From contig JAYENI010000213.1 in assembly GCA_034722015.1 (NCBI GenBank), positions 1 to 56,660 on the forward strand: a DNA stretch of 56,660 nucleotides, in the 5' to 3' direction. Numbering within the stretch: position 1 is the stretch's first letter; the number at the start of each line of letters is the position of its first letter. Below, one piece after another: positions 1-56,660 of this stretch. The translations under genes and the position numbers were made by a program. This stretch comes from Pseudomonadota bacterium (GTDB lineage: Bacteria; Pseudomonadota; Gammaproteobacteria; JAJDOJ01). The notes under the pieces were generated by a model. That model saw only the letters and a program-made list of their open reading frames with translations, was not told where the DNA came from and did not search any database.

Positions 1-263
1 GCAACGTGCTGACGATCTGTCTGGGGAAATCGACCTACGCCAGATGCGGGATCATCGTCAACGTCACGCCCCTGGAACCCGAGTGGGAAGGCCACGTCAC
101 ACTTGAATTTTCGAATACGACAACGCTTCCGGCCAAGATTTACGCCAACGAAGGGGTGGCGCAGATGATCTTCCTCGAATCCGACGAGGTCTGCGCGACC
201 TCTTACCGGGACCGGGGAGGAAAGTACCAGGGACAGACCGGCGTGACCTTGCCGAAGGCCTGA
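1..263 (+). CDS. dcd: dCTP deaminase, 3' part (5'-truncated by window edge)
   Basis: [31 protein letters not shown]...YANEGVAQ...[12 protein letters not shown] motifs typical of proteobacterial Dcd. Confidence 0.95.
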
Positions 264-272
264 ACGACCTGA

Positions 273-429
273 GGCGATTTCTGTCAAATGACATACTATC
301 TTGCTTGTCTTTTCATTCATCCTCTGTGTTGCGACAACCGTTCCATCGTTCGACGATGCGCCTGTTGTCGCGCCTTGATGACAAACGAAAATCCGGCGTA
401 ATCTGGTATGTCATTTTCCGGCGATCGCC
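273..429 (-). mobile_element. MITE family A copy 1 (157 bp)
   Basis: Imperfect ~26-bp TIRs GGCGAT...ATCGCC, flanked by TGA at 270-272 and 430-432; opposite orientation to copies 2-5; between convergent dcd and ptsI. Confidence 0.92.
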
Positions 430-434
430 TGACG

Positions 435-2171
435 CTACGAAGCGATCAACGCGTTCAACCGTTTTACGCGCTCCGCTATTTCCTTCTGATCACTGATGGC
501 CAGAATCTCCCGGCACGAATCCTGTAGCGAATCGATCCGGCTCCTCGTGATCACCTGCCGCACCTCCAGCAGCGAGGACGGTGGCGCGGAAAACTCCCTG
601 AGACCCATCCCGAGCAGCAGCCGGGTGTAACGCGTGTCACCCGCCATCTCCCCACACATCGAGACCGCGATCCCGGCCTGTTTTCCGGCATCCAGCGCCA
701 TGCCGATGAGCGCCAGTACGGAGGGGTGGAGGGGGTCGTAGAGGTAGTTGACCTCGTCGTCCAGGCGGTCGATGGCGAGGGTGTACTGAATGAGATCATT
801 CGTGCCGATCGACATGAAATCGAGCCGGGCGGCGAACGCGGGAGCCGTGAGCGCCGCGGCCGGCACCTCGATCATGGCGCCCACCGGGATGCGGTTGTCG
901 AATCGGCGGCGCTCGCGACGCAGTTCGCGCTTGACCTGCTCGAGCAGCGCGAGCGCGGCATCGAGTTCGGACACCGAGGTGAGCATCGGGAACATCAGGC
1001 GGACGGGCCCGTACGCGGCCGCCCGGAGAATGGCGCGCAGTTGCGGCTTGAACGCATCGACGTGCTTGAGGCAGCGCCGGATGGCCCGCAGGCCCAGGGC
1101 GGGGTTGGGGCCCTGGAGATCTTTGGGCACGCCGCCGCAATCCTTGTCGGCGCCCAGGTCCAGCGTTCGTATGGTCAGCGGCTTGCCCGCCAGCGCACGG
1201 ACGACACGCCGGTAGGTGCGTAACTGCTCCTCCTCGTCGGCCGGCCGGTTCCGTTTCAGATACAGGAATTCCGTGCGGTACAGGCCGACCCCGTCGGCGC
1301 TGACCTGCTTGAGTGAACGGATCTCTTCCTGCAACTCGATGTTGGCGTGCAGGGCGATGTGTTGCCGGTCGAGCGTCACCGTAGGGGCCTTGCGCATGGC
1401 GAGGAGCGCCCGGCGCTGCGCCTGCTGCGCGCGTAGCTTGCGCCGGTAGCCGGCGGTGACACCGCGGTCCGCGTCGGCGAGGACCATTCCCGAAGCGCCA
1501 TCGATGATGACGGTTTCGTTGTCCTGGAGAAGCATGGTGGCCGTGTGGACACCGACCACGGCGGGGATCTTAAGGCTGCGTGCGAGTATGGCGGAATGAG
1601 ACAGCGGCCCGCCGGTTTCCGTGATGAATCCGGCAATGCGATTGTGCTGGAGATAGACGATGTCCGCCGGACCCAGTTCCTCCGCCACAACGATACGGTG
1701 GGTCAGGCTATGTGAATCGCCGTTGCCTCCATGCCCTTGCAGACCGCGCAGTATGCGCTCAAAGACATAGTTTACGTCGTCGCGCCGGGTGCGCAGATAG
1801 GGGTCCTCCATCTGATCGAAGACCGAGACCAGGTCATCTCGCTGGATCTTCAGGGCCCATTCCGCGTTGCACCGGCGTTCGCGGATGATATTGACCGGCG
1901 CCTCGGATAGCATCTCGTCGTCGAGCATGAGCAGGTGCGTGTCGATAAACTCCGCGACATCCCTCGGTGTGCTCTCGGGGATCGCGTCCCGGAGCCCGCG
2001 CAGCTGGTGCGACGCCTGTTGCACGGCCCGCTGGAATCGCTCGATTTCGGGTTCCACCTGATCGGGTTTGAGTCGGTGTTCGAACACGTCGGAGGTACCA
2101 TGGTGCAGTCTGGCAAGCCTGCCGATGGCGATACCACGCGAGACGCCGATGCCGCTCAGTCCGAGTGTCAT
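435..2171 (-). CDS. ptsI: Phosphoenolpyruvate-protein phosphotransferase (PTS enzyme I, no GAF domain)
   Basis: GGPLSHSAILARSL phospho-His motif, GLYRTEFLY, SIGTNDLIQY, CGEMAGD. Confidence 0.95.
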   Translation of the reverse strand: MTLGLSGIGVSRGIAIGRLARLHHGTSDVFEHRLKPDQVEPEIERFQRAVQQASHQLRGLRDAIPESTPRDVAEFIDTHLLMLDDEMLSEAPVNIIRERRCNAEWALKIQRDDLVSVFDQMEDPYLRTRRDDVNYVFERILRGLQGHGGNGDSHSLTHRIVVAEELGPADIVYLQHNRIAGFITETGGPLSHSAILARSLKIPAVVGVHTATMLLQDNETVIIDGASGMVLADADRGVTAGYRRKLRAQQAQRRALLAMRKAPTVTLDRQHIALHANIELQEEIRSLKQVSADGVGLYRTEFLYLKRNRPADEEEQLRTYRRVVRALAGKPLTIRTLDLGADKDCGGVPKDLQGPNPALGLRAIRRCLKHVDAFKPQLRAILRAAAYGPVRLMFPMLTSVSELDAALALLEQVKRELRRERRRFDNRIPVGAMIEVPAAALTAPAFAARLDFMSIGTNDLIQYTLAIDRLDDEVNYLYDPLHPSVLALIGMALDAGKQAGIAVSMCGEMAGDTRYTRLLLGMGLREFSAPPSSLLEVRQVITRSRIDSLQDSCREILAISDQKEIAERVKRLNALIAS

Positions 2172-2267
2172 GTTTCAGTGGGGCGGTGGGCGCCCGTCGC
2201 AGAGGCGTGCCAGCGGTGCGGGGTGCATCGCTCGGGACGGACGATCGCGCGGAAGCAGGACACGCAC

Positions 2268-2537
2268 CTATTCCTCTTCGCCGAAGCGCTGGCGCACCAG
2301 TTCTTCAAGCCTGTCGGCCGCCTCCACCTCGTCGCTTCCCTCGACGCGCAACGAAACCGACGTTCCGCGGCTGGCCGCGAGCATCATGACGCCCATGATG
2401 CTCTTTCCGTTCACCATTCGGCCGCCCTTTCCGAGTTCGATCTCGCTCTCGAAGGTCGAGGCAAGGTTGACGAACTTGGCCGCGGCCCGGGCGTGCATCC
2501 CGAGCTTGTTTACGATCTTGAGGTCCCGATTCACCAT
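2268..2537 (-). CDS. ptsH: HPr family phosphocarrier protein
   Basis: NKLGMHARAAAKFV (His15) and GKSIMGVMML (Ser46); start set at MVNRDL. Confidence 0.93.
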   Translation of the reverse strand: MVNRDLKIVNKLGMHARAAAKFVNLASTFESEIELGKGGRMVNGKSIMGVMMLAASRGTSVSLRVEGSDEVEAADRLEELVRQRFGEEE

Positions 2538-2545
2538 GTCGTGGT

Positions 2546-2947
2546 TCAGGCGGATTCGCCACTGTCGCACAGGAGGATGCCGTCATGCCCCCCCGTGATC
2601 GCCTTGTTGACGAGTTCATAGAGGTTGAGCGTAGGATAGTTCAGAACGCGAACCAGCATGGGCAGGCTGATGCCCGCCACGGCCTGGACGGCGACCCGGT
2701 CCACCAGTCGGCTTGCGATATTGCTCGGAGTGGACCCGAACATGTCGGTAAGAACCAGCACTCCCTGTCCCTGGTCGAGGCGCTGGCAGATATCGAGCGC
2801 CTGAGCATGGATGTCATCGGGTTCGCAGGATCCGCTGATTTCGACAAGTGCAACCTGTAGTGGACAGAATCCGAGCATCGATTCGGCGGTCTTGAGCAGT
2901 GCGTCGCCGATGCCTTCGTGTGTGATGACCAGCAGTCCTACGGACAC
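2546..2947 (-). CDS. PTS EIIA component, mannose/fructose type (ManX-like)
   Basis: LLVITHEGIG, VLVLTDMFGSTPSNIA, GISLPML motifs; position between rapZ and ptsH. Confidence 0.9.
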   Translation of the reverse strand: MSVGLLVITHEGIGDALLKTAESMLGFCPLQVALVEISGSCEPDDIHAQALDICQRLDQGQGVLVLTDMFGSTPSNIASRLVDRVAVQAVAGISLPMLVRVLNYPTLNLYELVNKAITGGHDGILLCDSGESA

Positions 2948-3147
2948 GGTCGTGACGCTCCCGGAATGGCGTTGTCGATATGTGTCTGTCCTGTCACGTA
3001 ATTCTATACCCCGGATCCGGTTATTGCCGGGTCCGGGCCGATTTTTCCCGGCGAGAACCGTTGAAACGGGCGACGCCGGTCGTGAATCCGCCCGACAGTC
3101 CGGACCGGGTGACGGTAATTTCGACGGGTCGTGGACAAGCGCTCGTT

Positions 3148-4017
3148 TCAGAGGTTTCCAAGTTCCCTGTGGCGGGAAATTACCATCAGGGTGTCATTCG
3201 ATTTGTAGCGCTCTGTCAGGCGCTCGACCAGGTAGACCGAGCGATGCTGCCCTCCGGTACAGCCGACGGAGACACTGAGATATCGCCGGTTTTCCGCGGC
3301 GAACCGGGGGACCCAGGTGTCCAGGAAAACGTTCAGGCTCTCGAACATCTCCTCCACCGTCGTGCTGTTTTCGAGGAAGTCCCTGACTTCAGGGTCCTGG
3401 CCCGTGAGCGCACGCAGGGCGGGTTCCCAGTAGGGGTTGGGCAGGCAGCGCACGTCGAACACGAAATCCGAATCACTGGGAACCCCGTGCTTGTAACCAA
3501 AAGACTGGAAGAGCAGGGACATGCGTGTCGATCCCCGCTGGCCGACGCGATCGCGGATGATGGCGCGAAGCTGGTGGAGGTTGGTCTTCGTGGTGTCGAT
3601 GACGAGGTCGGCGTTCTGCGCGACCTCCGCCAGCAGCGAGCGTTCCAGGTTGATTGCGTCAACCAGGGGTAGACCCTGGCGCGTCAGCGGATGTTTGCGA
3701 CGGGTTTCGCTGAAGCGTTTCAGCAGGGCCTCGGTGTCGGCCTGCAGGAAGATGACCTCGATGTCGACGCCCGATTCGCGGATCTTGTTCAGCAATACCG
3801 GGAATTGTCGCAACTCACCCGTTCCGGCACGGGCGTCGATACCGATTCCCGCCTTGTCGTAGAGGTGAGGTTCCTGGGACCGGAACTGGCTGACGAAGGC
3901 CTTCAGCAGCCCGGGGTGCAGATTATCGATACAGTGAAATTCCTCGTCTTCCAGGGTGTGCAGCGCCACGGTCTTTCCAGACCCCGACAGACCGCTGACG
4001 ACGACGAGTTCCATCAT
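3148..4017 (-). CDS. rapZ: RNase adapter RapZ
   Basis: VSGLSGSGKT Walker A, SFGYKHG, DVRCLPNPYW, GCTGGQHRSV. Confidence 0.95.
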   Translation of the reverse strand: MMELVVVSGLSGSGKTVALHTLEDEEFHCIDNLHPGLLKAFVSQFRSQEPHLYDKAGIGIDARAGTGELRQFPVLLNKIRESGVDIEVIFLQADTEALLKRFSETRRKHPLTRQGLPLVDAINLERSLLAEVAQNADLVIDTTKTNLHQLRAIIRDRVGQRGSTRMSLLFQSFGYKHGVPSDSDFVFDVRCLPNPYWEPALRALTGQDPEVRDFLENSTTVEEMFESLNVFLDTWVPRFAAENRRYLSVSVGCTGGQHRSVYLVERLTERYKSNDTLMVISRHRELGNL

Positions 4018-4195
4018 GATGTGGTTGTCTGTCTATCCTCGTGGCCGGCTACAGCCACCGGTACGGGAAACGACTCGGGAGAGGCCCGTCTCCCGAAATG
4101 CCAGGACATCCGGAACCCGGATTCCGGGTGTTCAATGGCTGATTCGCCCGTGTCCGCGTGATGACGCCGGATCGCGCGGGAAAAGGGACGTTTGG

Positions 4196-5134
4196 TCAAG
4201 ACATTGCCCGGCGTTGCCGCGCGGCGAGATCCTCGGTGGCGTTGTAACCGTTGCGCCGGAGAAGGTGGTTTCTGACAGCGGCCTCCACCAGGACGGCAAG
4301 GTTACGACCCGGTGCGACGGGCAGCGTAAACACCGGGATCTCCAAGCCAAGCACGCTACGTGTCTTCTGGCGGGTCTGCAGGCGGTCTTCGGTCGTCAGG
4401 GTCTCCGCGCCGGCAATCTTCAAATGGATGATCAGGCGCAAATACTTGCCGTTCTTGATGACGCTGTCACCGTACATCGCGCGTATGTTGAGTACCCCGA
4501 GACCACGCACCTCGAGAAAATCCTGCAGCAGCGGGGGACAGCTGCCGTTGATGATGTCAGGTGCGATGCGCGCGAACTCGGGTGCGTCGTCCGCGATCAG
4601 GCGGTGACCACGTGTCAGCAGTTCCAGCGCCAGTTCGCTCTTGCCGACACCGCTGTCCCCGGTCAGTAGCAGACCAATGCTGAGGACTTCAAGAAACACG
4701 CCGTGCAGCGTAATGCGTTCGGCAAGCTTGTGCGTGAAGTAGTAGCGCAGGTGATTGATGACTTCATTGCTGGACAGCGCGGTGCGAAGCACCGGGACCT
4801 CGTAGTGTTCGGCCAGTTCACGCAGCCGGTCGGGCGGATATTGCCCGTCTGTCACGAAGATGGCCACCGAATCGTCCTTGAACAAGCGTTCGCATGCGTT
4901 CTTGAAGGTGTGCTGGTCGAGATGCCGAAGATAGTCAAGCTCCGTATTCCCGAGCACCTGTGCCTGATTGGAGTGGATCAGGTTGAAGTGTCCGATCAGC
5001 GAAGGGCGGGTCCCCTCGGCCGCGGCCGCCGAAGAGAAGACACGCTGTGCGCCCTGTTGGCCGCCGACCCACTCCAGCCCGAGCCGCATGGAGAGATCGT
5101 CATACAGGCTCTGTATCGTCAGGGGGGCGTTCAT
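4196..5134 (-). CDS. hprK: HPr(Ser) kinase/phosphorylase
   Basis: LHGVFLEV, GDSGVGKSELALEL, HRLIADD, LEVRGLG, PVAPGRN. Confidence 0.95.
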   Translation of the reverse strand: MNAPLTIQSLYDDLSMRLGLEWVGGQQGAQRVFSSAAAAEGTRPSLIGHFNLIHSNQAQVLGNTELDYLRHLDQHTFKNACERLFKDDSVAIFVTDGQYPPDRLRELAEHYEVPVLRTALSSNEVINHLRYYFTHKLAERITLHGVFLEVLSIGLLLTGDSGVGKSELALELLTRGHRLIADDAPEFARIAPDIINGSCPPLLQDFLEVRGLGVLNIRAMYGDSVIKNGKYLRLIIHLKIAGAETLTTEDRLQTRQKTRSVLGLEIPVFTLPVAPGRNLAVLVEAAVRNHLLRRNGYNATEDLAARQRRAMS

Positions 5135-5245
5135 GGCGATAACAAGGTTCCCGGTCGGGTATCGCGAACGGCGTCGCCCGCGCCCGCGGACATGCCTGGC
5201 CCCGGTTGGCCATTCGGGACCGGGGGACAGTGTCGTGGAATCGCC

Positions 5246-5713
5246 TTAGGCGGCGAAGCTTGATTTGTCGTTGCCAATGACGGTAAGGAAATCGTCGGGG
5301 CCGCCGGCTCCGCGCAGTCTCTCGATACAGTTATCGTCCGCGAACAGCTCCGCCAGGCGGGACAGGATTGCCAGGTGCTCGTCGGTGGATTCCTGCGGAA
5401 CCACCAGACCGAACATGAGATTGACCGGTATCCCGTCCGGCGCATCGTAGTCGATTCCCTCATCGAGGCGCAGCACGGCGCCGATGGCCGACGGTACGCC
5501 TTGCAGGCGTCCGTGCGGGATTGCGACGCCGTGGCCGAGACCGGTGCTGCCCAGGCGCTCGCGGCCGTTGAGCGCATCGAAGATCTGTTCGGCGGTTACC
5601 TCGGGGGTCGCACCCGAAAGCATTCCGGCGAGGATCTCCAGTGCCCGCTTTTTACTGCTCGTCTGCTCCAGAAGCGAGACGCGTTCCTTTGTCAACAAAT
5701 CTGAAAGCATCAT
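5246..5713 (-). CDS. ptsN: PTS EIIA-Ntr nitrogen regulatory protein
   Basis: SKKRALE, RERLGSTGLGHGVAIPHGR, DAPDG motifs; rpoN operon context. Confidence 0.93.
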   Translation of the reverse strand: MMLSDLLTKERVSLLEQTSSKKRALEILAGMLSGATPEVTAEQIFDALNGRERLGSTGLGHGVAIPHGRLQGVPSAIGAVLRLDEGIDYDAPDGIPVNLMFGLVVPQESTDEHLAILSRLAELFADDNCIERLRGAGGPDDFLTVIGNDKSSFAA

Positions 5714-5737
5714 ATCCAAAACATGGTTCAGGGTTTG

Positions 5738-6058
5738 TCAGCCCAGATTGCGGTGGGAACCTTCGAGCCGGTGGTGGTCCTTGAGTTTTTCCTTGTGGCG
5801 GACGACCTGCCGGTCCAGCTTGTCCACGAGCCCGTCGATGGCGGCATACATGTCGTCCTCGACCGCATCGGCGAACAGTCGGTTTCCGCTGACCAGCATG
5901 GAGGCCTCCGCCTTGTGCCGGAGTTTCTCTACGGTGAGGATAACGTGTGCGTCGATGACGCGGGTGAAATGACGCTCGAGACGGTCGAATTTGTCGTGAA
6001 CGTAGTCGCGCATTGCGCTGGTGATATCGATGTGATGACCGGTAAGGTTGATCTGCAT
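5738..6058 (-). CDS. hpf: Ribosome hibernation promoting factor (short HPF)
   Basis: MQINLTGHHIDIT...DMYAAIDGLVDKLDRQV; AAGGAG RBS upstream of ATG 6058. Confidence 0.93.
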   Translation of the reverse strand: MQINLTGHHIDITSAMRDYVHDKFDRLERHFTRVIDAHVILTVEKLRHKAEASMLVSGNRLFADAVEDDMYAAIDGLVDKLDRQVVRHKEKLKDHHRLEGSHRNLG

Positions 6059-6275
6059 ATTGTCACTCCTTAGCTGACTGGCAATTTTCCGTTCGTCGAT
6101 TCCGGGCCGGCAGGTTCGTCCATTGAACCGCAGCCGCTCCGCATTTCGGTGCACGATACACGCTTCGGGTAACAGCACCTTGCGTATTCGGCGTTTTTCC
6201 GTCGGGCTGCTGTATCAGGTAGTCCGGTGTTCCTCTTGTCCTGTCTCTGAATGAAATCCGTCAGTTTCCCGCCAT

Positions 6276-7715
6276 TCAGGCCGGGCGTTTTCTCTCGCTG
6301 GAAGACGGGATATTGACGGCCTCGCGGTATTTTGCAACGGTCCTCCTCGCGACATTGATCCCTTTCGCCTCCAGTATCGACGCGATCTTGTTATCGCTCA
6401 ATGGTTTGTTGGGCGCTTCCTCGGCGACGAGTTTGCAGATCATGGCCCGAATGGCCGTTGCCGAGCACGTGCCGCCGTCCGCGGTACCAACATGGCTCGA
6501 GAAAAAGTGCTTGAATTCGTAGACCCCGCGCGGCGTGTGCATGTATTTCTGCGTCGTGACCCGGGATATCGTGGACTCGTGCATCTCCAGCTGTTCGGCG
6601 ATATCTTTCAGCACCATCGGCTTCATGGCTTCGTCGCCATAGTCGAAAAACGCGCGTTGACGATCGACGATGGCGCTCGCCACCCTGAGCAAGGTGTCGT
6701 TACGGCTCTGCAGGCTCTTGATGAACCAGCGCGCCTCCTGCAACTGGTTCCGCATGTAGGTATTGTCCGCGCTCTGGTCGGCCCGTTTGACCATGCCGGC
6801 GTACAGCGAATTGATCCGCAGCTTCGGCGCCGTTTCCGGATTCATCTCCACGCGCCATGCCCCCCCTGCCTTTCGCACGACGACGTCCGGGATGATGTAG
6901 CCCGGACTCCCGCTGCTGATCTGCGCGCCCGGCCGGGGATTCAGCGACTGGATCAGATCCACCGAAGGTTGCAGCGTTTCCTCGGCCACGCCGAGCAGGC
7001 GTGCGAGCCGCTTGAAGTTCCGCGCCCCGAGCAATTCCAGGTGATTCTCCACGATCTTCCGGGCGGTCTTCAGACCCGGGGTTTCCGGCGGGAAATGCCA
7101 TAATTGGGCAGCCAGACATTCGGACAGGTCTCTGGCGCCGGAACCCACGGGGTCGAATTGCTGGATCAGATGCAGAACGGCCTGGATTTCGTCCGTTTCC
7201 AGATCGAATTCTCTCTCCGTGTTGGACCGTATTGACTCCAGTGTCTCGCTGAGGTAACCGTCGTCGTCGATGGCGTCGATCAGGGCCGTCGCGACGGCGC
7301 GGTCCCGGTCAACCAGGCTGGTCAGGCGCAGCTGCCAGAGCAGGTGTTCCCTGAGACCTTCGCTTTCGCCACTGCGGTTGTCCATCGGGTCGCGCTCCGA
7401 TTCGGGCGCGTATGCGGTGCTGCTTTGGTAGACGTCCTCCCAGCTGGTCTCGACGGGGGAATCGACTTCCCCGTTGCTTCTCGCGTCTTCGGTCGGGAAT
7501 TCGTTGTTCGTGGACGCCTCGGCGGCTTCTCCGTCTTCGGTCGCCCCCTCGGAAGATTCGTCCACGTGTTCCAGCATCGGGTTCTGCTCGAACGTCTGCT
7601 GGATCTCTGCCTGCAGTTCCAGGGTAGAGAGTTGCAACAACCTGATGGCCTGCTGCAACTGGGGCGTCATCGCCAGATGCTGGCCAACGCGAAGTTGTAT
7701 GGAGGGTTTTAGCAT
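6276..7715 (-). CDS. rpoN: RNA polymerase sigma-54 factor
   Basis: MTPQLQQAIRLLQL region I, MHESTISRVT HTH, ARRTVAKYRE RpoN box. Confidence 0.97.
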   Translation of the reverse strand: MLKPSIQLRVGQHLAMTPQLQQAIRLLQLSTLELQAEIQQTFEQNPMLEHVDESSEGATEDGEAAEASTNNEFPTEDARSNGEVDSPVETSWEDVYQSSTAYAPESERDPMDNRSGESEGLREHLLWQLRLTSLVDRDRAVATALIDAIDDDGYLSETLESIRSNTEREFDLETDEIQAVLHLIQQFDPVGSGARDLSECLAAQLWHFPPETPGLKTARKIVENHLELLGARNFKRLARLLGVAEETLQPSVDLIQSLNPRPGAQISSGSPGYIIPDVVVRKAGGAWRVEMNPETAPKLRINSLYAGMVKRADQSADNTYMRNQLQEARWFIKSLQSRNDTLLRVASAIVDRQRAFFDYGDEAMKPMVLKDIAEQLEMHESTISRVTTQKYMHTPRGVYEFKHFFSSHVGTADGGTCSATAIRAMICKLVAEEAPNKPLSDNKIASILEAKGINVARRTVAKYREAVNIPSSSERKRPA

Positions 7716-8132
7716 CTGCTCAACGGCTGCCCGTTACCTCTGCGCCGGGCGTCTCAACCGCAAGCATTCTTCGTGACGTCATGTTTGGGAATATCCGACC
7801 CTTCTGGATCCGTTGCGGGTTCTGGCCCCGTTCGGCATCTGTTTTCCTTGTCTCTACCTGGGATTATAGGGCAAGCGCCTGCCGGAACGAAAACCCCGGA
7901 TCCGAGGTCTCGGCCGCCGCGCAAGGGGCAGCGGGTGCGCGTCTGTGCTCTGAATGCAGAATTGCCTGTAAATTCAATATGAAGCGGTTTCTCCCTTGCG
8001 GGATTTCTAGCAGACATACAGATTATTTGGCGGGCACCCCGTGGGGCAGGACATGCGTCCGGGGTCGTCGTGCCGGGTTTCCCGCGCGATCCTTGGCCGA
8101 TATCCCGCCAACAGCGGTTTCAACGGGGGGCG

Positions 8133-8864
8133 CTACAGGCTGAAGTTCTCCCCGAGATAGACCTCGCGGACGCGCTGGTCCGCGAGCACGGTCTCCGGTT
8201 CCCCCTGGGCGATGACGCCACCCTCGTTCAGGATGTAGGCGCGTCCGCAGATTCCGAGGGTTTCGCGAACGTTGTGGTCGGTAATGAGGACTCCGATGTC
8301 GCGGTCCACCATGTGGGAGATGATCTGCTGGATGTCGATGACGGAGATCGGATCGACGCCCGCAAACGGTTCGTCGAGCAGGATGAAGGCCGGTTCGAGC
8401 GCAAGGGCGCGCGCGATCTCCACACGTCGTCGTTCTCCCCCCGACAGGCTGATTCCCTTGCTACGGGATATGTGACCGATCTGCAGTTCATCCAGCAGGC
8501 GCTCCAGCGCGGTGCTTCGTCCCCTGGCGTCCAGCTCGCGACGGGTCTCCAGGGCGGCCAGGATATTGTCCCGTACTGAAAGATTGCGAAATACCGAGGC
8601 CTCCTGAGGCAGATAGCCCACCCCGAGTCGGGCCCGCACATGCATGGGCAGGTCGGTAATCGCTCGATCGTCCAGCAGGATCTGCCCCTCGTCGCAGCGG
8701 ATGAGTCCTACGATCATGTAGAAGCAGGTGGTCTTGCCAGCCCCGTTGGGCCCCAGCAGACCCACCACCTCGCCGGCCGAGACGCGCATGGACACCCCGT
8801 CCACGACCTGCCGGTTGCGGAATCGTTTGGTGAGTCCCTCGGCGCTCAGGACCGGCACGGGCAA
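8133..8864 (-). CDS. lptB: LPS export ABC transporter ATPase
   Basis: [47 protein letters not shown]; start uncertain (TTG 8864 or GTG 8858). Confidence 0.95.
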
Positions 8865-8909
8865 GCCGCGGTTGCGGTTTCTGCCACGCGCGAGGGGCGG
8901 GGGAGTGAT

Positions 8910-9482
8910 TTACCTGGAGCCATCCTTCTTTCCCGGCAGGATGACCATCCGGACCCGGCCCTCGCCACCGGGCTCTCCCGCGTCGACGACCTCGGTCGGA
9001 ATGTGGTAGTGAATCCGCTCGCTCTCGATGGTGTTGTCCGTCTTGGTTACCGTGGCCCGGCGCAGAAGCAACAGGGTCTCGCTCTGCGCCTCGTATTTCA
9101 TGTACTCGGACTGCGCGTCAAGGGGTTCCCCGTCCTCGCGCATCATGTGAAACGTGGCCAGGTCCCCCTCGGAGACCAGCTCGGAGACCTCTCCCCCCTG
9201 AAGAATAACGGTGACGATGTCCCCTGTGAGGACCCTGCTTCCCTGTACGGCGCGTACGTTGCCCCGGTAGATGGCGGTCTCGCTCCGGTCGCGAAACTCG
9301 ACGCTGTCCGACTCGATCTCCAGCGGTTGCTCGCGGTCGCTGTCCATTCCGTGCGACGGCACGGGCCCCGCCAGGGACAGTGTCGCCGCGACGGCTGCCA
9401 ACCGGCAGTGTCTTCGGAGCGTGGAGCGGTGCGCGAAGGGTGTCTGCATGGGTTTCAACGGATCGAGTGTGTGCGGCGTCAA
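8910..9482 (-). CDS. lptA: LPS transport periplasmic protein LptA
   Basis: Signal-like segment then DREQPLEIESD, YRGNVRAVQG, C-terminal GRVRMVILP; synteny. Confidence 0.88.
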   Translation of the reverse strand: MTPHTLDPLKPMQTPFAHRSTLRRHCRLAAVAATLSLAGPVPSHGMDSDREQPLEIESDSVEFRDRSETAIYRGNVRAVQGSRVLTGDIVTVILQGGEVSELVSEGDLATFHMMREDGEPLDAQSEYMKYEAQSETLLLLRRATVTKTDNTIESERIHYHIPTEVVDAGEPGGEGRVRMVILPGKKDGSR

Positions 9483-10090
9483 CCGGATGGCGGATCCGGC
9501 AGGTAAGTGCTCTTCACGTCCCGGTGGAGGTTGACGATCCCCAGTTCCATGTCGATGTCTCCACCCGTGCCCTCGATCCTGTAACCCCTGCCGACCGTCA
9601 GGACGGGTTGGTCGGTACGGCCCTCGTGCCGTTCGGGAAAGACCTGGATGTCGCGGGTGTAGACGGTGTAACCGCTGCGCTCGCCGTCATCGGGCTGCGT
9701 GACACGTGCCTTGCCCAGTAACCTGACCTCTTCACGATCGGCGGCCAGCCAGGCGCGTTCCGAGCGTACCGTCATCGGGGGTTGACCAGGATTGAATACG
9801 TGCATTTCCGGTGAATCGAGCTCCATGGTGTCGTCGTCGGCAAAGCGTATCATCGTCGGGGCGTCGATCCGGTATGCCGGGAGACCGTCTTCGCCGAAGA
9901 CCTTCAGGACCACACCTTCCATCCGCATGGACGCCACATGCGGCGTGTCGCCCGGGGGGGTGAAGGCCATGTCCATACGCAGGTGCTGAAGCCAGAGCGC
10001 CAGACCGAACACGCCCGCCGTCAACAATGCGTAGAGCAGGCCCTGTCTAAAGCCACCCATCGGAGACGGGCGCGCGGTTACCCCGGTCAT
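9479..10090 (-). CDS. lptC: LPS export protein LptC
   Basis: Single N-terminal TM segment then beta-rich domain; between kdsC and lptA. Confidence 0.85.
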   Translation of the reverse strand: MTGVTARPSPMGGFRQGLLYALLTAGVFGLALWLQHLRMDMAFTPPGDTPHVASMRMEGVVLKVFGEDGLPAYRIDAPTMIRFADDDTMELDSPEMHVFNPGQPPMTVRSERAWLAADREEVRLLGKARVTQPDDGERSGYTVYTRDIQVFPERHEGRTDQPVLTVGRGYRIEGTGGDIDMELGIVNLHRDVKSTYLPDPPSG

Positions 10091-10111
10091 GCGCGCGGCA
10101 TGTCCGGCAAG

Positions 10112-10636
10112 TCACTTGAGGTAGCCCCCGAGCGTCTCGTTGAGCACGCCCTGGGCGTCCATGATCAGTTCGCAGACCTCGCGCCCCGCACCTCTTCCGC
10201 CCGCGCTGGCGGTCACCCAGTGCGCATGCCGTTTCACCAGGGGGTGTGCGTCCTGGACGGCGATCGCCAGTCCGACACGGGTGAGTACCGGCAGGTCCAC
10301 CACGTCGTCGCCGACGTAGGCGGTCTGTTCGGGCTTGATCCGGAGTTCCTTCAGCAGTTGCTTGAAGGTGGGGAGCTTTTCACGTCGCCCCTGGTAGACG
10401 TGATCGATGCCCAGGTCCCCCATGCGGTGTTCCACCACCCGCGAAACGCGCCCGGTGATGATGGCGATCTGTACCCCGGTCCGCTGCAACATGACGATGC
10501 CGTGGCCGTCGCGCGAATGGAAGGCCTTGTACTCCTGCCCGTCGTCGCCGACGAACAGCGAACCGTCCGTCAGGACGCCGTCGACATCGAAGATGACCAG
10601 CTTGATCAGTTTCGCCTTTTCCAGGATGTCCTGCAT
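10112..10636 (-). CDS. kdsC: KDO 8-phosphate phosphatase
   Basis: FDVDGVLTDG HAD motif, YVGDDVVDLP, GGRGAGREVCE. Confidence 0.95.
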   Translation of the reverse strand: MQDILEKAKLIKLVIFDVDGVLTDGSLFVGDDGQEYKAFHSRDGHGIVMLQRTGVQIAIITGRVSRVVEHRMGDLGIDHVYQGRREKLPTFKQLLKELRIKPEQTAYVGDDVVDLPVLTRVGLAIAVQDAHPLVKRHAHWVTASAGGRGAGREVCELIMDAQGVLNETLGGYLK

Positions 10637-10787
10637 CGCCGTCCCCTTGCCCGCAGGGCGAAGTGAAATGGTGGTTGCCGAGCGCGCAGTATAGGGGTTC
10701 CAGACAGATTTTTCCGGGGTTCGAGCTGACTGTGGCGGTGTGAGTCGTGCCGCTGGACGGGGTGGGGCGAGGCTCCCCCCGTGCCGC

Positions 10788-11786
10788 CTAGATGACGCCG
10801 GCCCTCAGCAGATCATGCATGCTGAGCGCTCCGATCAATGCCCCGTCGTCATCGACGACGGGTAACGCGTTGATCTGATGGTCTTCCATCAGCTTGAGCG
10901 CCTCGACCGCCAGCTGGGTCGGGCGCGCGGCGTGCGGGTGGCGGGTCATCACATCGCCGATGGGCGTGTTATGAACATCGATGCCGCGGTCGATTGCCCG
11001 GCGCAGATCGCCGTCGGTAAAGATCCCGATCACAGACCCGGATTCGTCGACGATCGTCGTCATCCCGAGCCCTTTCTGCGATATCTCCAGCAGGGCGTGC
11101 ACCAGCAGCGTATCCGCCTCGACCCTCGGGATCGCGTCACCCTTGTTCATCACGTCCGATACGTGCAGCAGCAGGCGGCGGCCGAGGCGTCCGGCCGGGT
11201 GAGTGCGCGCGAAGTCCTCCGCGCTGAATCCCCGCGCCTCGAGCAGGGCAACCGCGAGCGCGTCTCCCATGACCAGCGTGGCGGTAGTGCTCGAGGTGGG
11301 CGCGAGGTCCAGGGGGCAGGCCTCCCGCGAGACGCTGACGTCGAGACACACATCGGCCTCCCGCCCAAGCCTCGAGCCGCAGTTCCCGGTCAGCGCGATC
11401 AGGGGCGCATCGAGACGCTTGATCAGCGGGATGATGGTCAGGATCTCGTCGGTCTCGCCGGAATTCGACATCGCGATCACCACGTCTTTCGCGGTGATCA
11501 TGCCCAGATCGCCGTGGCTGGCCTCGCCCGGGTGGACGAAGAAGGCCGGCGTGCCGGTGCTGGCGAGGGTCGCCGCGATCTTGCCGCCGATGTGTCCCGA
11601 CTTGCCCATGCCGGTCACGATCACACGCCCCTCGCAGGCGAGCATCAGGTCGCAGGCGCGGGTGAATCGCCCGTCGATGCGCCCGGCGAGCGCCTGTATG
11701 GCCTCGGCCTCCGTGCGAACCACGGCCAGCGCCAGGGTGCGCATGTTCTCGTGGTGCGAGACCGCGTCGTCCTTCGGTGAATCCAT
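10788..11786 (-). CDS. kdsD: Arabinose 5-phosphate isomerase (KpsF/GutQ family)
   Basis: GMGKSGHIG, HPGEASHGDLG, APTSSTT, C-terminal CBS pair. Confidence 0.95.
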   Translation of the reverse strand: MDSPKDDAVSHHENMRTLALAVVRTEAEAIQALAGRIDGRFTRACDLMLACEGRVIVTGMGKSGHIGGKIAATLASTGTPAFFVHPGEASHGDLGMITAKDVVIAMSNSGETDEILTIIPLIKRLDAPLIALTGNCGSRLGREADVCLDVSVSREACPLDLAPTSSTTATLVMGDALAVALLEARGFSAEDFARTHPAGRLGRRLLLHVSDVMNKGDAIPRVEADTLLVHALLEISQKGLGMTTIVDESGSVIGIFTDGDLRRAIDRGIDVHNTPIGDVMTRHPHAARPTQLAVEALKLMEDHQINALPVVDDDGALIGALSMHDLLRAGVI

Positions 11787-12169
11787 GTCGGCCCGTGCTG
11801 CGGAGGAATCCCGGGACTCTAGCAGATCGTTTGTGCGTGGAACATGGGGCGGTCGCGGTGCTCAGGCAGGGCGCTGGTACTGACACAAGGCCTCTCCGCC
11901 TGCACGTATGAACCCAGGGGCTTGCGCGGCTTCGTATCCCGGTCAAAGACCCACTAGCCGATGCAGCACCACGGCGAGTTCCTCATCGGAGGTTCCGGGG
12001 TGTTGGGTCTTTTCACGTTCCTTTAATCAGCTAGTAGTTCGTCCGGGCGTGGAATAGCGGGAAAGTCGTTGTCCTTATGTACCCCACCCAGCGCGAGGGT
12101 GCGTGGCGATGGCGACGGCACCCTCCCTGTGGAAGTCACGGGACAAGACCCGACCCACTGTCCCCCCGC

Positions 12170-12743
12170 GTGGCAGGAGCAACAATCGGGACGGTGATTG
12201 TGCCGAGTATTTTCGATGAAATGGTGGGCGTGGTGACGGACGAGATAGACCGGGTTTCACCTGAGGTCGTGATCATGATGGGCGAGTTTTGCGGGCGCAG
12301 TCATGATTACCGTGGAGCGTCTCGCTCAAAACCTGATTGATGCGACACGCTACGATATGGGTGACGAATCGGGCTCACGGCCGCAGAATACGTCGGTCGT
12401 GGCTGGAGGGCCGGTTGCGTATTACGCTACATTGCCGATCCGGGCCATGGTCCAGGCGATGCGCCGGACGGGTATTCCCGCCGATATCTCCGACACTGCC
12501 GGAACCTTTGGCTGCAACCTGCTTATGTACGGAGTGCTCCATCATATTGCCCAGCGCGGCCTGCCCATCCGGGCCGGCTGGATCCACCTTCCGTCGCTAC
12601 CTGCCACCGCTGCACTCGAAGTCAATCTAGGCATGCCCAGTATGTCGGTGGAAACCCAGGTTGACGGTCTGAGGGCAGCAGTTGCCGCAGCAGTGGGAAA
12701 CGAAAAAGACATCAACGACCCGATTCGCTCACGGTGGCAATAA
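12170..12743 (+). pseudogene. pcp: Pyroglutamyl-peptidase I, 5'-truncated and frameshifted
   Basis: ...PEVVIMMGEFCGRS continues as MITVERLAQN...ISDTAGTFGCN...GWIHLP after one extra base near 12302; no N-terminal TGF motif found upstream. Confidence 0.8.
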
Positions 12744-12907
12744 TACCGACGGATCGGCGTGGGAGGCGGGCAGGAAGTTGACGCAGGTTCCGGACATCGG
12801 TCCGATCACGGCGAGCGATAGCGAGAGTGTGGTCAAGCTTTATGTTTGACGATTCGCGAAAGAGAATAATCGTTGTCAGGTCTTTCCTCTTGCTCGATCC
12901 CGAATTC

Positions 12908-13294
12908 TCACGCAAGCACCAGGTCCGTTTTCGCAAAGTCGTGACCCACGCACAAGAGCGGTTCGTCGGCGAGCCTGGCTGTGGCGTACGACATGCAATC
13001 ACCAAAATTCAGCCCCGCCGGATGACGCCCTTTTCCAAACCGCAACCAGGCGTCCGTGGCAAACCCGTAGTGGGAATCACCAAAGGGTACCGTCGTGATA
13101 CTGCCCTCCTGCAGGAATCGGGCAAGCACCGCTCTGGCGTCCCTGCCCATTCGCGCCGAGAGAACAATCGCGGTTTCGGTCAGCGTCGGAACACCGACCC
13201 CGGCTCGTTCCGCCTGTCCGAGTTTCTCGATGAGCTTGTCGACGCCCGGTTCTTTCAGAAAAATGGCGATGATAGCGGAAGTATCGATAATCAC
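12908..13294 (-). CDS. vapC: Type II toxin VapC (PIN domain)
   Basis: VIIDTSAIIAI, FGKGRHPAGLNFGDCMSYA, GHDFAKTD; GTG start overlaps the antitoxin stop (GTGA). Confidence 0.92.
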   Translation of the reverse strand: MIIDTSAIIAIFLKEPGVDKLIEKLGQAERAGVGVPTLTETAIVLSARMGRDARAVLARFLQEGSITTVPFGDSHYGFATDAWLRFGKGRHPAGLNFGDCMSYATARLADEPLLCVGHDFAKTDLVLA

Positions 13295-13563
13295 ACGCCG
13301 TCCTCGCCATACCCAAGAATCGCTTCTTCTTCGGGACGGCCAAGCCTGCGACCGAGTTCCTTTTCGGGAACGACGCTCCAAACCTCTGTCTCGATAAAAC
13401 GTCGGAGACGTGTCGCCCGATCCTCCGAGGCGATACGAAACGAGAGTTTGCTCTTTCGCTCATCCAGCGCCCGCCGGACTGCCTCTGTTTTGCTTTCGCC
13501 GGTTATCCGGATAATCTCCTCGACCAGCTTTTCAACCTCACGGTTCTTTATGTTCAATGCCAT
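13291..13563 (-). CDS. vapB: Type II antitoxin VapB (Rv0623-like)
   Basis: MALNIKNREVEKL...TGESKTEAVRRAL...EAILGYGEDGV, directly upstream of the PIN toxin. Confidence 0.9.
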   Translation of the reverse strand: MALNIKNREVEKLVEEIIRITGESKTEAVRRALDERKSKLSFRIASEDRATRLRRFIETEVWSVVPEKELGRRLGRPEEEAILGYGEDGV

Positions 13564-13616
13564 CGCTCAACCTCGTGCAGCGGAAAAAGAAGGTCTTTTG
13601 GTTCAATGGTGTAAAA

Positions 13617-13634
13617 ATTCTATCAGTGTAGAAT
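13617..13634 (-). promoter_or_regulatory. Putative vapBC operator overlapping a -10 box
   Basis: Inverted repeat ATTCTA-N6-TAGAAT ~55 bp upstream of vapB; the left half reads TAGAAT on the minus strand. Confidence 0.5.
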
Positions 13635-13681
13635 AATGAGGGCCACAAAGACACATAGTTCCGTCTGATTACCCCTCAGTC

Positions 13682-13978
13682 TCAGCTATCCCCGAGACCA
13701 ATATCGGTCTGGAATCCATGGAAGTCGGGGTGAGGATCTGATGGGCCTCCTACAGCAGGGCGAGCAGGTTGGGAAGCGGGCGCCGGTATTGATCGGGCGT
13801 GGTTAACACATCGGGTGGTTGCGTATTTTGTAACGTGAAGTGGCAGAGAGCGCCGGAAATCGTTACGCGAGGGCCCGGGTTCTGTATCCGGGTCCCATGA
13901 GTCCGCCTGTGCCGCAGTGCCAGCCGTAACTCCGGCCCACACGAGCATGACAGCCACTGAAACGATGGTCCGTGCCAC
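13682..13978 (-). CDS. Hypothetical small exported protein or remnant
   Basis: GGGAGG RBS 5 nt before GTG; signal-peptide-like N-terminus ending AQA; rest unrecognised. Confidence 0.3.
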   Translation of the reverse strand: MARTIVSVAVMLVWAGVTAGTAAQADSWDPDTEPGPSRNDFRRSLPLHVTKYATTRCVNHARSIPAPASQPARPAVGGPSDPHPDFHGFQTDIGLGDS

Positions 13979-14070
13979 AGGAACCTCCCGTGTATTATTC
14001 GGGCTTTGAGTGAATCATACGAATGTGTCGAACATGGTACGGGACCTTCGATGTGTCGTGGATCTTTCCT

Positions 14071-14100
14071 CCTTCCCTTCCCTTCCCTTCCCTTCCCTTC
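14071..14100. repeat. (CCTTC)6 pentanucleotide tandem repeat
   Basis: Six perfect CCTTC units within a longer pure-pyrimidine tract. Confidence 0.95.
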
Positions 14101-14150
14101 GGAGCGGGTCGGGCCCGCCATCGTGAAGGCGACCCGTGGTCGGGTTCTTC

Positions 14151-14777
14151 ATGACTGAGAACACGGCCGTGTCGCTGGAGATCGGGGCGTTTGGCTGGGA
14201 TCGCGCTGACTGGGTCGGCAGTTTCTACCCGGCCGATCTGCCCGTGGAGTGGCGTTTGACGTACTACGCCAACGAATTTGACGCGGTCCTGATCCCGGCG
14301 GATCTGTGGGAGTCGGAGGCGGCTTCCCATGTCGAGGCCTGGTGCGAGGACGTATCCGGGCGGTTCAGGTTTTTTGCCGAGCTGGGGACGTCACAGGTCG
14401 ACGGGGCCCGGAGGCGGTGGGTAATGTCCAGGCTGGATGCCCTGGGAGAGACACTGCACGGCCTCGTATTGCGGACGCCGGCGGACGCACCGCACGGTCT
14501 TGTACGCGAACTCCGCGATCGTTATCCCGGCAAGGCGCTGGTCGTGGATGATGCCGGTGAGGCGGGGCTGCCGCGCCTTTGGCGGCCCGGGATCCTTGAA
14601 GGTGCGGGCCCGATCGGTCTGGCAAGGTTCGACGCGCCACCACAGGCCATGGAACTGCGCAAGGTGCTGGGGTCGTTTCTCACCGCCTCCCCGGGGCCGG
14701 AGCGGGCGTTGTTCCTCGATGCCCCGCACGAGACCATCGAGACAGCGGGGACCCTGGCGCGCCTGCTGGGATACTAG
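14151..14777 (+). CDS. DUF72 (YecE-like) domain protein
   Basis: IGAFGWDRADWVGSFYPADLPVEWRLTYYANEFDAV and FRFFAE resemble the DUF72 N-terminus. Confidence 0.7.
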   Translation: MTENTAVSLEIGAFGWDRADWVGSFYPADLPVEWRLTYYANEFDAVLIPADLWESEAASHVEAWCEDVSGRFRFFAELGTSQVDGARRRWVMSRLDALGETLHGLVLRTPADAPHGLVRELRDRYPGKALVVDDAGEAGLPRLWRPGILEGAGPIGLARFDAPPQAMELRKVLGSFLTASPGPERALFLDAPHETIETAGTLARLLGY

Positions 14778-14916
14778 CAGGCTGTCGAAAAACCCTCAGG
14801 CGGCGCCATTCGGCGTTAAAATAGGGCTCCAAATGCTCATTTACTGAGCGTAAACTGCGCTTCCTCGCCCAATTTTGCCTTGCCTGGCACTCACCTGAGA
14901 TTTTTTCATCAGCCTG
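14778..14916 (-). mobile_element. MITE family B (139 bp)
   Basis: TIRs CAGGCTGTCGAAAAA / TTTTTCATCAGCCTG; flanks CTAG (includes the DUF72 stop) and CTGG; long internal hairpin. Confidence 0.8.
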
Positions 14917-15060
14917 CTGGTGCACCGCGCTTGACACGGACGGACGCTGTCACCGAGACTCGGCCATCTCCAGTCGAAGACCAACCGATGGGTAAACGGG
15001 CGCAACGGCCGCAAGGCCGGGATTCGAAGCGCCCGCAAACCGCGAAACTACCTCAACCTA

Positions 15061-15268
15061 GTGCTCCATCCAGGTGATAAATACGGATTCAGCGTTCCCC
15101 TGGTGTTTCGCAGAAAGGCGCAGCGTGCCGGCAATGGCCGCTCCCTTGTCAAACGCTGCAACGCGGCTGCGGGACACTAGGGGAGCGCCCGGGGGGTTAG
15201 CTTGTCAGCGCGCCTTGCCATGCGCGCTGACAAGCTAACTGAACTCGCACATCACCTGGATTGAGCAC
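15061..15268 (+). mobile_element. MITE family C (~208 bp, IS630-like ends)
   Basis: TIRs GTGCTCCATCCAGGTGAT / ATCACCTGGATTGAGCAC (1 mismatch), both ends in CTAG with TA duplicated; two internal hairpins. Confidence 0.82.
15196..15239. repeat. Perfect 18-bp inverted repeat, 8-nt loop
   Basis: GTTAGCTTGTCAGCGCGC-cttgccat-GCGCGCTGACAAGCTAAC inside MITE C. Confidence 0.95.
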
Positions 15269-15272
15269 TAGT

Positions 15273-16103
15273 ATGGATGCCGACCAATCCCCCGGCGCAG
15301 ACGACGCCCTCATCACGATCCGTGACCTCCACTTCGCCCGAGGGGGGATCCGCATCTTCGAGGGCCTGGATCTGGACATCCCGCGGGGCGGGGTGACCGG
15401 TCTGATGGGACCCAGCGGCACCGGCAAGACGACGCTCCTCAATCTGATCGGCGGGCGTCTGAAGCCGGATCGCGGCACGGTCCGGGTGGACGGCGAGGTG
15501 GTCCACGAGCTGGGTCGTCGCGACCTCTATGCCCTGCGCAAGCGGATGGGCATGCTGTTCCAGAGCGGCGCCCTGCTGACCGACCTGAGCGTCTTCGAGA
15601 ACGTGGCCTACCCGCTGCGCGAACACACCCGGCTCCCGGAGCCCGTGCTGCGGGAGCTGGTACTGATCAAGCTCGAGGCCGTGGGGCTTCGCGGGGCGCG
15701 CGACCTGATGCCGGGCGAACTGTCCGGCGGCATGGCGCGCCGCGTCGCGCTGGCACGCGCGATCGCCCTGGATCCGATGATGATCATGTACGACGAGCCC
15801 TTCACCGGGCTCGATCCGATCACCAAATCGACGATCGTCAAGCTGATCCAGGATCTCAATACGACGCTTGGGATCAGCAGCATCGTGGTCTCCCACGATG
15901 TCGTGGAGACCATGGAGATCGCCGATACCGTGTACGTCGTGGCCGATGGTCGTGTCATCGAGTCAGGAACGCCGCACGAACTCTGGAACAGCCGCTCGGA
16001 GTGGGTGTGCCAGTTTCTGAGGGGCTTGCCCGACGGTCCGGTGCCGTTCCACTACCCCGCGCCCGATGACTATGCGGATCTGTGGCCGGAGGCAACGAAG
16101 TGA
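15273..16103 (+). CDS. mlaF: Phospholipid ABC transporter ATPase MlaF
   Basis: [50 protein letters not shown]. Confidence 0.95.
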
Positions 16104-16882
16104 CCGGCCTGTTCCAGGCGCTGGGTCGCTGGGCCCTGGGCAAGTTCGAGAGGCTGGGTCGTAGCAACCTGTTTCTGTTGCGCACCCTGGCCAGCGTGCC
16201 GGGGCTCGCGTTGCGGCCGGGCCTGGTGGTTCGCGAACTTTTTTCGGTCGGTGTGCTGTCCCTGGTCATCATCGTGGTGTCCGGACTTTTCGTGGGCATG
16301 GTGCTCGGCCTCCAGGGCTACGTGACGCTGGTGCGTTTCGGCGCCGCGGAGTCGCTGGGAGTGGCGGTGGCGCTCACCCTCGTCAGGGAGCTGGGGCCGG
16401 TGGTCAGCGCCCTGCTGTTTGCCGGGCGCGCGGGGTCCGCCCTGACCGCCGAGATCGGGCTGATGAAGGCGACCGAACAGCTGGCGGGCCTCGAGATGAT
16501 GGCCGTGGACCCCGTGAAGCGTGTGGTCGCCCCGCGTTTCCTTGCCGGCTTCATTTCCTTGCCGATGCTCACTGCGATCTTCAGCGCCGTCGGCGTCGGT
16601 GGCGGGTACTTCGTCGGCGTCGGATTGCTGGGGGTGGACTCGGGGGCCTACTGGTCGCAGATGCAGGCGCAGGTGGACTTTTACGAAGACGTGATGAACG
16701 GCGTGATCAAGAGCCTGGTGTTCGGTTTTGTCGTGTCATGGATCGCGGTCTTCGAGGGCTATGATGCGACGCCGACCTCGGAGGGCGTGGGTCGGGCCAC
16801 GACCCGGACCGTGGTCAACTCGGCACTCGCGGTGCTGGCGCTGGATTTTATTTTGACGGCCCTGATGTTCGGGAATTTCTGA
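16100..16882 (+). CDS. mlaE: Phospholipid ABC transporter permease MlaE
   Basis: [43 protein letters not shown]. Confidence 0.95.
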
Positions 16883-16941
16883 GTCCGGGGCCGGATCACG
16901 CCGCTCCTGGGGGGCGGTGTCTTGACAGCTCGTGATCGAGA

Positions 16942-17033
16942 GTAGCCCGGATGCAGCAAAAGCGGAATCCGGAGAGCGGGTGCGATGACAGGGAAGGGAA
17001 TCCTGGATTGCGCTGCCGCTCCATCCAGGCTAC
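16942..17033. repeat. GTAG-type REP doublet (REPIN)
   Basis: GTAGCCCGGATGCAGC...GGAATCCGG and inverted partner CCTGGATTGCGCTG...CCATCCAGGCTAC between mlaE and mlaD. Confidence 0.8.
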
Positions 17034-17141
17034 GAGTGCCTTTACGACACCCTCGGGCGGTGAGTGTCCCAGGAGGGTTACACTTCGCAATTGCGACCTC
17101 CGAGCCGGGACGGAATAATGCGCGTTGGCAGGGTAGGATAG

Positions 17142-17600
17142 ATGACGAATCGAAAGATCGAGGTGTTGGTGGGCGTATTCGTGGCAGCGGGTTTTGCCGC
17201 GCTGCTTGTTCTCGCGATGCAGGTCAGCAACCTGTCGACATTCAGTCCGGGAGAGAGTTATACCGTGACGGCGCGGTTCAACAACATCGGGGGGCTCAAG
17301 GTTCGCTCGCCGGTCACCGTGGGTGGGGTCCGGGTAGGCCGCGTATCGGCGATCCGCTATGACCCCGAGGTGTTCAGCGCGATCGTATCGATGTCGATCG
17401 ACGCGAACCAGGACTACTTTCCCGTCGATACCGGCGCCAGCATCTACACCTCCGGGCTGCTGGGAGAACAGTATATCGCGCTGGAGCCGGGGGCCGAGGA
17501 AGCGGTATTGAAAGAGGGCGACGCCATTCAGATTGCCCAGTCCGCGGTCATTCTGGAGCAGTTGATCGGTAAATTCGTACTGAATTCGGCAACGAAATGA
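17142..17600 (+). CDS. mlaD: MCE-domain protein MlaD
   Basis: FNNIGGLKVRSPV...GVRVGRV, TSGLLGEQYIAL. Confidence 0.95.
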   Translation: MTNRKIEVLVGVFVAAGFAALLVLAMQVSNLSTFSPGESYTVTARFNNIGGLKVRSPVTVGGVRVGRVSAIRYDPEVFSAIVSMSIDANQDYFPVDTGASIYTSGLLGEQYIALEPGAEEAVLKEGDAIQIAQSAVILEQLIGKFVLNSATK

Positions 17601-18256
17601 ACCACCGCATTACACGAATCTTCTGCGTGCGGTTACTGGCCGCCACACTTGTCATCCTGAGCGCGGGGAGCGCGCGGGCGATTCCTGCGGAGGAGTCGCC
17701 GACAAGGCTGGTCATGGAAACCTCCGAGCTCGTGCTGAAGGTCATCCAGGAGGAGACGAGCGCACCGGAACCCGACCTCGCCCGGCTGTACTCCCTGGTG
17801 TACGACGCCATACTGCCGGTCCTCGATTTCGACGGTTTCGCCAAACTGTCGCTCGGGCGCCACTGGCGCCGCGCCACGCCCAGCCAGCGGACGCAATTCA
17901 CCGAGGAATTCAAGGGCATGCTGGTCCGTACCTATACGAAGTACCTGCTGGACTATGCGGGGACGCGGGTGCGGCTGGCACCGCGCCAGCCCGCGCCGCC
18001 GGGGCCGAAAAGGCAGATCGTAAAGGTCATCATTTCCCTGCCCGGAGAGGCGCCCCTGGAGGTCAATTACCACTTTCGACGCGTCAAGGAGGAATGGAAG
18101 GCGTACAACGTGGTGATCGGGGGATTCAACCTTGTTCAGTTGTTCCGACGCGAGTTCGGCGAGGAGATCGACCAGAAGGGGCTGGATGCGGTGATCGAGC
18201 GTCTCGCCACCACCAACGTCGAGAATGCCCCCGGAGCGCAGGCGGGCGGGTCTTGA
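17597..18256 (+). CDS. mlaC: Phospholipid-binding protein MlaC
   Basis: Signal peptide, LGRHWRRATPSQR...LVRTY, WKAYNV; synteny. Confidence 0.9.
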   Translation: MNHRITRIFCVRLLAATLVILSAGSARAIPAEESPTRLVMETSELVLKVIQEETSAPEPDLARLYSLVYDAILPVLDFDGFAKLSLGRHWRRATPSQRTQFTEEFKGMLVRTYTKYLLDYAGTRVRLAPRQPAPPGPKRQIVKVIISLPGEAPLEVNYHFRRVKEEWKAYNVVIGGFNLVQLFRREFGEEIDQKGLDAVIERLATTNVENAPGAQAGGS

Positions 18257-18594
18257 GCCGGGAGCCGAGTGGCCTGACCTGCCGGGGCGATTCGCTCGCG
18301 TTGTCCGGGTGCCTGGACGCGGCGTCCGTGCCGGCCCTGTGGCGGTTTTCGGAGCAGAAGCTGTCGCAGTGTGTCGGGCGTGAGGTATCAATGGACCTGA
18401 CGGCCGTGGATCGAGTCGACAGCGCAGGGCTCGCGTTGCTCGTCGCATGGGTCAGGCTGGCGAAAAAACGTCAGGTGACCATTCGATTTCTCAATGCCCC
18501 CCGGCAATTGCTGGCCCTCGCCAGCGCCAATCGTCTCGAGCACCTGGCGTTCATGCTCGGTGACGCGGGGGAACGTGATGCCGCGCGGGCCTGA
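18253..18594 (+). CDS. mlaB: STAS-domain protein MlaB
   Basis: DLTAVDRVDSAGLALLVAW STAS motif; TTG start overlapping the mlaC stop. Confidence 0.85.
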   Translation: MSREPSGLTCRGDSLALSGCLDAASVPALWRFSEQKLSQCVGREVSMDLTAVDRVDSAGLALLVAWVRLAKKRQVTIRFLNAPRQLLALASANRLEHLAFMLGDAGERDAARA

Positions 18595-19911
<1,317 letters not shown>

Positions 19912-19957
19912 TGCCCGGTCGCGACAGCGTTCGGTGGTGCGTGACGCCTGCCCGGCG

Positions 19958-20593
19958 ATGCTGAAGATAGCGCTGTCCAAGGGCCGGATACTCGACGAGA
20001 CCCTGCCGTTGCTGGCGAAGGCGGGTGTCGTACCGCTCGAGGATCCCGCCAGGAGCCGCAAGCTCATCCTGGATACGGGCGCCGAGGCGGTGAAGCTGGT
20101 CGTGATTCGCGCCACCGACGTACCCACCTTCGTCCGCTACGGCGCCGCCGACCTCGGCGTCGCGGGCAGGGACGTGCTCATGGAAAGCGGCGGCGAGGGT
20201 ATCTATGAGCCCTTGGACCTGCGACTCGCGCGGTGCCGGATGATGGTGGCCGGCAAGGTCGGCGCGGGAGCCGTCGATGGCCGCTTGCGGGTCGCCACAA
20301 AATACGTCGCCACGACCCGCGCCTGGTACGCGGCGCGGGGGCAGCAGGTCGAGATCATCAAGCTGTACGGTTCGATGGAACTCGCGCCGCTGGTCGGTCT
20401 CGCCGACCGGATCGTCGACCTGGTCGATACCGGAAACACGTTGCGGGCGAACGGTCTGGAGCCGCTGGAGCACATCGCGGATATCAGTTCGCGGCTGATC
20501 GTGAACAAGGCCTCCATGAAGACGAAGCATGCCGAAGTCAGGGGGCTGATCGAGTCACTGCGCAAGGCCGTTAAGGCGATTGCCGGAAAATGA
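19958..20593 (+). CDS. hisG: ATP phosphoribosyltransferase, short form; last codons supplied by a MITE
   Basis: [39 protein letters not shown]; ~211 aa, no C-terminal regulatory domain. Confidence 0.95.
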
Positions 20594-20731
20594 CATACCA
20601 GAATGCGCCGGATTTTCGTTCGTCTTCAAGGCGCGGTAACGGGCGCATCGTCGAACTATTCAACCGTTTCCGCAACGCGGAAGACGGGCGAAAAGACAAG
20701 CAAGATGGTATGTGATTTGACAGAAATCGCC
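20575..20731 (+). mobile_element. MITE family A copy 2 (157 bp)
   Basis: TAA duplicated at 20572-20574 and 20732-20734; inserted in the hisG 3' end. Confidence 0.92.
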
Positions 20732-20990
20732 TAACGACAGGGATGCGGCATAGCGGCATAAGAGACCGGTTCCAGAAGAAATTTTCCTCTCCCGACCGGG
20801 TTAGCCGCTGCCCCTGAAACCGGCTGCGGAAACTGCCGAGCGGAGTTTCCCGGCCTGGCCCGGATTGCACCCGGGAGCGCACCCTGCCATATTTGTCCGG
20901 TGTTCCCGTGCGGTCCCGAGCGCGGAGCGGGGACGCGTTGGCGCCTGCAAGTCGAACCGGGCCCCGCTATGAACCCCTGCCGGTAGAGCA

Positions 20991-22064
20991 ATGATGATAC
21001 AGACCGACGACCTGAGAATCCGCGAGATCCGCGTAGTCAGTACACCCGCCGAGCTGCACGAGGAGTATCCCATCACGGATGCGGCTGCCGGGACGGTCGC
21101 CCGGACGCGCTCGGCGATCCACGACATCCTGAACGGCCAGGACGAGCGGCTGCTCGTGATCACCGGCCCGTGTTCGATCCATGATCCCGATGCGGCGCGC
21201 GACTATGCCGCGAAGCTGCAGGTCGCGCGGGAGCAGTACGCAGGTGACCTCGAAATCGTCATGCGGGTGTATTTCGAGAAACCCCGCACCACCGTAGGGT
21301 GGAAGGGGCTGATCAACGATCCCGACCTGGACGGCAGTTTCCAGATAAACAAGGGGCTACGGTGCGCGCGCAGTCTGCTTCTCGACCTGAACTCGCAGGG
21401 GATGCCCGCCGCAACCGAATACCTGGACCTCATCAGCCCGCAGTACGTGGCGGACCTGGTCAGCTGGGGCGCCATCGGCGCCCGGACCACCGAGAGCCAG
21501 GTGCATCGCGAACTGGCCTCCGGGCTGTCCTGCCCCGTGGGTTTCAAGAATGGCACCGACGGTGATCTTCAGGTGGCGATCGACGCGATCCGCTCGGCCT
21601 CCCAGCCGCACCATTTCCTTTCCCTGACCAAGGCCGGTCACTCGGCGATATTCTCGACTTCCGGCAACGAGGACGGACACGTCATCCTGCGCGGTGGCAG
21701 GGAGACGAACTATGACGCCGCCAGCATCGATGCCGCGTGCGAGCGGATCAAGGGCGCGGGATTGCGTCCACAGGTCATGGTCGATTGCAGTCACGCCAAC
21801 AGCCGCAAGCGGCCGGAGAGGCAGATCGTCGTCGCCGAAGACATCGCGGCGCAGCTGGCGCAGGGGGAGACCCGGATACTGGGCGCAATGCTGGAGAGCC
21901 ACCTCGTGGCGGGTCGCCAGGACGCGATACCCGGCGTTGAATTGCAGTATGGCCAGAGTATCACCGATGCCTGTATTGGGTGGGACGATACCGGTCCCGT
22001 GCTGCAGGGTCTCGCCGAAGCGGTGCGCAAGCGCCGTACATCCGGCAGTCGATTGACGGCATGA
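20991..22064 (+). CDS. aroG: DAHP synthase, class I-alpha
   Basis: [54 protein letters not shown]; isoform (aroF/G/H) not resolvable. Confidence 0.92.
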
Positions 22065-23377
22065 CGATGGGTATCGGGATCGCGCGCCTGAGCACCCGGC
22101 AACCGGACTTCAACGGAGAACTCGACCGCCTTCTGGCCTGGGAATCGGTGTCGGGTGACGAGGTGCTGGAGACCGTTCGGGGGATACTGGAGGATGTCCG
22201 GGTTCGCGGCGATGCCGCCGTGCTGGATTACACGAAACGTTTCGACAGGGTCGAGGCGGACTCCGTGGCCGATCTGGAGATCCGCGCGCAGTGCCTGCGG
22301 GACGCCGTGGCGAGGATCCCCGCGGTGCAACGCGAGGCGCTGGAGGTCGCGGCGTCAAGGATTCGCGCCTATGCCGAGCGCCAGCGTCTGGAATCCTGGG
22401 ACTACGAAGAAGACGACGGTACGCTGCTGGGACAGCAGGTCCGGCCACTGGACCGCGCCGGGCTCTATGTGCCCGGCGGCAAGGCGGCCTACCCCTCCTC
22501 GGTACTGATGAATGCCGTCCCCGCCAAGGTGGCGGGCGTGCCGGAGCTGGTCATGGTCGTGCCGACGCCTGATGGCGAGGTCAACGATCTGGTTCTCGCG
22601 GCGGCCGGGATAGCCGGGGTCGATCGGGCCTTTGCCATCGGCGGCGCACAGGCGGTGGCCGCCCTGGCCTTCGGCACCGCGACCGTCCCGGCGGTGGACA
22701 AGATCGTAGGCCCTGGAAATGCTTACGTGGCTACCGCGAAGCGCCTCGTTTTCGGGCGCGTGGGTATCGACATGATCGCCGGGCCGTCAGAGATTCTGAT
22801 CGTGTGCGACGGCAAGACGAATCCCGACTGGGTGGCGATGGACCTTTTTTCCCAGGCCGAACACGACGAGGATGCCCAGTCCATCCTGTTGAGCCCGGAC
22901 GAGAAATTTCTCGACAAGGTCGCCGCCCGGATCACGGACCTGATCGGCGAGATGCCCAGGGCGTCGATCATCGGCAGATCCCTCGGCCGGCGGGGTGCGT
23001 TGATCGGCGTCAGGGACCTCGATGAGGCCGTGGCAATCACCAACCGGATCGCGCCGGAGCATCTGGAACTGTCTGTCGAGGACCCGCAGTCCCTGGTCGT
23101 CGGCGTCAGGCACGCCGGGGCGATTTTCCTGGGGCGCTTCACCGCCGAGGCGATCGGTGACTACTGCGCCGGTCCGAATCACGTCCTGCCGACCTCCGGT
23201 ACCGCGCGGTTCTCGTCCCCGCTGGGGGTATACGATTTCCAGAAGCGCAGCAGCCTGATCGGCTGTTCCCCGAAGGGCGCGGATGCGCTCGGGAGAACCG
23301 CCGAGGTGCTGGCGCACGGTGAGGGCCTGACCGCGCATGCGCGCTCCGCCGGGTACCGTGTCGGCAAACCGGCCTGA
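22061..23377 (+). CDS. hisD: Histidinol dehydrogenase
   Basis: [40 protein letters not shown]; ATG overlaps the aroG stop. Confidence 0.96.
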
Positions 23378-23520
23378 TTCCCCTGCACCCGCATGACGCG
23401 GGATGGCTGAGACGACGAATTCCCCGCTGACTTCCCGGGACCTTCCCCCGACGGATCAAACGACATGCGGCAGATTGCGGCGGGCGATTCCTCCCGCGAT
23501 ATGACGGTGTACGAATAGGT

Positions 23521-24600
23521 ATGGCACAAGACGACCCCCTGAGCTGGATCCGACCCGAGGTCAGGCGGCTGGCCCCTTACCATGTCGTGGACCCCGGTGA
23601 CGCGATCAAGCTCGACGCGATGGAGAACCCCTACCGGCTCCCCGTGGACCTCGAACAACCCTGGCTGGAGCGGCTGCGCAAGGTCCCGATCAACCGCTAC
23701 CCGGATCCCGGCGCGGAGGGCGTCCGGTCGCGTCTCGCCCGGGCCCTTGGGATGCGGGAAGGGAACGCGATAGTCCTCGGCAATGGTTCGGATGAACTCA
23801 TCCAGATCATTGCCCTTTCGGTAGCGGAACGGGGTCGTGTGGTGCTGGCCCCCGGCCCGAGCTTCGTGATGTACCGGATGATCGCCGCATTCACCGGGAT
23901 GCGCTTCGTGGAAGTACCATTACAGGCAGAGAACTACACGCTGGATATGCCGGCGATGCGGACCGCCATCGAGCGTTTTCGTCCCGCCGTGGTGTTCCTC
24001 TCCTACCCCAACAACCCCACGGGAAATCTCTGGCGTCGCGAAGAGGTCCTTGAGATCCTGGAACTGTCGCCCGGAATTGTCGTGGTGGACGAGGCCTATG
24101 CCCCTTTTGCTTCGGACACGCTGGTTGATGTGGCCGGATCCCGGCCCGGTCTTGTCGTCATGCGTACGCTGTCGAAGATGGGACTTGCGGGACTGCGGCT
24201 TGGTCTCGCGGTGGGGGACGCACCGCTCATCGGCGAGTTCGACAAGTTGAGATTGCCCTACAACATTAACGTGTTGACCCAGGCAAGTGTCGAATTTGCG
24301 CTCGACCACGCGCCCGTATTCGAGCGGCAGGCGGAAAGGATCCGCGCTGACCGCGGTGAACTGTTCCGCCGCCTGGCCGCAATGGACGGCGTCCGGCCCT
24401 ATTCGAGCGAGGCCAATTTCATCCTGTTCCGGGTCATTCCCGGCATTGCGGCGTCGGTGCACGCCTGCCTGCGTGAGCGCGGTGTGCTGATAAAAAACCT
24501 GGCCACACTGCCCCAGCTTGAAGACTGTCTGCGGGTGACTGTCGGGTCCCCTGAAGAGAACACGGTCTTCCTCGATGCCCTCGGGCACTGTCTCGGCTGA
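23521..24600 (+). CDS. hisC: Histidinol-phosphate aminotransferase
   Basis: KLDAMENPY, GNGSDELI, PNNPTG, DEAY, RTLSK-GLAGLRLG. Confidence 0.95.
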   Translation: MAQDDPLSWIRPEVRRLAPYHVVDPGDAIKLDAMENPYRLPVDLEQPWLERLRKVPINRYPDPGAEGVRSRLARALGMREGNAIVLGNGSDELIQIIALSVAERGRVVLAPGPSFVMYRMIAAFTGMRFVEVPLQAENYTLDMPAMRTAIERFRPAVVFLSYPNNPTGNLWRREEVLEILELSPGIVVVDEAYAPFASDTLVDVAGSRPGLVVMRTLSKMGLAGLRLGLAVGDAPLIGEFDKLRLPYNINVLTQASVEFALDHAPVFERQAERIRADRGELFRRLAAMDGVRPYSSEANFILFRVIPGIAASVHACLRERGVLIKNLATLPQLEDCLRVTVGSPEENTVFLDALGHCLG

Positions 24601-24660
24601 ATCGATTCGCGGGTGCGCCCGACGGCATGCCGAAAAAGACGAGGAGAGCGGGCCCTCTCA

Positions 24661-24817
24661 GGCGATTGCCGGAAAATGACATACCAGATTGTGCCGGATT
24701 TTCGTTCGTCCTCGAGGCGCGACAACAGGCGCATAGTCGGACTATGTAACTGTTGTCGCAACGAAGAGGACGAACGAAAAGACAAACAGGATGGTATGTC
24801 AATTGACAGAAATCGCC
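24661..24817 (+). mobile_element. MITE family A copy 3 (157 bp)
   Basis: TCA duplicated at 24658-24660 and 24818-24820; the latter is the degS stop on the minus strand. Confidence 0.92.
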
Positions 24818-25969
24818 TCAGTAGATCTTCGGCCGCTCGGCGATGGTGACGGACTGTCGGAACGGGCTCCCGCGCCGGTGCCCGGATATCGTCACGATGT
24901 CCCCTGGCCGGTGACGGGCAATCCTCTGGAAGGCTTCCCTGGATGTCGCCAGTTCCTCGTCGTTCATGCGCATCAGAATGTCGCCTGGTCGAAGACCGGC
25001 GGCTTCCGCCGGTCCGCCCCGCATGACCTCGGTGACCAGTACGCCCTGTGACGCTCCCAGCCCGAAGGATTCGGCCAGCTGGTCGGTGACGTCCTGGGCC
25101 TGTACCCCCAGCCATCCCCGCACGACGCGGCCGTTCTCGATGATCTGGGTCATGACGTTACGGGCCAGCCCCGCGGGAATCGCGAAACCGATGCCGTGGG
25201 ACCCGCCGGAGTTGGAGAAGATCGCGGTATTGATCCCGATCAACTCACCCCTGGCGTTGATCAGCGCCCCGCCCGAATTGCCGGGGTTGATGGCGGCGTC
25301 GGTCTGTATGAAATTCTCGATCGCGCTGATGCCGACCTGGTTGCGGCCGGTCGCGCTGATGATCCCCTGGGTCACCGTCTTTCCGACACCGAAAGGGTTC
25401 CCGATCGCCAGTGCGACGTCACCCACTTCCAGTCTTTCGGAATTGCCCACGACGATCGCCGGCAGGTCCCTGGCGGCCAGTTCGAGGACGGCAAGGTCGG
25501 TTTCCAGATCGGTCCCGACGACCCTTGCCGTGATGCTCTGCTCGTCTCCCAGAATGACGTAGATCTCGTCGGCGCCATCGATGACGTGGTTGTTTGTCAG
25601 GACGTATCCCTGCTTGCTGACGATCACGCCGGACCCGAGGCTGTTCTGGACACGGGCGTCCGGGGTTGCGTCCCGGTCCTCAAAAAGCTGCCGGAACTTC
25701 GGATCGAAGGAGAGTAGCGGTAACTTTCGGCTCACCGTCTTGGTCGTGTACACATTGACGACGGCCGGCGAGGCCAGCCTGACCGCATGGGCATAGGAGT
25801 ACGGGCCGCTGGAAGGCGGGTGGGTAACCTTGTCTTCCGGGGAAACGAGTTCCACGACGGGACGCTTGATCCGGGCGTCATCCGGAATCAGGTAAAGCAC
25901 GACGAGCGCCGCGATCACGCCGACGATGGCGGAGCGCAGCAGCAGGCTTTGAAACGATTGCAGGTGCAT
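24818..25969 (-). CDS. degS: HtrA family serine protease, single PDZ (DegS/AlgW)
   Basis: N-terminal TM, LTNNHV, TDLAVL, DAAINPGNSGGAL, one PDZ domain. Confidence 0.85.
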   Translation of the reverse strand: MHLQSFQSLLLRSAIVGVIAALVVLYLIPDDARIKRPVVELVSPEDKVTHPPSSGPYSYAHAVRLASPAVVNVYTTKTVSRKLPLLSFDPKFRQLFEDRDATPDARVQNSLGSGVIVSKQGYVLTNNHVIDGADEIYVILGDEQSITARVVGTDLETDLAVLELAARDLPAIVVGNSERLEVGDVALAIGNPFGVGKTVTQGIISATGRNQVGISAIENFIQTDAAINPGNSGGALINARGELIGINTAIFSNSGGSHGIGFAIPAGLARNVMTQIIENGRVVRGWLGVQAQDVTDQLAESFGLGASQGVLVTEVMRGGPAEAAGLRPGDILMRMNDEELATSREAFQRIARHRPGDIVTISGHRRGSPFRQSVTIAERPKIY

Positions 25970-26071
25970 GATTCTGATACCCTATCATGGAACCCGCGGT
26001 TGCCTGAAATGGGGGGTGGCTCATCCACCGGATCGCGCCGGTGTCACCAACCCCGGACCGGAAGCCGCGCC

Positions 26072-26830
26072 ATGGCAAATCTGAACACGATTGTCGCCTA
26101 TCTCGACGATTACCTCGATATCGATCGATTCCAGGACTATGCGCCCAACGGCCTGCAGGTCGAGGGGCGGCCCGAGGTTCGCTTTGTCATGGGCGGGGTG
26201 ACCGCCAGCCGGGCGCTCGTGGAGGCGGCCGTGCGTGAGGGCGCCGACGCACTGCTAGTGCATCACGGTTATTTCTGGAGGGGGGGTGACCCGCGTGTGC
26301 GGGGGATCATGCGCGAGCGGCTGAAACTGCTGCTCTCCAGCGATATCAGCCTGATCGCGTACCACTTGCCCCTCGATGCCCACCCGGACGTGGGTAACAA
26401 CCGACAGCTTGGCGAACTCCTGGAAATCGAGATTACCGGGCCGCTGGATTCCGGGGGAGATCTGACCCGGGGGCTGCATGGGCGATTTCCCGAGCCCCTG
26501 GCGCCGGACCGTGCACGGGCTTTGCTGACCCGCAGACTCGGCCGTGAACCGTTGCATATCGCCGGTGGCGACGGCCCGATCCGGACGATCGGGTGGTGCA
26601 CGGGCGCGGCGCAGGGATTTCTCGAACTGGCCGTCGACAAACATCTGGACGCCTATGTCAGCGGCGAGATTTCAGAGCGCACGGTTCATCTGGCGATCGA
26701 GTCGGGCACCCACTATTTCTCCGCCGGGCACCACGCAACGGAGCGTTACGGTGTTCAGGCGCTCGGCGCGCATCTGGCCGACAAGTTCGGGCTTCGATTC
26801 GGGTTTGAGGAGATTCCAAACCCGGTCTGA
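26072..26830 (+). CDS. Nif3-like dinuclear metal centre protein (YbgI)
   Basis: DYAPNGLQVEG, LVHHGYFW, YHLPLDAHP, GHHATERYG. Confidence 0.92.
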   Translation: MANLNTIVAYLDDYLDIDRFQDYAPNGLQVEGRPEVRFVMGGVTASRALVEAAVREGADALLVHHGYFWRGGDPRVRGIMRERLKLLLSSDISLIAYHLPLDAHPDVGNNRQLGELLEIEITGPLDSGGDLTRGLHGRFPEPLAPDRARALLTRRLGREPLHIAGGDGPIRTIGWCTGAAQGFLELAVDKHLDAYVSGEISERTVHLAIESGTHYFSAGHHATERYGVQALGAHLADKFGLRFGFEEIPNPV

Positions 26831-27128
26831 GCGCTCGGCACGCGTGTGGATCACTTGACCCTAAACGCCGTTTCGGCGATCCTTGTCAGATTCTGGCGCC
26901 GCGAATAATGCGGTGTTTTTTCGAACGAAGGGGAGACCGCCGTGCCTGCCCCGGGCGGGTGGCGGCTACGTAATTTTCGCTCGGCCCACCCGAACAAGCC
27001 CGGGAACGGTCGTCGTTCCTCGCCACACAGGCAGACGGGTGTCCCCGTGAACCCTGCCGGTTGTCGTGAGCCGTCTCCGTGTCGAACAGATTCAAATTCT
27101 TCGTTGATTGACTTGCAGGAGATCTCTA

Positions 27129-27725
27129 ATGGCAGAACAAGGCGTTGATCTGCGCCGACGCCGCATGCTGACCACCACCGCGAGCGTCATTGGCGGCGCC
27201 GGTGTCGTGGCGGCAGCGTGGCCGTTTCTGGCGTCGATGCGGCCAAGTGCCAGGGCGCAGGCGGCCGGCGGACCGGTAGAAGCCAGTGTTGGCCAGCTCG
27301 AGCCCGGGCAGCTGATCCGTGTGGAGTGGCGTGGCAAACCCGTCTGGATCGTGAGGCGCACCGAAGCGATGCTGGGAAGTCTGGATCGGGATGCCGAAAA
27401 ATTGAGGGATCCCGATTCCATTATCGCCTCCCAGACGCCGGTATTTGCCAGGAACAAGTTTCGCTCCATCAAGCCCGAGTACCTGGTACTGGTCGGTATC
27501 TGTACCCACCTGGGGTGTTCCCCGACCTTTCGGCCGGAGATCGCACCGCCTGACCTGGGTCCCGACTGGATGGGAGGATTTTTCTGTCCCTGCCACGGGT
27601 CGCGATTCGACATGGCCGGCCGCGTCTACAAGAGTGTCCCCGCTCCGACCAATCTCGAGGTGCCGCCCTATCGATATCTCAGCGATTCCAGGCTGATCAT
27701 CGGCGAAGCCGTGGGGGTGTCGTGA
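27129..27725 (+). CDS. petA: Ubiquinol-cytochrome c reductase Rieske subunit
   Basis: Tat-like RRR, CTHLGCSP and CPCHGS. Confidence 0.96.
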   Translation: MAEQGVDLRRRRMLTTTASVIGGAGVVAAAWPFLASMRPSARAQAAGGPVEASVGQLEPGQLIRVEWRGKPVWIVRRTEAMLGSLDRDAEKLRDPDSIIASQTPVFARNKFRSIKPEYLVLVGICTHLGCSPTFRPEIAPPDLGPDWMGGFFCPCHGSRFDMAGRVYKSVPAPTNLEVPPYRYLSDSRLIIGEAVGVS

Positions 27726-29116
27726 TGGGACGGATGTTGGCCGGACTTCTCGGATGGGTGGACGCGCGGTTTCCGCTTTCCAAACTCTGGAACGAGCACC
27801 TCGCCGAGTACTATGCCCCGAAGAACTTCAATTTCTGGTATTTCTTCGGCTCGCTCGCGCTACTGGTGCTGGTGATCCAGATCGTGACCGGGATCTTCCT
27901 CACGATGCACTACAAACCGGACGCGGAATTGGCGTTCGGTTCGGTCGAGTACATCATGCGCGACGTGGACTGGGGGTGGTTGATCCGCTACATGCACTCC
28001 ACGGGTGCATCGGCGTTCTTCGTCGTCGTCTACCTGCACATGTTCCGGGCGCTGCTTTACGGCTCGTACAAGAAACCCCGGGAGTTGATCTGGCTGTTCG
28101 GCATGTTCATTTACCTGGCGTTGATGGCCGAAGCGTTCATGGGTTATCTCCTGCCCTGGGGACAGATGTCATACTGGGGCGCCCAGGTTATCGTGAACCT
28201 TTTCGGCGCGATTCCCGGCTTCGGGCCGGACCTGGCGCTGTGGCTGCGAGGCGATTTCGTGATCTCGGACGCCACCCTGAACCGCTTTTTCGCGCTACAC
28301 GTGATTGCGGTCCCGCTGGTACTGGTGTTCCTGGTGATCGCCCACATCATGGCGCTGCACGAAGTGGGCTCGAACAACCCCGACGGTGTGGAGATCAAGA
28401 AGCTCAAGGGAGACGATGGCATACCGCTCGACGGGATACCGTTTCACCCCTATTACACCGTCAAGGACATTGTCGGCGTGGTGGTCTTCCTGTTCGTGTT
28501 TGCCGTGGTTATGTTTTTCGTGCCCGAGATGGGCGGCTACTTTCTGGAGCACGCCAACTTCATACCGGCCGATCCGTTGACCACACCCGAGCACATCGCG
28601 CCGGTCTGGTATTTCACTCCGTTCTACACCGTGTTGCGCGCGGTACCCGATCCGTTCGGTGGGGTGGTGGCCATGGGGCTCGCGGTAGCCATCCTTTTCG
28701 TGCTGCCCTGGATCGACAGAAACCCGATCAAGTCGGTGCGCTACCGTAGCGTCCTTCACAAGACCAATCTGATCCTGTTCGCAGTGGTGTTCATCATCCT
28801 CGGCATTCTGGGTACCAAGCCCGCGACGGCTGAACTCGGTGAGATGGCGGTTCGTTTCAGCGAAGCGTACTTTCTGTTCTTCATCGCAATGTGGTTCAGC
28901 AGCACAAGGCGTAGCGCGAAGTTCGGCATCACCACCGCCGTCGTCCTGTTGGGTATCGTGACCCTTTACGACCTCTCGCGGGTGAATCCGGAGACCCAGT
29001 CGCTGGTGCTTTACGGCTGGTTTATTCCGGCTGCCTATATTTTCGTCATGTTCCTGTTGCCGGTGTTTACTAGTCTCGACGAGGAGAAAGTGGTGCCTGA
29101 GAGGGTGACATCATGA
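27722..29116 (+). CDS. petB: Cytochrome b of the bc1 complex
   Basis: GWLIRYMHSTGASAFF, PWGQMSYWGA, PEHIAPVWYF; start GTG 27722 or ATG 27725. Confidence 0.96.
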   Translation: MMGRMLAGLLGWVDARFPLSKLWNEHLAEYYAPKNFNFWYFFGSLALLVLVIQIVTGIFLTMHYKPDAELAFGSVEYIMRDVDWGWLIRYMHSTGASAFFVVVYLHMFRALLYGSYKKPRELIWLFGMFIYLALMAEAFMGYLLPWGQMSYWGAQVIVNLFGAIPGFGPDLALWLRGDFVISDATLNRFFALHVIAVPLVLVFLVIAHIMALHEVGSNNPDGVEIKKLKGDDGIPLDGIPFHPYYTVKDIVGVVVFLFVFAVVMFFVPEMGGYFLEHANFIPADPLTTPEHIAPVWYFTPFYTVLRAVPDPFGGVVAMGLAVAILFVLPWIDRNPIKSVRYRSVLHKTNLILFAVVFIILGILGTKPATAELGEMAVRFSEAYFLFFIAMWFSSTRRSAKFGITTAVVLLGIVTLYDLSRVNPETQSLVLYGWFIPAAYIFVMFLLPVFTSLDEEKVVPERVTS

Positions 29117-29871
29117 AAAGGATCGTTCTGATCTTTCTGGTAGTGCTGTTCCCGGCAGGGGCCGTTTCGGCTTCAGCTGGGGGGGCGCAATTTGACCATG
29201 CAGCGGTGGACGTCGGTAACAAGGCGTCCCTGCAGCGCGGTGCGAAGTATTTTTTCAACTACTGCATCAGCTGCCATTCGGCCAATTTCAGCCGCTACAA
29301 CCGGATCGCCGCCGACCTCGGTTTGTCTGAGTTGCAGGTGGAGGAGAACTTCATCTTTACCGACTCCACCGTTCGCGACCACATGAGCGTCGCCATGCGG
29401 CCGAAAGACGCCAAGGAGTGGTTTGGCACGGCGCCCCCGGACCTGACGCTGGTGGCCCGTGCGAAGGGTGCGGACTGGCTGTACACCTATCTGCGGACGT
29501 TCTACCTCGATGAGGCCCGCCCCTTCGGCGTCAACAACCTTGTCCTCGAGAACGCCTCCATGCCTCACGTGCTGTGGGAACTGCAGGGATTGCAGAGAGC
29601 TGTCTACAAGGAGGCTGGGGAAGGTCATGGTGAAGAAGGTCACGGAGGCGGGAAACCCGTTCTCGACCATCTGGAACTGGTTCAGCCCGGTTCGATGTCA
29701 CCGGAGCAGTACGATCGGGCAGTGCTGGATCTCGTCAATTTCATGCTGTATCTCAGCGAGCCCGCGCAGATCGTGAGGACGCAGATCGGAATCTGGGTGC
29801 TGAGCTTTCTGGTGTTGCTGTTCGTCGTCACCTACCTGCTCAAGAAGGAATACTGGAAAGACATCCATTGA
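29113..29871 (+). CDS. petC: Cytochrome c1
   Basis: Signal peptide, SLQRGAK, CISCH, PPDLTL, MPHVL, C-terminal TM and KKEYWKDIH. Confidence 0.96.
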   Translation: MKRIVLIFLVVLFPAGAVSASAGGAQFDHAAVDVGNKASLQRGAKYFFNYCISCHSANFSRYNRIAADLGLSELQVEENFIFTDSTVRDHMSVAMRPKDAKEWFGTAPPDLTLVARAKGADWLYTYLRTFYLDEARPFGVNNLVLENASMPHVLWELQGLQRAVYKEAGEGHGEEGHGGGKPVLDHLELVQPGSMSPEQYDRAVLDLVNFMLYLSEPAQIVRTQIGIWVLSFLVLLFVVTYLLKKEYWKDIH

Positions 29872-29872
29872 G

Positions 29873-29888
29873 TCCGGCAATCGCCTAA
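29873..29888 (-). repeat. Solo terminus of MITE family A
   Basis: TCCGGCAATCGCC+TAA is the exact 13-bp element end plus a TNA target, just after the petC stop. Confidence 0.6.
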
Positions 29889-30105
29889 CGAGGGTCGGGA
29901 CCTGATCCGGGGAGCCGCTTGATGACAGGTCCGTTTACGGGATGCCATCGGAGGTTTTCCGGGCACCTTGCCCCGGGAACCACCGGTCAGGTCCCCGTTC
30001 CGGTGACCGGGTCAGCAGCGGAAAAATTTTCACGTCGGGGCGGAGCCGAGGCGGTATAGAACCCGACGTGCCCCCCGACCCACTTTTCAAACACGGAGAC
30101 GTTGA

Positions 30106-30732
30106 ATGGCGCTGGTTGCCAACAGACGTTCGGTTATGACGTTGTTTTCCGATCCATCCTGTGCGCAAAGTCATCGGACGCGTATCGTCATTGCGGAAAA
30201 AGACATCACGATCGATGTTATCCATATCGACCCGGACGAGAAGCCCGAGGATCTTTCCGATCTCAATCCCTACAATTCCGTGCCGACCCTGGTCGACAGG
30301 GACCTTGTGCTCTACGACGCGCGGGTCATCATGGACTATCTCGACGAGCGGTTTCCTCATCCCCCCCTGATGCCGGTCGATCCGGTTTCCCGGGCCCGCT
30401 CGCGGCTCGCCCTCTACCACGTCGAGCGGGACTGGTATGGTCTGATCCCCGATCTGACCGCCGGGAGTGATCGAAAGACCTCCGCCGCACGCAAGGTCCT
30501 TCGAGAAAGCCTCCTCTCCTCGGTCGATATCTTCCGGGCGAAGCCGTTCTTCCTCAGCGACGAGTTTACCCTGGTGGATTGCTGCGTCGCCCCGATACTC
30601 TGGAGACTAGAGTATTTCGGGGTTGACCTGCCGACACAGGCAAAGCCCATCAAGCAATACGCCGACAGGGTATTCGCGCGTCCTTCGTTTCGGGAGAGCC
30701 TCTCGGAGGACGAACTCGAGATGCATCCCTGA
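30106..30732 (+). CDS. sspA: Stringent starvation protein A
   Basis: ANRRSVMTLFS, LNPYNSVPTLVDRDL, YLDERFPHPPLMPVDPV. Confidence 0.95.
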   Translation: MALVANRRSVMTLFSDPSCAQSHRTRIVIAEKDITIDVIHIDPDEKPEDLSDLNPYNSVPTLVDRDLVLYDARVIMDYLDERFPHPPLMPVDPVSRARSRLALYHVERDWYGLIPDLTAGSDRKTSAARKVLRESLLSSVDIFRAKPFFLSDEFTLVDCCVAPILWRLEYFGVDLPTQAKPIKQYADRVFARPSFRESLSEDELEMHP

Positions 30733-30793
30733 AGATGGCGGTCGGGGTCGTGCCGGCATCCTGCCCCCCCGATGTCCTGCCACGGTAGTGACC

Positions 30794-31174
30794 ATGACAT
30801 CCAGCCGACCGTATCTGATTCGCGCGATGTACGAATGGATCGTGGACAACGAGATGACACCCCATATTCTCGTTGATGCGGACGGGGAAGGGGTGCTCGT
30901 GCCCCGCGAGTACGTGGAGAATGGCAAGATCGTCCTGAATGTCGGCCCGATTTCGGTCCAGGGCCTGATCCTGGGCAATGATGAAGTGACATTCAGCGCG
31001 CGGTTCTCCGGAAAATCCGTGCGCATGCAGGTCCCTGTTGTCAGTGTCCTTGCCGTTTATGCCCGGGAGAACGGCAAGGGAATGATGTTCGGAGAGGATG
31101 GCAATGAACCCCCGCCCTCGCAGGGGCCGGAACCGGACACCCCTCCGCGCCCGCACCTGAAGGTCGTCAAGTAA
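30794..31174 (+). CDS. sspB: ClpXP adaptor SspB
   Basis: MTSSRPYLIRAMYEWIVDN, YARENGKGM, C-terminal PHLKVVK. Confidence 0.95.
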   Translation: MTSSRPYLIRAMYEWIVDNEMTPHILVDADGEGVLVPREYVENGKIVLNVGPISVQGLILGNDEVTFSARFSGKSVRMQVPVVSVLAVYARENGKGMMFGEDGNEPPPSQGPEPDTPPRPHLKVVK

Positions 31175-31330
31175 GGCGATTGCCGGAAAATGGTATACCA
31201 GAATGCGCCGGATTTTCGTTCGTATTCAAGGCGCGACAACCGGAGCATAGCAAGCTATTTGACGGTTGGCGCAACGCAGAAGACGGGTGAAAAGACAAGC
31301 AGGCTGGTATGTCATTTGACAGAAATCGCC
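31175..31330 (+). mobile_element. MITE family A copy 4 (156 bp)
   Basis: TAA duplicated at 31172-31174 (the sspB stop) and 31331-31333. Confidence 0.92.
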
Positions 31331-31343
31331 TAAGGCGATTGCC

Positions 31344-32750
31344 CTATCCGTTCCCCGATGCCGCGTCGACCGGAAAAACCTTCGCGGGATTCAGTATGCC
31401 GCGCGGGTCGAATTGCGCCTTGATGCGACGCATCAGATCCAGGGTGACCGAGTCGATCTCCCGGTCGATGTAGTCGCGCTTTGCGATCCCGACGCCGTGT
31501 TCTCCCGAGAGCGTCCCACCAAGCTTCAGCACCAGATCAAATACCTCGGCGAGGCAGCGCTCCGCGCGTTCCGTGATGCCGTCGATATCCGGGTCGATAA
31601 GCAGATTGACGTGAATGTTCCCGTTACCGGCATGTCCGAAATTCACGATCGGTATCCGGTGTTTTTCGCTAAGGACGGTGAGTCCACCGATCAGCGAGGG
31701 GATCTCCGACACCGGAACCACGACGTCCTCATTGATCTTTTCGGGTGCTATCGTGCGCAGTGCAGGCGAAAGGGCCTTGCGGGCCGCCCACATTTCCCGA
31801 ACCTCGCCCTCGTCGCGAGCCGCCCGCATGCGCAGGCAGCCTTCGATCTGCCCGGCTTGCATGATCGTCGCGGCGGCGGCGGCTACCGCCTGCTCGCTGC
31901 CATCGACCTCGATCATCAGCAGCGCCCCGGCACCGGTCGGAACATCGACCTGCGCATAGTCCCTGATCATGTCGATTGCGCATGCATCCATGAATTCCAG
32001 CGATCTCGGTACCGCAGGCTGCGCCATGATTCTGGAAATGGCCTCGGCCGCGGTGTCAACACCGGAATAGACGGCCTGCAGGGTATGAACGGTTTCAGGC
32101 AGGGGAATGAGTTTGAGTGTGGCCTCGGTGATGACCGCAAGCGTGCCCTCCGACCCGATCAGCAGACGCGTCAGATCGTATCCCACTACGCCCTTGGTGG
32201 TACGCACGCCGGTGCGTATCGGGGCGCCGAGGCCGGTCACGGCAAGAAGGCCCAGTGTGTTTTCCCGTGGGGTGCCGTATTTAAGCGCGCGTGGACCTGC
32301 GGAGTTATAGGCGAGATTGCCGCCGACCGTGCAGTAACCCGCACTCGTGGGATCAGGTGGCCAGAAAAAACCGTGTTTCGACGCCGCGTCCTGGACCGCC
32401 TGGTTGATGGCGCCCGGCTGAACCCGGATGATCCGGTTTTCGGGGTCCATATCCAGGATCCGGTCCATCCGCTCCGTGGACAGGACGAGCCCCCCGTTCA
32501 GTGGCACGGTCGCCCCGGTCGTGCCGGTGCCCCGGCCTCTGACGACGAGACTCACTCCCTCCTGGCAGCAGCATTCGACGATGCGGGCGACCTGTTCGTG
32601 ATCGTGGGCGAACGCGACCGCGTCGGGCAGCGCGTGTTGACGGCTGTTGTCGTAACCGTAGGCCCAGCAGTCTTCCGGGGCGGTAATGATATTGTCCGCC
32701 CCGGCCGCTGTCCGCAGGCGGTTGACAAAGTCCGGGGTCAGGGCGTCCAT
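31344..32750 (-). CDS. FAD-linked oxidase (GlcD/D-lactate dehydrogenase family)
   Basis: PPDPTS, KGVVGYDLTRLLIGSEGTL, GHAGNGNIH, GTLSGEHGVG, FDPRGILNP. Confidence 0.88.
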   Translation of the reverse strand: MDALTPDFVNRLRTAAGADNIITAPEDCWAYGYDNSRQHALPDAVAFAHDHEQVARIVECCCQEGVSLVVRGRGTGTTGATVPLNGGLVLSTERMDRILDMDPENRIIRVQPGAINQAVQDAASKHGFFWPPDPTSAGYCTVGGNLAYNSAGPRALKYGTPRENTLGLLAVTGLGAPIRTGVRTTKGVVGYDLTRLLIGSEGTLAVITEATLKLIPLPETVHTLQAVYSGVDTAAEAISRIMAQPAVPRSLEFMDACAIDMIRDYAQVDVPTGAGALLMIEVDGSEQAVAAAAATIMQAGQIEGCLRMRAARDEGEVREMWAARKALSPALRTIAPEKINEDVVVPVSEIPSLIGGLTVLSEKHRIPIVNFGHAGNGNIHVNLLIDPDIDGITERAERCLAEVFDLVLKLGGTLSGEHGVGIAKRDYIDREIDSVTLDLMRRIKAQFDPRGILNPAKVFPVDAASGNG

Positions 32751-32787
32751 GCTGCGGCAGTCGCGGATTGATGCCGGCAGTCCGTGT

Positions 32788-33402
<615 letters not shown>

Positions 33403-33455
33403 TTAGAAGCATGAAGTAAGTGAAGGGTCATAAACCCATCGGCGGCAGGGGATGT

Positions 33456-33809
33456 CTACCACGCCGACTCGATCGCATTGCTCAGCCAGTCTATCCGGTT
33501 GCGGGCACGGACTCCAACCACATCGATTCGCGTCGGACACCGCAGTTCGTGGCGCTGCAGGTAGTGCGACGCGGCGGCAAGGATCCGGGACTGTTTGCGG
33601 GCATCGATACTGGCCAATGCGCCCCCGAAACCGGGGTGGCTGCGGAATCTCACCTCAACGAAGACCACGGTCTCCGCGTCACGCATGATGATGTCGATTT
33701 CACCCATCCGGCAACGGTAATTGCGACCCAGCAGTTTCAGGCCGCGCCGCTGCAGATATTCGCAGGCCCATTGCTCGGCCAGCGCACCTGCCTCGAGGTG
33801 TGACTTCAT
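33456..33809 (-). CDS. yraN: YraN (UPF0102) family protein
   Basis: RNYRCRMGEIDII, VFVEVRFR, RIDVV. Confidence 0.9.
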   Translation of the reverse strand: MKSHLEAGALAEQWACEYLQRRGLKLLGRNYRCRMGEIDIIMRDAETVVFVEVRFRSHPGFGGALASIDARKQSRILAAASHYLQRHELRCPTRIDVVGVRARNRIDWLSNAIESAW

Positions 33810-35737
33810 GGCCCCCCGGTTTCGCCGGTGACCGGAACCGGTGCCGGCGGCAAGGTCCGGGGTTCCATCGGGACCGGTTCGCCGCCCTTGAACTGCACCC
33901 AGCTGAGTTGCCGGTAGATGCGGTGGCCGGTATCCAGGGAAAGCGCTCCGGTAATACCCTGAAGCTTCTCGTAGGGGCGGTCGGCCAGCCACCGCAATGA
34001 CGGAAGTACCTGATAGGCGTCAAACCCCAGTCCGACCAGTCGCGGGTACTTCCGGATTTCGCCGGGATTGGTCTCCTCCAGCCTGACACGCAAGGCACGG
34101 GCCTGGTCGTCATCGCTGATCGTGAGTGGCATGTCGGCAAACATGATGCCGTTCAGGTCCTGGTCTGCGGCGATGCTTGCGGCCCCCGCATAGACGCCGG
34201 ATGTGGCATAAACAGGGAGATCACCGGCGAAGTGAAACCGGAACTGGGGGTTCAGCAGGCGCGCCTGCCGGGGAGATGCGACGATCAGTATGGAATCCAC
34301 GTCCTGTCTGCGGCGGGGTTCGAATTTTACATCACGGCGCAAATTCGCCTGCAAGGTCCGATGTCGCTGCTGGCTCTGGTCGATCAGCAGGGCATGCTGG
34401 ATCTGGGCGGCAAAATCGGGCTGCGCCGGATCATAGGTCTCTACGGCCAAAATGTTCCCGCCAAGCTCTTCCAGGCGGGACTGGAAACTTTCGCGCAGGC
34501 GGGTCCCCCAGCGTCCCGCAGGCACGAAGACCACGGTATTCCGGTTTCCGTCGATCGACACGCGTTCCGCTGTCTGGCGCGCCTCGTCTTCGGGAAGGAG
34601 TCCGAACTGATAGAGATTCGGTGGGGCCGTCTGGTCCGCCTCCAGGTAGTTCAGGCTCAGCACGACGACCGGAAGTTCGACGGCACCAGACAGCGCGGAA
34701 ACGCCCTTCTTGTCCAGGGGGCCGATGACGGCCTCGGCGCCGTCACTCACGGCCTGGCGGTAGATGGCGGGAACCTTGTCCGCCATGTCTCCGGTGTCGT
34801 AGATCTTCAGCGCCGTTCCCGGGTTGCTGACGCCCGCGCTGTCGTAGTACGCGGCGAGAATCCCGGCCATGATCGCGGAAGAAGCCGTGGCGTACCGCCC
34901 CGTCAGGGGCAACAGTACGGCGATGGACGCGGGCTGGAACTGAAGGCGCCCCCATTCATCGAGAACGCGCAGGGTATATTCCGGTGCCGCCGGGTGTCCC
35001 GGGTAGCTCTGGTTCCACCCGTCGATGTTGTCCGCCAGCGCTTCCCTGCTCGAGGCCGGCTGCTTTTGTATCGTCGCCAGCGCCACCCAGCCCGCCACCT
35101 GCGAACTGTCGGTCTCGAGGAACCACTCGTTCAATTCGACCGGGCCGACGCCTGTGAGGACATCCCAGATCATCGCATTGTTCGAGCTTCGCTGTGCCTC
35201 GTCCAGCGGCATCCTGGAGCGGTCCGCCAGCAACGTCACGCCCTTGAGCGTCTCGCCCTTGCGGATATAGGCCTCGGCACGCACACCGGCAAGATCGGCG
35301 GCTGCATCCGGCGCCTCGGCATCCAGCGATTCGGGCAACCTGGCCAGCGCCTCGTCGGGATTGCCGTACAGCAGGTCCACCCTGGCCTCGGCGATGCGGC
35401 GGCGCACGAACAGATTCCCCTCCCAACCATCTTCGGGGAGTTGATCCAGGTAGGACTTTGCCTCGGCGCGCGTGCCCGGGGTCAGGAGGGTATCGACCGC
35501 TCGGAGCTGTAATTCCCGGGAGGCGGGATACCCGGTGAGCGCTGCCTGTTCCCAGTAGATTCTGGCCGCGCCGGTGAGGTCACCCTGTCCGGCAAGCTGT
35601 TCGGCCCTCAGCAGTTCCGGTGAGACCGTGGGCTTGCTCGGTTGGGGCGCGCAGGAAGCGAGCAGGGCGAGCGAAACGATCGCGGCGGCGATGATGTTGG
35701 TAAACTTCGGTGAATTCAATTTATCTGTCCATCGCAT
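33806..35737 (-). CDS. lpoA: Penicillin-binding protein activator LpoA
   Basis: Lipobox LASC, IAVLLPLTG, IGPLDK, GLLPEDEA, RRRQDVD; divergent from rsmI. Confidence 0.9.
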   Translation of the reverse strand: MRWTDKLNSPKFTNIIAAAIVSLALLASCAPQPSKPTVSPELLRAEQLAGQGDLTGAARIYWEQAALTGYPASRELQLRAVDTLLTPGTRAEAKSYLDQLPEDGWEGNLFVRRRIAEARVDLLYGNPDEALARLPESLDAEAPDAAADLAGVRAEAYIRKGETLKGVTLLADRSRMPLDEAQRSSNNAMIWDVLTGVGPVELNEWFLETDSSQVAGWVALATIQKQPASSREALADNIDGWNQSYPGHPAAPEYTLRVLDEWGRLQFQPASIAVLLPLTGRYATASSAIMAGILAAYYDSAGVSNPGTALKIYDTGDMADKVPAIYRQAVSDGAEAVIGPLDKKGVSALSGAVELPVVVLSLNYLEADQTAPPNLYQFGLLPEDEARQTAERVSIDGNRNTVVFVPAGRWGTRLRESFQSRLEELGGNILAVETYDPAQPDFAAQIQHALLIDQSQQRHRTLQANLRRDVKFEPRRRQDVDSILIVASPRQARLLNPQFRFHFAGDLPVYATSGVYAGAASIAADQDLNGIMFADMPLTISDDDQARALRVRLEETNPGEIRKYPRLVGLGFDAYQVLPSLRWLADRPYEKLQGITGALSLDTGHRIYRQLSWVQFKGGEPVPMEPRTLPPAPVPVTGETGGP

Positions 35738-35797
35738 GCCGGGGCGATGCGCAGGGAAACTGCCCCGGATCGGGCAGTATCGGGACTGATTAAACGG

Positions 35798-36667
35798 GTG
35801 TCAATCCAGACAGGCATTCTCTATATCGTGGCGACGCCTATCGGAAACCTGTCCGACCTCAGCGAGCGGGCGGTGAGCGTCCTGGCGGGCGTTGATATCG
35901 TCGCCGCGGAGGACACGCGCCACAGCAGGCCGCTGCTGGCACGCTGCGGTTCACGGGCGCGCCTTGTCAGTCTTCATGATCACAATGAGCGTGACCGGGC
36001 CCCCGGGCTTGTCGGGCATCTCCTGGGCGGGGCGTCGATCGCGCTGATTTCGGATGCCGGGACACCGCTTGTCAGCGATCCGGGTTACCGTCTGGTCGCG
36101 GCCGCGGCGCAAGCCGGGGTCCGTGTCAGCCCCGTGCCGGGTCCCAGTGCCCTGGTCGCAGCTCTCAGCGTGGCGGGCCTTCCGACCGACCGGTTTACGT
36201 TCGAAGGGTTCCCGCCGTCTCGTGCGGCGGCCCGCCGAATGTGGTTCGATCGCCTTGTGAGCGAGGAGCGCACGATGGTTTTCTACGAATCGCCGCGGCG
36301 CCTGCGGGAATCCATGGACGACATGTCCGATGTCTTCGGGGAAGCGCGGCGCGCGGTGGTGGCGCGCGAACTCACCAAGGCCTTCGAGACCGTGCGACGC
36401 GGTACGCTTGCCGATCTGTCCGAATGGGTCGGGGGTGACGCCAATCAGCAGCGCGGAGAGATCGTTGTCGTCGTCGAGGGTGCGCAGGATCCTGGCGTTG
36501 CATCGGCGGAACTGGAGTCACGCAAGGTCATCGGGGTGCTACTGCGCTATCTGCCTGTGAAGTCCGCGGTAAAGGCGGCCGCAGAACTGACGGGCCTCCC
36601 CCGCAATGCGCTGTATGACATTGCGGTCCGGTTAAAGGAGGAAGACGCGATGGGCGGCCCCTCGTGA
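35798..36667 (+). CDS. rsmI: 16S rRNA C1402 2'-O-methyltransferase
   Basis: LYIVATPIGNL, AAEDTR, SDAGTPLVSDPG, ARELTKAFE. Confidence 0.95.
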   Translation: MSIQTGILYIVATPIGNLSDLSERAVSVLAGVDIVAAEDTRHSRPLLARCGSRARLVSLHDHNERDRAPGLVGHLLGGASIALISDAGTPLVSDPGYRLVAAAAQAGVRVSPVPGPSALVAALSVAGLPTDRFTFEGFPPSRAAARRMWFDRLVSEERTMVFYESPRRLRESMDDMSDVFGEARRAVVARELTKAFETVRRGTLADLSEWVGGDANQQRGEIVVVVEGAQDPGVASAELESRKVIGVLLRYLPVKSAVKAAAELTGLPRNALYDIAVRLKEEDAMGGPS

Positions 36668-36690
36668 GCCCGGGGAGTCCCCGATCGATA

Positions 36691-36699
36691 TGGTAGACT
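36691..36699 (+). promoter_or_regulatory. Putative extended -10 promoter of rnpB
   Basis: TGnTAGACT ending 6 bp before the RNA 5' end. Confidence 0.55.
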
Positions 36700-36705
36700 T
36701 CCGCA

Positions 36706-37101
36706 GGGAGTCGGCCGAACAGTCGCTGCGTCGTAAACGTCCTTAGGGGCGCTGGCGTGGAGGAAAGTCCGGGCTCCGCAGGGCAGGGTGCCAGGTAACC
36801 CCTGGGGGGCGCGAGTCCACGGAAAGTGCAGCAGAAAGCATACCGCCGATGGCCCGAATCCACGGAAACCGTTCGCGGCAACCCGTGCGGAGGGTACAGG
36901 CAAGGTTGAAATGGTGCGGTAAGAGCGCACCGCGTCGCTGGTAACAGTGACGGCAGGGTAAACCCCACCCGGAGCAAGACCAAATAGGGGAGCTCACGTG
37001 CGGCCCGCACGGCTCCCGGGTAGGTCGCACGAGGCGTGCGGTGACGTACGTCCCAGATGAATGGCTGTTCTCGACAGAACCCGGCTTACAGGCCGGCTCC
37101 C
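36706..37101 (+). ncRNA. rnpB: RNase P RNA, class A
   Basis: GAGGAAAGTCCGGGCTCC, GGTAAACCCCACCCGGAGCAAG, ACAGAACCCGGCTTA; 5' GGGAGTCGGCC pairs with 3' GGCCGGCTCCC; follows rsmI. Confidence 0.97.
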
Positions 37102-37109
37102 CCTTTTTA

Positions 37110-37266
37110 GGCGATTGCCGGAAAATCACATACCAGATTGCGCCGGATTTTCGTTCGTCATCAAGGCGCGGCAACAGGCGCATAGTCGAACTATGTCACT
37201 GTTGTCGCAACACAGGAGACGGATGAAAAGACAAGCAAGATGGTATGTCATTTGACAGAAATCGCC
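37110..37266 (+). mobile_element. MITE family A copy 5 (157 bp)
   Basis: TTA duplicated at 37107-37109 and 37267-37269; immediately 3' of rnpB. Confidence 0.92.
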
Positions 37267-37491
37267 TTACTGCATGGCTTGCGGGACGTGCCGGACCCCT
37301 GGTGCCGTATCGCAACCCACATTTCCCCACCGCCACCCGTGCCCTGGGCCCTCCAAACGTGCGTAACTTCACGTGGATTGTCAGCATTCAGGGCTAACGA
37401 GCTGAAACGCTTTCTATCTCGAGGCGTATTCCACCGCTTTGCCAGAGCGCCATAAGTTCTTGTCTGGTAAGCAAAAAAGACCGCACTTTCC

Positions 37492-37568
37492 TTGACACAT
37501 CTCCATTTTGGGGTATATATACGGGTTAGCTGTGGGTAGAAGTGGTATGAAGTGGGGGGATATCCCAC
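37492..37568 (+). promoter_or_regulatory. Pmra promoter with MraZ-binding boxes
   Basis: TTGACA at 37492, TATATA near 37514-37521, GTGG repeats at 37532, 37542, 37552 (10-bp period), inverted CCCAC at 37564. Confidence 0.8.
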
Positions 37569-37584
37569 GCCCGGAGGAGGGGGA

Positions 37585-38043
37585 ATGTTCCGGGGCAACG
37601 CAAGACTCAGCATCGACGACAAGGGCCGCGTCGCGATTCCATCCAGCTACCGGAAGCGGTTGATGGAAATGGAGGGATGCGCGGGCCGGCTCGTGGTGAC
37701 GCCCCACTGGGACGGTTGCCTCTTGATCTATCCCCTGCCCGAGTGGGAGATCGTCGAGGAGCACCTGAGAAAGCTTCCGAACACCAAACCCGCGGTGCGG
37801 AATCTCCAGAGGTTTCTTCTCGGCAACGCCATGGATCGTGATCTCGACGCCCAGGGGCGCTTGCTGCTGACCGCGGACCTGAGGGAGCGGGCGCAGCTCG
37901 ACGGCCAGGCCATTCTGGTCGCACAGAGCAACAAGTTCGAGCTCTGGGACGAGCAACGCTGGAACGCGCTTTGTCAGGGCGTCCTGGATGACCCCGATGT
38001 ACTGGCCACGGCCGGTGACGCACTCGAGTCCTTTTCCCTATGA
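37585..38043 (+). CDS. mraZ: Transcriptional regulator MraZ
   Basis: MFRG...IDDKGRVAIP, DAQGRLL; GGAGG RBS. Confidence 0.95.
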   Translation: MFRGNARLSIDDKGRVAIPSSYRKRLMEMEGCAGRLVVTPHWDGCLLIYPLPEWEIVEEHLRKLPNTKPAVRNLQRFLLGNAMDRDLDAQGRLLLTADLRERAQLDGQAILVAQSNKFELWDEQRWNALCQGVLDDPDVLATAGDALESFSL

Positions 38044-38059
38044 AACCAAGAGCGACCGA

Positions 38060-38989
38060 ATGACTGGCCGCCACGAAGCGGTATTGCCGAGTGAGGCCGT
38101 CGACGCGCTGTCCGTACGGTCCGACGGCGTTTACGTGGACGGCACCTTCGGCCGCGGCGGCCACAGCGAGTTGATTCTCTCGGTGCTTGGCCCCGCGGGA
38201 GCGCTGTATGCGCTCGATCGGGACCCCGAGGCGGTGCGGGCGGCCGGTGTCCGCTTCGCACACGACGGCAGGTTCCGGATCGAACGCGGCTCGTTCGAAT
38301 CGTTGGAACGGTTTTGCGACGGATGGGGGATCACCGGACGTGTCGACGGCCTGCTGCTGGATATCGGTGTCTCTTCTCCTCAGCTGGATGATCCCCGGCG
38401 GGGATTCAGTTTTCTGCAGGACGGGCCCCTGGATATGCGTATGGATCCCTCGGAGGGTCCGTCGGCGGCGCAGTGGTTGCGGCAGACAGATGAACACGAG
38501 ATTGCCGACGCGCTGTGGCGTTATGGCGAAGAACGCTATTCGCGCCGCATCGCGAGGGCCATTGTCTGCACTCGGAGCGAGTCGCCGATCGATACCACCG
38601 CTGCGCTCGCGTCACTGGTGGCCGGGGCGGTTCCCTCGCGGGAGCGGAACAAGCATCCGGCGACACGCACGTTCCAGGCCATTCGAATCATTGTCAACCG
38701 CGAGCTCGACGCACTGAAAGCGGGCCTGGAGCAGGCGCTGGCAGTCCTGCGGGCGGGTGGCCGCCTGGTCGTGATCTGCTTCCATTCGTTGGAAGACCGC
38801 CTCGTCAAGCGGTTCATCAGGGCCAATGCCCGGGTGCCGCAAGCGCCCCGGCGGCTGCCTGTGGCGGACACGGGTGCCGGGGCGAAGCTGCGCGCCGTCG
38901 GCAAGCTCGTCCGGCCTTCGGAGGCGGAGTGCCGCGCCAATCCGAGGGCCCGCAGCGCGCTGATGCGCGTTGCGGAGGTGCTGGCTTGA
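38060..38989 (+). CDS. rsmH: 16S rRNA C1402 N4-methyltransferase
   Basis: VDGTFGRGGHS, DIGVSSPQLD, GPLDMRMD, FHSLEDR, NPRARSA. Confidence 0.96.
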   Translation: MTGRHEAVLPSEAVDALSVRSDGVYVDGTFGRGGHSELILSVLGPAGALYALDRDPEAVRAAGVRFAHDGRFRIERGSFESLERFCDGWGITGRVDGLLLDIGVSSPQLDDPRRGFSFLQDGPLDMRMDPSEGPSAAQWLRQTDEHEIADALWRYGEERYSRRIARAIVCTRSESPIDTTAALASLVAGAVPSRERNKHPATRTFQAIRIIVNRELDALKAGLEQALAVLRAGGRLVVICFHSLEDRLVKRFIRANARVPQAPRRLPVADTGAGAKLRAVGKLVRPSEAECRANPRARSALMRVAEVLA

Positions 38990-39255
38990 GGCGCTGGCTG
39001 GTGATACCCGGCGTCGTCCTTGGTCTGGTCATCGCCAGCGCGGTATCGGTGGTTTACTGCAAGCACGAGAGCAGGAAGCTCTTCGCGCAACTCCAGCGTC
39101 AGCAGTTGGTGGCTGATGAGCTGGCGATTGAGTGGGGCCGGCTACGCCTGGAGGAAAGCAGTCTGGCAACCCACGGCAGGATCGAAAACAAGGCCCTCAG
39201 CCAGCTGAAAATGCGCAGCCCCGGGCCGGAAACAACGGTAATCGTGAGCCAGTGA
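38986..39255 (+). CDS. ftsL: Cell division protein FtsL
   Basis: TM segment then KHESRKLF...EWGRLRLEES; TTG overlaps the rsmH stop. Confidence 0.9.
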   Translation: MRRWLVIPGVVLGLVIASAVSVVYCKHESRKLFAQLQRQQLVADELAIEWGRLRLEESSLATHGRIENKALSQLKMRSPGPETTVIVSQ

Positions 39256-40964
39256 GCCGTCGTGACAATCCAGCTTCCGTGACATGGCGAAGGATGCTCG
39301 TGCTGTCCATTCTGCTCGCTGCGATGGGTGGGCTCGCGGCACGCGCGGTGCAGCTTCAATACTTCGAGGAAGACTTCCTGCGCGGCGAGGGCGAGGCGAG
39401 GCACCTTCGGGTGACGAGCATACCGGCGCATCGGGGGATGATCACGGACAGGCGTGGTGATCCACTGGCGGTGAGTACCCCGGTCGATTCGATCTGGGCA
39501 GAGCCGGCGGAACTGTTGTCGGATCCCGAAGGAATGGCTGGCGTGGAGAAATTGTTGGGGCTGGGCGATGGAAGCATTCGTGCGAGACTGACCGCACGCG
39601 AGGGTCGGGAGTTCGTCTATATCAGGCGTCACGTCAACCCGGATCTGGCCTCACAGGTCGAGGCGCAGGGTGCTGCCGGCATTCATATCCAGCGCGAATA
39701 TCGTCGCTACTATCCGGCCTCCGAGGTTACGTCGCACGTTCTCGGGTTTACCGACATCGACGACCGCGGACTCGAGGGAATGGAACTGGTTTTCGATGGC
39801 TGGTTGCAGGGCGAGCCGGGGGCCAAACAGGTCATCCGCGATCGTCTGGGGCGCACCATCGAGGATGTCGAGCAGATTCGCGCGTCCAAGCCGGGCCGGG
39901 ACCTGAGATTGAGCCTCGACCGTCGAATTCAGTACCTTGCCTATCGGGAACTCAAGGCGGCCGTACACCGCCACGGTGCGAGTTCGGGAAGCGTCGTCGT
40001 GCTCGAGCCCGACACGGGCGAGGTGCTGGCGATGGTAAACCAGCCTTCGATCAATCCCAACAACCGGGACGAGCGTCGCCCCGGACACACGCGGAACCGG
40101 GCCGTGACCGATGTCTTCGAACCGGGATCCACGATCAAACCGTTCACGGTGGCAGCGGCCCTTGATACGGGCAAGATCCGCGTCGACAGCGTTATCGACA
40201 CCGCACCGGGTTGGCATATGGTGCGCGGCCACACGATTCAGGACCTGCATGATTACGGCGCGCTGACACCGGGTGGGGTCCTGATGCACTCCAGTAACGT
40301 GGGCGCCTGCAAGATCGGCATGGCCATTGCGCCGGAGCGATTGTGGGACATGTACAGTCGCGTGGGGTTCGGGGCCCCGACCGGGTCCGGATTTGCCGGC
40401 GAGTCCGGCGGTGTGCTCAGTGATCCGTCGCAGTGGCGTGAGGTCGAACGCGCGACCCTCTCTTTCGGCTACGGTCTCTCGGCGACACCGCTGCAACTGG
40501 CTCGCGCCTACGGCGTTCTGGCGACCGACGGTCGGCTGGTCCCGGTCTCGTTTCTCCCCCGCGATGAACCCGAGCCCGGTGAGCGCGTGCTTTCCGCTGA
40601 AACAGCCCGGGCGATACGTGGCATGCTGGAGGGTGTGGTGAGCCCGACCGGCACCGCGGTACGTGCTTCGGTGGACGGGTATCGTGTCGCCGGCAAGACC
40701 GGCACGATACACAAGTCCACGGCGGGCGGGTATGCAAAGGACCGTTACGTCTCGGCCTTTGTGGGAATGGCGCCGGCCAGCCGGCCACGGCTCGTCATCG
40801 TGGTGGTGATTGACGAGCCGGTTCGTGGCGGTTACTACGGGGGCCAGGTTGCCGCACCGGTATTTTCCCGCATCATGTCCGGTGCACTGCGGTTGCTGAA
40901 CGTGAATCCAGACGGTGCAACACCCGTCCAGGCGCGTGGAGACGATCCGGAGGGCAAGGCATGA
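39252..40964 (+). CDS. ftsI: Peptidoglycan transpeptidase FtsI (PBP3)
   Basis: RGMITDR, EPGSTIK (SxxK), SSN, KTG. Confidence 0.95.
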   Translation: MSRRDNPASVTWRRMLVLSILLAAMGGLAARAVQLQYFEEDFLRGEGEARHLRVTSIPAHRGMITDRRGDPLAVSTPVDSIWAEPAELLSDPEGMAGVEKLLGLGDGSIRARLTAREGREFVYIRRHVNPDLASQVEAQGAAGIHIQREYRRYYPASEVTSHVLGFTDIDDRGLEGMELVFDGWLQGEPGAKQVIRDRLGRTIEDVEQIRASKPGRDLRLSLDRRIQYLAYRELKAAVHRHGASSGSVVVLEPDTGEVLAMVNQPSINPNNRDERRPGHTRNRAVTDVFEPGSTIKPFTVAAALDTGKIRVDSVIDTAPGWHMVRGHTIQDLHDYGALTPGGVLMHSSNVGACKIGMAIAPERLWDMYSRVGFGAPTGSGFAGESGGVLSDPSQWREVERATLSFGYGLSATPLQLARAYGVLATDGRLVPVSFLPRDEPEPGERVLSAETARAIRGMLEGVVSPTGTAVRASVDGYRVAGKTGTIHKSTAGGYAKDRYVSAFVGMAPASRPRLVIVVVIDEPVRGGYYGGQVAAPVFSRIMSGALRLLNVNPDGATPVQARGDDPEGKA

Positions 40965-42475
40965 TGCCCGCGATGCGCTCCGACACCCAATGGCGCCTCT
41001 GCGGATTGCTGCGGGGTCTGTCAACGGTCTCTCCCGTGGATGATGTGCCGGTCGAAGGCCTGTCGATGGATAGCCGACAGGTGCGGCCGGGTGACCTGTT
41101 TGTTGCGTGCGCAGGGGATCGGGCCCACGGCCTGCAGCATCTGGACGAGGCGATCTCGCGCGGCGCCGTGGCGATCGCCTGGGAGCCGGCGCCGGGTGTT
41201 GAGGCGCCGGCCACGGTGCCCGGGATACCGCTCGCGCAAGTTTCCGACCTTCGGCGCCGGGCCGGTGAAATCGCCGACCGGTTCTATTCGCATCCCTCGA
41301 CGGAACTGAACGTCATCGGCGTCACCGGGACCGACGGAAAAACCTCCGTCAGTCAGTTCATCGCCCAGGCGCTCGATGAGGGGGTCGGACGCTGCGCCGT
41401 GGTCGGGACACTGGGATACGGATTGTTCGACGAGCTGGAACCCGGCGCGCACACGACGCCGGACGCGGTGACCCTGCAACGCGTTCTGAGTGAATTTCGT
41501 TCCCGCGGGGCGACCAGCGTTGTCATGGAAGTTTCGTCTCACGCCCTCGATCAGGCGCGGGTCGGAGGGGTGTCTTTCAATGTCGCGGTGTTGACCAACC
41601 TGAGCCGCGACCATCTCGACTACCATGGTGACGTCGGCGCCTACCGGGCGGCCAAGGAGAAGCTGTTTTCCATGCCGGGTCTTCGGGATGCGGTACTGAA
41701 TCTCGATGATGATTTCGGTCGCGAACTGGCGGCAGGCCTTTCCGCGGGTATCGATCGCCTCGGCGTGACGCTGGCGGGCAGCCAATTCCCGGGGATGGAG
41801 ATCGTCGAGGCAACCGTGGTGGATCCGCGGCCAGGGGGACTGAGCCTGCAGGTCCAAACGCCATTCGGAAGCGGTCGGATCGACAGCGGGCTCCTGGGCC
41901 GGTTCAACGCATTCAATCTCCTTGAGTCCCTGGCCGTGCTGCTGAGACTCGGGGTATCACTGGACGATGGCCTGACTCGCCTCTCCCGCACCCGGACCGT
42001 CGCGGGACGCATGGAGCCATTCGGAGGCGGGATCCGGCCGCTCGTCATCGTCGACTTCGCGCACACCGAGGCGGCGCTGCGCAACGCGCTTGCCGCGGCG
42101 CGCGAGCATGTCCGCGGGAAACTCTGGTGCGTATTCGGCTGCGGGGGTGACCGGGACAGCGGCAAGCGTCCGTTGATGGGGGCCGCCGCCGAGCAGGGGG
42201 CCGACCACGTCATCGTGACCGACGACAACCCCAGGTCCGAGAATCCCGCGGCCATTGCAAGCGACATTCTTTCCGGCATACGTTACCCGCAGACGGTGCG
42301 AGTCGAGCACGACCGGGGACGGGCGATCCGTGCCGCGATCGACGCGTCGGGCCCGGGGGACGCCGTTCTCGTAGCCGGAAAGGGGCACGAGACCATGCAG
42401 ACCGGCGCGTCGGGATCAGTAGCGTTCAGCGACAGGGAGACGGTCGCGGAATATCTCGGGATGGCGCCGGCATGA
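40961..42475 (+). CDS. murE: UDP-MurNAc-tripeptide synthetase (meso-DAP type)
   Basis: GVTGTDGKT, MEVSSH, DHLDYH, DNPR, AGKGHE. Confidence 0.96.
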   Translation: MMPAMRSDTQWRLCGLLRGLSTVSPVDDVPVEGLSMDSRQVRPGDLFVACAGDRAHGLQHLDEAISRGAVAIAWEPAPGVEAPATVPGIPLAQVSDLRRRAGEIADRFYSHPSTELNVIGVTGTDGKTSVSQFIAQALDEGVGRCAVVGTLGYGLFDELEPGAHTTPDAVTLQRVLSEFRSRGATSVVMEVSSHALDQARVGGVSFNVAVLTNLSRDHLDYHGDVGAYRAAKEKLFSMPGLRDAVLNLDDDFGRELAAGLSAGIDRLGVTLAGSQFPGMEIVEATVVDPRPGGLSLQVQTPFGSGRIDSGLLGRFNAFNLLESLAVLLRLGVSLDDGLTRLSRTRTVAGRMEPFGGGIRPLVIVDFAHTEAALRNALAAAREHVRGKLWCVFGCGGDRDSGKRPLMGAAAEQGADHVIVTDDNPRSENPAAIASDILSGIRYPQTVRVEHDRGRAIRAAIDASGPGDAVLVAGKGHETMQTGASGSVAFSDRETVAEYLGMAPA

Positions 42476-43845
42476 CGTGGCTGAGACTCAGCGAACTGGC
42501 GGGCATGGCCGGTGGGCGCCTGATGGGGGACGATGCGCCCGTGACGTCCGTGTCGACCGACACGCGCAGGCTGGAGGCAGGGCAATTGTTCGTCGCCCTG
42601 GGCGGCCCGAACTTCGATGCGCATGCCCTGATCGAGGCGGGCGCCGCCGGACAGGCGGCCGGAGTCCTGGTGGGCAGGCGCCTTTCCGCGTCCCTGCCGC
42701 AGATCGTTGTCGACGACACGCTCGAGGGCCTGACCCGTATGGCCGGCGCATGGCGGCGGCGGTTTGCCGCACGTGTCGTCGCCCTGACGGGCAGCAATGG
42801 CAAGACGACGGTGAAGGAGATGACGGCGGCCATTCTCCGGCAGGCCGGCGCCGTCCTGGCAACGCGGGGAAATCTGAACAACCACATCGGCGTGCCGCTC
42901 ACCCTGCTGTCGGTCAGGCCGGATCACCGGTTCGCCGTGGTCGAAATGGGCGCGAACCACCCGGGAGAGATCCGGGTGCTCACAATGATTGCCGCGCCGG
43001 ACGCGGCGCTCGTCAACAACGCCGGACCTGCGCACCTCGAGGGCTTCGGAGACCTGGAAGGCGTGGCACGGGGCAAGGGCGAGATTTTTTCCGGCCTCAC
43101 TGCAGGGGGTACGGCCGTCATCAATGCCGATGACCCGTTTTACCCTTACTGGATGGACCTGACGCGGAGGCGCGAGACCATCACATTTGGTTTTGCATCC
43201 GGGGCCGACGTCAGGGGCGCCTGGATCTCGGGCGCACCGCTTTCGGTCAGCACGCCGTCGGGCGCTTTTGAGATCGACTTGCCGCTGGAAGGCCGCCACA
43301 ACGCCCTGAACGCGCTGGCCGCCACGGCCCTTTCGCTTTCCGCGGGGGCAACGACGGACCAGATCGTCCTCGGACTGGCGCGGGTGAGACCGGTCGGGGG
43401 GCGACTGAATACCCGCGCGGGTGTCGCGGGCGCCGAGATCATCGACGATACCTACAATGCCAACCCGGCGTCACTTGCCGCTGCCCTGGACGTCGTGTCA
43501 AACCTTGGCGGTGAGACCTGGCTGGTCCTGGGAGACATGGGCGAACTGGGCGCGGAGGCGGCCGGGCTGCACGAGCGGGCCGGGGAACTCGCGCGTCGGG
43601 CCGGCGTGACGCGATTGTACGCAGTGGGGCCGTTGAGTCGGGGTGCGGCGTCCTCGTTCGGCGCCGGGGCCCGGCACTTCGACGACACGCAGGCGCTTGC
43701 CGCGTCCGTTGCTCCGGACCTTCGCTCCGGCATTCGGGTGCTGGTCAAGGGTTCGCGCGCGATGCATCTGGAGCGCCTGGTGGCGGTGTTGACGCGAGCC
43801 GGGACCGGGGACGAATCGCGTCAGGGGGCGGAAGATGCTGCTTAG
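42472..43845 (+). CDS. murF: UDP-MurNAc-pentapeptide synthetase
   Basis: [41 protein letters not shown]. Confidence 0.96.
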
Positions 43846-44917
43846 CCTGGCCGAGTATCTGCAGCAGTACCACAGCGTTTTCAACGTGTTTCAGTACATC
43901 ACGCTGCGCGGAATCCTGGGTGTGCTCACCGCGTTGATCATCTCTTTTCTCGTCGGCCCGACAATGATTCGCCGCCTCGCCTATCTCAATATCGGGCAGC
44001 AGGTCCGCGAGGACGGACCGAGCAGCCATTTGACCAAGGCGGGGACACCGACCATGGGTGGCGCGCTGATCCTGGTCGCCGTCGCTGTGAGCACCCTGCT
44101 ATGGGGAGATCTGGGCAGCCGGTATCTGTGGGTGACGCTCCTGGTCACGCTGGCGTTCGGTCTGATCGGTGGCGTGGATGACTATCTCAAATTGCGCTAC
44201 GGGAACAGCCGCGGTCTGTCGGCGCGCTCCAAGATTTTCTGGCAATCCGTGGTGGCGCTGGCTGCGGCAGTGATTCTCTATACCACCGCAGCGTTACCGG
44301 TCGAGACCCAGCTGATCGTGCCTTTTTTCAAGCACGTGGTGATCGACCTAGGCTGGCTCTATATCCCCCTGGTCTATTTCGTGGTCGTCGGCACGAGCAA
44401 CGCCGTGAACCTGACCGACGGGCTCGACGGCCTGGCGATCATGCCGACTGTCCTCGTCGCCGGGGCGCTGGGTGTGTTCGCCTACGTCAGTGGACACGCG
44501 AACTTCGCGGCCTATCTGCAGATTCCTTCCATTCCCGGCGCCGGGGAACTCGTGGTGTTCTGCGGCGCCCTGGTCGGGGCGGGGCTGGGATTCCTTTGGT
44601 TCAACGCCTATCCGGCACAGGTGTTCATGGGGGATGTGGGTGCGCTGGCCATTGGCGCGGCCCTGGGGCTCCTCGCGGTGATCGTCCGGCAGGAACTGGT
44701 GCTGGTGATCATGGGCGGCGTCTTCGTGATGGAGGCGGTCTCGGTGATCCTGCAGGTTGCCTCCTTCAAGCTGACCGGCCGGCGGATCTTCCGCATGGCA
44801 CCGTTGCACCACCACTTCGAACTTCGCGGTTGGCCGGAGCCGCGCGTGATCGTCCGCTTCTGGATCATTACCGTCATCCTGGTCCTGATCGGTCTGGCGA
44901 CCCTGAAGGTCCGGTGA
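43835..44917 (+). CDS. mraY: Phospho-N-acetylmuramoyl-pentapeptide transferase
   Basis: [36 protein letters not shown]. Confidence 0.97.
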
Positions 44918-44930
44918 GGGGGCGGGGATC

Positions 44931-46271
44931 ATGTTGATGCAATCGATCATTGATACGCCCTACCTCATCGTGGGGCTTGGTGAAACCGGGCTGTCGGTTG
45001 CGAGGTACCTGTATGCCAGGGGGTACCGTTTCGAGGTGGCGGATACCCGGAACGCACCGCCGGGGCTGGATCGCCTGCGCGCGCTGGCCCCGGAGATCCC
45101 GGTCTTGCTGGGACCGCTGGACGCGGAACGACTGGCCACTGCCGATACGCTCGTGGTGAGTCCCGGGGTGTCGCTGGCGGATCCGGCCATCCGCTCGGCC
45201 CGGTCCCGGGGTGCCGAGGTCATCGGCGATATCGAGCTTTTTGCACGCGAGGCGCGCGCTCCGATCGCCGCGATTACCGGTTCCAACGGAAAGAGCAGTG
45301 TGACGACCCTGCTGGCCGGGATGACGGCGGCGACAGGCAGGGAGGTCCGGGCGGGTGGGAATCTTGGCACCCCGGCGCTGGACCTGCTGCCCGGAGGAAA
45401 TCCCGATCTCTACGTGCTCGAGCTGTCGAGTTTTCAGCTGGAATCGACACCGGGCTTGCGCCCGAGGGCGGCCGTCGTGCTCAACGTGACCGCGGACCAC
45501 ATGGATCGCTATCCCGACCTGAACGCCTACGCTCGCGCCAAGTCAGCCATCTACGAAGGTGCCGACGCGCGAATCGTGAACCGCGATGATCCCCTGGTCG
45601 CCGCCATGGCCTCGGGCGCGAACTGCATCGGATTTGGTCTCGGGGTACCGAAGGAGGGCGATTACGGGCTATTGATGACGGGCGCCCGACAGTGGATCGC
45701 GCGAGGTCGGGAGAGATTGCTCGGGATCGACGAATTGCGGTTACGGGGATCCCACAATCTGGCCAACGTGCTGGCCGCGCTGGCGATGGGAGAGGCGTTG
45801 GGGCTGGAGCTGGACGCGATGCTGCGGGCAGCCGGCAGCTTCGACGGGCTGCCGCATCGCACGCAGTGGGTGGCGGAGTCGGCCGGCGTGACCTGGTACA
45901 ACGACTCGAAGGGCACGAACGTGGGCGCTACGCTGGCCGCACTGAACGGCATGCCGGGCCCCGGCATCCTGATCGCCGGCGGGATCGGAAAGGGCGCCGA
46001 TTTTGCCCCGCTTGCATCGGCGGTCAGGGACAAGACGCACGGAGTGGTGCTGATCGGACGTGATGCCGCGGCCCTGGCGGCCGCGCTGAAGGGAGCGGCG
46101 CCGATCGAATTGGCGAGCGATATGCGTGATGCAGTGCGGCGTGCTGCGCGCATGGCCCGTCGCGGCGACAGCGTGCTGTTGTCACCGGCCTGTGCGAGCT
46201 TCGATATGTTCGAGGGCTACGCCGAGCGCGGCGAGGCGTTCATGGAAGCGGTCCGGGAGCAGATCGCATGA
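44931..46271 (+). CDS. murD: UDP-MurNAc-L-Ala--D-Glu ligase
   Basis: VSPG, ITGSNGKS, ELSSFQLE, NDSKGTN, LLSPACASFD. Confidence 0.96.
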   Translation: MLMQSIIDTPYLIVGLGETGLSVARYLYARGYRFEVADTRNAPPGLDRLRALAPEIPVLLGPLDAERLATADTLVVSPGVSLADPAIRSARSRGAEVIGDIELFAREARAPIAAITGSNGKSSVTTLLAGMTAATGREVRAGGNLGTPALDLLPGGNPDLYVLELSSFQLESTPGLRPRAAVVLNVTADHMDRYPDLNAYARAKSAIYEGADARIVNRDDPLVAAMASGANCIGFGLGVPKEGDYGLLMTGARQWIARGRERLLGIDELRLRGSHNLANVLAALAMGEALGLELDAMLRAAGSFDGLPHRTQWVAESAGVTWYNDSKGTNVGATLAALNGMPGPGILIAGGIGKGADFAPLASAVRDKTHGVVLIGRDAAALAAALKGAAPIELASDMRDAVRRAARMARRGDSVLLSPACASFDMFEGYAERGEAFMEAVREQIA

Positions 46272-47443
46272 GCGGCGTGGCGCAGGCGGTTCCGGGCGCC
46301 GGTCGCAGTGCGGCTTACTGCATCGATCGCAGACTGGACTCGTGGTTGCTCTTCGCCACCGTGGCACTGGCGAGCATCGGGCTGGTGATGGTGGCTTCCG
46401 CCTCGATCGGAATCTCCGAGGATCCCCTGTTCTATTTCCGGCGCCAGCTGGTCTTCGTCCTGGGCGGTGCGGTGATCATCGCGCTCGCCTGGCGTGTTCC
46501 CCTGAGGGTGTGCGGAAGCCTTGCCGCACCCCTGCTGATTCTCGTCATGGTCATGCTGGCGCTGGTACTGATCCCCGGCATCGGGCACGAGGTCAACGGG
46601 AGCCGCCGCTGGATACCACTGGGTGCACTGAACCTTCAGGTGTCCGAAGTCGCCAAGCTGGTGTTCGTACTGTACACCGCGGGCTACCTGGTCAGGCGCC
46701 GGGAGCAGGTGTGCGAGCGGTTTTCCGGGTTCGTCAAACCCGTCCTCCTGGCACTCGTTGCATCCGTGCTGCTGATCCTGGAACCGGATTTCGGGGCAGT
46801 GGTGGTTCTGATGAGTGTGGTGCTCGGTATGCTGTTCATCGCCGGTGCGCGTCTGTGGCAGTTCAGTGCACTGCTCCTGGCCGCGGCGGGTTCGATGACC
46901 GTGATCGCCATCACCTCGCCATACCGCCTGAATCGAATCACCTCGTTTCTCGACCCCTGGTCGGACCCCTACAACAGCGGTTTCCAGTTGACCCAGTCGC
47001 TGATCGCGATCGGCAGTGGCGGCTGGGCGGGTATGGGACTTGGCGGCAGCATCCAGAAGTTGCACTACCTGCCGGAGGCGCACACCGATTTTCTCTTTGC
47101 GGTGCTCGCAGAGGAGCTGGGCCTGGTGGGTGGTGTCGCCGTGATCGGCCTGTTTGCGCTTTTTGTCTGGCGCTGTTTCGTCATCGCCCGAAGGGCCGAG
47201 GTCGCGGAGCTGCCTTTCGCAGGCTGGATCGCCTGGGGTGTCGGCATCTGGTTCGGCTTGCAGGCCTTTATCAACATCGGCGTCAACATGGGCGTCCTGC
47301 CCACCAAGGGCCTGACGCTGCCGCTGATGAGTGCCGGCGGCAGCAGCATGCTGGTTTCCTGCGCCGCGGTGGGGCTGGTGCTCCGTGCCTCGAGGGAAGT
47401 GTGCGAGTGCTACCCCGTCGGTGCTGAGGGCAGGACGTCGTGA
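46268..47443 (+). CDS. ftsW: SEDS peptidoglycan polymerase FtsW
   Basis: VNGSRRW, EPDFG, YLPEAHTDF, LPTKGLTLP. Confidence 0.96.
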   Translation: MSGVAQAVPGAGRSAAYCIDRRLDSWLLFATVALASIGLVMVASASIGISEDPLFYFRRQLVFVLGGAVIIALAWRVPLRVCGSLAAPLLILVMVMLALVLIPGIGHEVNGSRRWIPLGALNLQVSEVAKLVFVLYTAGYLVRRREQVCERFSGFVKPVLLALVASVLLILEPDFGAVVVLMSVVLGMLFIAGARLWQFSALLLAAAGSMTVIAITSPYRLNRITSFLDPWSDPYNSGFQLTQSLIAIGSGGWAGMGLGGSIQKLHYLPEAHTDFLFAVLAEELGLVGGVAVIGLFALFVWRCFVIARRAEVAELPFAGWIAWGVGIWFGLQAFINIGVNMGVLPTKGLTLPLMSAGGSSMLVSCAAVGLVLRASREVCECYPVGAEGRTS

Positions 47444-48534
47444 GCGGGCGCCCGGTCATGATCCTGGCGGGCGGGACCGGAGGACACGTGTACCCGGCCC
47501 TCGCGGTCGCCCGCAAGCTCCTCAGTATGGAGGTGCCGGTCGTCTGGATGGGGACCCGTCAGGGTCTGGAGGCCAACGTGGTTCCGCAGGCGGGCATTCC
47601 CATCGACTGGTTATCGATCAGCGGCCTGCGCGGCAAGGGGGCCTGGACCTGGTTTACCGCGCCCTTCCGTCTGAATCTCGCGATCATGCAGGCGCTCGGC
47701 ATCATGATCAGGCGCAAGCCGCGCGCGGTCCTGGGGATGGGAGGTTTTGTCGCGGGCCCCGGTGGGGTCGTCGCCTTTCTCCTGCAACGCTATCTGGTGA
47801 TTCATGAGCAGAACGCGGTTGCCGGGTTGACGAACCGGCTGCTCCGGCCCTTGTGTGACCGGGTACTGGAGGGCTTTCCGGCCGCCTTCGGTAACGCGAA
47901 GGCCACTCATGTGGGCAATCCGGTTCGTGCCGACATCGCCGCGATCGCTCCACCGGCCGATAGGTTCGGCGACAGGGTCGGCAAGCCGAGGCTTCTCGTG
48001 CTGGGTGGCAGTCTTGGCGCGCAGGCATTGAACGAGGTGGTGCCGCAGGCGCTCGCGCGTCTCGATCCGGCGTCGCGCCCCGAGGTCATCCACCAGGCGG
48101 GCCGCCGCAATATCGACGCCGCCGCGCAGGGCTACAAACAGTCCGGCGTTCAGGCGGATGTACGATCTTATATCGAGGACATGGCCGAGGCCTACGGCTG
48201 GGCCGATCTGGTGCTGTGCCGGGCCGGCGCCCTGACGATCGCCGAACTGTCGGCGGCGGGTGTGGGCTCGATCCTGGTCCCCTATCCCAGCGCGGTAGAT
48301 GATCACCAGACGGCCAATGCCGCTTACCTCGAGTCTGCCGGGGCAGGGATCATCGTGCAGCAGCGCGAACTCGACGAGGCGCGCCTCGCATCGCTCCTGC
48401 GGGAACTCTGTTCGGACCGGGAGCGGCTGCTTGCCATGGCCTGCGCGGCGCGCGAACTGGCGAGACCGGGAGCGGCGGATACGGTGGCCAACATCTGCCT
48501 TGGCGGACGGGAATCGACGGGGGCGACGGCATGA
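47440..48534 (+). CDS. murG: Lipid II GlcNAc transferase
   Basis: AGGTGGHVYP, HEQN, GGSLGA, RAGALT, DDHQTANA. Confidence 0.96.
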   Translation: MSGRPVMILAGGTGGHVYPALAVARKLLSMEVPVVWMGTRQGLEANVVPQAGIPIDWLSISGLRGKGAWTWFTAPFRLNLAIMQALGIMIRRKPRAVLGMGGFVAGPGGVVAFLLQRYLVIHEQNAVAGLTNRLLRPLCDRVLEGFPAAFGNAKATHVGNPVRADIAAIAPPADRFGDRVGKPRLLVLGGSLGAQALNEVVPQALARLDPASRPEVIHQAGRRNIDAAAQGYKQSGVQADVRSYIEDMAEAYGWADLVLCRAGALTIAELSAAGVGSILVPYPSAVDDHQTANAAYLESAGAGIIVQQRELDEARLASLLRELCSDRERLLAMACAARELARPGAADTVANICLGGRESTGATA

Positions 48535-49949
48535 ACCCCGAGATGACCATGCACAGGGTCCGACGCGTGCATTTCGTCGGCGTGGGCGGTGCCGGCATGG
48601 GCGGCATTGCCGAGGTGCTGGCGAATCTCGGCTACGAGGTTTCCGGGTCGGACATTGCGGAGAACAGCGTCACCCGGCGTCTTACGGGGCTCGGCGTCCG
48701 CATCGTCCGCGACCATGCGGCGGCGAACGTGGCAGATACCGACGTCGTCGTCGTGTCGAGCGCGATCACCGATGACAACCCCGAAGTGACGGAGGCGCGT
48801 ACGCGGCGGATCCCGGTCGTACCGCGGGCCGAGATGCTGGCCGAACTGATGCGGTTTCGATTCGGCATCGCGGTGGCCGGCACGCACGGCAAGACGACGA
48901 CGACCAGCCTGGTCGCGGCAGTACTTGCTGAGGGTGATCTGGATCCGACCTGGGTCGTGGGCGGACGGGTCAACAGCTCGGCGAGCCACGCGAAACTCGG
49001 CGCCGGAAAATATCTGGTCGCGGAGGCCGACGAGAGCGATGCCTCGTTCCTGTATCTTCAGCCCGTTATCGCAGTGGTGACCAATATCGACGCCGATCAC
49101 CTCGGTACCTACCAGGGTGACTTCCGGAACCTGGTGGCGACCTTCGCGGAGTTCCTTCATCACCTGCCTTTCTACGGTCTCGCGGTGCTCTGCGTCGAGG
49201 ACGAGACGGTACGGGCTCTCATGGATCAGATCGCCCGCCCCGTACGGAGTTACGGTTTTTCGGAATCCGCCGACGTTCGTGCTGGTGACCTGCAATTCGA
49301 GGGTGCCTGCTCCCGGTTCACCGTGCACCTTCCCGGTGGTGCGAGCTTCGGCGTTCGGTTGAGCATGCCCGGGCGGCACAACGTCCTGAATGCGCTGGCG
49401 GCGATCGCCGTGGCACACGAACTCGGTGTCGGGGAGGTCGCGATCAGGCAGGCGCTCGATGGTTTTCAGGGGATCCTCAGACGCTTCCAGGACTACGGCG
49501 ACATCCCCGTTGCGGGCGGCGAGATCCGTCTGATCGACGACTACGCCCACCATCCCACGGAAATCCAGGCGACGCTGGACGCGGTGCGCGAGGCGTGGCC
49601 GCACCGGCGACTGCTCGTCGTGTTCCAGCCGCATCGCTACACGCGCACAAGGGACCTGTTCGAGGACTTCGCCACTGTCCTCAACCAGGTCGATACGCTG
49701 GTCATGCTGGATGTTTATGCGGCGTCGGAGGACGTCATCCCGGACGCCGACAGCCGCTCCCTGTGCCGGGCGCTGCGCGCCCGCGGCAAGCTGGAGCCGG
49801 TCTTCGTGGAGACCATCGACGGACTGCCGGAGGCCCTGGGGGACCTGGTCGAGGGCGGGGACGTGCTGCTGACCCTTGGCGCCGGCAGTATCGGCGCGGC
49901 GGCCGCCGCGTTGCCCGGGCGTCTTGCCGCGGGAGGGGGGGCGCAATGA
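48531..49949 (+). CDS. murC: UDP-MurNAc--L-Ala ligase
   Basis: GVGGAGMG, AGTHGKTTTT, EADESD, DDYAHHPTE, FQPHRYTRT. Confidence 0.96.
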   Translation: MNPEMTMHRVRRVHFVGVGGAGMGGIAEVLANLGYEVSGSDIAENSVTRRLTGLGVRIVRDHAAANVADTDVVVVSSAITDDNPEVTEARTRRIPVVPRAEMLAELMRFRFGIAVAGTHGKTTTTSLVAAVLAEGDLDPTWVVGGRVNSSASHAKLGAGKYLVAEADESDASFLYLQPVIAVVTNIDADHLGTYQGDFRNLVATFAEFLHHLPFYGLAVLCVEDETVRALMDQIARPVRSYGFSESADVRAGDLQFEGACSRFTVHLPGGASFGVRLSMPGRHNVLNALAAIAVAHELGVGEVAIRQALDGFQGILRRFQDYGDIPVAGGEIRLIDDYAHHPTEIQATLDAVREAWPHRRLLVVFQPHRYTRTRDLFEDFATVLNQVDTLVMLDVYAASEDVIPDADSRSLCRALRARGKLEPVFVETIDGLPEALGDLVEGGDVLLTLGAGSIGAAAAALPGRLAAGGGAQ

Positions 49950-50848
49950 TGGCGCGGGAACGTGAGCCGTCGATACGCGGGACCCTCGGTTATGCGGAGC
50001 CCCTGCGCGCACTGAACGGCTGGCGCGTGGGTGGCGAGGCGGAATGTCTCTTTCGACCGGCGGATCTTGAGGACCTTCGGTTGTTTATGCGTTCCGGGAT
50101 GGCGATCGAGCCGCTCACCTGGCTGGGGCTGGGCAGTAACGTCCTCATCCGTGACGGTGGTGTCCGCGGCACCGTCGTCGCACTGCACGGCGCGCTGGAC
50201 GGGTTGACCCTGACCGGCGCGCGGCAAATGACTGCCGAGGCCGGTGTGCCCTGCGCCAAGGTGGCGCGGTTCGCGGCCCGCGAGGGACTGGCCGGAGCCG
50301 AATTTCTGGCGGGAATTCCCGGCACCATGGGTGGGGCGCTGGCGATGAACGCGGGCGCCTTCGGCGGGGAGACGTGGGACGTTGTCGAGGCCGTGACCAC
50401 CATCGACCGCAACGGGGTGCTGCGAGAGCGCGGCGCGGACGAATTCCGGACCGGATACCGGTTTGTGGACGGACCGCAAGGGGAATGGTTCGTAGCGACG
50501 CGCCTCGCGCTCGAATCGGGTGCCTCGCAGGCGGGCAGGGAACGAATCAGGGAGCTGCTGGCGCGTCGCGGCGCCACGCAGCCTACCGGTTTGCCGAGCT
50601 GCGGTTCGGTATTCCGCAACCCGCCAGGCGACCACGCGGCGCGTCTGATCGAATCCGCGGGTCTCAAGGGCGTCTGCATTGGCGGGGCGTGCGTGTCGGA
50701 AAAACACGCCAATTTCATCGTCAATATGGGCGAGGCGAGTGCCGCGGACATCGAAACACTCATTCGCCACGTGCAGGCCGAGGTGGCGGCGCGGCACGGG
50801 GTGGACCTGCTCGCCGAGGTCCGCATCCTCGGGGAGCCGGTGTCATGA
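49946..50848 (+). CDS. murB: UDP-N-acetylenolpyruvoylglucosamine reductase
   Basis: GLGSNVL, GIPGTMGGALAMNAGA, GSVFRNP, SEKHANF. Confidence 0.95.
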   Translation: MMAREREPSIRGTLGYAEPLRALNGWRVGGEAECLFRPADLEDLRLFMRSGMAIEPLTWLGLGSNVLIRDGGVRGTVVALHGALDGLTLTGARQMTAEAGVPCAKVARFAAREGLAGAEFLAGIPGTMGGALAMNAGAFGGETWDVVEAVTTIDRNGVLRERGADEFRTGYRFVDGPQGEWFVATRLALESGASQAGRERIRELLARRGATQPTGLPSCGSVFRNPPGDHAARLIESAGLKGVCIGGACVSEKHANFIVNMGEASAADIETLIRHVQAEVAARHGVDLLAEVRILGEPVS

Positions 50849-51771
50849 ACGCCGCTGCGAAGGACTACGGACGGGTGGGCGTGCTGATGGGGGGCTGGTC
50901 GGCTGAACGCGAGATTTCCCTGGTGAGTGGACGCGCGGTGCTGGCGGCGCTGGAAACCGCGGGCGTGGACGCCCGCGGGGTCGATTTCGGGCGCGACGCC
51001 TGTGATGTCCTCGCCTCGGGCGGATTTGATCGGGTCTTTATCGCCCTGCACGGGCGGACAGGCGAGGACGGTTGCATCCAGGGGCTGCTGGACATACTCG
51101 ACCTGCCCTATACCGGCAGCGGCGTGGTGGGATCGGCGGTGTGCATGGACAAGGTCACGACAAAGCGGATCTGGAACGGGTCCGGTCTGCCCACCCCGGC
51201 CTTTACGGAGTTCGATGCCGGTACCGATCCGGAGTTCCTGGCGCAGCGGGTGGGATTTCCACTGATCGTCAAGCCCGCGTTGGAGGGTTCGAGTCTCGGG
51301 ATGCGCAAGGTGGATCTCCCCGACCAGGTGTCCGGCGCGCACGAACAGGCCGCGGGTTATCGCTGCCCGGTCATGGCCGAGGCATGGGTCACGGGCACGG
51401 AGTACACCGTCGCCATCCTCGACGGCGCGGCGCTGCCAATGATTCGTCTGGAGACACCACGCGAATTCTACGATTACGAGGCCAAGTATCGGGCCATCGA
51501 TACGCAATACATCATCCCCTGCGGTTTGAGTCCGCGGCGTGAGAGGGAGATTCAGGACCTGTCTCTGGCGGCATTCCGGGTCACGGGTGCTACCGGTTGG
51601 GGGCGGGTGGATCTTCTCATCGACGGGCAGGGCGATCCCTGGCTGATCGAGGTCAACACCGTTCCCGGCATGACCGACCACAGCCTCGTGCCGATGGCCG
51701 CCGCGGCCGGCGGATTGAGCTTCGGACAGCTGGTTCTGCGCATCCTCGATACCGCGGGGACGGGAAAATGA
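50845..51771 (+). CDS. ddl: D-alanine--D-alanine ligase
   Basis: GGWSAEREISL, LHGRTGEDG, EGSS, YDYEAKY, EVNTVPGMT. Confidence 0.96.
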   Translation: MNAAAKDYGRVGVLMGGWSAEREISLVSGRAVLAALETAGVDARGVDFGRDACDVLASGGFDRVFIALHGRTGEDGCIQGLLDILDLPYTGSGVVGSAVCMDKVTTKRIWNGSGLPTPAFTEFDAGTDPEFLAQRVGFPLIVKPALEGSSLGMRKVDLPDQVSGAHEQAAGYRCPVMAEAWVTGTEYTVAILDGAALPMIRLETPREFYDYEAKYRAIDTQYIIPCGLSPRREREIQDLSLAAFRVTGATGWGRVDLLIDGQGDPWLIEVNTVPGMTDHSLVPMAAAAGGLSFGQLVLRILDTAGTGK

Positions 51772-52568
51772 TTCGCCGTCGCAACAGGCAAAGGGGGGCG
51801 ACGGTGGCGTGCTGTGAGTCCGGGTTCAGTCTGCGAGGCTGCGCCTGCGTCCTGCGCGATGCGCTTGTCGCGGGCCTGGTTATCGCGCTGGTGGTGTGGG
51901 GGTGGATGGTTTTGCGGGACCCGGCGATCCTGCCGGTACGAACCGTGGTGATAGAAGGTGAGTATCGATACGTGGACGAGGACGCGCTGCAAGGCGTGGT
52001 TCGCGACTCACTGCGCGGGGGGTTCTTTTCCGTCGGGCTCGGCGGGATCGAGCAATCGCTGGAGGCGACACCCTGGGTCGTGAGCGCGTCGGTACGTCGT
52101 GAATGGCCTGATCGGCTGCGAATCGAGATTGTCGAGAAACAGCCGGTGGCCCGTTGGGGAGACGATGGCCTGGTGACCGGAAAAGGCGACCCGTTTTTTC
52201 CAAAAAGCACGGCGCGATTCCAGGACCTGCCGGTGGTCTACGGACCTGAAGGGGCGGGAAGGGAACTGGTGCGCCGGCTGGGAGAGGTGCGCGAGCTGTT
52301 GAGTGTCGCGGACCTGATGCCGAGAGGCCTGATCGTGGACGAACGCCGCGCCTGGCACCTGTGGCTCGATGGTGGTGTCCGGGTGTCCCTCGGACGGGGT
52401 GATTCGACCGAAGCGGTCGCCCGGTTCGCGCGCGCCTGGACGCAAGCACTGGCCTCCAGGGCGGCACAGGTAAGTACCGTGGATCTGCGTTACACGAACG
52501 GATTCTCCGTGCTCTGGAGGGAAGAATCGGCGCTGGAACAAGAAAACTCAGGAGAGAAACACAGCTGA
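51768..52568 (+). CDS. ftsQ: Cell division protein FtsQ
   Basis: TM, POTRA-like PWV...VRREWPD, DLRYTNG; synteny. Confidence 0.9.
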   Translation: MIRRRNRQRGATVACCESGFSLRGCACVLRDALVAGLVIALVVWGWMVLRDPAILPVRTVVIEGEYRYVDEDALQGVVRDSLRGGFFSVGLGGIEQSLEATPWVVSASVRREWPDRLRIEIVEKQPVARWGDDGLVTGKGDPFFPKSTARFQDLPVVYGPEGAGRELVRRLGEVRELLSVADLMPRGLIVDERRAWHLWLDGGVRVSLGRGDSTEAVARFARAWTQALASRAAQVSTVDLRYTNGFSVLWREESALEQENSGEKHS

Positions 52569-53803
52569 TGACCAGGAAGGGGGAGAAGGGGATGATCGTC
52601 GGTCTCGACATTGGCACATCGAAGGTCGTGGCAATTGTCGGCGAGGGAAACGAGGACGGGGGTATCGAGGTCGTTGGTATCGGCTCCCACCCCTCGCGCG
52701 GGCTCAAGAAGGGTGTGGTGGTCAATATCGAGTCCACGGTGCAGTCCATCCAGCGCGCGGTGGAAGAGGCCGAGCTGATGGCCGGTTGCCAGATCCACTC
52801 CGTATACGCGGGCATCGCGGGCAGTCACATTCGCAGTCTGAATTCACACGGTATCGTCGCGATCAGGGACCGGGAGGTCACGCTGAGCGATGTCGAGCGG
52901 GTCAAGGATGCGGCGCGCGCGGTGGCGATCCCCGCCGACCAGCGCGTCATCCACACGCTCCCGCAGGAATACATCATCGACCGGCAGGAGGGGATTCGTG
53001 AACCGGTTGGAATGTCCGGGGTGCGCCTGGAGGTCAAGGTCCATATGGTGACCGGCGCGGTGAGCGCCGCGCAGAACATCGTCAAGTGTGTTCGGCGCTG
53101 CGGCCTGGAGGTGGACGACATCATCCTGGAACAGCTGGCATCCAGCCATGCCGTGCTCACCGACGACGAAAAGGAGCTCGGGGTCTGCCTGGTGGACATT
53201 GGCGGCGGGACCACGGACATCGCGGTATTCACCGAGGGCGCCATTCGTCACACCGCGGTCATCCCCATCGCCGGAGACCAGGTCACCAACGATATCGCGG
53301 TCGCTTTGCGCACACCGACGCAGCACGCCGAGGACCTCAAAATCAGGTACGCCTGCGCGCTGCGGCAGCTGGCGAATCCGGACGAGACGATCGAGGTGCC
53401 CAGCGTTGGCGACAGGCCGCCAAGGCGGTTGTCCCGACAGACCCTGGCCGAAGTGGTCGAGCCGCGATACGAGGAATTCCTGAGTCTGGTCCAGGCCGAA
53501 TTGCGGCGTAGCGGCTTCGAGGAACTCTGCGCGGCCGGGATGGTGTTGACCGGCGGCAGTTCGAAGATGGAGGGAGTTGTCGAACTCGCCGAGGAAGTGT
53601 TTCACAAACCGGTTCGTCTGGGAGTGCCCCAGTTCGTGACGGGTTTGGTGGATGTCGTGCGAAACCCGACCCATGCGACGGGTGTTGGTTTGTTGTTGTA
53701 CGGGCAGCTAAGCCGTCAGCTGGAGATGACGGAAAAGCTCTCCGACAAGGGAGTGCAGGCGATCTGGAGGCGTATGAGGAGCTGGTTCCAGGGAAATTTC
53801 TGA
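52568..53803 (+). CDS. ftsA: Cell division protein FtsA
   Basis: VGLDIGTSK, DIGGGTTD, VLTGG, amphipathic C-terminus. Confidence 0.97.
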   Translation: MTRKGEKGMIVGLDIGTSKVVAIVGEGNEDGGIEVVGIGSHPSRGLKKGVVVNIESTVQSIQRAVEEAELMAGCQIHSVYAGIAGSHIRSLNSHGIVAIRDREVTLSDVERVKDAARAVAIPADQRVIHTLPQEYIIDRQEGIREPVGMSGVRLEVKVHMVTGAVSAAQNIVKCVRRCGLEVDDIILEQLASSHAVLTDDEKELGVCLVDIGGGTTDIAVFTEGAIRHTAVIPIAGDQVTNDIAVALRTPTQHAEDLKIRYACALRQLANPDETIEVPSVGDRPPRRLSRQTLAEVVEPRYEEFLSLVQAELRRSGFEELCAAGMVLTGGSSKMEGVVELAEEVFHKPVRLGVPQFVTGLVDVVRNPTHATGVGLLLYGQLSRQLEMTEKLSDKGVQAIWRRMRSWFQGNF

Positions 53804-53844
53804 TGGGTAGTCATTAAAGCAAACAAAGACTGAGGAGACGGGCA

Positions 53845-55074
53845 ATGTTCGAACTTGTCGATACATTCAATCAGAGTGCGGTAATCAAGGTAATCGGTGT
53901 CGGTGGCGGCGGCGGTAACGCCGTTCAGCACATGGTGTCCACCAACATCGACGGCGTGGATTTTATTTGTGCCAATACCGATTCGCAGGCACTGAAAAGC
54001 ACCAACGCGAAAACGGTCCTTCAATTGGGTACCAACATCACCAAGGGCCTCGGGGCCGGCGCGAATCCGATGGTCGGGCGCGAAGCGGCGCTAGAGGACC
54101 GCGACCGCATCCAGGAGGTCATCGGGGGCGCCGACATGCTGTTTATTACTGCCGGGCTTGGTGGTGGAACGGGCACCGGCGCGGCACCCGTTGTGGCCGA
54201 AGTGGCGAAGGAAATGGGTATCCTGACCGTCGCGGTGGTCACAAAACCGTTTCCTTTCGAGGGTAATAAACGTACCCAGGTCGCGATGACCGGGATCGGT
54301 GAGTTGACCAAGCATGTGGATTCGCTCATTACGATACCCAACGAAAAGCTGCTGGCGGTTCTGGGCAAGGAAATGAACCTGCTGGACGCCTTCGGCGCCG
54401 CTAACGACGTCCTGCTCGGGGCGGTTCAGGGAATCGCCGAACTGATTACGCGCCCCGGGCTCATCAACGTCGATTTCGCCGATGTTCGCACGGTCATGTC
54501 GGAGATGGGAATGGCGATGATGGGTACCGGCACCGCTCGAGGCAAGGAGCGGGCGCGTGAGGCGGCCGAGGCGGCCATCGCCAGTCCGCTGCTCGAGGAC
54601 GTCAATATCTCCGGTGCACGGGGCATACTCGTCAACGTGACGGCGGGTCGGGATCTGGCGATTGGCGAATTCGATGACGTCGGCAATGCCATCAAGTCGT
54701 TGGCGTCCGACGATGCAACCGTGGTCGTGGGAACCGTCATCGACCCTGAGATGACCGAGGATCTGCGTGTCACGCTGGTGGCCACCGGGCTGGGTGGCGA
54801 GCGGCCGTCGAGTACCGTACGCACATCGTCACTCGCGCATGTGCATGCCCAGTCGCCCCAGGCTTCGGTGGAGGCGGCGTATCGTGAGAAGCCCTCAGTA
54901 CGACTGGTCGAGCCCGAAGAGGAGCCCATGGCGGAGATCCGGCATGTCGAGCAAACTGCACCGATGCGCCAGGCGGCAGGAGCGCGTGCTGCGGCGCGGC
55001 CCGACGGTGGTCGGGGCGACTACGACATGGACTACCTCGACATTCCCGCATTCCTGCGTAAGCAGGCGGACTGA
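53845..55074 (+). CDS. ftsZ: Cell division protein FtsZ
   Basis: GGGTGTG tubulin motif, [20 protein letters not shown]. Confidence 0.98.
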
Positions 55075-55495
55075 GGCAGAGGGGTTGCGGGATACGCCGC
55101 CGCGGTCAGGCGGAAGGACTCCTGGTGGAACCCCGTCGAGCTAACGGGGTTTCATGTAAACAGACGTATTCGCAACAAGTGGGAAATGGAGCGCCGCCGG
55201 GTTTGGCCGGCGGCGCGAAGCAGGCCGGGTTTGGCCAGGGAGGAGATGCGGCAGAGCCACAATGATGGGAAAATGCAACACCATTTGTATTTTTATGACA
55301 TAATTCTGTGTCTATAAATGGTGCCTGGCGATACAATGCGCCGGCGCGGGTGAAATATTGTCGGCTCGCAGGCGACATTGGACGTCGAGCATGTGTATTA
55401 CCCTCTGGATGGTGTGGATTGCCCTCGATGGACGGGTTCCGGTGAAGACCGGAGTGGATCAGACAAGCTCGTACTTTTTACGGAGATCGTGAAAA

Positions 55496-56416
55496 TTGAT
55501 TAGGCAACGCACGCTACAGAACGCAATACGCGCGACAGGAGTGGGCCTGCATACGGGCGAGAAGATCTACTTGACGCTGCGGCCGGCCCCGATCAACGTC
55601 GGGATCGTGTTTCGTCGGGTGGATCTGGAAACTCCAGTAGAGATCAGGGCTCATCCCGAGAATGTCGGCGATACACGGCTGTCGACGACACTTGCCAAGG
55701 GAGACGTCAGCATATCCACGGTCGAACACCTGCTCTCGGCTATCGCGGGTCTTGGCATAGACAACGCTTATATCGACCTTAGCGCGTCCGAGGTGCCGAT
55801 CATGGACGGAAGCGCGGGCCCCTTTGTGTTCCTGATCCAGTCGGCGGGAATTGCCGAGCAGAACGCTCCCAAGCACTTCATTCGAATCAAGAAAACCGTC
55901 ATGGCCGAAGACGGGGACAAGTGGGCGCGCTTCGAGCCTTTCGAAGGGTTCAAGGTCGGCTTTACCATCGATTTCGATCATCCCGTCTTTGCGTCCCGAA
56001 GTCAGAAAGCCGAAATCGATTTCTCAACGACATCTTTCGTAAAGGAGGTTGCCCGGGCGCGAACTTTCGGTTTCATGCGGGATATCGAGATGTTGCGGGA
56101 CCATAATCTGGCCTTGGGCGGCAGTCTCGACAATGCTGTGGTTGTTGACGACTATCGTATCTTGAACGAGGACGGCCTCAGGTACGAGGACGAGTTCGTC
56201 AAGCACAAGATCCTTGATGCTATCGGTGACCTCTATCTGCTGGGACACAGCCTTATAGGCGCCTTCATGGGGCACAAGTCCGGACATGAACTGAACAACA
56301 TCCTCCTGAGAAAATTGCTGGAGACGGAAGATGCCTGGGATGAGGTCACTTTTGAAGACGACTCGGAGGGGGCGCCGATTTCCTACGCACGTCCCTTGTG
56401 GGTGTCCGAAATTTGA
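55496..56416 (+). CDS. lpxC: UDP-3-O-acyl-GlcNAc deacetylase
   Basis: QRTL...[26 protein letters not shown]; TTG start. Confidence 0.96.
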
Positions 56417-56487
56417 TGCCCCATGTGAAGCCCGGGGAATGTAGTCAGCAGGAATATCGGTTTATCAATATTTTCAGATATAGAGTA

Positions 56488-56660
56488 TTACTGCCTTTTC
56501 ACGGCTCTCCGGGCCAGGCGTTTCAGGCTGCGTGAAAGATCCTGGTCGCTCACGATCCTTGCCGCCGCCTCCAGGGTATCTGCGCCCTGTCCGGGCGGCA
56601 TTGGGCTCTTGGTCGGAGCTTTCAGGCCTTCCGGCAGGCAGCCAACCTTGACGCGAACCT
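56488..56660 (-). CDS. dciA: DUF721/DciA family protein, 3' part (cut by window edge)
   Basis: Hand translation VRVKV...LEAAARIVSDQDLSRSLKRLARRAVKRQ*; convergent on lpxC as in many gammaproteobacteria. Confidence 0.6.
   Translation of the reverse strand, partial: VRVKVGCLPEGLKAPTKSPMPPGQGADTLEAAARIVSDQDLSRSLKRLARRAVKRQ

Follow-up and report, generated by a model that had tools for sequence, protein, structure and literature searches.

The body of two widespread MITE lineages, one comprising A-, C- and E-type elements and the other B-type elements, is a conserved hairpin, and the terminal 20-30 nt (TIRs) needed by transposases are exchangeable. The elements belong to at least two target classes, namely TNA (IS5/Harbinger-like) and TA within CTAG (IS630/mariner-like). 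Compensatory change maintains the hairpin, which is strand-specific.

The window, i.e., the whole stretch of 56,660 nucleotides that was analyzed, carries members of three families, termed A, B and C. Two covariance models were used for scoring, R1 built on the body of family A and R2 on the core only. The features are as follows.

273..429, minus strand: family A MITE, copy 1, with the module on the minus strand; TGA duplication at 270-272 and 430-432; core at about 326-376; R2 match of 45.2 bits at 315-386 (minus strand)
14777..14917, minus strand: family B MITE; ends GCAGGCTG..; CTAG-like insertion site; AAGGC..AACGC at 14813-14881 of the minus strand
15061..15268, plus strand: family C MITE; ends GTGCTC..GAGCAC; TA duplication at 15059-60 and 15269-70
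15092-15113/15167-15188: outer stem of the left hairpin of family C, with the module at 15115-15164; R2 match of 77.5 bits at 15105-15175
15196-15239: palindrome, the remnant of the right module of family C, which is inverted and mostly deleted
20575..20731, plus strand: family A, copy 2; TAA duplication; module at 20628-20678; R1 120.9 bits, R2 60.7 bits
24661..24817, plus strand: family A, copy 3; TCA duplication; variant GAGGC..AACGA at 24714-24764; R1 and R2 matches
31175..31330, plus strand: family A, copy 4 (subfamily A'); TAA duplication; module at 31228-31277; R1 and R2 matches
37110..37266, plus strand: family A, copy 5; TTA duplication; AAGGC..AACAC at 37163-37213; R1 and R2 matches

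The elements in the window are non-coding and TIR-bounded, with lengths of 157 bp (A), 141 bp (B) and 208 bp (C). Full-length C elements measure ∼264 bp and contain two inverted modules; the copy in the window bears a deletion of ∼51 bp that removes most of the second. As an earlier note on this DNA had claimed, the three families differ in ends and targets: A carries a GGCGATT TIR and a TNA target, B carries CAGGCTG in CTAG-like flanks, and C carries GTGCTC, with TA in CTAG. The module proposed there, AAGGC-[stem-loop]-AACGC, is exact in family A at 20628-20678 and 31228-31277, in B at 14813-14881 (minus strand) and in C at 15115-15164, while variants of it stand in the three remaining A copies; the consensus of family A on the second loop side is AAC[G/A]C. 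The outer stem of C was read by hand as 22 bp with 18 Watson-Crick and 4 G-T pairs, as previously described. The RNase P RNA gene ends 5 nt before copy 5 of family A.

Families A, B and C are true mobile MITEs, as established by their TIRs, matching duplications, the dispersed A copies and empty sites. Throughout the genome, family A yielded 374 non-overlapping matches, 309 of which were full length and nearly all intergenic. Identical 3-nt flanks were observed in 170 of 241 copies, and the flanks conformed to TNA in 223 of the 241, with the middle base co-varying. Empty sites for the A copy at 24661 and for the B and C copies were detected in related strains that are ∼94% identical: copy 3 of family A is missing from them (skip of 24634-24816), the site of B is empty in a related strain (skip of 14778-14919), and that of C was skipped in three runs (15057-15266), the 210 nt corresponding to the element plus TA.

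This genome, a draft of 297 contigs in which IS copies may be unassembled, yielded no autonomous IS sharing the ends of A, B or C; such ends do not flank the two weak DDE_Tnp_1 matches or the only DDE_3 ORF either. Several candidates for a parent IS were rejected. Partial A matches proved to be deletion or insertion variants of A, and a longer variant seen repeatedly is A with an insertion of ∼85 nt. Solo A ends in loci L010, L015 and L018 adjoin ordinary genes, and a pair of ends 3.1 kb apart in genome G079 encloses ordinary genes together with an IS200-like TnpA.

All three families share one fold, consisting of an outer stem, the internal loop C-AAGGC / AACGC-N-G and an inner stem. The loop, with its closing C-G pair, its 5'-AAGGC and AACGC-N sides and a G-C pair at the centre, is nearly fixed, and the stems around it covary heavily. 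Within the A lineage (25 sequences from at least 15 genomes), 28 of 37 pairs were changed on both sides, giving 99 double-change cells versus 22.1 in shuffles (none of 500 reached the observed value) and at most 29 in slid controls. In the B lineage (24 genomes) the corresponding figure was 27 of 41 pairs, and in the cross-family core (29 sequences) covariation extended to 16 of 17 pairs, with 155 cells versus 52.7 in shuffles (0 of 500). Both the fold and the strong covariation favour the reading of the earlier note.

The bare pattern was not enriched within the window (7 found versus 3.4 expected, and 3 versus 3.4). When the motif was combined with a 7-bp closing stem, 332 occurrences were counted genome-wide, compared with 3-24 for 25 permuted-motif controls, and only 33 of the 332 fall outside families A, B/B2 and C. 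Not every hairpin repeat has the module, as three other such families (27, 21 and 17 copies) in this genome lack it.

Loop conservation was measured on samples that had not been selected by motif. Column identity in the A lineage was 0.80-0.85 in the loop versus 0.66-0.79 in the flanking stems; in the B lineage, AAGGC was present in 19 and AACGC in 21 of 24 sequences. The loop is thus more conserved than the stems, which likewise favours the earlier reading. Bases lying outside any search pattern were similarly constant, with C at -1 and G at +2 each found in 24 of 25 family representatives. In distant members the loop drifts (AAGGA, TAGGA and GAGGG on one side, GACGC and GACAC on the other). 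A 5-bp target duplication as the source of both pentamers was rejected by eye, since the third base consistently differs in all lineages. The pentamers could also be half-sites of a protein that binds double-stranded DNA (a direct repeat AASGC, 45-65 bp apart), the hairpin being incidental. Known repeat families do share short protein sites, such as GANTC in CIR1-4 and the IHF site of Correia elements (PMC2229807). However, the inner sequence between the pentamers measures 40-59 nt depending on the family, the stems on either side covary, and without exception the pentamers lie exactly at the helix junction next to the conserved closing C-G pair, all of which make this explanation very improbable.

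The core-only model R2 unites families A and C, and it matched 46 of 151 sampled genera. Family B falls in another hairpin lineage, which has the same loop at its junction and was matched by blastn in 100 of 400 genomes. The proposal of one module across three families is limited in that a single model recovers A and C, but B has only the junction loop in common with them. Beyond the junction, homology between A and B was undetectable (z ≤2.1); R1 scored 11.2 bits on B and 18.2 bits on C, which is the noise level, two unrelated hairpins scoring 18.4-18.6 bits.

Descent from one ancestral palindromic element would offer an explanation without function, in which arm-to-arm copying or a need for long inverted repeats preserves the hairpin, and the loop is a frozen remnant. 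In keeping with this, the A, C and E types have further apical features in common, R2 recovers A as well as C, the homology of B and B2 is plain (Smith-Waterman z = 42), and the loop does drift in distant members. On the other hand, the loop has stayed while nearly all of the stem sequence was replaced, arm-to-arm copying would erase a fixed asymmetric loop and one-sided G-T pairs, and A and B show no homology past the junction. Common descent without function is accordingly considered improbable.

The observation of the earlier note holds and extends further than described there. These hairpin bodies recur in other genomes, where they lie between at least 10 different terminal repeats, with both TNA and TA targets. 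The earlier suggestion of a cargo spread by different transposases is strengthened by this exchange of ends. The pattern was enriched in ∼29 of 401 genomes of the class Gammaproteobacteria, reversed-pattern controls giving at most 7, and also in one family of another class. The tallies of 401 genomes, 151 genera and 400 genomes include the unpublished genomes G042, G143, G297 and G309, on which alone no conclusion depends. In a plasmid collection, the A and E-type elements had no match, and C had one weak match, which led to an element of Azotobacter chroococcum. Strain NCIMB 8003 of this species has a C-type element on pAcX50f, and A-type elements are present in another cultured carrier, Thiorhodococcus mannitoliphagus DSM 18266.

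The strands of the hairpin are not equivalent. Mismatches on the AAGGC strand were predominantly G-U rather than A-C, with 84 versus 18 cells (19 versus 6 sites) in one comparison and 47 versus 8 cells (13 versus 2 sites) in the other, so that the one-sided G-U excess claimed from the window was borne out. R1 scored 112-126 bits on the module strand versus 23-46 bits on the opposite strand, and R2 matches were confined to the module strand. Within a family such asymmetry counts as a single event, and families lacking the module show it too. Among low-frequency variants in 288 A copies, G-T was only slightly commoner than A-C, the excess lying in ∼9 versus 3 high-frequency sites.

Whether the selected strand is RNA or DNA bears on the most serious alternative, in which the hairpin is selected as single-stranded DNA. 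It would extrude on one strand, e.g., during replication or repair, and bring the ends together for excision or integration, with the loop as a site for a host DNA-structure protein and the function residing in the transposition cycle. The strand asymmetry in folding energy also holds under DNA parameters (280 of 297 A copies, 11 of 11 for B), and RNA is therefore not energetically favoured over single-stranded DNA. With respect to the flanking genes, A copies lay in sense orientation about as often as in antisense (71 versus 69, on crude gene calls), and scans detected neither a sigma-70-like promoter nor an intrinsic terminator inside A, B or C. Without an internal promoter an RNA would need transcription from outside, yet the position of the copies is not selected for that. 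In favour of the single-stranded DNA explanation, selection appears to act on proliferating lineages and not on inserted copies. Elements that use lagging-strand DNA are usually biased with respect to GC skew, whereas the A copies were not (114 versus 125). Moreover, the TNA and TA duplications and the TIRs point to DDE transposases, for which we know of no single-strand hairpin step, and G-T pairs are frequent (∼4-7 per element). A role as single-stranded DNA thus appears rather unlikely.

The module is real and, as a structured cargo, probably undescribed. A search of the whole window against Rfam 15 retrieved only RNase P RNA at the gathering threshold; at E ≤10 the elements gave only chance-level microRNA and lncRNA matches, and there was no match at nine loci of other types or at the C297 locus. 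No Rfam model covers A, B or C, again in favour of the earlier reading. A description of the module was not found in the literature searched, including passages of PMC4853749, PMC2229807 and PMC10969869, a result that is not proof of absence. The similarity to ERIC repeats (127-bp consensus in enterobacteria) that the earlier note suggested is unsupported by sequence, as A and B+C gave no match by blastn (distant mode) in 5,426 complete E. coli genomes.

The elements nevertheless resemble several known systems in part. ERIC/IRU elements are small, TIR-bounded intergenic repeats of enterobacteria with a TA target, whose hairpin transcripts affect mRNA stability via RNase E in an orientation-dependent manner (PMC2229807). 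The size, intergenic position, TIRs, TA target and long hairpins are alike, but there is no sequence similarity, and here the body is common to many TIR types and two target classes. Correia/NEMIS elements of Neisseria are likewise MITEs with a TA duplication and a hairpin; they contain an internal IHF site, and their hairpin RNA is cut by RNase III (same source). They constitute, however, one family with one end type in one genus, in contrast to a covarying core found in at least 46 of 151 genera with many ends. In the CIR1-4 repeats of Caulobacter and Brucella, as in the present case, several families have one short conserved motif in common, which occupies a constant place in a conserved RNA-like fold (PMC2229807). 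The CIR motif, however, is the methylase site GANTC and lies in an apical loop of repeats that lack TIRs, whereas here a two-sided internal loop lies in MITEs bounded by TIRs and duplications. REPs are 20-40 bp long and GTAG- or CGTC-tagged (PMC3733652). REP/REPIN elements (RAYT, Y1 transposases) share with the present ones strand-specific hairpins, a short tag beside the stem and inverted pairs, comparable to the halves of family C. REPs are not known to have a target duplication; the present elements have other tags, lengths of 140-264 bp, TIRs and true duplications, and thus fall outside REP/REPIN.

Other readings were discarded by eye. None of the dif/Xer-like, K-turn or tetraloop-receptor motifs fits; a small ORF through A is at odds with the indels and paired changes; and a sigma-54-like TGGC-N7-TTGC in the apex of C lies in a paired stretch in which the GC is not conserved. 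Integron attC sites have paired outer boxes (RYYYAAC / GTTRRRY) and lie next to cassette ORFs and an integrase, and this identity was also rejected: the pentamers here are unpaired loop strands, and the elements are dispersed singly in intergenic positions, with TIRs and duplications. The Tourist-like and Stowaway-like MITEs of plants use TWA and TA targets, form hairpins and are non-autonomous, and thus resemble the present elements in all three respects, including the same two target types; to our knowledge, no conserved internal structured module common to both plant classes has been described.

The reading that we prefer, with moderate confidence, is that the AAGGC strand of the hairpin is selected in single-stranded form, RNA being the most likely, that the purine-rich loop docks a conserved factor and that the element lineage benefits. 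The RNA would most likely stem from read-through transcription, single-stranded DNA being the less likely form. The factor docked at the loop would be one that is conserved throughout Gammaproteobacteria, e.g., an RNA-binding protein or a ribonuclease, and its binding would favour the element lineage via host tolerance or efficiency of spread. Owing to this benefit, lineages that keep the hairpin would proliferate and gain new ends. We infer this mechanism from the patterns described above; neither a partner protein nor a transcript was found.

A bacterial MITE is usually viewed as two transposase-binding ends with arbitrary filler between them, whereas here the filler is the conserved part, and in A, B and C it looks like selected cargo. 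More tentatively, and with some doubt on our side, the hairpin and not the transposon end may be the long-lived replicator, i.e., an undescribed structured nucleic acid in two lineages with one putative docking loop (C-AAGGC / AACGC-N-G), which recruits a conserved host factor, gains new terminal repeats and rides any IS5-like or IS630-like transposase. Such a replicator might, on the same doubtful footing, have spread to about one third of the sampled genera and come to occupy 1-2% of some genomes. With the two covariance models, hundreds of intergenic repeats per genome that now lack annotation can be annotated, and Azotobacter chroococcum, a cultured and harmless carrier, makes the matter accessible to experiment. 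Should the loop serve for binding or processing, a class-wide host factor would interact with mobile elements, a second layer of selection would act on MITEs, and the rise of some families to hundreds of copies would be explained.

The ~160-bp element of family A occurs in the window as four same-strand copies, detected by repeat finding, and a fifth, inverted copy recovered by blastn; the first and last copies mark exactly the limits (273-37266) of the range described in the earlier note. The AAGGC-[stem-loop]-AACGC module had been claimed for families A, B and C alike, and the exact string was located in all three, the remaining A copies carrying variant pentamers (GAGGC..AACGA or AAGGC..AACAC).

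Elements and exact modules in the window
273-429, minus strand, family A copy (blastn; fifth, inverted copy)
20575-20731, plus strand, family A copy (repeat finding)
24661-24817, plus strand, family A copy (repeat finding)
31175-31330, plus strand, family A copy (repeat finding)
37110-37266, plus strand, family A copy 5 (repeat finding)
14777-14917, family B
15061-15268, family C
20628-20678, plus strand, exact AAGGC..AACGC, family A
31228-31277, plus strand, exact AAGGC..AACGC, family A
15115-15164, plus strand, exact AAGGC..AACGC, family C
14813-14881, minus strand, exact AAGGC..AACGC, family B

The bare pentamer pattern was not enriched in the window (7 versus 3.4 expected, and 3 versus 3.4), and its weight there stems from its location, not its frequency. 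Only 143 nt separate B from C within a single intergenic region, and both are absent from a related strain (one contig, run X6). A class A bacterial RNase P RNA gene (36707-37104, 314 bits) has its 3' end 5 nt before A copy 5.

Families A, B and C are real MITEs. In the source genome (4.46 Mb, 297 contigs, 61% G+C), nhmmer returned 374 non-overlapping family A matches, 309 of them full length, and only 3 copies fell within genes according to our crude gene calls. Among the 241 copies with both ends readable, the 3-nt flanks were identical in 170 and of the form TNA in 223 (TTA 90, TAA 61, TCA 9, TGA 8); since the middle base co-varies between the flanks, the target duplication is real. Family B terminates in GCAGGCTG within CTAG-like flanks, and its sister family B2, whose body is homologous (Smith-Waterman z = 42), in GGAGGGTG with non-specific flanks of 3-5 bp. 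Family C has GTGCTC ends and a TA target; its full-length form (~264 bp) is made of two hairpin halves, one inverted relative to the other, and both contain the module; the window copy lacks ~51 bp of the right half. Contigs from other metagenomes, ~94% identical in the flanks, skipped C exactly (15057-15266, three runs). In such contigs B was also missing (one run, replaced by 14 other letters), as was, in two runs, the copy of A at 24661 (replaced by 21 other letters). A 245-nt variant of family A, termed A-long (contig C238, 20645-20891), carries an ~85-nt insertion in the lower internal loop and recurs in at least 7 other places in this genome (contigs C229, C253, C181, C96, C206 twice and C57); its flanks are still TNA, and it has thus apparently spread in one piece.

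The family A consensus forms one long hairpin, in which AAGGC (positions 54-58) opposes AAC[G/A]C (100-104) around a central G56-C102 pair. Genome-wide, the pentamers with a 7-bp closing stem were found at 332 sites, versus 3-24 in 25 permuted controls. Grouped by inner sequence, 245 + 26 of these fell in A, 13 in B/B2, and 8 and 7 in the right and left modules of C, respectively, with 33 singletons left over; one singleton is a member of a fourth, small family (C297, together with C21, C288 and C289). A de novo repeat survey also revealed a module-bearing E-type family of 3 copies. The module was absent from four other dispersed repeat families in the same survey, three of which are strong hairpins; the module is therefore specific and not a general property of repeats.

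Module-less repeat families in the source genome
C180, 6458-6578, hairpin family of 27 copies
C126, 4236-4381, hairpin family of 21 copies
C273, 1443-1549, hairpin family of 17 copies
C113, 2726-2819, family of 30 copies

This genome also contains small REP-like families with palindromes TAGGTCGGGTTA..TAACCCGAC.

The A-end pattern was matched in Thiorhodococcus mannitoliphagus, Thiohalocapsa, Sedimenticola, and Chromatiaceae and Competibacteraceae MAGs, all Gammaproteobacteria, and blastn of A matched 12 of 400 genomes of the class. In several of the 12, the inner 100 nt alone matched and the outer 25-30 nt were different inverted repeats, flanked again by TTA/TAA-like triplets. The same hairpin body is thus found between different ends and outlives its terminal repeats, which strengthens the earlier proposal of a cargo spread by different transposases. 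In three metagenome runs from marine and sediment samples, summed contig depth was 300-650 over A copies versus about 5 in the flanks (window 20504-21170, 24506-25172 and 31176-31842), and terminal repeats of other kinds were seen at the loose contig ends; these samples are therefore rich in A-like bodies, placed in many contexts.

An alignment of 25 A bodies, which were not selected by loop sequence, gave a consensus of 37 pairs, 28 of which showed compensatory double changes. The proportion of paired cells was 92.7% (81.2% in shuffles), and double-change cells numbered 99 versus 22.1 in shuffles (0 of 500 reached this value; controls with slid pairing gave at most 29). AAGGC was exact in 16 of 25, its AGG core in 22 and AAC in 19; column identity was higher in the loop (0.80-0.85) than in the adjoining stems (0.66-0.79). 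The most conserved part, ahead of even the AAGGC/AACGC loop, was a lower internal loop, GGA / AGAC (identity 0.93-0.96; columns 14-16 and 101-104, window 20611-20613 and 20695-20698 in copy 2), which lies beside an invariant G-C pair and is compatible with tandem G.A pairing.

Family B represents a second lineage sharing the A-type junction. Its blastn matches extended to 100 of 400 genomes, often as the central 70-80 nt alone with different ends. By our count, AAGGC was exact in 19 and AACGC in 21 of 24 aligned homologues; the structure predicted by RNAalifold comprised 41 pairs, 27 with double changes, and included long-lived U.G pairs, and the central G-C of the loop was invariant. The A and B consensus sequences displayed no similarity beyond the junction (z at most 2.1). 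At the B hairpin centre (window 14830-14866 region), a covarying apical stem is set between long unpaired segments, GAAAAAGCG.. and ..ATGAGCATTTTGAG, that hardly vary across the 24 genomes; this conserved motif is distinct from the junction.

The pattern AAGGCGC-N26-46-GCAACGC was strongly enriched over a reversed control in ~29 of 401 genomes of the class (e.g., 65 versus 1, 60 versus 1, 55 versus 2 and 53 versus 0; 134 versus 7 in the source genome) and, beyond the class, in one family of the phylum (55 versus 1, 38 versus 2, 24 versus 1). The inner stem-loops were of types A, C, D, E, F, G and H, within MITE-like hairpins having further ends, such as TTAGGGAGCCTC.., TTAGGGAACCTCTGAT.., GGTGCTCC..TGATAATT and GAGAGCTTGTGAAT... 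In 24 of 25 family representatives the base 5' of AAGGC was C, and in 24 of 25 the second base 3' of AACGC was G, positions included in none of the search patterns; this gives a loop of 5 x 6 nt with a C-G closing pair. A cross-family alignment of the core (29 sequences), in which loop invariance is an ascertainment effect, had double changes in 16 of 17 flanking pairs (155 cells versus 52.7 in shuffles, 0 of 500 reaching this; slid controls at most 56). The covariance model of this core scored C at 77.5 bits and gave 45-66 bits for the five A copies, of which three were outside the training set; its matches to both were on the module (AAGGC) strand only, and it did not detect B in the window; the notion of a single module in three families thus stood for A and C under this model, but not for B. 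With one genome per genus, 46 of 151 had matches at E <=1e-4, and an unannotated ~250-bp element on plasmid pAcX50f of Azotobacter chroococcum NCIMB 8003 scored 77.2 bits. A weak match at window 9686-9722 (minus strand, 20.3 bits, E 0.001), outside known repeats, is probably noise. One genome rich in module-bearing MITEs (G079) encodes a 144-aa IS200-like Y1 transposase ORF (locus L094, 756-1190), for which no tie to these elements was seen.

The asserted G-U bias of the AAGGC strand was evident as 84 G-U versus 18 A-C cells in the A bodies (19 versus 6 of 37 sites) and 47 versus 8 in the cross-family core (13 versus 2 of 17 sites). The A-body covariance model scored 112-126 bits on the module strand versus 23-46 on the opposite strand. 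By folding energy, 262 of 297 A, 11 of 11 B and 10 of 12 B2 copies favoured the module strand, although copies within a family share descent and each family counts as one event; in elements of type E and type F from other genomes, the two strands differed by 20-37 kcal/mol. Whole C elements were symmetric, as expected for an element holding the module in two orientations. The module-less families also exhibited consistent within-family asymmetry, the asymmetry of folding energy was also present under DNA parameters, and in 288 A copies the G-U excess resided in ~9 versus 3 high-frequency sites, rare variants being nearly balanced.

Family A orientation was unbiased with respect to neighbouring genes (71 versus 69) and GC skew (114 versus 125), and scans of the elements revealed no promoter-like or terminator-like sites within them; it is therefore the proliferating lineages, rather than the inserted copies, that seem to be under constraint. 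The hairpin would work as a single-stranded fold, for which we infer RNA to be somewhat ahead of single-stranded DNA, and the junction loop would be the putative site recognised by a conserved host factor.

No Rfam 15 family reached threshold on any of the types, in line with the novelty suggested earlier, and no similarity to E. coli genomes was found. The nearest precedents include ERIC, with its orientation-dependent RNase E effect, Correia, with an IHF site and RNase III, and CIR, with a GANTC motif common to four families (excerpted text of PMC2229807). The excerpted text of a 2024 review of prokaryotic MITEs (PMC10969869) mentions hairpin transcripts and MITE-derived sRNAs, and no shared module. 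The elements are rated as MITEs whose conserved part is the structured core and whose ends are exchangeable.
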